Virus record (IMG/VR): IMGVR_UViG_3300020426_000008
Span: 1-44,675 of that record
Reading direction: 5' to 3' (one strand)
Length of the DNA: 44,675 bases
Origin: a virus
Taxonomy: Duplodnaviria > Caudoviricetes
Part shown: positions 1 to 44,675 of the stretch, piece after piece
Layout: every line of letters begins with the position of its first letter
Position numbering within the stretch: the stretch's first letter is position 1
The notes under the pieces: generated by a model
Told to the model about the DNA's origin: nothing
Database searches by the model: none
What the model saw: the letters and a program-made list of their open reading frames with translations, nothing else
Translations under genes and position numbers: made by a program

Positions 1-1
1 T

Positions 2-76
2 GCCCGGGTAGCTCAGTGGTAGAGCAGACGATTGAAAATCGTCGTGTCGGTGGTTCGACTCCGCCCCTGGGCACCA
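2..76 (+). tRNA. tRNA-Phe(GAA), integration target
   Basis: Cloverleaf GCCCGGG..CCTGGGC acceptor, anticodon arm GACGA-TTGAAAA-TCGTC, GGTTCGACTCC T-arm, encoded CCA. Confidence 0.97.
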
Positions 77-77
77 C
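60..77 (+). repeat. attL core TCCGCCCCTGGGCACCAC
   Basis: Identical to 44155-44172. Confidence 0.95.
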
Positions 78-100
78 CCCTTTCTGAAAATCGTTGTGAA

Positions 101-1210
101 TTAATCATTTAGGGCCTCGGATTTGTCCAACTTTGGGCGCGGGGCTGAATGGTTGGACAATTCAAGCGCCTCGATACGGTCCATCACCTTGTCCGACATC
201 GCGTTGCGCTCGGCCTTTTTCCGGTAGCCTATGAAGGTGTCCGCCTTCTTGTGGCCCGTCACCGATTGCCCTTCTGCGTCGGTAGATCCCGTTTCCGCTG
301 CTCGCCTTGCCAATGCCTTGCGCAGTCCGTGGATCGTGCAATGCGGCAATCCTGCGTCATCCGCCCACTTGCGGAAGCGGTTGCCTAATCCCCCAACTGA
401 GAACGGCTTGCCGAACTGCGTCACAACCAGATGGCGAATCGGAGCGGCGGGCAAAGCCTCTAGCGCCTCTCGCGTGGTCGCCAGCATCCGAACGCTTGCT
501 TCGTTGCCGTCCTTCGCGTGTTGCGTGATGATCCGGCCTTGCTTGATGTCGTCGCGGGTTAGCTCAGCCACGTTACACTTTCGGGCGGCTGTATTGAGCG
601 CCAACTCTAGCGTCAGTCGCGCCATAGTGCCGATTGGATGCGTTGCGCGGAATTGGGCGATCTCTTCCTCAGTCCAAGTGTGAAACTCACTCTGTGGGCC
701 GTAGGGGTCTGTCAGTCGGGCATTGTTGACGTTGACCCAGCCCCGCTTGATGCCGTGCTGTAGCAAGACCGCCAGTTTCTTGCGCAGGTCGTCCGCCGCC
801 CCCGGCTTTTCGTGCATGGCCGAGAAAATGGCCTCTAGCCATCCTACGGTTACATCCTTCACCGGACGTTCGCCGTAGCGCCGCCCTCGCCCATCCACCC
901 TATCGAGGAAACGCTCGTAAACGCGGGATTGCGCATACTTGGTTCGCTCGGCTTTCTTCTGCCAAGCGTTGGTCCTCTTCATGCCTCGGTATAGATCGTC
1001 CAGGCTGCCCTCTTTGACCGAACGCGGGGATGCGACGGGGGCTTTATCTGTTTTGCCTTCAAGGGCCAGCGCCAAGGATGCGTAGAACTCCCGCGTCCCC
1101 GGCTTGCCTTTGAGGTATCTGCTCGGATGCCCGACCTTGCGGAAGCGATAGCGCGTCTTGCCGTGCCGGTCCTTCACAGGGCGCACGTTGTCGGGCAGCT
1201 TAAATGTCAT
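101..1210 (-). CDS. int: Tyrosine recombinase/integrase
   Basis: Catalytic motifs NTAAR, HGLRK, TGHK..Y; adjacent to attL; ATG at 1210 chosen (MTFKLPDNV). Confidence 0.95.
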   Translation of the reverse strand: MTFKLPDNVRPVKDRHGKTRYRFRKVGHPSRYLKGKPGTREFYASLALALEGKTDKAPVASPRSVKEGSLDDLYRGMKRTNAWQKKAERTKYAQSRVYERFLDRVDGRGRRYGERPVKDVTVGWLEAIFSAMHEKPGAADDLRKKLAVLLQHGIKRGWVNVNNARLTDPYGPQSEFHTWTEEEIAQFRATHPIGTMARLTLELALNTAARKCNVAELTRDDIKQGRIITQHAKDGNEASVRMLATTREALEALPAAPIRHLVVTQFGKPFSVGGLGNRFRKWADDAGLPHCTIHGLRKALARRAAETGSTDAEGQSVTGHKKADTFIGYRKKAERNAMSDKVMDRIEALELSNHSAPRPKLDKSEALND

Positions 1211-1370
1211 CGTCGGTCCATTCGTTGGCGTCAGGCTCGGGGCCTGCGTCGCCAATAATGATGTCGATGCGCCTTTTGTCAAAATGCAGCACAACACGCC
1301 CGCCAAACTTCGCCGCCGCCTTAGTGGCGCGGTCGATGTCAGCCTGCGTAAGTCGTGCGGGGGCGGTCAC
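1200..1370 (-). CDS. 56-aa protein upstream of int, candidate excisionase
   Basis: Manually translated MTAPARLTQADIDRATKAAAKFGG...EWTDDDI; GGAG RBS; overlaps int start; not in ORF track. Confidence 0.6.
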   Translation of the reverse strand: MTAPARLTQADIDRATKAAAKFGGRVVLHFDKRRIDIIIGDAGPEPDANEWTDDDI

Positions 1371-1371
1371 A

Positions 1372-1584
1372 TTACTCTCCGTTGAGGTACTTGCGGACGG
1401 CTAGGCCGGTTTCGGTGAGCGTGATGCTATCCACGGTCGTAACTCACGGCACCGTCTCGAAGCTCGACACCAGCCCGATCCGGCATAGGCCGCGCGCCCG
1501 CAAAGGAGTGCAGCCATGGCCGTGCTTGATTGCAGCGCGAGCGGCGGGGGCCAGTGTTGAGGCTATCTCAGCGATCTTATCCAT
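1372..1584 (-). pseudogene. Small ORF interrupted by in-frame TGA at 1444-1446
   Basis: MDKIAEIAST...FETVP*VTTVDSITLTETGLAVRKYLNGE; the distal part ends exactly at the next RBS. Confidence 0.5.
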
Positions 1585-1975
1585 TGTGTGCCTCCTGTGC
1601 CCTTAGTGCAGCAGCGCAGAGAGCAAGGGCGGGGGGGGCTGCTTCTCTCGCAAAATATAGAGGTGACGTTCCTTTGAAGCATCGCCCTACGGGTTTCGGG
1701 TTGGTTGGGTGCCCTTCCCTTGGGATACTAATTTCAGCATCCCACCCCTCCGGCACCAGCGTCATCGCGGAGTCGATTGAGGATGTGTAGTGGGGGAGTT
1801 CACGGGCCGCCCCGTCGAGGCTGTAATAATCGCGCTCAAGCACGAAATCCTCGTCCTTCCCGAAGAAATAGTCCCCGTCGCGTTCCATGCCGAGAACCGT
1901 CACGGCAATCTCCGCGTCCATCTCCCGACACGCCCCCTCAAGTGCTTCGATACGTTCTGCTATACTCTTAGACAT
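1577..1975 (-). CDS. Phage ABA-sandwich-like domain protein
   Basis: REMDAEIA...PHYTSSIDSAMTLVPEGW...PALALCAAAL pattern. Confidence 0.65.
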   Translation of the reverse strand: MSKSIAERIEALEGACREMDAEIAVTVLGMERDGDYFFGKDEDFVLERDYYSLDGAARELPHYTSSIDSAMTLVPEGWDAEISIPREGHPTNPKPVGRCFKGTSPLYFAREAAPPALALCAAALRAQEAHNG

Positions 1976-1999
1976 GAGATTTACTCCGACTGTATTCTG

Positions 2000-2074
2000 G
2001 CGATGGCCGCGCTTTCACCCTTTCGGGCCACGCCTGCTTCGCGTCGTGGCGCTTCGCGTTTCAATCGCTATCGC
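2000..2074 (-). repeat. Structured GNA-hairpin element, copy A
   Basis: Minus strand GCGATAGCGATTGAAA...GAAAGCGCGGCCATCGC; homologous to 2999-3080 and 42861-42939. Confidence 0.8.
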
Positions 2075-2077
2075 GGA

Positions 2078-2983
2078 TCATGCCAGCGGCACTCCAAAGC
2101 CCGCTGCGTTGCGATGCCCTCCCCCGCCAAACTTGCGGGCAATTTCGGACACATCGAGGCGTTCGTCACGGGACCGTAGTGAGAAGCCGCGCTCCCTTCC
2201 TTGGTCGGAATAACAGGCCACGAACGGCGCGTCGGGGTGGTCGTCTAGCAGCTTGTGACCCACTTCGCTGGCGAACATGGGCGGGCAGTTGCAGAGCGGG
2301 ACCGTGTGGCCCCCAACGTCACCCTTGCGTGATAGGCTGGCAATCTCGCTGACTTTCTGATCGAAGAACCGTTGCATCGCCCGTGCCTCGGACAGAAGAC
2401 GCTCGCTGTCTCGCCCGTCCATCAAAGCCTGATTGATTTCCTTCCAGCGTTCAAAGTCGAAAGGCTCGCTGCGAAGCCAAAGCCCGAACGGCTTTGTGTC
2501 GTCGAAGTTAAAGCGCCAGAGGTCGCGATCTTCGATAAGCTCAATAAGACGCGGGGCGGGCTGGTCGTGGCAGAACTCCCACACCATGCGCGCGCCAGAG
2601 CGATTCATATCGAACAACGCCACAACGGGTATGCCTTGATGGTCATCAAAGAAGCGAACCGTTTTCATCGGATCGCCGCCCGCCCAAAAATCGCCAGCCA
2701 CGTCAGTATGACTGAAGTTTCGAAGATCGTCTTGTGCCGTCTTATGATGGTCAAGCACAATCAAGGACTTGACCTGCTTACCCAGCTCACAGAGCGCGTC
2801 AAACTTGTAGCTGAAATCGCCGATCAGGACATGCTTGCCCGCGAGGTCCGTAGGCGGTTCCTGCCCGTAGCTGACAGGTCGATAATCAACCTCATCACCC
2901 CACTTCATCCAAGCGGCCCACGCCGCACCGAATCCGTCCGCACAATGCGCGTGGTACAGCATAATGTCAGGCTGATAGCCCAT
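2078..2983 (-). CDS. DHH/DHHA1 family phosphoesterase
   Basis: YHAHCADG, DFS, LDHHKTA, EDRDLW, GGGGHRNAAGF motifs. Confidence 0.9.
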   Translation of the reverse strand: MGYQPDIMLYHAHCADGFGAAWAAWMKWGDEVDYRPVSYGQEPPTDLAGKHVLIGDFSYKFDALCELGKQVKSLIVLDHHKTAQDDLRNFSHTDVAGDFWAGGDPMKTVRFFDDHQGIPVVALFDMNRSGARMVWEFCHDQPAPRLIELIEDRDLWRFNFDDTKPFGLWLRSEPFDFERWKEINQALMDGRDSERLLSEARAMQRFFDQKVSEIASLSRKGDVGGHTVPLCNCPPMFASEVGHKLLDDHPDAPFVACYSDQGRERGFSLRSRDERLDVSEIARKFGGGGHRNAAGFGVPLA

Positions 2984-2998
2984 GGTTCATTTCTCCTT

Positions 2999-3080
2999 GC
3001 AAAAGCGATTGATGCGCGCAGCGGCGAAACTGCGCAGCAGGTTCGACCCGAAGGGCGAAAGCGCGGGCCGCAGGCTTTGC
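2999..3080 (+). repeat. Structured GNA-hairpin element, copy B
   Basis: GCAAAAGCGATTGATG...GAAAGCGCGGGCCGCAGGCTTTGC. Confidence 0.8.
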
Positions 3081-3111
3081 CAAAACCCGGTCGGTTGATT
3101 ACTACAGACCA

Positions 3112-3597
3112 TCACACCCGCTCCTTGAGGTTGCGAGAAACAAGCCGGTAGCCTTCCCATGCCTCTTCTGCTGCACTGGTGCTGTCGTAGGCGTCCGGGA
3201 CCATGTGCGCCGCGCGATAGCCAGCTACGAACGCCGCACGCTCCGCCGCTTCTTCCAGCACTACATCCCCATCCTTGAGTGCTGCGAGGATAATTTGCTC
3301 TACGCGCCCGCGTAGGGCTTCAAGCGTAGCCATAAGGTTTGCGTCGGCATCTTCGGTCGCGTCCTGCCACTTTTCATACCAGTCGCCACGCAACCAGTCG
3401 GCCTCCACCAGCCCGGTAGCCTTTGGTGCTGGGCGGGTGTTCCATGCGGCTTTGGCGGCTTCACGATTTGAATAGGCTGTAGTGCAGGAGCTACAGTAGC
3501 CGCACTTCACCCAATGCTCGGCGGGATAGCCGAAACGGGTGTCAGCTTGGACCGCCTCACCCCCACAAAACGGGCACGGCTTCAATTCCTCGCTCAT
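3112..3597 (-). CDS. Lar-family restriction alleviation-like protein
   Basis: N-terminal EELKPCPFCGG...VKCGYC...AAKAAWNTR. Confidence 0.8.
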   Translation of the reverse strand: MSEELKPCPFCGGEAVQADTRFGYPAEHWVKCGYCSSCTTAYSNREAAKAAWNTRPAPKATGLVEADWLRGDWYEKWQDATEDADANLMATLEALRGRVEQIILAALKDGDVVLEEAAERAAFVAGYRAAHMVPDAYDSTSAAEEAWEGYRLVSRNLKERV

Positions 3598-3728
3598 CGT
3601 TCGTTCCTTCCGAATATCCTGTGATCGACCGCGCTCTTGAGGGCGATGAACTTGGCGCGGTCCATCCATCCTTCAATCACGGCCATGCGTGCGGCTACCT
3701 CAAGGGGCAGGTTGGGGGCGCGGGTCAT
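3594..3728 (-). CDS. Hypothetical protein (44 aa)
   Basis: ATGA-coupled to both neighbours, GGAGG RBS. Confidence 0.5.
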   Translation of the reverse strand: MTRAPNLPLEVAARMAVIEGWMDRAKFIALKSAVDHRIFGRNER

Positions 3729-3967
3729 GTGCGCCTCCCGCAGCGCAGCTTGCGCCGAAGTCGCCAAGTGAGGTTGGACAGCTTGCGGTGCAGCTCGCCG
3801 TTGCGATTCAAGACGATTGGGCAGGGTCGTCCCCGCCCAAGGCCAACCGTCCAGCGCAGGGGGTTGTATTTGATACGGGCGGGGGTCCGGTTGTAGTCTG
3901 CGCCAGTATGGCAGCAGATGTAGCCCCAGCGCCCGTTGGCGACGAAACAGGTGGGGTCGAACATCAT
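3725..3967 (-). CDS. Hypothetical basic protein
   Basis: Coupled ORF with GGAG RBS. Confidence 0.55.
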   Translation of the reverse strand: MMFDPTCFVANGRWGYICCHTGADYNRTPARIKYNPLRWTVGLGRGRPCPIVLNRNGELHRKLSNLTWRLRRKLRCGRRT

Positions 3968-4170
3968 CCATTCTCCATCTGATTAAGCAGCGCAGCATTG
4001 TGTGCGAGCAAGGCATCTGCCCGCGCCATGCTGGCCTGAATGCTGTCGATTGCGGTGATTGCCGCGTCATGCTGTGCGATCACTCCTGCGAGGGCGGCGG
4101 GCCTCCACATGCTTTCGCGCAGATCCCGTGCAGCAAGCTCGTCCTGGCGGTGTTGCTGGCGGATGCTCAT
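3964..4170 (-). CDS. Hypothetical protein
   Basis: ATGA-coupled ORF. Confidence 0.55.
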   Translation of the reverse strand: MSIRQQHRQDELAARDLRESMWRPAALAGVIAQHDAAITAIDSIQASMARADALLAHNAALLNQMENG

Positions 4171-4496
4171 GGCTGGCTCTCGCGGTGGGCTGCGAGGGCG
4201 GCATCAGCATTCGAGATTGCGTTTGAAACAACGTCATTCTCTCGCGCAGTCATTCTCCAAGCGTTGTGCGCCTTGAATTGGAATAAGGCTTCTCGGCTTT
4301 CTCCCAACGCATCCACCAGCTTTTGCACTGCTTCGGTCTGTGCTGTTGTGGAGGCGAGGTGCGCCGAATGAACGAACCTCTGCGAATGGCTCGCCGGGTG
4401 GTTGTGGCCCATGCTGTCCTTGCAGCGTTCGCCTTTGGCAGCGCCACAAATTGGGCACCCCATATCGACCCAGCCCTGCGTCACATTATCCTGCAT
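4167..4496 (-). CDS. Zinc-finger protein
   Basis: CPICGAAKGERC...HSQR; GGAGG RBS. Confidence 0.65.
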   Translation of the reverse strand: MQDNVTQGWVDMGCPICGAAKGERCKDSMGHNHPASHSQRFVHSAHLASTTAQTEAVQKLVDALGESREALFQFKAHNAWRMTARENDVVSNAISNADAALAAHRESQP

Positions 4497-4800
4497 GGCT
4501 GTCCTCCTTGCGGGCGAGTTCGATCTTTCGCACTTCAAGGCCGCGATCCTTAAGCTCGCTCCGCAGCAATTCGGTCTGTTCGCGGGTGTCGTAACGCCCC
4601 ATTTCCACAACGGCCTTGAGCGCCTCGTAAAGATCATCGACCGGCGGCTCTTCATGCTCCGCGATGTGGGCGGCGAACAACCGAACGGCACGCGCGTAAG
4701 TTGCATCTCTCCAGTCCGAGAAGGGCTTTTGGTCGGGGTTAACACCGCAACGTTTCAACGCCTCGTCAATCGCCCACTCGGGCACCTTCTCATTCTGCAT
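4486..4800 (-). CDS. Hypothetical protein
   Basis: MQNEKVPEWAIDEALKR...; AGGAG RBS. Confidence 0.6.
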   Translation of the reverse strand: MQNEKVPEWAIDEALKRCGVNPDQKPFSDWRDATYARAVRLFAAHIAEHEEPPVDDLYEALKAVVEMGRYDTREQTELLRSELKDRGLEVRKIELARKEDSHAG

Positions 4801-5044
4801 GATCTGTCTCCTGACTTGTGGGGGCTTCGATCTCCGCCCAGCATTCGGGGCAGTAGGTGCAGCCTGTGTATGGGTCGCTGCGCACCCAGCCTTCGGGGAA
4901 CGGCGCGTCATCCAGCGTCGGATGCTCCCAGACACCAAGGCCGTAACCCTTGCCGCTGAAGCTGCGGAACTGGCGATGGGGGACGGTGTGCGGGCCAGTC
5001 TCGACATGGCACCCGTCACAAGAGAGTGTGATGCGAACGGTCAT
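4790..5044 (-). CDS. Cys-rich hypothetical protein
   Basis: CDGC and CPEC pairs. Confidence 0.65.
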   Translation of the reverse strand: MTVRITLSCDGCHVETGPHTVPHRQFRSFSGKGYGLGVWEHPTLDDAPFPEGWVRSDPYTGCTYCPECWAEIEAPTSQETDHAE

Positions 5045-5448
5045 GCCGACACCGGAGCCACACGCGGCGTCACGAACCTGTCAGGCTCCCCAAGCGCAGA
5101 ACGAAGCACAGCCGACACGCTCGGGATCGCGCCCGTAAGCTCGACCATCTGCATAAAGTAGCTGTTGTCGCCCTGTATCTCGGCTTCGATAGCTGCCTTC
5201 TCGGTCATGCCGACCTGACGCTCGATCCATGCCTTGCGGTATTGCTCCAGCATCTCCCGCTGTTCGCAGGCGCGGTCGGTCGTGCCGTAAATCTCGAAAA
5301 CATCGCCAGCCAAGCCGCGCGGGGTAATCGCAACGGTCTTGCGTTCGATGAATTGCTCGGGATCAACCGATGCGAGGATTGCAGCGGGGGCAGGCTCCAT
5401 GTGCCAGTCAGCTACGGATGCCTTGGTGAAGGTGGCGGGGGCGGTCAC
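5041..5448 (-). CDS. Hypothetical protein
   Basis: Coupled ORF, 135 aa. Confidence 0.6.
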   Translation of the reverse strand: MTAPATFTKASVADWHMEPAPAAILASVDPEQFIERKTVAITPRGLAGDVFEIYGTTDRACEQREMLEQYRKAWIERQVGMTEKAAIEAEIQGDNSYFMQMVELTGAIPSVSAVLRSALGEPDRFVTPRVAPVSA

Positions 5449-5957
5449 TGGCTTGACCCTCGACCATCCACACTACGGCGCAGAGCGTCCCGCGCGATGG
5501 ACTTGGAAGCCGCACAGCAATCGGGGTCAGCGATGATGCTGGCCAGCGCGCCTCTGAGCCTAGGTGACATATCATGCGTATCTCGGGGATTGGCTTGATA
5601 TGTCGTGCACTCGAACTTTAGCGCGCCCTCGAACGGTTGCCGCGACCACTTGCGAATGCGCTCGCCACCGTGGGCGCGGGGGCTTTCGGCAAACTGGATA
5701 TAGAGCGTTCCGTTGTGCGGGGGCATGGGCAGTGCTGGTTCTGCGACTCCCCATGCCCCCGCTTCCATAAGCGGCTGCGCTGTCAAGGCGCTGGAACCGA
5801 TGTGCGTGTCTTCAAGTCGGGCAGCTATTTCGAGAAATGCGCGACCGCGAGCAATCGCAGCCATGTCGTCTTGCAGGTCGCCACGCGCTTCGACGCGCTG
5901 ACCCTCTTCGGCCAAATCACCAATCAAGTGCCGGAAGTTTAGGAAAAAATAACTCAT
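5445..5957 (-). CDS. Hypothetical protein
   Basis: MSYFFLNFRH start after AAGGTG; coupled to neighbours. Confidence 0.55.
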   Translation of the reverse strand: MSYFFLNFRHLIGDLAEEGQRVEARGDLQDDMAAIARGRAFLEIAARLEDTHIGSSALTAQPLMEAGAWGVAEPALPMPPHNGTLYIQFAESPRAHGGERIRKWSRQPFEGALKFECTTYQANPRDTHDMSPRLRGALASIIADPDCCAASKSIARDALRRSVDGRGSSQ

Positions 5958-6145
5958 GGCATCACCTTCAGGCAATTGCCGCAGCTCACATCGCTTTGTC
6001 CGCGAAGTTGCCAGCAGGTGCTTACGTGTATTGGATTGCCGCGTTTTCTTTCGACAACGCGAGATTCTCCTCTGCCAAGCCGCTCTGCGATAACCATGCC
6101 GCATGCGGTCTCAACGCCGAGAGCGGAGACGGCGTGTATTTTCAT
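5954..6145 (-). CDS. Hypothetical Cys-containing protein
   Basis: ATGA-coupled ORF, CGNC motif. Confidence 0.55.
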   Translation of the reverse strand: MKIHAVSALGVETACGMVIAERLGRGESRVVERKRGNPIHVSTCWQLRGQSDVSCGNCLKVMP

Positions 6146-6333
6146 GCCGACACCTGTTCACGCTGCCACTGGGCAAGCGTTTGCCGAACATGGGCCGCAA
6201 CATCCAAGTCGCGCCCCCCATTGAGCTCGATGTCAAAAAGCGTCCGAGCGAACTCCATGCATCGCATCGCGTCGGCAACCGTGCCGCAGCGGGGGTTCCA
6301 AGGAACTGGGTTCTGTGTCTCGTCCTTCGCCAT
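6142..6333 (-). CDS. First gene of leftward early operon, hypothetical
   Basis: AAAGGAG RBS downstream of PL. Confidence 0.65.
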   Translation of the reverse strand: MAKDETQNPVPWNPRCGTVADAMRCMEFARTLFDIELNGGRDLDVAAHVRQTLAQWQREQVSA

Positions 6334-6406
6334 CTCTAGTCTCCTTTGCCAAGTGGCAGGAGCTCGAGGGCGATCGGCCGCGGGCTCCCGTTACAGGAGC
6401 CTATCT

Positions 6407-6443
6407 ATAGGCGGACCTATAGGCTGTCAATAGGTATTATTAT
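6407..6443 (-). promoter_or_regulatory. PL promoter (TTGACA -35 at 6425-6430) with OL operators
   Basis: ATAGG-N4-CCTAT at 6407-6420 (perfect) and 6430-6443 (degenerate). Confidence 0.75.
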
Positions 6444-6445
6444 AG

Positions 6446-7111
6446 TTAGATGCGACGCCCTATCCAGACGACGCGACCGATAACCTGCATTTCCCCGTCG
6501 AAACACTCGATCGGCGTGACGTTCGGGTTGTCGGACATAAGGAGATAGCTGCCCTGGGGTGTTCGGCGCACACGCTTGATCATGCCGAGTTCGCCGTAGC
6601 TGACCGCCCAGATGCGATCCTGCGCGCGGACGGTTTGCTGCGCGCTATCGATGAGCACTATGTCGCCGTCTTTCAACGTGGGCTCCATGCTATCACCGTC
6701 ACCACGCGCGACGAATAGCTCGCTCACATGGCCGCTCATCATGGTGCGCAGCCATCCGCGCGAGAACGGCACGATGCCGGTTTGCTCGTATTGCTCAGAT
6801 AAAGTCGTGCCCCCACCCATCGAAAAACCGATGTCGTATTCCGGAAGCACGGCGAGATCGAGTTCGTCGGCCAGCGCGTCGACAGCGGACTTGCGCGGCG
6901 CAACCGGTGACGGATCATCTGTCTCGCCAGCCAACCATGCCGGCGAAGTCTCAAGCTCTGCTGCGATAACGTGCAGGTGCTTAGACCCCGCCGCCCCGCC
7001 CTTGATCAGCGCGTTGATTGTCGGCTGCGATACCTTAACCCGGCGCGCCAGTTCCGATTGCGAAATGTCGAGCGCATCGAGGCGCTCCCTGATTCGATCA
7101 CCGATAGTCAC
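6446..7111 (-). CDS. cI: CI-like repressor (XRE HTH + S24 peptidase)
   Basis: ISQSELARRVKVSQPTI HTH; GDSMEP and IKRV catalytic motifs; start codon uncertain. Confidence 0.93.
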   Translation of the reverse strand: MTIGDRIRERLDALDISQSELARRVKVSQPTINALIKGGAAGSKHLHVIAAELETSPAWLAGETDDPSPVAPRKSAVDALADELDLAVLPEYDIGFSMGGGTTLSEQYEQTGIVPFSRGWLRTMMSGHVSELFVARGDGDSMEPTLKDGDIVLIDSAQQTVRAQDRIWAVSYGELGMIKRVRRTPQGSYLLMSDNPNVTPIECFDGEMQVIGRVVWIGRRI

Positions 7112-7123
7112 GCATTCCACTAT

Positions 7124-7188
7124 ATAGGAACGCCTATCATCGGAAATATCGGTTTGCCTATTGACAGACCTATAGGCGTCGCTATAGC
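7124..7188 (+). promoter_or_regulatory. OR operators (three) and PR promoter
   Basis: ATAGG-N4-CCTAT-like boxes at 7124, 7148, 7172; TTGACA at 7161-7166; TATAGC at 7183-7188. Confidence 0.8.
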
Positions 7189-7196
7189 TAGGCGTC

Positions 7197-7412
7197 ATGG
7201 AACACGCCCTTCAACTCGCGCTGGATAAGGCAGGCAGTCAAGTTCGCCTCGCCGAAATCTGCGGCGTCTCGCAGCCGACCGTATGGGGTTGGCTCAAGAC
7301 GAAAAAGCCCCGCCTTCCGGCGGAATACGTCCTCAAGGTGGAAGCGGCTCTCGGCGTTTCGCGGCACGAACTCCGCCCCGATATATACCCGGCGCAGGAC
7401 GCGGCAGCATGA
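7197..7412 (+). CDS. cro: Cro/YdaS-like repressor
   Basis: GSQVRLAEICGVSQPTVWGW HTH, GVSRHELRPDIY; divergent from cI. Confidence 0.9.
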   Translation: MEHALQLALDKAGSQVRLAEICGVSQPTVWGWLKTKKPRLPAEYVLKVEAALGVSRHELRPDIYPAQDAAA

Positions 7413-7546
7413 AGCTCCCCCGCCTCTATCTCAACGGCCGCCGCGTCAGCTTCAACGCCACGCGTGTCGTCGCCCCCGCCAATCATGGCCCGATGTGCAA
7501 CTGCTGGCAGTGCGAACACGGCTTCGGACCGGACGACGCCGCATGA
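7409..7546 (+). CDS. Hypothetical protein (45 aa)
   Basis: ATGA-coupled to cro; H..CNC..C motif. Confidence 0.5.
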   Translation: MKLPRLYLNGRRVSFNATRVVAPANHGPMCNCWQCEHGFGPDDAA

Positions 7547-7674
7547 ACTGGCTGCTCGCATATCTCGCCGCCATTCCGGTTGGCCTCGTTGCGCTGTTCT
7601 GGCTCGCCGCCCGCGCGCCGCTCGGATCGGAAGACGAACAGGGCTTCCATCTCGGCAAGCAGGAGGGTGAGTGA
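7543..7674 (+). CDS. Small single-pass membrane protein
   Basis: MNWLLAYLAAIPVGLVALFWLAARAPLGSEDEQGFH..., manually translated. Confidence 0.55.
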   Translation: MNWLLAYLAAIPVGLVALFWLAARAPLGSEDEQGFHLGKQEGE

Positions 7675-8020
7675 ATGAACCGCTGCCCGTCCGCTCTCGC
7701 CGCCGTGCGCGTCGCCCTCGCCCAGCCTTTCGCCGATCCGGTGAACGTGGGCGGCATCCCCATGCGCCGCGCCGAAGCTCGTGCTCTCGAACGCCTTCTC
7801 ACCAGTAAGCCCGCGCGTCGCTCGCAAGACGCAACGGCCAGCGCCGCCCGAAGCCTGTCCCCCTTGGCCGACGGCGGCGCAACCCTCTCCATGCCGCGCA
7901 CTTCGGGTCGCGCGGTGGACTGCGCCGGGGAGGGTTCTCTCTCCTCCACTGCCCTTCCCGGCGCCTTTGTCGAACCTTCTGACCATGACCGCTCTTGTGA
8001 ACGAAAGGGTCAACACGATC

Positions 8021-8443
8021 ATGTCTAATCTCGACCGCGAGCAACGGGATGTTGTGGACCGGCAAGAGCGCGTCCTGCGCCTGGCCGAACGCGACCACGG
8101 GCTTTCGATCTCGGTGCTGTCTGCCGAGACCGGCCTCTCTGAAAGTAGCCTGCGCAGCTACAAGACCGGCACGGCCATGCCTCTGCACAACGCGGTCAAG
8201 CTGGCCAGCGTACTGCCCGACCACCTCGTCTCGCTGTGGTTCGAACCGGCCGGCAAGGTCGTGATCGACCGGGCAAGTGACGAAGACGCGTTGCTCGATC
8301 AGTTGCTGCTCGAAAGCACCGGCTATTCCGCCGAGCATGTCGAGCGCCGCGCGGACGGGGTGATCTGCCCGCGCGACAAGGAAGCGCTGCGCGATCGCGC
8401 TCGCCGCGTCGCAGCGGTTGCGACCAAGGTGGCTTGCTCATGA
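8021..8443 (+). CDS. CII-like HTH regulator
   Basis: LSISVLSAETGLSESSLRSY HTH; position downstream of cro. Confidence 0.65.
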   Translation: MSNLDREQRDVVDRQERVLRLAERDHGLSISVLSAETGLSESSLRSYKTGTAMPLHNAVKLASVLPDHLVSLWFEPAGKVVIDRASDEDALLDQLLLESTGYSAEHVERRADGVICPRDKEALRDRARRVAAVATKVACS

Positions 8444-8565
8444 GCGAGCCCCTTCCCTTCACGCGCGAGAATGTCCTTTCGTGGCTCGGCAACGTCCTAA
8501 CCGGCGCTCTCGTCGGGCTCATGCTCGTCGGGCTGGCTTATCTGGTGGCTGGGGGTGTCGCATGA
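8440..8565 (+). CDS. Small membrane protein
   Basis: MSEPLPFTRENVLSWLGNVLTGALVGLMLVGLAYLVAGGVA; ATGA-coupled. Confidence 0.5.
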   Translation: MSEPLPFTRENVLSWLGNVLTGALVGLMLVGLAYLVAGGVA

Positions 8566-8711
8566 TCGATCCTCGCCTCATCGAAGCAGAAGCGCTGCAG
8601 CCTCTCGACGAACCCACCCCCGCCCTGTGGCGCGCTGTCGTCTTCTCCTTCGTCACCGGCTTTGTCGTCGTCTCGATCGTCGGTGTCGGGATTGTGCAGG
8701 GGTGGTGGTGA
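8562..8711 (+). CDS. Small membrane protein
   Basis: C-terminal hydrophobic helix; coupled. Confidence 0.5.
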   Translation: MIDPRLIEAEALQPLDEPTPALWRAVVFSFVTGFVVVSIVGVGIVQGWW

Positions 8712-9037
8712 TGGCTGTTCACTGGTTTCCCGAAATGGATGAAGTGTTGCGCGCCCGGCTTAGCCAAGGCGTCCACATGGAAGATATTGGCGTCGAAATT
8801 GGCGTCGCCGCGAACACTGCTCGCAAGCGTTGCCGAGAATTGTCGCTGCCTTACCCGCGTCGCCAACCAGCGAAGCCGAAGGCTCCAAAGTCCAAGCGCG
8901 AACCGTTGGAAATGAAGTTTGCGGATCTTTTGGCGGATGGCATTCCGCCCAAGACGGCCGGTGAAATGCTGGGGTTGGCGTCGGGCAATTCCATGATGCA
9001 ACGCATCCGGTCGAAACTTGGGTGGCAGGCCGTATGA
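8711..9037 (+). CDS. GcrA-like/HTH DNA-binding protein
   Basis: WFPEMDEVLRARLSQGVHMEDIGVEIGV resembles the GcrA N-terminal HTH; second HTH at C-terminus. Confidence 0.55.
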   Translation: MAVHWFPEMDEVLRARLSQGVHMEDIGVEIGVAANTARKRCRELSLPYPRRQPAKPKAPKSKREPLEMKFADLLADGIPPKTAGEMLGLASGNSMMQRIRSKLGWQAV

Positions 9038-9402
9038 GCGCCTCCTCCGAATATCTGCGCCTGCGCCGCCTTCCCGATCATCAGGACGAGCAGGCCCGCA
9101 TCGAAGCGAACATGGTGCCGATCGCGAGCATCATCGACGCGGCTTCCGAAGTCTTCGGCGTCGGCCCGCGTGACATGCGCTCGCATTACCGAGCCCATCA
9201 CGTTGCACAAGCGCGCCACGCCGTCTGCAAAGTCGCCAACGAAATCGGATGGCTAGTCGTCGACGCCGCCACCGAACTCGGCCGCGACAGGCGCACCGCT
9301 CGCGACAGCCGAAACCGCGCCGCCGAACTCGAGCGCACCAACCCGACCTTTGCCGCGCGCCTCGCCGAACTGCGCGCCCGAACCATGGAGAAAGCAGCAT
9401 GA
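9034..9402 (+). CDS. DnaA C-terminal (domain IV)-like HTH protein
   Basis: IIDAASEVFGV...R...VAQARH...LGRDRRT pattern of DnaA domain IV. Confidence 0.7.
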   Translation: MSASSEYLRLRRLPDHQDEQARIEANMVPIASIIDAASEVFGVGPRDMRSHYRAHHVAQARHAVCKVANEIGWLVVDAATELGRDRRTARDSRNRAAELERTNPTFAARLAELRARTMEKAA

Positions 9403-10091
9403 CCATGAAGATCCACGACGACCTGATCCAAGGAAGCGAAGAGTGGCACCAAGCCCGTTGCGGACTTCTCACCGCGTCCGAAACGAAGCTGATCCTCACG
9501 CCCACGCTCAAGGTCGCGAATAACGAAAAGACGCGGGCCCATGCTTGGGAGCTCGCCGCCCAGCGGATCACCGATTACGTTGAACCGACCTACATCGGTG
9601 AAGCGATGCTGCGCGGCCATGAGGACGAAATCCTCGCTCGTGCGCTCTACGCCGAAGAATACGGCGACGTTCGCGAAACCGGGTTCGTGACGAACGATAA
9701 GTTCGGCTTCACGCTTGGGTGCTCACCTGACGGCCTCTGCGGCGACGACGGCATGATCGAATGCAAGTCGCGCATCCAGAAATACCAGGTGCAGACCATC
9801 GTCGAGGAATTCACCGGCGTTTCACTGATCCCCGACGAGTACATGCTGCAGGTGCAGACCGCGATGCTCGTCTGCGAGCGCAAGTGGTGCGACTTCATCT
9901 CGTACTCTGGCGGGCTCCCGATGGCGGTCATCCGCGTCGCGGCCAACACCGAAATTCAGGAAGCGATCATCGCCGCTGCCGGCGGTTTCGAAGAGCGCAT
10001 CCTCACCATCATCGCTGACTATCACGCCGCAATCGAGGCGCGGAAATACCCGCCGACCGAGCGGCGTGTCGAAGAGGAAATGTACGTATGA
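9399..10091 (+). CDS. YqaJ/lambda-exonuclease family protein
   Basis: QGSEEWHQARCGLLTAS, GCSPDGL, IECKS, QVQ, WCDFISY. Confidence 0.92.
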   Translation: MTMKIHDDLIQGSEEWHQARCGLLTASETKLILTPTLKVANNEKTRAHAWELAAQRITDYVEPTYIGEAMLRGHEDEILARALYAEEYGDVRETGFVTNDKFGFTLGCSPDGLCGDDGMIECKSRIQKYQVQTIVEEFTGVSLIPDEYMLQVQTAMLVCERKWCDFISYSGGLPMAVIRVAANTEIQEAIIAAAGGFEERILTIIADYHAAIEARKYPPTERRVEEEMYV

Positions 10092-10390
10092 CCCACGGCC
10101 ACAACAGCACCGCTGCCGACGAACGTCTGCGCCTTTTGATCGAGCGTATCGAACGCCTCGAGGAAGAAAAGAAGGGCATCAGCGACGACATTCGTGACGT
10201 CTACGCCGAGGCCAAGGCCGTCGGATACGACACCAAGATCATGCGCCAGGTCGTGCGGCTTCGGAAGATGAAGCCCGACGAGCGCAGTGAGCAAGATATC
10301 ATCCGCGAAACCTACATGGCCGCGCTCGGGATGCTTGCTGACACGCCACTTGGACAGGCGGCGTTGGGGCGCGCGGGGGGCGAGCAGTGA
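10088..10390 (+). CDS. gapR: GapR/DUF2312 family nucleoid-associated protein
   Basis: LRLLIERIERLEEEKKGISDDIRDVYAEAKAVGYDTKIMRQVVRLRKM. Confidence 0.92.
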   Translation: MTHGHNSTAADERLRLLIERIERLEEEKKGISDDIRDVYAEAKAVGYDTKIMRQVVRLRKMKPDERSEQDIIRETYMAALGMLADTPLGQAALGRAGGEQ

Positions 10391-11097
10391 CCGTCATCCG
10401 CGTCATCGACTTCGAAACGACCGGCACCGAACCGGTCGAGGGAGCCGAAGTGTGCGAGGTCGGAACGTGCGATCTCGACCTCACCGCCGGCACTATCCAT
10501 TCGCCCCGGTCGTGGATGTGCGGCGTCTCGAAGATGCCGCCCGAAGTTCGCGCCGTTCACCACATCTCTCTCGCCGATTGTGAAGGATGGGAGCCATTCC
10601 AGACCGCCCACCTCTTCGACGAGAAGCGGAATGCGAGCGCGAACGTCGACGCTGTCGCGGCGCACAATGCGGAATTTGAAACGAAGTACTTCGCATCTCC
10701 GGTCCCGGTGATCTGCACCTACAAGGTTGCACTTCGGGTTTGGCCGAACGCTCCGAGCCATAGCAATGGCGCGCTCCGCTATTGGCTCGAAGACGAAGGC
10801 AAGATCGCTCCCGATCATGCGCTGACCCAGCCTGCTCACCGTGCCGGTCCCGATGCCTACGTCACCGCTCACATCCTCAAGGCGCTCTTCGACACCGGGC
10901 TGACCGGCAAGGAAATGGTCGCTTGGACGAAAGAGCCGCGCCTCCTTCCGACCTGCCCGATCGGCAAGTTCCGCGGGCAACCGTGGAGCGAAGTCGAGGC
11001 TGGATTCCTCGGATGGATGCTGCGGCAACCTACGATGGAGGCGGACCTGAAATGGAACGCCGAACGCGAGATCGAACGCCGCGCGAAAGGCGGCTGA
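10387..11097 (+). CDS. DEDDh 3'-5' exonuclease (ExoX-like)
   Basis: VIDFETTG, AAHNAEFE, AHRAGPDAY, C-terminal PIGKFRG..W. Confidence 0.88.
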   Translation: MTVIRVIDFETTGTEPVEGAEVCEVGTCDLDLTAGTIHSPRSWMCGVSKMPPEVRAVHHISLADCEGWEPFQTAHLFDEKRNASANVDAVAAHNAEFETKYFASPVPVICTYKVALRVWPNAPSHSNGALRYWLEDEGKIAPDHALTQPAHRAGPDAYVTAHILKALFDTGLTGKEMVAWTKEPRLLPTCPIGKFRGQPWSEVEAGFLGWMLRQPTMEADLKWNAEREIERRAKGG

Positions 11098-11155
11098 CCC
11101 CCAGTTCCGACGCAGCCGGGAATGAGCCCGGCCCCGGAAAGAAGGAGCAAACGAA

Positions 11156-11791
11156 ATGGTAGATATGTCTCAAACGATCGCACCCAAAAGCGACCAACTC
11201 AATGCCGACGACTTGATCGGCGGGCCGCGCACGATCACGATCACTCGCGTCACCGGCAACGAAGGCAACGCCGAGCAGCCGGTCAACATCTTCTTCGAAG
11301 GCGACAATGGCAAGCCGTTCCGCCCGTGCAAGTCGATGCGCCGCGTCATGGTGAAAATCTGGGGCGCCGACGCCTCAAAGTACGCCGGCCAGTCCATGAC
11401 CCTCTATCGCGATCCCAAGGTGAAATGGGGTGGCATGGAGGTCGGCGGGATCCGCATTTCGCACATGACCGGGCTGCAAAAGCCGGAGACGATGGCCCTC
11501 ACGGCTTCGAAGCAGGCGCGCGCACCTTATACGGTTAAACCCCTGACGGTCGAGCAGCAACAACAGCCAGACCCGCGCGCCGCCGCCGACAAGATCATCG
11601 CGACGATCGGCCGCGCGCCCGATGTCGCGAAATTGGACGCATATCTCGCCGGCGAGAAAATCGTGGCCGCGATCGCCAGCTTGGGCGACCTCGCCGGCGA
11701 AGTGAATGCCGCGGCCGATAAGCGCCGGGCGGAACTCACCCCGCAGCCCGAACCGGACGAAGAAGACCCGTTCGCAGAAGAGGCGGCATAA
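11156..11791 (+). CDS. Conserved phage protein, candidate ssDNA-binding/annealing protein
   Basis: KSDQLNADDL N-terminal beta-rich domain, acidic DEEDPF tail, recombination-module location. Confidence 0.55.
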   Translation: MVDMSQTIAPKSDQLNADDLIGGPRTITITRVTGNEGNAEQPVNIFFEGDNGKPFRPCKSMRRVMVKIWGADASKYAGQSMTLYRDPKVKWGGMEVGGIRISHMTGLQKPETMALTASKQARAPYTVKPLTVEQQQQPDPRAAADKIIATIGRAPDVAKLDAYLAGEKIVAAIASLGDLAGEVNAAADKRRAELTPQPEPDEEDPFAEEAA

Positions 11792-11792
11792 C

Positions 11793-11987
11793 ATGCGCGG
11801 GGGTCGGCAGTACGGAAACCGGAAGCGGACGAAGCAGGACATGCGCGGTTCGGCATTGATGATGCTGACCATGCGCCAGTCTCTCGATGGGCTCACCGCT
11901 GAACAGATTTCGCGAAGCTACGGCCTGCCGATCCCCGAAGCCGCCGACCTTCTCAAGAAAGAAACGCTGCGGAGGCGCATGGCATGA
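11793..11987 (+). CDS. Small HTH-like protein
   Basis: LTAEQISRSYGLPIPEAADLL. Confidence 0.5.
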   Translation: MRGGRQYGNRKRTKQDMRGSALMMLTMRQSLDGLTAEQISRSYGLPIPEAADLLKKETLRRRMA

Positions 11988-12424
11988 TCGACTTCAACGA
12001 TTTGCACGAGGAGTTGAGCCCAAACCCGGCCTTCTTTGCTGAGGCGCCAGACGGCCGCAAGGACGTACCCGAACTGCGCCGGCAGACCGATTTCCTCAAG
12101 CTGATGCGAATGGCCGGGCCGCGAGTGCTGGTGTTCGCCAACGCCAACGCCGGGAAGCGCAACCCCCAGCAGGCAAGGCGCGAAGGCATCATGGGCGGAG
12201 TTTTCGATCTCACCTGCCTGTGGCGCGCCCGTTGCGCATACATCGAATTCAAGGGGTACACGAAAGCGGGCCGTGCGGGTGTGCTTTCTGATAATCAGGT
12301 TCGGTTCGGCAACCGCTTGGTCGAGCTCGACATCCCGTGCGCATCGTTCTTCTCGCCGGTCGCCGCGGTGAACTGGCTGCGCGAACAAGGCTTCCCGATT
12401 GCGGAGGTCAGTGATGCAGCATGA
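11984..12424 (+). CDS. VRR-NUC (PD-(D/E)xK) nuclease
   Basis: EGIMGGVFDL, YIEFKG, LSDNQ. Confidence 0.85.
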   Translation: MIDFNDLHEELSPNPAFFAEAPDGRKDVPELRRQTDFLKLMRMAGPRVLVFANANAGKRNPQQARREGIMGGVFDLTCLWRARCAYIEFKGYTKAGRAGVLSDNQVRFGNRLVELDIPCASFFSPVAAVNWLREQGFPIAEVSDAA

Positions 12425-12623
12425 CGCCATCCCTAGCGAACTGCCCCGCGCCCCTTTCGACCTGAATGACTTCGCCCGGCGGGCTGTCCTCGCGGGCATT
12501 CACCAAGCGGTCGATGACCCTTCCGAAATGAAATTCCGCATCATGCTCGCGCGTGATTGCGGACACCTCACCGATACTCAGGCGCGCGAGATGATCGTCG
12601 CTCATAAATTGGAGGCCGCTTGA
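12414..12623 (+). CDS. Hypothetical protein
   Basis: GGAGG RBS, coupled to neighbours. Confidence 0.6.
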   Translation: MQHDAIPSELPRAPFDLNDFARRAVLAGIHQAVDDPSEMKFRIMLARDCGHLTDTQAREMIVAHKLEAA

Positions 12624-14965
12624 GCATGGCGACGCAGGCAGTCCAGCAATTCGGCCCCGCATGGTGCTCCCGGTCGGTGGTCATCGTCCACGGGCAGCAT
12701 GACACTCGGATCGAAACCGGGGAAGACTACGACGCGGCGACACTCGCTTCGGTCTTCCTTATGGAGCCAACCACAAAGGACAAGCTCGACGGGGACGCCT
12801 TCATTCCGTCGATGCACCGCGACTACGACGCCCGCAACCATGCCGCGCAGCGCGAGAAGGGCGCGTTCGTTTCGCTCACCGGAGACATCGATAGCGGCAA
12901 TCACTCACTGCCCGCTATCGAAAAGCTGGTCCGCGGCTTTTGCAGGGACGCAGCCTGGCTGATCTACAGCAGCGCACACGCACGCCCCGGCGACATGCGT
13001 TGGCGCGTGATCATCCCGCTCGAGCGACCGCTACCCTTCGATGAATGGCACGACGCGCAGAATGCGTTCTTCCGGTTCATGGAGCGGGCTGAGGTAGAGA
13101 TGGATCAGGCGCTTGATCGCGCCGGCCAATTGGTTTTTCTGCCCAACGTTCCCGAATTCCACGGCAAAACCGGCGATCGTCTACGCGGCGAAGAGGGTTG
13201 GACGCTCTACTTCGAACGCGCCACCACCGGATGCAACGCGCCGGGCCTCGATATCACGACAGGCCCCATCGCGGTCGGCATCGCGGAAATTCGTAAGCAA
13301 CGCTCCGAAGACGAGCGCGAGCGCGAGCGGATCCGCCGCGAGGCTGAGCAGCGCAAGGCCAACCGTCCTCGGACGGAAGGCGCGCCGATCATCGAGGACT
13401 TCAACCGCGAGAACCCGATCGCGCGCCTATTCGAGCTTTACGGTTACGAGCAATCGCCCCGGCACCCCGAAGACTGGCGCTCTCCCCATCAGACCAGTGA
13501 AAGCTACGCCACCCGCATCATGGGCGACAAGTGGGTCAGCCTGTCCGCCTCCGACGCCGGCGCCCGCATGGGCGAGAACTTCAAGGGCGGATGCTTTGGC
13601 GACGCCTACGATTTGTTCGTTCATTTCGAGCATGGGGGCGACCACAAGGCAGCATTCCGCACCCTCTACAGCGAGCGTCGGGCATCGAACCCTGTCAGCG
13701 CGCCGCCGGTCGATACGGAAGACCCAGGCTGGACCGAACCACCTGAGTATATCGAGGCGGAACCCGATCTCGAGCCGGTTATCGCTACCGAAGAGCCCGC
13801 CAGCGACAACGTCCTTGGCTTCAATCTGGCCGACTGGTCGACGTCGAATTTCCTTGGTGAAGCCCCGCCGATTCAGTGGCTATGCGAAGGGACTATTCCG
13901 CAGGGCGTGCCCGCCCTGTTCGCGGCCATGGGCGGTGTCGGCAAAAGCTTCATCTCCCTCGATCTTGCGTTGGAGATTGCCGCGACGGTTGCTCATGGCA
14001 CGCACAAGCGCCGGGTTATGGGTGGCGAAGTCGTCGCCCGCGGGAGTGTCGTCGTACTCAGCGCCGAAGACGGGCGTGATAGCATCCACCGCCGCCTCGA
14101 GCGCATCGATCCCGACAACAGGCGTGAGCAAGCTGACGGTAAGGTCTTTATCGTCCCTATGCCGGAAGTCGGCGGCCCCATGCCTCTTGTCACTGGCGAT
14201 CGCGGGGAATTCAAACGGACGCCGCAATTCCATGCGTTGATCGATCAGCTTCGTCAGGTCGATGACTTGAAGCTGATCATCATCGATCCACTGCAGGCTT
14301 TCGTCACTGCTGACATCACGAAAGACCCAGCAGCCGGGCAATACATGTGGAGTGCATTTGCACAGATCTGCGCCGAAACGGGCGCCACGGTCATTGCCTG
14401 CCACCATATGCGCAAGGAAGGCATGTCGCGCATCGACAGCAGCGACACAGCCCGCGAAGCTATCCGTGGTTCGACCGCCCTCATCGACGGGGCGCGTGCT
14501 TCCTATGCGCTCTGGTCGGAAGGGGAGGAACAAGCTCGCCGCATTTGCCAGGAACTCGACATCGAATTCCGCCCGAAACGCGTTGTGCGCGGCGCTGTCG
14601 TCAAGTCGAATGACGAGCATGATTGGGAGGTCCACACATACATTCGCGCGGAGAGTGGCCTCCTTGAAGACGCTACTGATAACGCCCGCGAGATCACCAC
14701 TGCAGGAGATCGCCTGAGCGATCAGCAGCGGGACAAGGTATTCGACGAGATCGACGCCCGCTGGCGTTCGGAAAACCCTTTCGGGGCCTCACCACAATCG
14801 CCTGAACGCTACCTGCCAAACTGGCTGCAGCAGGAATTCAGCGTGTCGAAGCGGACCGCCAAAGATCACCTAAACGAATGGATGATCGGTGGCCTGCTGG
14901 CGACGGAAATGGTCAGCGCGAAGACGAAAAAGATGGGGCTAAAGGTGGCAGTATGGCCCAGATAA
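12620..14965 (+). CDS. Primase-helicase (N-terminal primase-like domain, AAA_25/RepA-like helicase)
   Basis: GDID and YSSAH..RWRVIIPL; Walker A AMGGVGKS; IIIDPL; CHHMRK; RGSTAL. Confidence 0.85.
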   Translation: MSMATQAVQQFGPAWCSRSVVIVHGQHDTRIETGEDYDAATLASVFLMEPTTKDKLDGDAFIPSMHRDYDARNHAAQREKGAFVSLTGDIDSGNHSLPAIEKLVRGFCRDAAWLIYSSAHARPGDMRWRVIIPLERPLPFDEWHDAQNAFFRFMERAEVEMDQALDRAGQLVFLPNVPEFHGKTGDRLRGEEGWTLYFERATTGCNAPGLDITTGPIAVGIAEIRKQRSEDERERERIRREAEQRKANRPRTEGAPIIEDFNRENPIARLFELYGYEQSPRHPEDWRSPHQTSESYATRIMGDKWVSLSASDAGARMGENFKGGCFGDAYDLFVHFEHGGDHKAAFRTLYSERRASNPVSAPPVDTEDPGWTEPPEYIEAEPDLEPVIATEEPASDNVLGFNLADWSTSNFLGEAPPIQWLCEGTIPQGVPALFAAMGGVGKSFISLDLALEIAATVAHGTHKRRVMGGEVVARGSVVVLSAEDGRDSIHRRLERIDPDNRREQADGKVFIVPMPEVGGPMPLVTGDRGEFKRTPQFHALIDQLRQVDDLKLIIIDPLQAFVTADITKDPAAGQYMWSAFAQICAETGATVIACHHMRKEGMSRIDSSDTAREAIRGSTALIDGARASYALWSEGEEQARRICQELDIEFRPKRVVRGAVVKSNDEHDWEVHTYIRAESGLLEDATDNAREITTAGDRLSDQQRDKVFDEIDARWRSENPFGASPQSPERYLPNWLQQEFSVSKRTAKDHLNEWMIGGLLATEMVSAKTKKMGLKVAVWPR

Positions 14966-14969
14966 TGGC

Positions 14970-15141
14970 GGCGGAAGTGGCGGAAGTAGGTCACGTAAGT
15001 CATTGTAATTCCTTGGCGGAAGTTCGGCGGAGGTCGGCGGAAGTTGGCGGAACCGCGGCGCCTAAGTTATTGAAAATGCTTGGCGGAAGTTGGCGGAAGT
15101 TGGCGGGCGGAAGTTCCCCCATACCCCCTAGCGACTTCCGC
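14970..15141 (+). repeat. Probable replication origin: GGCGGAAGT iteron array with two IHF-like sites
   Basis: 7 perfect copies, 2 variants and 1 partial inverted copy immediately after the primase-helicase stop. Confidence 0.75.
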
Positions 15142-15220
15142 TCGCTTGGATGCGGCGATGTCGCTGGCAGAAATTGGCATTTCTCAACCACCTCCCCCAC
15201 CTCATCGAAAGGCCATAGCG

Positions 15221-15619
15221 ATGCGGCATGAACGGCTTCTCTTGACCATCGACGAAAGCCTCGATGTCATCACCGAGATCAACTCGTGGTGCAGGCGCAC
15301 CGGCACAAACTACAATCGCTTCGTCACTGCTGCCGGTGTTCGCCCCTCGCTGCGCTCATCCGTTCGCCGTGGGACCAGGCTGACCATCACCACCGTCGAG
15401 ATCATCCGCAAGACCATGCGCGACAATCCCCGCGGCATCGATCGCGACGAACACAAGCGTCGGGTCAAGCGCCGGGCAACCGAGCAGCTACGTCGTCAGC
15501 AACAGCGCGATCGTATCATCCACCCTGCACTGCCGGTCCGTGTCGATCGCTCGCCCTGCCCGCGCTGTGGCACGCGCAAGGACATTGGATGCAAGCATTT
15601 CCCGAAGGAGGTGTCGTGA
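15221..15619 (+). CDS. HTH plus C-terminal zinc-finger protein, possible late regulator
   Basis: Helical N-terminus, PCPRCGTRKDIGCKH; directly before terS. Confidence 0.55.
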   Translation: MRHERLLLTIDESLDVITEINSWCRRTGTNYNRFVTAAGVRPSLRSSVRRGTRLTITTVEIIRKTMRDNPRGIDRDEHKRRVKRRATEQLRRQQQRDRIIHPALPVRVDRSPCPRCGTRKDIGCKHFPKEVS

Positions 15620-16164
15620 TGGCTAAGGCTCCGAAGAAGATCGGGCGGCCGTCCTCATTCACGCCGGAACTCGGTACGGCCATCTGCGAACGTCTCGCTC
15701 TCGGTGAAAGTCTGCGCGAAATCTGCACCAGTGACGATATGCCTTGCCGCTCGACTGTGATGAACTGGCTCGTGTCGGCAGACACGCGGGAAGAGCTCGG
15801 TGTGTTCTTGGACCAATACACGCGCGCGCGAGAAGCGCAGGCTGAAACGATCTTCGACGAAATTCTCGAGATCGCGGACGACGCCACGAACGACTGGATG
15901 GAGCGCCGTTTGCCGAGTGGCGAAACGATTGAGGTCGTGAACCAGGAGCACATTCAGCGGTCGCGATTGCGTATCGACAGCCGCAAGTGGATGGCAGCTA
16001 AGCTGCAGCCGAAGAAGTACGGCGACCGCATCGACGTCACCAGCGGCGGCGAGAAGATCCAGCGCGAGGCTGGTGAGACGGAGAAATTCTCCCGCCTGGC
16101 CGCGCTGATGGAGGAAAAGCGCAACGCCGGATTACTGCCCGATTTCAGCGGCGGGGAGGATTGA
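15619..16164 (+). CDS. terS: Terminase small subunit (Sf6-like)
   Basis: GRPSSFTPE..ICERLALGESLREIC; RLRIDSRKWMAAKLQPKKYGD. Confidence 0.9.
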   Translation: MAKAPKKIGRPSSFTPELGTAICERLALGESLREICTSDDMPCRSTVMNWLVSADTREELGVFLDQYTRAREAQAETIFDEILEIADDATNDWMERRLPSGETIEVVNQEHIQRSRLRIDSRKWMAAKLQPKKYGDRIDVTSGGEKIQREAGETEKFSRLAALMEEKRNAGLLPDFSGGED

Positions 16165-16493
16165 GCATGACTGTGTTCGCGGGTATGATCTTCCACATGG
16201 CCAGCTTCAAACCGAAGCCCGTGCGTCCGGTGCGCAGCGAAGCACAAATTCAGCGCCAGCTTGAGGCGCGCCTGTCGGAACTCGAAGCCGAAGCGCACAA
16301 CCGGCGCCGCAACGTCGTCTGTCGCGATTGCAAGTATGCTCGCGGCATCTACTGCGTGAACCCGCTGATCATGGGCTTCGGAGCGCCGGTGTTCCAAGGC
16401 TCGACCGAAACCGATCTGTGTGGGCCCGAAAAGGCGCTGTGGCGTGAGAAGCTTGGGCTCTGGGAAAGGTTTGTGGAATGGCTAAACAGGTGA
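16161..16493 (+). CDS. Hypothetical Cys-containing protein
   Basis: CRDCKY...C...CGPE; coupled. Confidence 0.6.
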   Translation: MSMTVFAGMIFHMASFKPKPVRPVRSEAQIQRQLEARLSELEAEAHNRRRNVVCRDCKYARGIYCVNPLIMGFGAPVFQGSTETDLCGPEKALWREKLGLWERFVEWLNR

Positions 16494-16891
16494 ACGGGTT
16501 TATCCCTTGGGCGGGCGGTCCGTGCCCGGTCGATGAGGACAGCTTCCCGGAGGTCATAACCGCGGATGGCGAGCGTGATTGTGAGCGCGCGAGCGATTTC
16601 CAGTGGGAGTGGTCGGACGAACACCCGCTCGACAACGTGATCGCTTATCGCTTGATCGATCGTTGGACGCGGGCTGAGATTATGTCAGGCATAACCGCCG
16701 AACAGGCTATGGAACCGCACAGCCTCTTGCAAGACATACCCTTCATGCCGGCTCCTGCAGTGCTTCCTGTGCCGTCTCTAGACCGCTTACGATTGGAAGC
16801 GGCGCACCTGCAGGGGCGATTGATAGTCGACGGTTTCGAGAACGGCAAAATGATCGTTCGCGAGATTGAAGACGACCGTGAACCGCGATGA
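16478..16891 (+). CDS. Hypothetical protein
   Basis: PWAGGPCPV...VIAYR pattern. Confidence 0.6.
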   Translation: MAKQVNGFIPWAGGPCPVDEDSFPEVITADGERDCERASDFQWEWSDEHPLDNVIAYRLIDRWTRAEIMSGITAEQAMEPHSLLQDIPFMPAPAVLPVPSLDRLRLEAAHLQGRLIVDGFENGKMIVREIEDDREPR

Positions 16892-18492
16892 ACCTGCCCA
16901 CCACACCGCAAGGCTGGGAAGCCCTCTACGCCGCGGCCGATGACGAACTGCGCGCCGAAATCGATCACCTGTTCGAACAGGATCTCGCCGAGCATATCTG
17001 GCGCGCGCAGGTCGGCCGGCAATCCGAAGCGGCTGACAGCACCGCGTTCGTCACCGGGTACGGGGGGAGCGCAGGAGGCGGGAAATCGGACCTTCTCTGC
17101 GGCATCGCGCTGACCGAGCACAAGCGGTCCGCGATCTTCCGCCGGGAGCGCGTGCAGACCGAAGGCATCATCCAGCGCATGACCGAGATCCTTGGCACGA
17201 CTGACGGGCTCAATTCGCAGAAAGGCATCTGGAAGACGCACACCGATGGGGCTGACCGGCTGATCGAGTTCGGCGGGCTCGACAATCCCGACGATCACCA
17301 GAAATGGCAGGGCCGCGCGCACGATCTCAAAGGGTACGACGAAGTCACGGAACAGCGCGAGCATCAGGTGCGCTTCACGATGGGCTGGACGCGATCGCCC
17401 GACCCGAAGCAGCATTGCCGCGTGCTCATGACCTTCAACCCGCCGACCACTGCCGAAGGGCGTTGGGTCATCGATTACTTCGGGCCGTGGCTCGACAAGA
17501 AGCACCCCGACCCTGCCGAGCCCGGCGAAGTGCGTTGGGTGACGACGATCAAGGGCCGCGATGTCTGGGTGCCCGACAATCGCAAGTTCGTGCTGTTCCG
17601 CGGCGAACCGCTGTACGATTTCGATCCGTCCGAATTCTCGCCCGAAAAGATCATCACACCGAAGTCGCGCACGTTCATCCCGTCGCGCGTCACCGATAAC
17701 TATTTCTACGTCCGATCGGGCTACATCGAAACACTGCAGTCCCTGCCCGAACCGCTCCGTTCGCAAATGCTCGAGGGTGACTTCTCGGCCGGTGTCGAAG
17801 ACGACGAGTGGCAGGTGATCCCGACCGCGTGGGTCGAAGCGGCAATGGATCGCTGGGAGCCGCGCGAGCAGAAAGGCGAAATGGATTCGATGGGCGTCGA
17901 CGTCGCCACCGGGGGCAGCGATAATTTCGTCATCGCACCGCGGCACGGCGCATGGTTCGACCAGGTGACGCGCATCCCCGGCCATGACATCCCGCAACTG
18001 ACCGCCGGCCGCGTTGGTGCGTCGAAGGTGATCGAGCATCGCCGGGACCGCGCGCCGGTGCATATCGACCTCGTGGGCTGGGGCCTGACCGTCTACAACG
18101 TGCTGGTCGAGGATCGCATCCAGACGGTCGGCATCAACAACGCGCGTGGCTCGAAGGAACAGACCGCGGATGGCATGTTCGGGTTCTTCAACCTGCGCAG
18201 CGAGCTCGTCTGGCGGATGCGTGAAACGCTCGACCCTGCCAATCCGGTCAAGTGCGCGCTACCTCCCGACCCGAAGATCAAGGCCGACTTGTGTGCCTAC
18301 AAATGGACGCCGGTGAAAGCGCCGAAGAAGACCGTCGTCAAGGTTCGCTCGAAGGACGAGATGAAGGCCGAGCTTGGCCGATCGCCCGATGATGGCGACG
18401 CGATCATCATGGCCAACATCGACACGCTCAAGGATGAAGTCGTCCAGGCGCTGACGGTGAAGAAGGCTTACAATCCGTATGAGGATCTGTGA
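16888..18492 (+). CDS. terL: Terminase large subunit
   Basis: GYGGSAGGGKS Walker A, YDEV Walker B, TFNPP, GVDVATGGSD, GRSPDDGDA. Confidence 0.95.
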   Translation: MNLPTTPQGWEALYAAADDELRAEIDHLFEQDLAEHIWRAQVGRQSEAADSTAFVTGYGGSAGGGKSDLLCGIALTEHKRSAIFRRERVQTEGIIQRMTEILGTTDGLNSQKGIWKTHTDGADRLIEFGGLDNPDDHQKWQGRAHDLKGYDEVTEQREHQVRFTMGWTRSPDPKQHCRVLMTFNPPTTAEGRWVIDYFGPWLDKKHPDPAEPGEVRWVTTIKGRDVWVPDNRKFVLFRGEPLYDFDPSEFSPEKIITPKSRTFIPSRVTDNYFYVRSGYIETLQSLPEPLRSQMLEGDFSAGVEDDEWQVIPTAWVEAAMDRWEPREQKGEMDSMGVDVATGGSDNFVIAPRHGAWFDQVTRIPGHDIPQLTAGRVGASKVIEHRRDRAPVHIDLVGWGLTVYNVLVEDRIQTVGINNARGSKEQTADGMFGFFNLRSELVWRMRETLDPANPVKCALPPDPKIKADLCAYKWTPVKAPKKTVVKVRSKDEMKAELGRSPDDGDAIIMANIDTLKDEVVQALTVKKAYNPYEDL

Positions 18493-18494
18493 CT

Positions 18495-18668
18495 ATGGCT
18501 GACCGCATCGACGAAGGTTGCAAGATCGGCCTTCATCCGTGGGGGCCTTGGCGTGAGCAGGGCGGCACATACAGGCGGGAATGCAAGAACTGCGCGGCGG
18601 TCGATGTGCAGGCGTTCAACCCCGAACCGCCGGACCGAACACCCTTCAATCCATACGCCGATCTCTGA
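18495..18668 (+). CDS. 57-aa zinc-finger protein ending FNPYADL
   Basis: Manually translated MADRIDEGCKIGLHPWGPW...RRECKNC...PFNPYADL. Confidence 0.6.
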   Translation: MADRIDEGCKIGLHPWGPWREQGGTYRRECKNCAAVDVQAFNPEPPDRTPFNPYADL

Positions 18669-18699
18669 TTTTGAGATACGATAGGGGCTAACATAGCGT
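18668..18699 (+). promoter_or_regulatory. Late promoter motif 1
   Basis: ATTTTGAGATACG; TTGAGA-N17-TAGCGT. Confidence 0.7.
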
Positions 18700-18724
18700 C
18701 CATCGCGGAAAGGAATTCTCCGCG

Positions 18725-18913
18725 ATGTGCATGGCTCCCGACGTTCCCGAACCGCCCCCGCCCCCCGCTCAGCGCCAAGCCATGAAGGCGCCCGAAGTGA
18801 AGTCGGCGGCGATCGATGATCCGATGCGCCGGCGTCGCGGATATGCCGCGCTCGTGTCGCGCGCCGCACCCACCGCCAACACGCCGATGACGACCTCGAC
18901 GCTCGGTGGCTGA
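18725..18913 (+). CDS. Small pre-portal virion protein
   Basis: MC..P-rich N-terminus, LGG end, pre-portal position typical of podoviruses. Confidence 0.7.
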   Translation: MCMAPDVPEPPPPPAQRQAMKAPEVKSAAIDDPMRRRRGYAALVSRAAPTANTPMTTSTLGG

Positions 18914-18993
18914 TCCTGTCACCCTCTTCAAGCTGCGCGGGCAGGACTGGATCGCGCTGATCTGCGAATGCGGGCAGAAGCAGCAGTCGCCGG

Positions 18994-20733
18994 ATGACGG
19001 CGAGCATCGCATCGTCTGCGCGTCGTGCGGCAAGGAACACACCGCCGATGGCTGAGGGCACGCTCTCCCTGCACAACCGTCCCGGCCATGCGCCGCGTCG
19101 TGAACTGTCCCGGCGCGAGCATGTCGACAAGCGTGCGTCTTCGCTCAAGGCGATGCGCAAGGACGAAGAGGACGACTGGCATTCGATCGCAGACTTCTCG
19201 GGCTATGGGGACATTCCCGGCCTGCGCGAGAAAGGTGGTGGCAAGCGGCGCCCCAAGACGCGCCAGCTGATCGATAGCCACCCTATCCTGTCGTTCCGCA
19301 CGATCGAAGGCGGCATGTATTCCGGCCTCTCGAGCCCGAACCGGCCATGGTTCGATTTCAAGTTCGCCGACGACGGTCTCAACGAATACGCCGCGGCGCG
19401 CGAGTGGAAGGACAAGTTCCAGTCGCTGATCTACAGTATGTTCGACGCGTCGAACTTCTACCAGGTCGCCCGCCAGAATTACGGCGAGATGGCCCGCTTC
19501 GGCCCGGCCTGCGGTATCATGACCGAGCATCCGCTACGCATCGCGCCAAGCATCGCGCAGCCGATCGGCACGTTCTGGCTGGGCTTCGATAGCGCGTTCG
19601 GCGTCGATACCCTGCTTCGCGATTGCTCGATGACGGTCGACCAGATTGTCGAGAAGTTCGTCGCTGGCCCGGGCGGCAGCATGAACTGGTCGGTGGTCAG
19701 CCGCAGCGTGCGCGACAAGTGGGACGCCTCACGGTACGACGACACCATCCACTGCCAGCAACTGATCGAGCCGGGCGCCGGAACGCGTTTCGAAGCGACG
19801 ATCTGGGATTGCAACGACGACCGCGCGAAGGCGGTGCTCGAAGCGAAGTGGTATAGCGAGCAGCCGTTCTGGGCGCCGCGATGGGCCACACGCGACGGCT
19901 CTGGATATGGTCGGGGTGTCGGGCATGACGCGCTCGGCGATATGCGCGAACTGGCCATGCAGGCGAAGCGCAAGCGCGAGCTCACCGATCTGCTGGCCAA
20001 GCCTCCGACCGCTGGTGTGGCGCAGGATCTCGACATGCGACCGGGCGCGCATACTCACGTCGCCGACCTGTCGGCGGTGCAGGCAGCGAAGCCGGTGTAC
20101 GAGGTCAATCCGCAAGCGATTGGCGCGGTGCGCGAGGACATTCGCGAGATCAAGGACCAGATCGACCGGCTGACCTATGCCGACCTGTTCATGGCGATCA
20201 CGAATATGCCCGGCGTGCAGCCGCGCAACGTCGAGGAAATTCTCAAGCGCGACGAAGAGAAGCTGAGCCAGATTGGCCCCGTGGTCGAAATGGTCAACGA
20301 CGACATGCTGCCGATCGCAGTCGAGCGCATGATCGCCATTGCTGAACGCGGCAACCTGATCCCCGAAGCGCCGGAAGAACTGCAGGGGCGCGAACTCAAG
20401 GTCGAGTTCGTTTCGGTCCTGTCGATGGCGCAGAAAATGCTGGGCCTTTCGACGACCGAGCGCGTGGTCGGGTTCGTCGGTTCGCTTGGGCAGGTCTTCG
20501 GACCGCAGGTGCTCGACAAGATCGATCCTGACGCGATCATCGACGACTATGCCGAGCGCGCTAACCTGCCCGCCTCGGCAGTGCGTGACAGCGCGATGGT
20601 CGAGCAGATGCGCAAGTCGCGGCAGCAGCAGGAGCAGATGGCCGAAATGGCGGCTATGGCGCAACCTGCGAAGACGGCGACCGAAGCCGCGGCGAACATC
20701 GCTGAAATGTCCAACGAAAGCGCGCGGTTTTGA
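18994..20733 (+). CDS. Portal (head-tail connector, T7 gp8/BPP-1-like)
   Basis: SGLSSPNRPWF, SNFY, PRW..GYGRG, R.EEKL..IGPV. Confidence 0.92.
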   Translation: MTASIASSARRAARNTPPMAEGTLSLHNRPGHAPRRELSRREHVDKRASSLKAMRKDEEDDWHSIADFSGYGDIPGLREKGGGKRRPKTRQLIDSHPILSFRTIEGGMYSGLSSPNRPWFDFKFADDGLNEYAAAREWKDKFQSLIYSMFDASNFYQVARQNYGEMARFGPACGIMTEHPLRIAPSIAQPIGTFWLGFDSAFGVDTLLRDCSMTVDQIVEKFVAGPGGSMNWSVVSRSVRDKWDASRYDDTIHCQQLIEPGAGTRFEATIWDCNDDRAKAVLEAKWYSEQPFWAPRWATRDGSGYGRGVGHDALGDMRELAMQAKRKRELTDLLAKPPTAGVAQDLDMRPGAHTHVADLSAVQAAKPVYEVNPQAIGAVREDIREIKDQIDRLTYADLFMAITNMPGVQPRNVEEILKRDEEKLSQIGPVVEMVNDDMLPIAVERMIAIAERGNLIPEAPEELQGRELKVEFVSVLSMAQKMLGLSTTERVVGFVGSLGQVFGPQVLDKIDPDAIIDDYAERANLPASAVRDSAMVEQMRKSRQQQEQMAEMAAMAQPAKTATEAAANIAEMSNESARF

Positions 20734-21026
20734 GCGCGGCCTACAAGAAGCTGCTCGCGGAAGATCGCGAATGGCTGATGCGCCAACCTCAGTTCCGGCG
20801 CGTGCTTTTTGAGATTTATACCGCCGCCGGTATCACCAAGACAACTCGCGAAGAGCAGCAACGCCTCTTTCATGAAGGCAAGCGCTCCTTGGGGCTCGAA
20901 ATCTTTGGCTGGTTCTCGGCGATGCCGGTGGACCCGATCGACGCAATAGCTGCGGCCATCGAAGCCAAGATGGAACTCAACCCCGAAGGAGTGAAGCATC
21001 ATGACGACCGAGACTACCCAGAATGA
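20730..21026 (+). CDS. Bbp19-like protein
   Basis: WLM..PQFRRVL...FHEGKRSLGL between portal and scaffold. Confidence 0.7.
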   Translation: MSAAYKKLLAEDREWLMRQPQFRRVLFEIYTAAGITKTTREEQQRLFHEGKRSLGLEIFGWFSAMPVDPIDAIAAAIEAKMELNPEGVKHHDDRDYPE

Positions 21027-21723
21027 CACGACCACCACGACCGCTGATGCTGGCGCGACTACAGCGCTTGGCGATGCGGCCGCGGCGGATCCCGCAACCG
21101 AAACCCCCGCGGGTGACGGTGAACCGGTAAAGCCCGAAGGCGACAAGCCTGACGGGTCGCAGGGCGACGGCGAGGGCGGCTCGTCGGAAGCCGGTGACGG
21201 TGGGGCTCCTAACGCCGCCACCGGCGCGCCCGAAGCTTACGACACCGCTGCATGGCAGATGCCCGAAGGCGTCGAGTTCGACACCGAAGGCTTCGAAGCT
21301 GTCGAGCCGGTGCTGCGCGAACTCAATCTCGACAACGACCAGGCCGGAAAGCTGATGGGCGCCTACGCCGAGAAGATTGTGCCGATGATCGAGAGCCGCG
21401 CGGCGAAGCAGATGGACGACGCTGCCAAGGAATTGAGCGCCGACCTCGCGAAGAACCTGCACGCTGATCCGGAAGTCGGCGGCGCCAAGCTCAAGGAAGC
21501 TCAGGCGTACAGCGCGAAGGCAATCGCTGCCGCGCTGCCCGATGCGACGTTGCGGGCCGAGTTCTCGCAATTCCTCAACGAAAGCGGGCTCGGGAATCAT
21601 CCCTTGCTCACTCGTGTCCTCAACACCGCCGGTCGCGCGATGTCTGAGGCGAGCACCCCTGCCGGCGGCGCTGGCGGGGGCGAAAAGACTGCGGCCGAAG
21701 TGTTCTATGGAAGGAAAGGGTAA
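21001..21723 (+). CDS. Capsid scaffolding/assembly protein
   Basis: Acidic low-complexity N-terminus, APEAY, DPEVGG, GLGNHP, AEVFYG. Confidence 0.8.
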   Translation: MTTETTQNDTTTTTADAGATTALGDAAAADPATETPAGDGEPVKPEGDKPDGSQGDGEGGSSEAGDGGAPNAATGAPEAYDTAAWQMPEGVEFDTEGFEAVEPVLRELNLDNDQAGKLMGAYAEKIVPMIESRAAKQMDDAAKELSADLAKNLHADPEVGGAKLKEAQAYSAKAIAAALPDATLRAEFSQFLNESGLGNHPLLTRVLNTAGRAMSEASTPAGGAGGGEKTAAEVFYGRKG

Positions 21724-21726
21724 GTA

Positions 21727-22752
21727 ATGGCTATTCTTGGCACTGAACTGCACACCCTCGCCGACATTACGGCTCGCCTCGATCCCGATGGCAAGACCGC
21801 GATCATCGGCGAATGGTTGTCGCAGACCAACGAAGTCCTCGACGACATGCTCTGGCAGGAAGGCAATCTGCCGACCGGTGAGCGCACGACCGTCCGCGTC
21901 GGCCTGCCGACCGTTACCGCGCGCGGCGTTAACCAGGGTGTCGATCCGTCGAAGAGCCGCGTGGCTCAGGTCGACGAAGGCGCGGCCATGTTCGAAGGTC
22001 AGTCCGACATCGATCGCCAGGCGGCGATGATGAGCGGCAACCCCGACGAATATCGCCTCACCGAAGCGACCGCGTTCTATGAAGCGCTTTCGCAGGCGCA
22101 GGCGCAAACCCTGTTCTACGGCAACGCTCGCACGTCGCCGCAGGAATATACGGGCCTCGCTCCGCGATACAACGACATCTCGATGGACCAGGTCATCGAA
22201 GGCGGCGGTGAAGGCACCGACAACGCTTCGATCTGGCTCGTCGTATGGTCGTCGCTCGGCGTCAAGGGCATCTACCCGAAGGGATCGAAGGCGGGCATCA
22301 CGCATATCAACGTGACCGCTGGCACTGGCGTAGGCGATGATGGCTATGAAATCGGCCATTACGTCAACGACGCCGATGGCAAGCGCTTCCTCGCCGTGTC
22401 CGACAACTTCATCTGGAAGTGCGGTCTGTCGGTCAAGGATCCGCGCTATGCGGTGCGTATCGCCAACATCGACAAGTCGTTGCTCACGCCCGACTATTCG
22501 ACCGGCGCGCAGCTGGAAATGCTCATGACCGAAGCGCTCGAACGCGTGGAAGGCCTGAATATGCCCGGCGCCAAGGCGGCGTTCTACATGCCGCGCACCA
22601 TCCGTGCGAACTTCCGCAAGCAGATGGTCGACAACGCCAATAACTCGAATTTCTCGTACGAAACCATCGGCGGCAAGCGGATGATGATGTTCGGCGAAGT
22701 TCCGGTTCGCCGCGTCGACGCCCTCAAGGCTGACGAAGCCCGCGTGGTCTGA
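21727..22752 (+). CDS. Major capsid protein (BPP-1 Bbp17-like)
   Basis: LSQTNEVLDDM..EGNLPTG..TTVRVGLP; WKCGLSVKDPRY..RIANID. Confidence 0.92.
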   Translation: MAILGTELHTLADITARLDPDGKTAIIGEWLSQTNEVLDDMLWQEGNLPTGERTTVRVGLPTVTARGVNQGVDPSKSRVAQVDEGAAMFEGQSDIDRQAAMMSGNPDEYRLTEATAFYEALSQAQAQTLFYGNARTSPQEYTGLAPRYNDISMDQVIEGGGEGTDNASIWLVVWSSLGVKGIYPKGSKAGITHINVTAGTGVGDDGYEIGHYVNDADGKRFLAVSDNFIWKCGLSVKDPRYAVRIANIDKSLLTPDYSTGAQLEMLMTEALERVEGLNMPGAKAAFYMPRTIRANFRKQMVDNANNSNFSYETIGGKRMMMFGEVPVRRVDALKADEARVV

Positions 22753-22776
22753 TCGAGACATGAAAGGAATTGATCA

Positions 22777-23205
22777 ATGATTACCGATCGCGAATTGACG
22801 TTCTCGAATGGCCAGGCGGTCACGACCGGAACGCAGCTCTCCACTGACGTCATCGATACCGGCGTTGCTGGCATCAATATCAACACCAACCGCGAACTGC
22901 AGATTTTCGTAAGCGTCACGACCGCCTTCGCCGGCGGCACGAACCTTACCGTGAACCTCGTGGAAAGCGCCTCGTCCGACCTGTCGAGCCCGACCGTCCT
23001 TGCGACGTCGGGAGCGGTGGCTGAGGCGAGCCTGACCGCAGGCCGCGTGCTGCTTCGCACTGCTGTCCCTCGCACGAGCAAGCGCTATCTTGGCCTGCAG
23101 TTCGTGACGACGGGCACCCACACGGCCGGCAATGTGTTCGGCGGCATCGTTCGCGATACCGACGACACGGTCCTGCCAACCTACGAAACCGGCTACGCCG
23201 AATAA
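22777..23205 (+). CDS. Capsid cement protein (Bbp16-like)
   Basis: MITDRELTFSNGQAVT..STDVID; RYLGLQF. Confidence 0.85.
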   Translation: MITDRELTFSNGQAVTTGTQLSTDVIDTGVAGININTNRELQIFVSVTTAFAGGTNLTVNLVESASSDLSSPTVLATSGAVAEASLTAGRVLLRTAVPRTSKRYLGLQFVTTGTHTAGNVFGGIVRDTDDTVLPTYETGYAE

Positions 23206-23219
23206 GGAAGGACTGAGCA

Positions 23220-23681
23220 ATGGGTGACAAAGTACAAGCCATCGTCCGCGGTCCCGAGAATTATTTCGACGGAACGCTTCATGCCCCCGGCTCGATCGTG
23301 GTGGTTGATGCCGATCAGGTTTCCGACAAGGACACCATCACGAAGACGGTGAAGGTGCGCCTCAAGGAACCGGCCATGGTTGAAGGAAAGCTCGTTCGCT
23401 TCGCCGAAGAAGAGGTGGAGGTGCGCACGCGCTTCCTGCCCCTCGAAGGTGCTGCGATCGCCGAGCCGAACACCACGACTGCGGAAGTCGCTACCGGCCA
23501 GCCCGATCGGCTCAATGTAAGCGACTTCCTCAAGGGCGGGGTCGACGACATCGAGGACGCGATCGCATCCGGCAAGGTCGACGCGTTTCTCGACGTGATC
23601 GGCCAGGCTGAGATCGGCGGCAAGGGCCGCAAGGGCGTGAAGGAAGCGATCACCGATCGCAAGGCCGCGCTCTCGCGATAA
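23220..23681 (+). CDS. Hypothetical virion-module protein
   Basis: AAGGAAGGA RBS; C-terminal E..GKGRKGV motif. Confidence 0.7.
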   Translation: MGDKVQAIVRGPENYFDGTLHAPGSIVVVDADQVSDKDTITKTVKVRLKEPAMVEGKLVRFAEEEVEVRTRFLPLEGAAIAEPNTTTAEVATGQPDRLNVSDFLKGGVDDIEDAIASGKVDAFLDVIGQAEIGGKGRKGVKEAITDRKAALSR

Positions 23682-23703
23682 CACCTTCGCAATCACACAT
23701 AGT

Positions 23704-23740
23704 AGGGTCGGGTGGCTTAGGCTTCCCGGCCCTTCATTTT
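23704..23740 (+). terminator. Probable intrinsic terminator after head genes
   Basis: AGGGTCGGG...CCCGGCCCT hairpin followed by TCATTTT. Confidence 0.6.
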
Positions 23741-23767
23741 GAGATACGCAAGCGCGCGGATTAGCGT
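23736..23767 (+). promoter_or_regulatory. Late promoter motif 2
   Basis: ATTTTGAGATACG; TTGAGA-N17-TAGCGT. Confidence 0.7.
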
Positions 23768-23773
23768 CGCGAT

Positions 23774-23944
23774 ATGGCTGCGCATCCCCTTCATTCTCGC
23801 GGTTCTAACCGCCTTCCGAAGAGGCCGAACACGCAGCCCTTCGATCGCGGCCGGATTGTCGTACTCGAGCAGTTTCGCGCAACGGCCGAAGCGCAACTCG
23901 CCGAACTGACGGCCCCAGAGGAAGGTGGCGGCGGTGGCGCGTAA
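23774..23944 (+). CDS. Small, possibly leaderless ORF (56 aa)
   Basis: ATG 7 nt after the -10 box; overlaps adaptor start. Confidence 0.4.
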   Translation: MAAHPLHSRGSNRLPKRPNTQPFDRGRIVVLEQFRATAEAQLAELTAPEEGGGGGA

Positions 23945-24608
23945 CCTGATCCAGATTTGCAACGAAGCAATCTCCGACCTGCCCGCGCATCCGATCAGCG
24001 GGCTCGACGATCAGCGCAAGGAAGCGCGCGAATGCTCGCGGCATCTAAATGGCGTCGTCGCCGATCTGCTCGACGAACACGATTACGACTTCGCCAATCG
24101 ACGCGTGACGCTCGCTCCGGTGGCCAACACACGCGAGGGCGAGTGGGCCTATGCCTACCGCCTGCCCGACGAGATCATCTCCCCGATCAAGCTGGTGCGA
24201 ACCTACAACGCAAGCGCTGTCGACATGGTGGTGACGCCGGTCCTCTATTGGCCTGGGCTCGACCTAGCGACGCTTGGCTATTTCGAAATCGATTACGAGA
24301 TAGCGAACAACACGCTCTTCACCAATCTCGAGCAGGCTGTTCTCGAATACTCGGTGGATGCGGTGGAGCCGAACAAGTGGCCACCTCTCTTCGCACAGGC
24401 TGTCATCCGCTTGCTGGCCGCGCGCATATACCGCCCGATCCTTGGCGAGAAGGCCGACACTGGCGAGTGGCGGGTGAAGCAGCAGGCTGCGGCATATGCG
24501 GCCGCGCAGGCTCGCGCTTCGGATCTCAACCGTAATCCTCGGCAGCGCAAGGGCCATGTGAGCGAGGCTGAAATCGCCCGGCGTGGAGGTGGTGTGTGGT
24601 TACGCTGA
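23934..24608 (+). CDS. Head-tail adaptor (tail tubular protein A-like)
   Basis: IQICNEAIS.L, WAYAYRLP, WPPLFAQAV..LAA. Confidence 0.85.
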   Translation: MARNLIQICNEAISDLPAHPISGLDDQRKEARECSRHLNGVVADLLDEHDYDFANRRVTLAPVANTREGEWAYAYRLPDEIISPIKLVRTYNASAVDMVVTPVLYWPGLDLATLGYFEIDYEIANNTLFTNLEQAVLEYSVDAVEPNKWPPLFAQAVIRLLAARIYRPILGEKADTGEWRVKQQAAAYAAAQARASDLNRNPRQRKGHVSEAEIARRGGGVWLR

Positions 24609-25258
24609 GCAAGCGCAATTTCACGCGCGGCATCTTCTCGCCCGTCGTACAGTCGCGGCGCGATGTCGAGGCATGGAGCGCGGGCGCCAAGCGTCTGACG
24701 AACGTCTTCCTGCTCAAGCATGGCGGCGTGCGAAAGCGCCCCGGCACGCTGTTCGTCTACAAGCTTCCCGACGACGACAACGACGTGCGCTTGCTGCCCT
24801 TCACCTATTCGCCTGGGCAATCCTATGTCCTCGCGATGGGGCAGGCGACCATGAAGCCGCTCGCCTTGGGCGGCGCGGTGCTGTCCGAAGGCTTCGGCAT
24901 TACGGGCATCACGCGCGCGAACCCGGGCGTAATCACGGCGCCCTATCACGGGCTTTCGACCGGTGACGAAACCTTTCTCGCTGGCATCGAAGGCATGACC
25001 GAATTGAACGGCCGCGTCGTAACGGTGACCGTGATCGATGCGAACACGTTCTCGATCGGCATCGACACGACCAGTTTCACCGCTTTCACCGGCGATGACG
25101 GGACGGTCCGCACAGGCCCACCTGCCCCACCGCCCTCGCCCCCCTCAGTTCCCGCGCCGACGCCGACGCCGACGCCTCCCCCGACAACCCCGCCGGGTGG
25201 CGGTGGTGGCGGTGGTGGTGGCATTCGCGGCCCCGGCGGCGATCAGGACAAATACTGA
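24596..25258 (+). CDS. Nozzle N-terminal part with FCCH-like beta domain and Pro/Gly tail
   Basis: NFTRGIFSP..GGVRKRPGT; ITRANPGVIT..HGLSTGD..GMTELNG. Confidence 0.75.
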   Translation: MVTLSKRNFTRGIFSPVVQSRRDVEAWSAGAKRLTNVFLLKHGGVRKRPGTLFVYKLPDDDNDVRLLPFTYSPGQSYVLAMGQATMKPLALGGAVLSEGFGITGITRANPGVITAPYHGLSTGDETFLAGIEGMTELNGRVVTVTVIDANTFSIGIDTTSFTAFTGDDGTVRTGPPAPPPSPPSVPAPTPTPTPPPTTPPGGGGGGGGGIRGPGGDQDKY

Positions 25259-27033
25259 TGGCCGTCTATCCGCTCTACAAGGTCGCGACGCCGTACAATG
25301 CGGGGGAACTCGCCGATCTCGATTTCGTGCAGTCGTTCGACACGATCTATCTGGCGCATGAATTCTATGCGCCGGCGAAGATGGTGCGCAACGATCACGA
25401 CGATTGGGAATTCTCCTACGTCACGTTCTCGCCTGGCATCGAAGCGCCGACAAGCGTGTCAGCGACTGCGACCGTCGCGAACACCGATTCCGCGAACTCG
25501 GGCGATGGGTACTTCCCGCAAAGCTATTCCTACATCGTGGCTGCGGTGAACGCCGATGGGCAGGAAAGCCGCGGGTCGACGCCGGACAGCGCGACGAATG
25601 ACACTGAACTGCCGCGCAATTACACCACGATCAGCTGGACAGCGCCCGCGGGCACGGTCGACTATTACCGGGTCTATAAGGCGCACGAGAGCGGAAGCTA
25701 CGGCTTCATCGGCGAAACGGACAGCACCTCTTTCACCGACGACGGTTTCCAGCCCGACTATTCGGACGCGCCGATCGAGGCGTATGATCCGTTCGATGGC
25801 GCCGGCGACTATCCCGCCCGCCTCGGTTTCTGGGAACAGCGACTGTGGATGGGGCGCACCGGCAACAACCCGAATGCGCTGTTCGCATCGCGCACGGCCG
25901 ACTTCGAGAATATGGACTTCGCCCGGCCGCAACGCGAGAATGACAGCATCGCGATGTCGATCTCGACTGGCGAGAGCAACCTGATCGAAGCGATCATCCC
26001 GCTTGACCGGCTCCTGATCGGCACGAGCGACAATATCTTTTCGCTGTTCGGCCCGAACGACGGCATTCTCGTGCCCACTCCTCCGCCCGGCGCGAAGCGT
26101 CATGTCGGGCGCGGGATCGCGCAGCCGAAGCCGGTGGTGATTGGCGAGAATGCCTTCTATCAGCCGCGCGTCGAAAGCGGTGTGCGCTCGCTTGGGTACA
26201 CCTTCGAAGTCGACGGGTACAAGTCGAGCGACGTCTCGATCTTCGCGCCGCACCTGTTCCAGAATCGTCGCATCAAGCGCTGGGCGTACCAGGCCGAACC
26301 GGTGTCGGTGGTCTGGATGGTGATGGATGACGGCGACGTGCTGGCCTTCACATGGGAGGCCGAGCAGCAGGTATGGGGCTTCACCGAGATCGATCTCGGC
26401 GGTGTGGCGCTCGATGTCGCAGCTATCCCCGAAGGCGAAGAGACGCGCGTCTATTTCGTGGTCGAACGCCAGATCAACGGCGAGACGGTGCGCTATGTGG
26501 AAATCCTCAACCGCATCAAGTGGACCGATTTCAAGCAAGCCTCGCATCTCGACGCATCACGCATCTATGAATTCGACGAGCCCGTGACCGAAGTGACCGG
26601 CCTGCAGCACCTTGAAGGCGAGACGGTGGGCGTGCTGGCCGATGGCTATTCGACGACGAAGGTTGTCACTGATGGCGCGATCACGGTCGACGAGCCAGCG
26701 ACGAAGTTCGTCGTGGGGCTCAAGTTCGACGCGATCATCGAAACCATGCCGCTGCCGCCCGAGCCGAACAAGAAGATCACTGGCGAGATATACGTCGAAA
26801 TGATCGACAGCTTCGACGTCTTCGCCGGGCGCGAAGAGGACAATCTCGAATTGATCACCACGCGCGAAGAAGGTTCGATCGGCCCGCCTGTGCCGTTCAC
26901 TGGCGTTCCGGATCCTGCGCGCCCCGACCAGGTCGTCGATCGCAACGCGACGATCATCGTCAAGCAAACCTCCCCCTATCCGCTGATCGTGACCGCTGTG
27001 CATTACGGCGTGGAGGCGAAGGGGCGCGGGTGA
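25258..27033 (+). CDS. Nozzle (tail tubular protein B-like), main part
   Basis: TPYNAGELADLDFVQSFD, YP...FWEQRLW, YQAEPVSVVW, GLQHLEGETV, PYPLIV. Confidence 0.85.
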   Translation: MAVYPLYKVATPYNAGELADLDFVQSFDTIYLAHEFYAPAKMVRNDHDDWEFSYVTFSPGIEAPTSVSATATVANTDSANSGDGYFPQSYSYIVAAVNADGQESRGSTPDSATNDTELPRNYTTISWTAPAGTVDYYRVYKAHESGSYGFIGETDSTSFTDDGFQPDYSDAPIEAYDPFDGAGDYPARLGFWEQRLWMGRTGNNPNALFASRTADFENMDFARPQRENDSIAMSISTGESNLIEAIIPLDRLLIGTSDNIFSLFGPNDGILVPTPPPGAKRHVGRGIAQPKPVVIGENAFYQPRVESGVRSLGYTFEVDGYKSSDVSIFAPHLFQNRRIKRWAYQAEPVSVVWMVMDDGDVLAFTWEAEQQVWGFTEIDLGGVALDVAAIPEGEETRVYFVVERQINGETVRYVEILNRIKWTDFKQASHLDASRIYEFDEPVTEVTGLQHLEGETVGVLADGYSTTKVVTDGAITVDEPATKFVVGLKFDAIIETMPLPPEPNKKITGEIYVEMIDSFDVFAGREEDNLELITTREEGSIGPPVPFTGVPDPARPDQVVDRNATIIVKQTSPYPLIVTAVHYGVEAKGRG

Positions 27034-27470
27034 GGCTCGTCGAAGCAACGCCTGACCACATTCCCCATCTCGCCGCGAATATGCGCGACGCTGACGTGCG
27101 CGAAGTGCGCGCGCTTGGCCGGTCATCCCGGGATGCGCTCGAGGCCGGTCTGCGGGCATCTTTGTGGGCACTGACTGCGATCGACGACGAGCCGGTCGCG
27201 ATGCTTGGCGTGGCGCCGAAATCGATGCTGGAGGGCGTGGGCGTTCCGTGGATGCTGGGGAGCGAGCGGGTCTATTCCAGTGGGAGGGCGCTGCTTTCCT
27301 TCGCCCCGCGTGTGATCGCTGAAATGGAGGCGACGTTCGCGCGCCTCGAGAATGTGGTCGACGCGGACAACGTGCGTGCGCTGCGGTTCCTGCGGTGGTC
27401 GGGTTTTGAGATTTACGGTGCGCCTGTCCAGATTGGCGGCGTGTCGTTTCTGAGGTTCGCCCGTGTGTAA
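27030..27470 (+). CDS. T7 gp13-like/GNAT-fold virion-associated protein
   Basis: MRDADVREV, PWMLGS, LENVVDADNVRALRFLRWSGF. Confidence 0.8.
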   Translation: MRLVEATPDHIPHLAANMRDADVREVRALGRSSRDALEAGLRASLWALTAIDDEPVAMLGVAPKSMLEGVGVPWMLGSERVYSSGRALLSFAPRVIAEMEATFARLENVVDADNVRALRFLRWSGFEIYGAPVQIGGVSFLRFARV

Positions 27471-27960
27471 CCCTGCCCTGCTCGTTGTTGCATCGACCGC
27501 TGTTACGGCCGCGGGCCAGTGGCAGTCGGCCCTCTACGCTTCCCGGTCCGCGCGCTACCAGGCACAGGTCGCGCAGCAGAATAAAGCCTTGGCGCGCGAG
27601 GGCGCGGAAGACGCGATCGTTCAAGGACAGGACCAGCAGCGCCAGCTCGGCCGCGAAGTCGCTGGGCGTATCGGCGCGCAGGAAGCGCGGATGGCGGGCA
27701 ACAACGTCGACATCACGCGCGGTTCGGCCGCCCGGGTTCTCGACGACACGCGCATGATCGGTCGCGAAGATAGCGAAGCGCTGGCTGAGAATATCCGGCG
27801 ACAGGTCAAGTCGCAGCAAATCGACGCATGGAATTACGAGAGCGAAAGCCGCACGCGCGAGGCTGAGGCCAAGCAATCGAAAACTGCCGGCATGTTCTCA
27901 GTCGGCGCGACCGTGCTCGGCGGCGCAACGCAATACGCCAAGTTCAAGGCTGGCGGCTGA
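27463..27960 (+). CDS. Internal virion (ejection) protein, gp14-like
   Basis: MCNP start, Ala/Gln-rich, NVDITRGSA. Confidence 0.8.
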   Translation: MCNPALLVVASTAVTAAGQWQSALYASRSARYQAQVAQQNKALAREGAEDAIVQGQDQQRQLGREVAGRIGAQEARMAGNNVDITRGSAARVLDDTRMIGREDSEALAENIRRQVKSQQIDAWNYESESRTREAEAKQSKTAGMFSVGATVLGGATQYAKFKAGG

Positions 27961-30158
27961 TGGTGCGGGTTCCGACCACGCAGGGCCGGTCGGTCCAAGT
28001 CCAGGGCGAGCCGGGCAACCGCTTCCGCTATGCCGAAGGGCGCGACTTCATGGGCCGCGCGCTGCAGGAGGGCGGACAGGCACTCGGGCAAGCGGCGCGC
28101 GATTGGGACGCGATCGAAGCGACCTATGACGAAGCGGACGCTTTGCGCATCGCGAATGAATTCTCGACCTATGAACGCGAGCGACTGAAAACCGGCGAAA
28201 ACGCCTATCTGACGACACAGGGCTTCAACGCTGGCGAAGGGCGCGAGGTCGCGGTGAAGGATCTCGAAACCGCGTCCGAAAATCTGCTTAAGGGCGCGCG
28301 TTCGAAGCGTGCCCGCGATATGGCGCAGCGGGCGTTGATTGGGAAGATCGACACCGCGCACACCACGATTGCCAACCATGCCGTTTCGCAGATGCGCGTT
28401 GCGCGCACCGAGCAGCGGCAAGCCCAGATGTCGACCGCGCTGACCGACGCGGTGGATGCGCGAGGAACCGATCAGTTCGTGGTCAATCTCAGCGTTGCGC
28501 AAATGGCGCTTGAGCAGATGGCCGCGGATATGGGCTGGTCGCCGGAGAAACTGGCCGAAGAAAGCGAGGCCATGATCTCGGGTGTGCATGGGCAGGTCGT
28601 CCTCGCGATCGACAGCGAAGACGGTGAACCGACTGCGGCGCTGGAATATCTCGACGCGAACAAGGATATGATCGGGCCCGAACTCGAGGCGAAGTTGCGC
28701 AACGGTCTCGCCCCGCGCGTCGATAGCGCATGGGCCGACAATATCGTGCGCGCTGGCGAACTGGTGCAGTACCTGCCGGGTGGCGCGACTCCCGAAGGCG
28801 GTGATGCGCCGGCTGTGGTCGCTGGTGCGCGCGGTGGGGTGGCAACCGAACTCGCGGGCGCTGGTTACTCGGCGGCGGTGATCGCGGGCTTTCTCGGCAA
28901 CTTCGAAGTCGAAGGCGGATATGGCGGCGCGCTCGGCGATAACGGGACAGCATCCGGTATCGCACAGTGGCGGCATGACCGGCGCGAGAATTTCCGGCGC
29001 CAGTTTGGCAAGGAACCGCACCAGGCAACGCACGCCGAACAGGCGAAGTTCGTCGTCTGGGAAATGAACAACCCGGGCGCGGCCGGCATGACGGTAGCGC
29101 AGCGCGACGCGATCCTTGCCGCGCGCACGCCGGAAGAGGCCGCGGAACTGATCGATCGGCATTATGAACGCTCGTCGGGTGCTCACCGCGCGCGCCGGGC
29201 CGAGCACGCGCGCTCGTTCTTCACGGGCGATGCTGGCACACCGGGCATCCCCGCCGACCCTCGCCTGTCGACCGCTTCAATGCGCTCTGCGGTCGATGCT
29301 TATGTCGCCGCCAATCCCGGCATTTCCGAAGCGCGCAAGCAAGCGCTGTACGCCGCCGCCGACCGGGCTGTTGCGGATGGCCGGGCCGAGCGGGCGCAAG
29401 CGGAGGCTGATGTCGATCGTCGGGTCACCGCATGGCTGGTGCAGAATACGCCGGGCGCCGATGATCTTACGTCGATGGGGCAAATTCCCGCGGCGGTGCT
29501 GGAAGGGGCGAGCCCGAACCTGATCGCATCGTTGCAGCAGCGCGTGCAGACTGCAAACTTGCGCATTCAGGCGCGCGAGGACGCGGAGGCCGCGGCTCGG
29601 GTCGAAGCTGTCGAGCGACGCGCACTGGTCGAACTGGAAAGCATGTCCGACGACGAACTACTCGCGACCGATCTGAACGCCTATGTCGGCCGCGCTGATC
29701 CGGTGGTACTGGCGCGCAAGGTCCGCAAGCAAAAGCAACTGCAGTCCTCACCGGGCTCGGTGGTCAGCGCCGACAAGGTTGTCACCGCGACAAACCTCGC
29801 CGCCGAGATCCTCGGGCTTGAACGCGACAAGGACGGCGAAGAATGGGCGCGGCTCCGCGGCGCGATCGAAGCCGAACTCATGGAAATCCCGACCGACCGG
29901 CTCGACAAGGAAACCATTCGCTCGATCGCGGTGGAGCAAACGCAGAAGGTTCGCCTTCCTGGCACCGGCGTCTTCCGCGACGACCGTGTCTATCGGTACG
30001 AACTCGAGCCGGGCCAGCGATACGCTCGCACCGGTGACGCGATCCCCGCGGGCGCACGGGCCTATCTCGATCGCAACTTCCCCAATGTCAGCGACGCGAA
30101 GAAGTTCGAAATCTTCGAGCGAGCCCGCGCGCGCAGTCTCGAATGGACATTCAAATAG
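27960..30158 (+). CDS. Internal virion protein, gp15-like, with phage tail lysozyme domain
   Basis: AGFLGNFEVE..GDNGTASGIAQW..R, Q..FVVWEM, YERS. Confidence 0.8.
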   Translation: MVRVPTTQGRSVQVQGEPGNRFRYAEGRDFMGRALQEGGQALGQAARDWDAIEATYDEADALRIANEFSTYERERLKTGENAYLTTQGFNAGEGREVAVKDLETASENLLKGARSKRARDMAQRALIGKIDTAHTTIANHAVSQMRVARTEQRQAQMSTALTDAVDARGTDQFVVNLSVAQMALEQMAADMGWSPEKLAEESEAMISGVHGQVVLAIDSEDGEPTAALEYLDANKDMIGPELEAKLRNGLAPRVDSAWADNIVRAGELVQYLPGGATPEGGDAPAVVAGARGGVATELAGAGYSAAVIAGFLGNFEVEGGYGGALGDNGTASGIAQWRHDRRENFRRQFGKEPHQATHAEQAKFVVWEMNNPGAAGMTVAQRDAILAARTPEEAAELIDRHYERSSGAHRARRAEHARSFFTGDAGTPGIPADPRLSTASMRSAVDAYVAANPGISEARKQALYAAADRAVADGRAERAQAEADVDRRVTAWLVQNTPGADDLTSMGQIPAAVLEGASPNLIASLQQRVQTANLRIQAREDAEAAARVEAVERRALVELESMSDDELLATDLNAYVGRADPVVLARKVRKQKQLQSSPGSVVSADKVVTATNLAAEILGLERDKDGEEWARLRGAIEAELMEIPTDRLDKETIRSIAVEQTQKVRLPGTGVFRDDRVYRYELEPGQRYARTGDAIPAGARAYLDRNFPNVSDAKKFEIFERARARSLEWTFK

Positions 30159-33100
30159 ATGGCGCCCCCCACCCTTGAAGAGCAGTTTCTCGCCGATGAA
30201 CGCGCGAGGATTGAGCGCGAGCGGGAGCAGGCAAGGCAGGCGCGAGCAGCGGCATCAATCGCACAGCCCGCCAATCCGCAGCGCACGGCCGACGTCAACC
30301 GCCTAGCGCGCGATGTAGGACAGCCCCCGGCCGTCGTCGACGAGCAATACGACGCGATGACGCAATACCGCCGCGCCCGGGCAGCGCGGGAAGCGGCACG
30401 CAAGCAACCGAAGCTTGGCGACTGGCTCGGTGATGAACGCAATGCGGCGCTCGCTCAGGAGGATGTCGGCGTTCTCGAAAGCATCGGCGACACGGTCGCG
30501 GGGTGGTTGCGGTCGAGCGGCGTATCGCGCCAGATGGTAGACAATGCGGAGCGCGGCGTGTTCGCTTCGGATGCGCGCCGGGAGGATGGGTTCTTCGACC
30601 GGATGGGCTCACTGATCGAGCGCGGCGGCGCAGCGGTCGACGAAGGCATCTACAACTTCATCGCTGGCACAACCGGTTCAAGCGTGGCGCGCGATGCTGC
30701 GCGCACCTTGTCGCGCGGTACGACCGGGCAGGAGGTCGCAGGGCAGACGACGTGGGAGGCGGTCAAGAGCGCGCCGACCCTGTCGAATATCGGCGCCTAT
30801 ATCATCGACGCGGGAGCAGAAAGCTTGCCCGCAATGAGCGCGCTGGCCGTGCCCTATGCCGGGATCGGGCTGATCGGCACGTCGCAGACCGGCAACATCG
30901 CTTCCGAGCGTGCGCGCAACAACGGGCGCGACGAAATCAGCGGGCGCGACATCGCGCTGTCGACCGGTTTCGGGTTCGGCGCGGCGGCGTTGGATCGCCT
31001 GGGCTTCAAGGGCATCTTCGGCGGCGCGGGGCGTTCGATTGGCACGCGCATCGGACGCGCGGCTGCGGGGGAGGCGGGCACTGAATTCCTGCAGTCGACG
31101 CTCGAATACACCGGCGGCACGGTCGGGACGCAGGCGGGGTTCGACATTGCCGCGGCGTTCGATCAGGGTCTTGCGGGAGCGGTGGCCGGCGCAGGTATGG
31201 GTGGCGGCATTCGCTCGACGGTGGAGGTTGCGCGCTCGGCCCGTTCGATCGAGGCGGTCGACCGGCTGATGCAACGCTCGGCGGAAAGCCAAGTGCGCCA
31301 GCGTGATCCGGAAAGCTTCCGCACCCTGATCGAGCAGCTGACCGGCGAAGCGTCGGACGGCAACCTCTACGTCTCAGGCGAAACCATCGCGCAGTTCAAC
31401 CAGGACTATGCCGAAGACGAGTTCTGGGGGCAGTTCGCCGAAGAGATCGACGACGCTCGGCTGACCGGCGGCGATGTGGCTATCCCGCTCTCCCGCGCTG
31501 CCGCCGAACTGTCGGGCCGTTCCGATTGGGACGCGATCAAGGGCGATGTGCGCGCGGCGCCGGGCGCGATGACCGCGAACGAAATCGCTGCGGCCGAAGC
31601 CGAGTGGGAAACCATCCGGCGCGAAGCTGGCGAGACGTTGGATGCGCAGGAGCGCGAAGCGCGTGCGGCGCAAGCGCCCGGCGAACGGTTGCGCGGTTCG
31701 ATCCGTGACACGCTGATGTCCCGCGGGATGGATCCTGATCAGGCGGCGGCGAATGCGGAAGTGACCGCGGCGCTGTTCGAAACCGAAGCGGCGAACCTCG
31801 GCTATGATCTGACGGGTCGCGAGTTCGACAAGGCGGTGTCGGTGCAGCGTGTGCTTCCCGGCCTCGTCGCCGATCCCGAAGCTGCCGACATGCTCGACGT
31901 GATCGTCAACGCGATGCGCGGGGGCAAGGACGCGGAGATCGGTGTCGGGTCGACGCTCATGGAATTCATTCGTGAGCGCGGCGGCATTAACGACCCGGGC
32001 GGTGATCTCGCGTCGATGGGGATGCCCGCACGCCTGATCCGCGACTTCGATCCTGATCAGGGTTCGTTCGGCGGCTTGTCGGGCGCCGGTGACTACGGCA
32101 TCGACAGCACCTTGCGCGCAGCGATCGAGGCCGGGTTCTTCCCCGAACTGCAGGGCGTGGAAGCGGAGGCCGGTGTGTCGACGCTCGACACGCAAGCGCT
32201 GCTCGATGCCCTCGGGCGCGAACTGGCGGGCGAACCGGTTTATGCCGAGACGCGTATCGACCAGATGCGCCAAGCGGGTGCGGAACTGCGTGAACTGCTG
32301 GCGGCTGCGGGGTTGGATCCGGATGCGGCTTCGATGGCGGATATTCGGGCTGCGGTTGAGCGGTTCGATGGGGGGCGTGCGTTGGAGCAACGCGGCGTCA
32401 CTCTCGACAGCATCAAGTCGTGGGCGAGCGAGAACGGGCTCGACGTTTCGCTAGTCCAGCGTGAGGGTGAAATCGAGATCAATATGCTTCGCTCGGCGGC
32501 GCAGGGTCGCGGCGTCGGTGGCGAGTTCATGGCTCGCATCGGTTATTGGGCTGACCAAACTGGCACTCGCGTCCTGCTGACGCCTGAAAAGGTTGGCAAC
32601 ACCTCGGTTTCGCGCCTCAAGGCGTTCTACAAGAGGCATGGTTTTGTCGAGAATAAGGGGCGCAACAAGGACTTCTCGACACGCGCGGGCATGATCCGTG
32701 AACCGACCCGTACGCTCAACCAAGTATTCGGCGCGAATGACAATGCCGATGGCGGTGATATTCTGCGCGGATTCGTCGAGTTCATTTCTGACAGCCGCCC
32801 GATCTCGGAGAAGTATCAGGCAGGCGACGTTCTGCTGATCGAGGATCGCTTGGCCGATGTGGTCAGTGGAAACGACACAAGCCTATCGGTGCGCTTCCGC
32901 GATGACGGTAGCGAGCAACTGGTCGACCGGCGCTCGCGAGACGTTACGGTCGCACCCTACCAATTGTGGCAACGCGGCACCGGCCCCCAAGGCCAAATCC
33001 AGTTCACCGAAGGGCAAGCGCTGATCCGCCTGTTCGAAAGCGCGAACGCCTCAACCTTCCAGCACGAAATGGCGCACTTCTGGCTCGAGCGTATGTTCGC

Positions 33101-36100
33101 CAATGCGCGACAATCGCTCGACACTGACGGCAATCCTGCCGCGCGCCAGACCTTCGCCGATGTCGAAGCGATCAAGGCGTGGTTCAAGGACAACGGTCAC
33201 CCGGTCGAAGGCAGCACGATCCCGACCGAAGCGCATGAAATGTTCGCCCGCGCGTGGGAACAGTACTTGATGGAAGGCAAGGCGCCGACCACTCGGCTGC
33301 AGTCAGCCTTCCGCAAGTTCTCGCGCTGGCTCAAGGCGATCTATCGCACGGTCGCCAATCTCAACACGCCGATCACGCCGGAAATCCGCGAAGTCATGGA
33401 TCGGATGCTCGCGACCGAGCAGGAAATCGCCGACGCTGCCGCAACGCGCGCGGCCTATCTGCAGTTCGACAACGCGATCGAAGCGGGCATGTCCGAAGCC
33501 GATGCGCGCCGGTACGCCGAACTGAGCGACCAGGTGCGCAGCGAAGCGGAAGAGCAGTTGGCCGGCAAGGTCATGCGCTCGATCAAGGCGCGCGATCAGA
33601 AACAGTACAAGGAGCAGGAGAAGGCGGTGCGCGCCGAAGTCGCCGAAGCGGTCGACGCGCGCCCCGGCTTCGCTGCCCTCAAGCTGCTCCGGCAAAAAGA
33701 CGGCCCGCGCATCGACAAGGCGTGGCTGCAGGAGAATTTCGGCGATGATGTCTTCGGCATCCTCCCCGCCGGTATGCCCGTCTGGAAGCAGGGCGGTACG
33801 AATCCCGACACACTGGCGGAACTGACCGGGTTTTCGTCGGGCGATCAACTGGTGCGCGAACTCCTTGGTATGGAGGCGCGGCGCCGCGAACTTAAGGAAG
33901 GGGGTGATCAGCGGCCTTTGCGTGAGGTGATCATCGCGCAGGAAACGAAACTGGAAATGGATCGCCGCTTCGGGGATCCGATCGCCGCGGGCACTATCGA
34001 GCGGGAAGCGAACGCGGCAATCCAGAATGACCGGCTCGGCGAGAAGACCGAACTGGAACTGCGGGCGCTAGGCTCGAAGACGAACCGCAAGCCGACGCCG
34101 TACCGCATGGCGCGCGAGTGGGCGCGCGGGCGCATCGAGCAAGGCGTGATTGCCGACATGATCTCGGGCGCTGCGCAATACCGTTACACGCGCACCGCGG
34201 CGAAGGCTGCGCGCGATGCGCAGGCGGCTATCCTTGCAGGCGATATGAACGCGGCTTTCCGACACAAGCAAACCGAAATGCTGCACACCGCGCTGGCCCG
34301 TGAGGCTGCGGAGGCATCCGACCAGGTCGATGTTGCTGTGCGTCGCCTCGGCAAGTTCGCGAAGCAGACCAAGGCGAAGACGCTCCCGCTCGACTATCTC
34401 GATCGCATTCATGCGCTGCTCGAAGGCGTGGAGTTCCGCCAGGTATCGCAGCGCGGGCTCGACCGGCGCAAGGCGCTGCGCGACTGGATCGAAGCCGAAG
34501 AGGCGGAAGGGCGCACGGTCGAATTGCCCGAACGTGTGCTCGACGAGATCGATCAAAAGAATTGGTCGCGTCTCACGGTCGAAGAGTTGATGCTGCTCGA
34601 CGACGCGGTGAAGCAGATTGCCGCGCTCGGCCGGCTCAAGTCGAAGCTGCTGACCGCGAAGAAAGACCGCGAGGTCGAACAGGCCGCGAGCGAAATGGAG
34701 CAGGCGATCATCGCCAGCAAGAAAGGGCCGAAGCCGACGCGCACGCGCGAGACGCTGGGGCACCGCGCAGCATCCGCGTTCAAGTCATTCAAGGCCATGC
34801 ACCGCAAAATGGCCAGCCTCGCCCGCGAAATGGACAGCGTGCAGGACGGTGGCCCGGTCTGGGATAACCTGATCCGCCCGATGATGGAGCGCTTCGACCA
34901 GGAAGCGGAGATGAACCGGGAGGCGACCGAGAAGCTTCTCGACATTCTCTCGCCGTTCTACGGCCGCGACAAGCTCGGGCGTCCGAAGATGGGTGGTAAG
35001 GGTATCTACTTCGACAGCATCGGGCAGTCGTTCAATCTCGAAGAGCGCATGGCGATCGTCGGTCAGATGGGCAACGCGGGCAACCTGCAGCGCCTGATCG
35101 ACGGCGAGCGCGGCGAGTTCGGGTTCCGCTGGTCGATGGAGCAGTTGAACGAGATCAAGGCTTCGCTGACGAAAGAGCAGATGGATGCGGTGCAAGCGAT
35201 CTGGGATTTGTTCGAAAGCTATCGCCCGCTGATCGCCGCGAAGGAGCGGCGGGTGTCGGGTATCGAGCCCGAATGGGTCGAGCCGACGCCGGTCGAAACC
35301 GAGCACGGGACGTACAAAGGCGGTTACTGGCCCATCAAGTACGACCGCAAGCGCACACTCGATGCGCAGCAACAGGCTGACGCCGCCGAAGCCGAGCGCC
35401 AGATGCGCGGCGCTTTCACGGCCGCGACGACGCAGCGCTCTTTCACGAAGTCGCGCGCCGAGCGAGTGACGAACCGGCCCCTGCTCTATAGCCTTTCAGG
35501 CGTCACACAGGGCCTCACCGATGTCGTTCACGATCTCGCGTTCCACGAATACCTGATCGACGCGAACCGCCTCTTGCGGCATCCGAAGGTGTCGAGCGCG
35601 ATGCTCAACTATTACGGACCGGAAGTGATGGAGCAGTTCCGCCGAGGCATCGAAGACGTCGCAGCCGGCGACACGCCAGCGCAGGACGCGTGGGAGCGCG
35701 GCATCAATCATATTCGCATGGGCGCGACGGTCGCGGGGCTCGGGTGGAACCTCAAGACTGCGCTTCTGCAGCCGTTCGGCCTCACGCAGTCGATCGTGCG
35801 CGTGGGCGCGCCGTGGATCGCGCGCGGGGCGTCGCAGTTCTTCGCCTCACCGCTGGAAACCTCCCGGGCGGTTTACGAGCGGTCGAGGTTCATGCGCGAA
35901 CGGTCGAACACTATGCAGCGCGAGATCAACGAAATTCGCAACCGGATCCGCGGGGGAACGCAGGCCGGGGAATTCCTAAATGCCTCATTCTTCTTCATGA
36001 TTACGCGCACGCAGTTGGCGATCGACCTGCCGACCTGGCAGGGGGCGTATGAGAAGGCGATCGCGGAGGGGCGCGACGACGACATGGCAGTAAGCCTTGC

Positions 36101-36734
36101 CGATCAGGCGGTGCGCGACGCGCAGGGCGGCGGGCAAGTTGGCGACTTGTCGGCAATCCAGCGCGGCGGACCGGTGCGCAAGCTGTTCACGAACTTCTAT
36201 TCGTTCTTCAACACGACGTACAATCTGACGGCCGAAAGCTACGCACGTACCGATTTTCGCAAGCCCGGCGACGTGATGGCACTCGCGCTCGACTATCTGC
36301 TGCTTTACTCACTGCCCGCGGCGATGGGGATGCTACTGGATGAAGCCTTCGCCGGTGAGGATGATGATGGCCGGTCCTGGTGGGGAAAGCTGGCGTCTGA
36401 GCATATCTCGTATCTCACCGGCACGATGGTCGGTCTGCGCGAGCTCGATGCGCCGATCCAGAATGTCGGGGAGGCTCTGACTGGCGCCGAACTCAACGAA
36501 TACGACTTCGGCTACACAGGCCCCGCCGGGCTGCGGTTCTTTGCCGATGGCACACGCGCGGCGCAACAGGCGTCTCAGGGGGAATTCGACGAAGCGCTAC
36601 GCAAGTCGATGATCAACACCGGCGGCATTCTGTTCCACCTGCCGAGCGGTCAGATCAATAAGACGATCGACGGGGCGGCGGCCATTGCGAACGACGATAC
36701 CGACAATCCTATGGCGCTGGTGTCCGGAACCTGA
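30159..36734 (+). CDS. Giant internal virion protein, gp16-like polyvalent protein (GNAT and zincin-like motifs)
   Basis: 2191 aa; QGRGVG..LKAFYKRHGF; STFQHEMAHFWL..HEMFAR. Confidence 0.82.
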   Translation: MAPPTLEEQFLADERARIEREREQARQARAAASIAQPANPQRTADVNRLARDVGQPPAVVDEQYDAMTQYRRARAAREAARKQPKLGDWLGDERNAALAQEDVGVLESIGDTVAGWLRSSGVSRQMVDNAERGVFASDARREDGFFDRMGSLIERGGAAVDEGIYNFIAGTTGSSVARDAARTLSRGTTGQEVAGQTTWEAVKSAPTLSNIGAYIIDAGAESLPAMSALAVPYAGIGLIGTSQTGNIASERARNNGRDEISGRDIALSTGFGFGAAALDRLGFKGIFGGAGRSIGTRIGRAAAGEAGTEFLQSTLEYTGGTVGTQAGFDIAAAFDQGLAGAVAGAGMGGGIRSTVEVARSARSIEAVDRLMQRSAESQVRQRDPESFRTLIEQLTGEASDGNLYVSGETIAQFNQDYAEDEFWGQFAEEIDDARLTGGDVAIPLSRAAAELSGRSDWDAIKGDVRAAPGAMTANEIAAAEAEWETIRREAGETLDAQEREARAAQAPGERLRGSIRDTLMSRGMDPDQAAANAEVTAALFETEAANLGYDLTGREFDKAVSVQRVLPGLVADPEAADMLDVIVNAMRGGKDAEIGVGSTLMEFIRERGGINDPGGDLASMGMPARLIRDFDPDQGSFGGLSGAGDYGIDSTLRAAIEAGFFPELQGVEAEAGVSTLDTQALLDALGRELAGEPVYAETRIDQMRQAGAELRELLAAAGLDPDAASMADIRAAVERFDGGRALEQRGVTLDSIKSWASENGLDVSLVQREGEIEINMLRSAAQGRGVGGEFMARIGYWADQTGTRVLLTPEKVGNTSVSRLKAFYKRHGFVENKGRNKDFSTRAGMIREPTRTLNQVFGANDNADGGDILRGFVEFISDSRPISEKYQAGDVLLIEDRLADVVSGNDTSLSVRFRDDGSEQLVDRRSRDVTVAPYQLWQRGTGPQGQIQFTEGQALIRLFESANASTFQHEMAHFWLERMFANARQSLDTDGNPAARQTFADVEAIKAWFKDNGHPVEGSTIPTEAHEMFARAWEQYLMEGKAPTTRLQSAFRKFSRWLKAIYRTVANLNTPITPEIREVMDRMLATEQEIADAAATRAAYLQFDNAIEAGMSEADARRYAELSDQVRSEAEEQLAGKVMRSIKARDQKQYKEQEKAVRAEVAEAVDARPGFAALKLLRQKDGPRIDKAWLQENFGDDVFGILPAGMPVWKQGGTNPDTLAELTGFSSGDQLVRELLGMEARRRELKEGGDQRPLREVIIAQETKLEMDRRFGDPIAAGTIEREANAAIQNDRLGEKTELELRALGSKTNRKPTPYRMAREWARGRIEQGVIADMISGAAQYRYTRTAAKAARDAQAAILAGDMNAAFRHKQTEMLHTALAREAAEASDQVDVAVRRLGKFAKQTKAKTLPLDYLDRIHALLEGVEFRQVSQRGLDRRKALRDWIEAEEAEGRTVELPERVLDEIDQKNWSRLTVEELMLLDDAVKQIAALGRLKSKLLTAKKDREVEQAASEMEQAIIASKKGPKPTRTRETLGHRAASAFKSFKAMHRKMASLAREMDSVQDGGPVWDNLIRPMMERFDQEAEMNREATEKLLDILSPFYGRDKLGRPKMGGKGIYFDSIGQSFNLEERMAIVGQMGNAGNLQRLIDGERGEFGFRWSMEQLNEIKASLTKEQMDAVQAIWDLFESYRPLIAAKERRVSGIEPEWVEPTPVETEHGTYKGGYWPIKYDRKRTLDAQQQADAAEAERQMRGAFTAATTQRSFTKSRAERVTNRPLLYSLSGVTQGLTDVVHDLAFHEYLIDANRLLRHPKVSSAMLNYYGPEVMEQFRRGIEDVAAGDTPAQDAWERGINHIRMGATVAGLGWNLKTALLQPFGLTQSIVRVGAPWIARGASQFFASPLETSRAVYERSRFMRERSNTMQREINEIRNRIRGGTQAGEFLNASFFFMITRTQLAIDLPTWQGAYEKAIAEGRDDDMAVSLADQAVRDAQGGGQVGDLSAIQRGGPVRKLFTNFYSFFNTTYNLTAESYARTDFRKPGDVMALALDYLLLYSLPAAMGMLLDEAFAGEDDDGRSWWGKLASEHISYLTGTMVGLRELDAPIQNVGEALTGAELNEYDFGYTGPAGLRFFADGTRAAQQASQGEFDEALRKSMINTGGILFHLPSGQINKTIDGAAAIANDDTDNPMALVSGT

Positions 36735-36748
36735 TAAATCTTCGGGGC

Positions 36749-36967
36749 ATGAGGATCCTGGCACTGGCATTTCTGCTCTCGGGCTGCGCCACTATGGGCG
36801 CTGGCGTCACCGGCAATTCGATGGGCGTGACGGTTTCGAACGTCTGGAATCGCAGTGCGGCATTCGAGAAGGCCGAAGCGCACTGCGCCGAACACGGCAA
36901 GGTAGCACGCGCGACAGGCGAAGGAGAAGATTTCCATTTCTCGTTCGATTGCGTCGAGCCTTCCTGA
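36749..36967 (+). CDS. Small lipoprotein
   Basis: Lipobox LSGC; AEAHCAEHGK...FDC. Confidence 0.75.
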   Translation: MRILALAFLLSGCATMGAGVTGNSMGVTVSNVWNRSAAFEKAEAHCAEHGKVARATGEGEDFHFSFDCVEPS

Positions 36968-36968
36968 C

Positions 36969-37000
36969 ATTTTGAGATACGATAGGGCGGCTTTTACCTC
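36969..37000 (+). promoter_or_regulatory. Late promoter motif 3
   Basis: ATTTTGAGATACGATAGGG, 19-bp identity to 18668-18686. Confidence 0.7.
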
Positions 37001-37021
37001 TGTTCGCAGAGGTGATTGCCA

Positions 37022-39622
37022 ATGCCCGTTTCGACCGAAAACTCTGTTTCCGGCCCGTACACGCCGAACGGGGTCACAACCGACTTCGCATTCGATTTCA
37101 AGGCGACTTCCGCCGACGAAGTGGTTGCGCTCGACCAAGACGGGGCGGTCATCTCGAACGCTCTATACTCGGTCACGCTGGATGATGATGAAGGCGGCAC
37201 ACTGTCGTTCTCGGTCGCTCCAGTCCTGGCGGACTATTCGGCGATCTTTGTCGCGGGCAACCCTGCCCTTACCCAGCCTTCGGATTTCGACAACGCCGGG
37301 CCGTCGTTCAACCCCGCGGCGCTGACACGCGCGCTCGACCGGGCTGCGGCGCGCGACCTCAAGCAACAGCGCGAAATCGATCGGGGGCTTCGGGTTCCGT
37401 TTGGCGAGGCCGGACTGTCGCTACCCCCGGTGGCTGACCGCAAGGGCAAGTATTGGCTCTTCGATCCCGTCACCGGCGCGGCGTCGCTTGATACGCCGTC
37501 GAACTTCGCAGCGCCGGCGGCTGCGGAAGCCGACCGCGCCAGCGAAAAGGCTGATGTTTCTGAAAGTGCCCGCGATGCAGCGATCGCCTACATAAACCCC
37601 TATGCCGACCAGGCCGCCGGTGAAGCCGCGAGTAGTGAGGGCGAGCCGTTCAGCTTCCTCGACGGTGACAATCAGGTTGCTCTTGCTGTTCGCACTGCTG
37701 GCGGTTCTGAGTTGCTGACGACATATTTCGGAGCGGCGAAAGTTGGGTTGTTCGGCGGTGGGACGGTCAAGGACGCGCTGCCGTTTGTCGTTCCTACCGG
37801 CACGACCGCGACCGAAGTGCAGGCGGCTATTGATACGGGGACCGATGTTTTCCTCGGCACCTCGACCTATACGATTGCAACACCCCTGACCATGAATGCG
37901 GGCCAGCGGATTTTTGGCAATGGCGCGACCCTTCAAGCGGCGGGCGCGATAAACGAGATCCTTCTGGCTGCCAATAATGCGATCATCGAGGGGATCACCT
38001 TCGACTGCGCGAACACGCAGCCGGGGTCCGGCGTGCCGATCAATTCGGATGGCGCGGGCGCGGGCGTTCGGATCAGGGACGTAACGGGCTGCACGCTTCG
38101 CAAGTGCAAGTTCACAAAATACCGGCGCGGCATTTCCATCACATCGAGCGTTGCCGGAACGGCTTGCAGCGATCACCTGATTGAAAACTGCGAAGCGGAT
38201 GCTGGTTATACCTGGAGTGCCGCTCGCTCCAGCAACACCCAGCTTGGGGCCTATGTCGGGTCCGAAGCCAGCGCAACAATCCCCGACATTGCCGATTACG
38301 GCGACAGCGAGCCGGAGTGCGAAGATGTGCGCAACATCCGGTTCATCGGTTGGAAGGCGACCGAGGGCCAGTATGGCCTTGCCCTGCACCGCTGCTCGAA
38401 TACTAGCGTAGTGGGCGGGGACTTCCGCCAGATGTCGCGCGCCATTTCGATCCAGCATCAATCGCGCGGCATCACGATCAGCGGCAACGTCATTGCCGAT
38501 GTGGACAGCACCGGAGTTCACATGTCGCAGGGGGCCAGCCAAGTGTCGGTTGTGGGCAACCGCATTAAAGCGACGATGGCGAATGATAATGTCGGTATTC
38601 AAGCCTACTATGGCTGCAAGGACATCAGCATTGCCGACAACCTGATCGACAGCCGGTTTGACGCCTGGGCGGGTGGCGCATCGGGTGAAACGCGCACTCC
38701 GGGGAGCGGTATCCGGCTAGGCCAGCAGGTCGAAAACGTAAGCGTTCGCGGCAATAAGATACGCGGCTTTGCGGTTGGCGTCTCGCTCAAGTCCACGATT
38801 TACGAGACGACTATAACCTCGGGCGACGCTAACTATCACAACGCTGGCATCCGCAACATCACGATCAGCGGTAACACGATCATTGGGGACTACTTCACGA
38901 CTGCGACCGGCTACAAGGGAGTTTTCCCGCAGAACGGCTCGTATGGTATCCGCGTGCAGCTTTCCGGTTCATGGGAGGACACCGTTCAGGGCGCGTGGAA
39001 CGTGTCTGGCATCGTGATTTCCGAAAACGAGTGCGACGGCGTGGGTTACAGCTACGTCATGGAAACTGCCACGATGAGCGGCGGGGCTACGCCGCCTGTC
39101 TATTTAAACTTTGGCGTTCGCTTGGAGAATAACCAGGCGGCTAATGATCTTAGCAATGTCGTGCGCTCCACCATCACAACGCCGCTGTCGGTTGTCTATC
39201 AGGGCAATAGCTGGCGCGATGAGCAAAGTTTCACGCCTACCCTAGTCGGAACTTCCACAGCGGGCACGCAAACTTATTCTGCGCAGGTTGGGCGATGGGT
39301 TGCGCGCGGCGGTCGCGTTCTTGTGCAGGGCCGCATTGTGTTGACAGCGAAAGACGCGGGGGTAGCGGGCCAAGCGGTAATCAAAGGGCTGCCCGCAAGC
39401 GTCAAGTCAGGCACCAACGAAAACCGAGCGGGATCGGTTGCCCTCTGGGGAGGCGTTACCCTTTCTGGGGGATACACTGCGCTAAACGTATTTGCTGAGC
39501 CGGGAACCGACCAGCTCAGGCTTGTCCAGTGCGGCTCGGGTTCTGGCGCAGCATACCCGAGTTTCGCCAATGTGTCTGCGACGGCCCAAATCGACTTTTC
39601 GTGCGAGTATGAACCGGCATGA
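37022..39622 (+). CDS. Tail spike: T7 gp17-like anchor plus right-handed beta-helix (depolymerase-like)
   Basis: NGVTTDFAFDF..ALDR anchor; repeated I(T/S)(I/V)xGNxI strands. Confidence 0.85.
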   Translation: MPVSTENSVSGPYTPNGVTTDFAFDFKATSADEVVALDQDGAVISNALYSVTLDDDEGGTLSFSVAPVLADYSAIFVAGNPALTQPSDFDNAGPSFNPAALTRALDRAAARDLKQQREIDRGLRVPFGEAGLSLPPVADRKGKYWLFDPVTGAASLDTPSNFAAPAAAEADRASEKADVSESARDAAIAYINPYADQAAGEAASSEGEPFSFLDGDNQVALAVRTAGGSELLTTYFGAAKVGLFGGGTVKDALPFVVPTGTTATEVQAAIDTGTDVFLGTSTYTIATPLTMNAGQRIFGNGATLQAAGAINEILLAANNAIIEGITFDCANTQPGSGVPINSDGAGAGVRIRDVTGCTLRKCKFTKYRRGISITSSVAGTACSDHLIENCEADAGYTWSAARSSNTQLGAYVGSEASATIPDIADYGDSEPECEDVRNIRFIGWKATEGQYGLALHRCSNTSVVGGDFRQMSRAISIQHQSRGITISGNVIADVDSTGVHMSQGASQVSVVGNRIKATMANDNVGIQAYYGCKDISIADNLIDSRFDAWAGGASGETRTPGSGIRLGQQVENVSVRGNKIRGFAVGVSLKSTIYETTITSGDANYHNAGIRNITISGNTIIGDYFTTATGYKGVFPQNGSYGIRVQLSGSWEDTVQGAWNVSGIVISENECDGVGYSYVMETATMSGGATPPVYLNFGVRLENNQAANDLSNVVRSTITTPLSVVYQGNSWRDEQSFTPTLVGTSTAGTQTYSAQVGRWVARGGRVLVQGRIVLTAKDAGVAGQAVIKGLPASVKSGTNENRAGSVALWGGVTLSGGYTALNVFAEPGTDQLRLVQCGSGSGAAYPSFANVSATAQIDFSCEYEPA

Positions 39623-39729
39623 CCCGCGTCCTCGCCATAGTCGGCTTTCTCGGGCTCGGCGTCGCCGGTGTCTCTGCCTATCGACTCGATCGCTGTTTAC
39701 GGCGAGCGTTTGGCGGGTGGCGTTGGTGA
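39619..39729 (+). CDS. Tiny membrane peptide (36 aa)
   Basis: MTRVLAIVGFLGLGVAGVSAYR...; coupled on both sides. Confidence 0.45.
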   Translation: MTRVLAIVGFLGLGVAGVSAYRLDRCLRRAFGGWRW

Positions 39730-40274
39730 TGGACGAAGTTCTCGCCCATACCTTCCCGCCGAGTTTCGAGGGCTCTCCATGGTCCTACGGCTTCGCGCTG
39801 TTCAGCCTGACGCTGATCTGCGCGCTGTCGGTCGCCATGCTGCTGCAGTTCGTCTTCGAGTGGCACGCGCGGCGCGAGGCGCAGAAGATCGCGGCCAACC
39901 GGATCAGCGCGGACGTGCCCTTCGCATCGCCGCTGGCAATCCATCGCTGGATCATCACCGGCTTCCTCGTCACGATCCTGCTCGGCGCATTTCCCGACGT
40001 GATGGTCCTATTCATGTGGGGCGAAGCGCGGGACAGCACGATGGTCACGCTGTTCACGATCGACCGGGTTTGTGACGGCCTGACGATCTTCCCCTTCACG
40101 CTCGCCGCGGTGCTTTCAGCCTGGGGGATGCAGGTTCTTCCGCAACAGTTGGTGCGCGAGACGCGCGTGATGCTGCAGCGGCCGCGCTGGGAAACAATCA
40201 AGGCACAGGCCAAGATCATCGGCACGGTCCTCGTGATCGCGGTCGGCGTGACAGTTTCCAAGGCCGGGGCATGA
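39729..40274 (+). CDS. Multi-pass membrane protein in lysis cassette
   Basis: About four hydrophobic segments. Confidence 0.7.
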   Translation: MDEVLAHTFPPSFEGSPWSYGFALFSLTLICALSVAMLLQFVFEWHARREAQKIAANRISADVPFASPLAIHRWIITGFLVTILLGAFPDVMVLFMWGEARDSTMVTLFTIDRVCDGLTIFPFTLAAVLSAWGMQVLPQQLVRETRVMLQRPRWETIKAQAKIIGTVLVIAVGVTVSKAGA

Positions 40275-40636
40275 AGGCCTCGACCGGCATAGCCATCGCC
40301 GCGCCTAGCTTGGGCCCGGCGATCGTGACCGTGTTCGGTATCGACGTGCCGGTAATGGCGCTGTGCCTATCCGTGGCTGGGCTGGTCCTCGCCCGCGTGG
40401 TCGCGCCGCCCCCGCTGCGCAAGCTCTCGCGCGTGCAGGAGGTATCGCTGACGCTGCTCCTGCTCGTCGTGCTGTTCCTGATCGTAACCGGCGAGCTCGG
40501 CGGCGGTGATCCGCTCGGACCCGGCATGGCAACTGTCTGGGGCATTGGCCTCGGGTTCTCTGGTCTGCTCGCCGTCGAGTTCTTTGGCGAGCGCATCCGC
40601 GCGATGCTTACCGCTCTCATGGGAGGTGCGAAGTGA
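40271..40636 (+). CDS. Putative holin
   Basis: About three TM segments directly upstream of endolysin. Confidence 0.6.
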   Translation: MKASTGIAIAAPSLGPAIVTVFGIDVPVMALCLSVAGLVLARVVAPPPLRKLSRVQEVSLTLLLLVVLFLIVTGELGGGDPLGPGMATVWGIGLGFSGLLAVEFFGERIRAMLTALMGGAK

Positions 40637-41211
40637 ACATCAAGAATCTGCAGCAATCGCTCGGCGTCACGGCTGACGGTATCGCAGGACGCGGCACCTT
40701 CACCGCGCTGTTCCGCAAGCTGGGCGCGTCGCAGGAGCGCGCCGAAGAACTGGCGCTGTCAGCCAACGTCCACTTTCCCGCCTACGGCATCATGGATAGC
40801 GCGCTTCGTCTGGCGCACTTCATGGCGCAGCTTTGCCATGAGAGCGGCTCGTTCCGCTACATGGAGGAGATCGCCAGCGGGGCCGCGTATGAAGGCCGCG
40901 AAGATCTGGGCAACGTCTATGCGGGCGACGGGCGGCGCTACAAAGGGCGCGGGCCTATCCAGCTTACCGGCCGCGCGAACTATCGCACCTTCGGCCGGCG
41001 CATCGGCATCGACCTCGAGCGGCACCCCGAAATTGCCGCCGTGCCCTCAATCGGACTGCATACCGCGCTGGAATACTGGCGCGACCGTGGGCTCAACGCA
41101 TGGGCCGACCGCGACGACGTGCTGACCATTACGCGCAAGATCAACGGCGGCACGAATGGGCTGGCCGATCGCAAACATCACCTCGCCAAGATCAAGGGGT
41201 GGCTGCTGTGA
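40633..41211 (+). CDS. Endolysin, glycoside hydrolase family 19
   Basis: AHFMAQLCHESG, YKGRGPIQLTGRANY, INGGTNGLADR; N-terminal ADGIAGRGT PG-binding fragment. Confidence 0.93.
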   Translation: MNIKNLQQSLGVTADGIAGRGTFTALFRKLGASQERAEELALSANVHFPAYGIMDSALRLAHFMAQLCHESGSFRYMEEIASGAAYEGREDLGNVYAGDGRRYKGRGPIQLTGRANYRTFGRRIGIDLERHPEIAAVPSIGLHTALEYWRDRGLNAWADRDDVLTITRKINGGTNGLADRKHHLAKIKGWLL

Positions 41212-41483
41212 CCCGCTCGCAGCAACGCTTCCGCTTGGCGATCGGTGTGCTTGGCCTCGATGCTGCCCTGCTCGCCGCGCTGGTATGGTTAGCCGCGAAC
41301 GACATCGCCGTTTCGGGCGAGAATATCCTGTTTATGGCGGTGGGTATCGCGCTTGGATGGGGCGGCACGGTCCTCGCCTACTATTTCGGCACCTCGGAAT
41401 CGAGCGCGCAGAAAACCGAACTGCTTGAGCGTCGCCCGCAGGGAACGCCAGCGGATCCTGTGCATGTGGAGGACGACCAATGA
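41208..41483 (+). CDS. Holin-like 2-TM protein
   Basis: Two TM segments then YYFGTSESSAQK. Confidence 0.65.
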   Translation: MTRSQQRFRLAIGVLGLDAALLAALVWLAANDIAVSGENILFMAVGIALGWGGTVLAYYFGTSESSAQKTELLERRPQGTPADPVHVEDDQ

Positions 41484-41617
41484 TCGGTGAACGCATGGGG
41501 GAAATGATCTGGCGCGGCATCGTCGAGCGCGTGCGTGGCATCGCCGCGGATTACTGGCTGATCGCGGTGGCGCTCGTGCTGTTCGTCGCAGGGCTCTGGG
41601 TAGGAGGCTGGCAGTGA
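41480..41617 (+). CDS. Small membrane protein
   Basis: ..YWLIAVALVLFVAGLWVGGWQ; coupled. Confidence 0.5.
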   Translation: MIGERMGEMIWRGIVERVRGIAADYWLIAVALVLFVAGLWVGGWQ

Positions 41618-42012
41618 TCACGAATTTCCTCGCCCCGCTGACGCACAAGCTGTTCGTAGGCGCCCTCGGTATCGCACTCGTCGCGATCGGCATCCTTTGG
41701 TGGTCGAACAACGCGAAGGCCGGCCACATCGAAGGGCTGCAGAAAGACTTGGCTGGCGAAGAAGCCCGCCATGCTGTCACACGCCAGTCGGTCGGCACGC
41801 TCGAAGCGGTGATCGCCGATCTGAACGAACAGGTTGAGCAACGTGCGGCGGCGTTTGCAGAAGCGCAGCAATTGGCCGAGAAACGCGAAAGCGAACTTGC
41901 CGCGGCTCGGCGTACGTCCGACGCGGCAATCGCGCGGCTGCGCGATCTAGCGCGGCGCGGGGGGCAATGCGCGGTGCCTGATGATCTGCGCGAACTTGCG
42001 GAGGGTTTGTGA
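41614..42012 (+). CDS. i-spanin (Rz-like)
   Basis: N-terminal TM, coiled coil, C-terminal Cys. Confidence 0.75.
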   Translation: MITNFLAPLTHKLFVGALGIALVAIGILWWSNNAKAGHIEGLQKDLAGEEARHAVTRQSVGTLEAVIADLNEQVEQRAAAFAEAQQLAEKRESELAAARRTSDAAIARLRDLARRGGQCAVPDDLRELAEGL

Positions 42013-42121
42013 ACGTGGCGGCGCTCTGGTCGATTTGAGCTATACGCTAAGGCATCTAGAAAACCTATCGCAGCGTAGCGGGACTTCTACCCGCAACCTC
42101 CGCCTTGAAAGGATGTAAACC

Positions 42122-42436
42122 ATGCGAAAGCTACTTTGTCTAGTCCCGATCGCGCTCTTGGCCTCCTGCCAAACCGCCGAGCCCGGTATCGAGGTCCGCA
42201 CGGTCGAGGTGGTGCGCGAGGTGCAGAAGCCCTGCCCCGGCACGCCGCCCGTTCGCCCGGCCCCACTGGGCCCGCTCATGGCGACTGCCGAAGCCGCTCT
42301 TGCGCAGGCGCTGGCCAAGTTGGCCGAGTATTCCGCGCCCGGTCAATTCGCCGACCAGGCGGATGCGTATGTCGAGGCGTGCCCGCCCTCAGCCGAGCAA
42401 CCCCAGCCCGGTAAGCACCTGGACTGGCTTAGGTAG
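42122..42436 (+). CDS. o-spanin (Rz1-like) lipoprotein
   Basis: Lipobox LASC, Pro-rich, two further Cys; AAAGGA RBS. Confidence 0.72.
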   Translation: MRKLLCLVPIALLASCQTAEPGIEVRTVEVVREVQKPCPGTPPVRPAPLGPLMATAEAALAQALAKLAEYSAPGQFADQADAYVEACPPSAEQPQPGKHLDWLR

Positions 42437-42468
42437 GCGCATTGGATGCCTCGATCACTTCTCTAAGA

Positions 42469-42618
42469 TCATCCATGTTTGCTGTCCTCCTTGTGGTGGT
42501 CGAGCCAACGCTTGACCTGCTTTCTCGTCGCCTCTCGCGTCGGACTTGCTCTAAGCAGCTCGCAATTCCACTGCGCCAACAGCAACCGCGCTTCCTCTAG
42601 GGCCCCTGCCTCAGTCAT
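42469..42618 (-). CDS. Hypothetical protein (49 aa)
   Basis: MTEAGALEEARLLLAQWNCELL...; AAGGA RBS; overlaps upstream stop. Confidence 0.45.
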   Translation of the reverse strand: MTEAGALEEARLLLAQWNCELLRASPTREATRKQVKRWLDHHKEDSKHG

Positions 42619-42964
42619 GGCTGGCGTCCTTGGGCTGCTGCTCGGTGCAGTAGATATTGCCTTCGCGGGTCAGTCTCGGGTGGATCGAAACCCCCTCCGG
42701 CACCCCGGTCCTTGAATGGAGCACGATGTATTGGCAACCGGTCTGCCTGTCCCATAAGAGCCCCCGCGCGCCTCCTGCGCTGTGGTAAGTTAGCCACGAA
42801 GCGGGGGCTTGCTCAGCGCTCTCTTTTTGCGTGGGGGGAACGGTATCCCCACCGCACCCTGCGATAGCGATTGAAGCCGCTAGGGCGAGACACGCAGTGG
42901 CTCGACGCGAAGCGCGAAAGCGCGGGCCGTAGGCATCGCTAAACCGTTGGTATTTATCTGACAT
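42611..42964 (-). CDS. Lipoprotein, DUF6440-like
   Basis: IAGC lipobox; DRQTGCQYI...SIHPRL..EG..YC; AGGAG RBS. Confidence 0.7.
   Translation of the reverse strand: MSDKYQRFSDAYGPRFRASRRATACLALAASIAIAGCGGDTVPPTQKESAEQAPASWLTYHSAGGARGLLWDRQTGCQYIVLHSRTGVPEGVSIHPRLTREGNIYCTEQQPKDASHD
42861..42939 (+). repeat. Structured GNA-hairpin element, copy C
   Basis: GCGATAGCGATTGAAG...GAAAGCGCGGGCCGTAGGCATCGC. Confidence 0.8.
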
Positions 42965-42979
42965 TGGTGTCTCCTGTGG

Positions 42980-43108
42980 CTAGGCGGGCTGCTTCCACCA
43001 CTTGCGCTTGTTGCAGCGGGTGCAGATCAATTTGCTCAAGCGGCGTGTCTCGAAAAGCGGATGGGTCGGGTGCCATCGGTGCAGCCCTAGGTAGCAAAGC
43101 AATCGCAC
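42980..43108 (-). CDS. Small zinc-finger protein (DUF1660-like)
   Basis: MRLLCYLGLHRW...ICTRCNK; AAGGAG RBS; manually translated. Confidence 0.6.
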   Translation of the reverse strand: MRLLCYLGLHRWHPTHPLFETRRLSKLICTRCNKRKWWKQPA

Positions 43109-43110
43109 GG

Positions 43111-43422
43111 CTATTCTCCTTCACTACTGGCTAGGCGGTCGGGGAACTGGCATTTCAGCAGCCGCGATTGCTCGACCATCATTTCGCAACAGGCCATCGC
43201 GGTCTGCCTTGCGTGGTGGTGCGCCTGATCGAACGCGCGGGCACTAATCATGGTCGGCAGGTGGGTGACCGTGACCCATGCGGCGTTCGGGCCGCAATGC
43301 CACATGCCAGACGCGGGGCGGTCCTCGACTATATCGACGCGCCAGATGTTTTCCCGAGTTTTCCCATTAACCGCCTCTATAGGCGGCGTCGTTTTCCCTG
43401 CGGCGTTTTCCGTTTCTGCCAT
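43111..43422 (-). CDS. Peptide chain release factor domain-like protein lacking GGQ
   Basis: WVTVTHLPTMISA...HHARQTAM resembles the RF motif AVRITHLPTGI...QHKNR..AM. Confidence 0.55.
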   Translation of the reverse strand: MAETENAAGKTTPPIEAVNGKTRENIWRVDIVEDRPASGMWHCGPNAAWVTVTHLPTMISARAFDQAHHHARQTAMACCEMMVEQSRLLKCQFPDRLASSEGE

Positions 43423-43458
43423 TTTCGCTCGCCTTTTCAATTCCTTGCCGTTTTTCGA

Positions 43459-44001
43459 CTATAAAACATTGTTAACTCGCTGCCGCGCTGCGTTCACCGC
43501 GTCCATGAAGCGTGTGGAGATGCAGCGACCGTCAAAGTCGGGATCGAATATGCCCATTAGAGCCGCCTTCTCGGCGCTCATCATCGAACACTCGTCATCG
43601 AGGACGATTTGCTCGTAGAACTCCATGGCGTCGAGCATATGCCCCTGCCATTCTCCTACGTCGCATTCGAACTCTGTCAGAACAAAGGTGTGGTCCGTCC
43701 AGTCGCCACCCTTGCGAACTTCGGCAATTGCGGCGCGTAATTCTGGCGCGCCCTTGAACCATTCCCCTCGGACACGCAGGGCATCCCAACACACATGCCA
43801 GAAATCCTCCTGCCAGCCCAAGTTGTCGAACTCGTCTAGCAGGGTGAGTTTGCGGGGGTTTCCGACCTGGAGGCTGCTGAGCCGCGCAAAGGCGTCACGC
43901 CCTCGCCCGATCTTGATGTGGCCGCTCTCTTCCTCTTCCACGAAGTAGAGGTTGTCGCCCTTGTATTCGTGGGTCTCTTCATCAAGATAGGTTCTAGGCA
44001 T
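43459..44001 (-). CDS. T5orf172/GIY-YIG family nuclease-domain protein
   Basis: LYFVE...IKIGR...RLSSLQVGNP..L...RGEWF. Confidence 0.85.
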   Translation of the reverse strand: MPRTYLDEETHEYKGDNLYFVEEEESGHIKIGRGRDAFARLSSLQVGNPRKLTLLDEFDNLGWQEDFWHVCWDALRVRGEWFKGAPELRAAIAEVRKGGDWTDHTFVLTEFECDVGEWQGHMLDAMEFYEQIVLDDECSMMSAEKAALMGIFDPDFDGRCISTRFMDAVNAARQRVNNVL

Positions 44002-44023
44002 GGCCGGTCCTTTCGGCTTTGTC

Positions 44024-44057
44024 GGGTCGGGAAGGTTGCCCCCTTCTCGGCCCTTTT
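44024..44057 (+). terminator. Intrinsic terminator near attR
   Basis: GGGTCGGGAAGG/CCTTCTCGGCCC stem plus TTTT. Confidence 0.6.
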
Positions 44058-44154
44058 AGGTTGGACAAACCACCCTCGGGACGCCGCAGGATTGCGTGGG
44101 CCGTTTGGGCAGGTTGGGCAGCACTAACTTGCTGACTCTGCGAGTATATGTGAG

Positions 44155-44172
44155 TCCGCCCCTGGGCACCAC
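44155..44172 (+). repeat. attR core
   Basis: Identical to 60-77. Confidence 0.95.
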
Positions 44173-44231
44173 TTCGCTACCCCGGCCAATCGTAAAAACT
44201 TGCCTCGCTGCCCCTACCAGCGCGCGGCCGA

Positions 44232-44675
44232 CTATTGCGTCGCCAGATCGTCCGCCGCGGCGCCGATTTCGGCCCAGATGCGCGCCAGGTCTTCATCCTC
44301 GATACAATAGGGCGGCATCACGTAGACGGTGTTGCCGAGCGGGCGCAGCAACAGGTCCGCCTCGCGGAACCGGCGCAACAGCCGCGGTCCGAGTTCGGAA
44401 AGATAGCTCCCCGCCGGATCGCCCAGTTCGAGCGCGGCGATCGTGCCGCAGCGCCGGGCATTGCGCACCATGGCATGTCCCGACAGCGCATCGAGATGCG
44501 TCTGCTGCTTTTCTGCCAGCGTTGCGACACGTTCGCGCACGGGTTCTTCGCGCCAGATCGCCAGATTGGCGACCGCTGCGGCGCAGGCCAGCGGATTGGC
44601 GGTGTAGCTCGACGAATGGTAGAAGGTCCTCGTGCGGTCGGTCGAATAATGCGCGTGCCAGATCGGCTCGCTCGC
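44232..44675 (-). CDS. bioA: Adenosylmethionine-8-amino-7-oxononanoate aminotransferase, 3' part (host)
   Basis: FYHSSSYTANPLACAAA, LLRPLGNTVYVMPPYCI; runs off the window end. Confidence 0.92.
   Translation of the reverse strand, partial: ASEPIWHAHYSTDRTRTFYHSSSYTANPLACAAAVANLAIWREEPVRERVATLAEKQQTHLDALSGHAMVRNARRCGTIAALELGDPAGSYLSELGPRLLRRFREADLLLRPLGNTVYVMPPYCIEDEDLARIWAEIGAAADDLATQ

Follow-up and report, generated by a model that had tools for sequence, protein, structure and literature searches.

A predicted folded single-stranded DNA element at sites of gene exchange in phages and in the leading regions of conjugative plasmids

The stretch of phage DNA analysed here (the window, 44,675 nt) carries three copies of an element of 80–90 bases, one strand of which is predicted from covariation to fold into a two-junction structure. 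The element apparently represents a large, undescribed family without a match in Rfam, found in proteobacterial phages, ICE-like elements, defence-gene regions of Bacteroidales and conjugative plasmids. The folded molecule is probably DNA rather than RNA, judging from its loop types and from the position of the plasmid copies on the transferred strand. With somewhat less than even confidence, we read this predicted fold as a landmark for the exchange of gene cassettes. Natural folded DNAs beyond the simple hairpin have been called rare (PMC5737381, consulted in part). The element described here has strong covariation support, adjoins the two Frpo promoters of F and occurs in thousands of plasmid records, where it has apparently gone unnoticed.

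In the window, the exact pattern AGCGATTGA-N25..55-GAAAGCGCGG occurs three times (2007–2069, minus strand; 3004–3066, plus strand; 42866–42925, plus strand), and it was absent from 100 shuffles. Covariance models scored the three copies (A, B and C) at 69–81 bits, with the next-best match at 12.9 bits. This shows that the three copies reported in an earlier note are genuine. The closing stems (GCGAT/ATCGC in A and C, GCAAA/TTTGC in B), the central stems (CCACG/CGTGG, CGAA/TTCG and CGAG/CTCG) with their A.G juxtapositions and all six GNA mini-hairpins were likewise located as it had described them. The elements and their neighbouring genes are:

2000..2074, minus strand: element A; the folded strand is the sense strand, 3 nt past the cargo stop codon; 70.6 bits
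2999..3080, plus strand: element B; the folded strand is the template strand, just upstream of the ribosome-binding site (RBS) of the cargo gene; 81.3 bits
42861..42939, plus strand: element C; template strand, within the 5' portion of ORF 42611–42964; 77.9 bits
2078..2983, minus strand: cargo gene, DHH phosphoesterase; other genes stand in its place in close relatives
2987..3112, minus strand: mini-ORF of 41 codons (MVCSNQPT...), running through the reverse complement of B
1577..1975, minus strand: gene bordering the slot at A; start and RBS common to all alleles compared
3112..3597, minus strand: Lar-like gene bordering the slot at B
42611..42964, minus strand: ORF with RBS, beginning 25 nt before C and reading through it; weak phrog_8801 / DUF6440 match

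A, which lacks the fifth hairpin, and B form an inward-facing pair, and no partner copy was found for C. The start of the mini-ORF is fused in frame to the cargo gene in two relatives. The integrase of the window is a tRNA-targeting phage integrase.

In the predicted fold, a 5-bp closing stem leads into a three-way junction with an optional hairpin, followed first by a zipper helix that contains A.G and tandem G.A mismatches, then by a four-way junction with three hairpins. The two conserved blocks, which the earlier note took to be invariant, vary across the family and are the two arms of one covarying helix. For example, GCG/CGC is replaced by GGG/CCC, and ATTGA/GAAAG by ATCGA/GAGAG, ACCGA/GAGGG or ATACCC/GGGTAG. 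The TTGA block is variable across the family, and the closing stem reads GCGAT, GCGCA, GCAAA, GCGTC or GAGTT in the alignments. Both sides change in 21 of the 22 modelled base pairs. Paired cells made up 97.7% of the alignment, for which none of 500 shuffles did as well and slid controls gave 29–43%, and 96.5% of a second one; both alignments had been fitted to the structure. The starting set comprised 71 loci, 13 of which were judged on inspection to be chance matches and discarded; the seed alignment also omitted L031 and L042. Folding energies of single copies showed no gain over shuffles with either DNA or RNA nearest-neighbour parameters (z -1.2 to +0.8), so the fold rests on covariation and not on energy. 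The 3' boundary of the element is sharp, and an unpaired C at position +1 is conserved (86–94% in three settings).

C-GNA-G triloops of the d(GCGAAGC) type are exceptionally stable in DNA, whereas RNA prefers GNRA tetraloops. Among 849 loops in our census, 503 were GNA triloops, 21 were GNRA and none was UNCG, and 511 triloops were closed by C-G (see PMC3201870, in part, for DNA-type loops). G.T cells (80) and A.C cells (59) do not discriminate the strand. Together with the transferred-strand location in four plasmids, this census backs the proposal that the fold is strand-specific and most likely formed by ssDNA.

The 50 phage records studied, chosen because they bear the element, contain 1–17 copies each. 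The phage unit consists of a reverse-complemented element, one or more genes and an element, each cargo strand having a folded copy on its 3' side. Orientation alternated in 36 of 41 neighbouring copies less than 800 nt apart (null 21.6; 0 of 20,000 permutations). We observed 23 inward pairs versus 10.8 expected. The gap inside an inward pair was never shorter than 176 nt.

Three close relatives of the window carry other cargo genes in the A-B slot, the junctions falling in the elements or no more than ~12 nt from them. In L319, A and B are retained around a DUF5131 gene. L318 carries an HNH-like cargo gene, its B differs, and its A is a chimera with a crossover in CGATTGAA. In L320 both elements are replaced, with junctions at 1988 and 3088. 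A further contig (X14) joins 2076 to 2991 via 749 other letters, and in L051 near-identical copies of A and B flank another gene. These swaps place the elements at gene-content breakpoints, as the earlier note had suspected. A loose end at 42939 in run X12 was not counted as an exchange, as it may derive from another locus. The RNA runs looked at contained 0–7% of the sequence words. L307 and L094 form an empty/filled pair with an 11-nt gene-start duplication. As L094 has a second such duplication (~43 nt) around a gene that lacks an element on its left side, these joints may reflect general phage mosaicism. Direct repeats of at least 9 nt flank six of 69 inward pairs (null mean 0.45); they are 9–11 nt long and lie 1–36 nt from the element, while 63 pairs, including A-B of the window, have no such repeat. 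The variable distance and the pairs without a repeat indicate that there is no fixed target duplication, and DDE transposon ends, with a duplication of fixed length abutting them, were rejected.

In conjugative plasmids, the element is present in two copies in F, three in R46, two in R388 and four in an IncN2-like plasmid. All 11 lie on the leading side and on the inferred transferred strand (T-strand; nic sequence printed in PMC4176350). Both F copies are ~90 nt 3' of ssiD/Frpo-type sequence on the same strand. In R46 the element is outside the long upstream repeat (23209-23653 type), two of the three copies lying ~90–135 nt beyond it and one lacking such a repeat. The F-type element sequence matched 4,309 of 72,556 PLSDB records. 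As the element occurs in F and in thousands of plasmid records, standard laboratory systems would allow immediate tests. A single partial match was obtained in R751, and in R64 the only matches had E 0.03–0.08, which means that the element is not present in every leading region. An identity with oriT was rejected, the nic-like site being kilobases away in three MOBF plasmids.

In ICE-like and Bacteroidales loci, homology continues on the 5' side and ends 1–3 nt past the 3' end of the element. Locus pairs with 5'-only versus 3'-only homology numbered 45 versus 4 and 47 versus 2, respectively, and 7 versus 2 in phages, where the signal is small, although the pairs behind these counts are not independent. 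The cargo stop codon often abuts the 3' end of the element in these ICE-like and Bacteroidales loci, and the Bacteroidales loci L212, L200 and L173 form compact gene-plus-site arrays with stop codons beside the site.

Literature searches, including one with 11–13-mers of the family, gave no description of the element among the matches listed. The comparison with Rfam that the earlier note had called for returned no known family: Rfam 15 yielded only tRNA in the window at the gathering score, two weak unrelated matches in 1900–3200 at E<=10 and one unrelated match in 20 family loci at E<=1. The co-occurring gene that it had also proposed did not emerge, as no gene was common to nine element-bearing phage genomes; the top BLASTP cluster occurred in six of the nine and had no member in the window (G020, G034 and G035 were included only in part). 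No integron integrase was found among 29 ORFs tested from the array contig G053:C28, which is possibly incomplete.

Under the cassette-exchange reading, DNA would become single-stranded by resection, on the lagging strand or during conjugative transfer, and the fold would survive on this ssDNA and hold the fragment end. Short homology, either in another copy or at a gene start, could then serve for the annealing of a short 3' tail poor in G or of the shared CGATTGAA block, probably through general strand-annealing proteins of host or phage rather than a dedicated recombinase. If the element directs exchange in this way, it would provide a concrete mechanism for accessory-gene swaps at phage gene boundaries and explain the renewal of anti-defence genes in plasmid leading regions. 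Several points speak against exchange. A cognate enzyme was looked for and none was found; C is without a partner; and none of nine other DHH loci carries the element. In addition, homologous exchange is favoured by any repeat of 80 nt, and the observed swaps are therefore no proof of selection on the fold for this purpose. It is possible, if doubtful, that the element is a structure-defined ssDNA recombination signal that a conserved host protein reads and that temperate phages, ICEs and F/N/W plasmids have in common. It would then give these mobile elements cassette exchange in the manner of integrons, with no integrase of their own, and feed counter-defence and defence genes into early and leading regions.

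The main rival, a serious though unlikely one, is that the fold protects or insulates ssDNA promoter and transcription units, acting as a cap against 3' exonucleases, as a terminator on the template strand or as a pause site for replication, with shuffling as a by-product of ordinary repeat recombination. The proximity of the F copies to ssiD/Frpo-type sequence and of two R46 copies to the upstream repeat fits this, as do the stop codons that abut the element. The F leading region also has structural roadblocks, but the mapped one is ssp2, and none is reported at the element in the part of the preprint consulted (bioRxiv 10.64898/2026.01.09.698686). Furthermore, of 89 phage copies, 38 occupy the sense strand and 54 fall within ORFs predicted by a rough gene caller, and a single GNA hairpin should suffice as a cap. 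Even if the element only protects or insulates ssDNA, it would be a new component of plasmid establishment.

We regard it as improbable that the element is a priming signal of the ssi or primosome-assembly type, at which host proteins would initiate synthesis of the complementary strand through the gene lying 5' of it. Conversion in recipients does depend on host factors (bioRxiv 10.64898/2026.01.09.698686, in part). A 15-nt motif abuts the 5' end of two of three R46 copies and three of four IncN2-like copies. The same motif, ending in the same AGCGCGG, occurs in the phiX174 F-G intergenic region, in what is presumably the primosome assembly site. However, it is missing from the other 287 of 291 loci. 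The element models have no match in phiX174 or ColE1, so that in sequence and structure the element is not of the phiX174 assembly-site type, the similar motif being a neighbour in IncN plasmids. About 90 nt separate the element from the end of the deposited ssiD sequence (D90178.1, as given in the PMC11541004 supplement), and the two do not overlap. In F, rifampicin abolishes early conversion at psiA and ygeB, and ssp2 still delays psiA (bioRxiv 10.64898/2026.01.09.698686, in part), effects that an efficient RNA-polymerase-independent site at 58.1 kb, placed from annotated positions, should bypass.

There is also little likelihood that the element represents one end of a non-autonomous mobile element that a putative HUH-type enzyme would mobilise, or a self-cleaving DNA, with inward pairs as composite transposons. 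The sharp 3' boundary with its conserved C, the inward geometry that places both 3' ends outside and the L307/L094 pair are what such an end would show. However, a target duplication of fixed length and position was not seen, no transposase was found in the window, and cargo is also swapped with the ends left in place. The copies are clustered in a few places rather than chromosome-wide (1–6 per genome in five genomes, with 150 candidates scored in each). A structured RNA, whether a regulatory leader or a small RNA, is very unlikely: covariation by itself cannot separate RNA from DNA (PMC5737381, in part), but RNA-type loops are nearly absent, Rfam gave no match, and the early or leading genes next to the plasmid copies and to 51 of the 89 phage copies run antisense to the element.

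The earlier note likened the element to attC, REP and ssi sites. As in attC, one strand is predicted to fold. The element lacks the features that define attC, REP and the named ssi sites. Integron attC sites carry RYYYAAC ... GTTRRRY core boxes on a single hairpin. As in attC, structure is more conserved than sequence, and there are compact gene-plus-site arrays with stop codons by the site (PMC5737381, in part). Unlike attC, the element has two junctions and no such core; where GTT/AAC occurs in the alignments, the order is opposite to that of the attC bottom strand. It also forms inverted pairs in phages, and no integron integrase was found in the window or among the ORFs tested from G053:C28. 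REP/REPIN sequences have a 5' GTAG-type tetranucleotide, chromosome-wide copies and a RAYT. They share short folded ssDNA units and inverted pairs with the element, which in our flank census lacks the GTAG end, is clustered in mobile elements, encloses whole genes and has no RAYT that we could see. The DUF1874 motif (RF02953) is also multistem, lies in consecutive intergenic regions and was proposed as a possible complex ssDNA site (PMC5737381, in part); a search of the window with its model, up to E 10, was negative. The PeSL cassettes of T4-type phages are dispersed repeats in hyperplastic regions at which genes are exchanged, but they consist of a promoter and a terminator (PMC2839356, in part), whereas the element appears to lack conserved promoter boxes, lies in either orientation, has ORFs running through it and is also found on plasmids. 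The Frpo/ssiD ssDNA promoters differ in their -35/-10 stem, which the element lacks, and neither the deposited ssiD sequence nor the long upstream repeat of R46 includes the element. They share its leading region and strand and are immediately adjacent to it, and CUP repeats have been reported to recombine (PMC11541004, PMC9849209, PMC12672017, PMC5371602 and PMC3490853, each in part).

The three copies of an element of about 80 bases that the earlier note had claimed were all present in the window, and their pattern occurred in 0 of 100 shuffles of it. A complete temperate prophage of about 44 kb makes up the window; it is integrated in tRNA-Phe(GAA), and a repeat of the 3' end of this tRNA lies near the right end (44154–44172). 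The features concerned are:

2–76: tRNA-Phe(GAA), prophage integration site
101–1210, minus strand: tyrosine integrase
2000–2074, minus strand: element copy A
2078–2983, minus strand: DHH phosphoesterase gene
2987–3112, minus strand: mini-ORF of 41 codons, reading through the reverse complement of B
2999–3080, plus strand: element copy B
42861–42939, plus strand: element copy C

A and B bracket the DHH gene, which lies in the leftward early operon, and C is located in an accessory region at the right end. Further genes encode a repressor, YqaJ exonuclease, primase/helicase, and terminase, head, tail and lysis functions. A replication origin is possibly located at 14978–15106, where short direct repeats of the GGCGGAAGT type follow the primase gene, and a phrog_376 tail protein is divided between two adjoining ORFs (24596–27033; profile positions 4–107 and 105–711).

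The element is real and widespread. Pattern scans yielded 71 and 91 stretches from IMG/VR and 108 from GTDB genomes, and a covariance model was built on 54 sequences after exclusion of 15 loci (13 judged by eye to be chance matches, plus L031 and L042). This model gave 155 matches in 80 of 91 IMG/VR loci, 88 in 76 of 108 GTDB loci and 97 in 61 additional loci; no Rfam family matched the element. In the predicted structure, a closing stem of 5 bp leads to a three-way junction, where a hairpin is optional; then come a zipper helix (modelled as 3 bp, A.G, 2 bp, tandem G.A, 1 bp) and a four-way junction that bears three hairpins. The fold covaries: among 142 distinct rows 97.7% of cells were paired, and in a second alignment of 90 rows 96.5%, both alignments being fitted to the model and biased towards it. 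In the former, 21 of 22 pairs varied on both sides, and its pairing level was reached by 0 of 500 shuffles, while slid controls paired at 29–43%. The two shared blocks described earlier as invariant were indeed present in the copies, but they are opposite arms of one covarying helix. Taken singly, A, B and C had folding energies no better than those of shuffled sequences.

The flanks of the slot between A and B were used to retrieve three close relatives. In L319, a DUF5131 gene lies between retained A and B. L318 carries an HNH-like cargo, its B is replaced by a different element, and the first 8–9 bases of its A are foreign, resembling another copy type; the crossover lies within CGATTGAA and leaves the closing stem mismatched. 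L320 has two different elements, with the shared flanks joined at 1988 and 3088. Contigs from metagenome runs showed breaks at 1988 and 3089 (X13), at 2987 (X16), and a join of 2076 to 2991 across 749 other letters (X14), which may be the L319 allele. The slot alleles differ in gene content with junctions in or next to the elements, as the earlier note had proposed to check. The slot alleles have in common, as a remnant, the mini-ORF start MVCSNQPT; L318 and L320 have it joined in frame to their cargo. In the more distant L051, near-identical A and B flank an unrelated gene, and L100 has a DHH gene (61% identical) within its own inward element pair; none of nine other DHH loci carried the element. 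Around the copies (1355–4360 and 42454–43142), relatives share many near-identical patches of 30–50 nt where genes begin and end, but differ in the genes between these patches; this fine-scale mosaicism at gene boundaries is also found without the element.

Phage records carried 1–17 copies (50 records chosen for having a copy). In nine phage genomes, neighbours alternated in strand in 56 of 75 cases at distances of up to 3 kb (null 40.0, p 0.00015) and, at distances of up to 800 nt, in 36 of 41 (null 21.6). Pairs facing inward were enriched in phages, and the gap between them was always large enough for a gene; five of the 25 outward pairs were separated by 102 nt or less. By approximate gene calling, 54 of the 89 phage copies lay inside ORFs, and the 3' flank of 226 phage copies was mildly G-poor (16% at +3..+12 vs 28% further out). 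A cassette-boundary role of the element in phages is well supported.

The element also occurs on conjugative plasmids. R46 carries three copies, an IncN2-like plasmid four and R388 two weaker matches (E 2e-6 and 6e-4). R751 gave a partial match only, R64 weak matches only, and ColE1 and phiX174 no match to the model. Among 72,556 plasmid records, 4,309 matched the F-type sequence, and 3,281 of those matched were conjugative. Copies on R46, R388 and the IncN2-like plasmid all lie on the same strand and side relative to the nic-like site (the R388 form is printed in PMC4176350). With the F copies included, all 11 are thus placed on the strand inferred to be transferred, within the leading region. 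The positions of the F copies and of the CCAAGCGNAGCGCGG motif are:

F, 58089–58175, minus strand: element copy 1 (model match)
F, 63477–63563, minus strand: element copy 2 (model match)
L285, 23761–23790: CCAAGCGNAGCGCGG motif
L286, 28389–28420, 28980–29045 and 31485–31517: CCAAGCGNAGCGCGG motif
L280, 2354–2368: CCAAGCGNAGCGCGG motif

Each F copy lies about 90 nt 3' of an ssiD/Frpo-type sequence on the same strand, and that the element protects or insulates ssDNA promoter units is a tentative alternative to a cassette boundary. We consider it unlikely that the element is a priming signal: a phiX174-like motif adjoins five of seven IncN-type copies (R46 and the IncN2-like plasmid), but early conversion near Frpo in F requires transcription, as reported in bioRxiv 10.64898/2026.01.09.698686. 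This small motif (CCAAGCGNAGCGCGG, with a hairpin), which the IncN and IncN2-like plasmids share with the phiX174 F-G intergenic region, lies directly 5' of the element in these plasmids; it is possibly an unannotated primosome assembly site.

Alphaproteobacterial loci with ParB, Toprim, SLOG, DUF736/SSB, DUF932 or ArdA genes mostly have one copy, with a conserved backbone 5' and variable cargo 3' of it. In Bacteroidales, direct copies often touch cargo stop codons and form compact arrays, and the surrounding regions have many restriction and Abi-like genes. Locus pairs, which are not independent, shared only the 5' flank in 45 cases vs only the 3' flank in 4 (alphaproteobacterial) and in 47 vs 2 (Bacteroidales), and in both settings identity stopped 1–3 nt beyond the closing stem. 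ICE-like loci contain a non-coding stretch of about 640 nt upstream of DUF736/SSB (e.g., L181:2351–2990), in which the element's strand bears more hairpins with GNA caps, as well as a T-run/A-run stem; this is possibly an alphaproteobacterial ssDNA promoter. In Bacteroidales (e.g., L185, L025 and L068) the leader of 600–700 nt on the 5' side of the element is modular too, and in it a promoter-like motif, TAACTTTG, is directed towards the element. In some alleles an inserted hairpin of 26 nt lies immediately 5' of the element.

The locus L307 provides an empty site, with an uninterrupted gene start. In L094, a unit of reverse-complemented element, cargo and element sits at this start, and the gene's first 11 nt are found on both sides; another gene-start duplication there has no element on its left side. 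Of the 69 inward pairs, six were flanked by repeats of at least 9 nt, where 300 shuffles gave a mean of 0.45 and at most 2; most of these repeats lay at gene starts or RBSs. Target duplication by a transposase is disfavoured, as these repeats lie at variable distances from the element and 63 of 69 pairs, including A-B, have none. It is rather improbable that the element is the end of a non-autonomous mobile element, or a DNA that cleaves itself. The joints look like annealing at short homology. As a cassette boundary, the element would fold on exposed ssDNA and retain the fragment end, and general proteins would carry out the annealing. No partner enzyme was found among the gene clusters of nine element-bearing phage genomes or among 29 ORFs of the array contig. 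A phrog of unknown function, phrog_1273 (L303:19360–19647 and homologues), occurs in six of these nine genomes and has no member in the window.

In its proposed working the element most resembles attC and PeSL, and it adjoins Frpo and CUP units; it lacks defining features of attC and Frpo and is probably distinct from PeSL and CUP. No description of the element appeared among the listed results of literature searches, and it is apparently undescribed so far, although older work may refer to the plasmid copies simply as repeats.

The element is probably folded as DNA. Its loops are of DNA type: among 849 hairpin loops from 254 distinct elements, 503 were GNA triloops, 47 GNYA, 21 GNRA and none UNCG. 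C-G-closed GNA loops are very stable in DNA, according to PMC3201870, and the frequent four-base loops GAAT, GTCA and CTTG agree with classes of DNA tetraloop that appear in the title of a paper it cites. Wobble cells (G.T 80 vs A.C 59) did not decide the strand. A structured RNA is very improbable, and the strand location on plasmids is stronger evidence for a DNA fold than either loops or wobbles.
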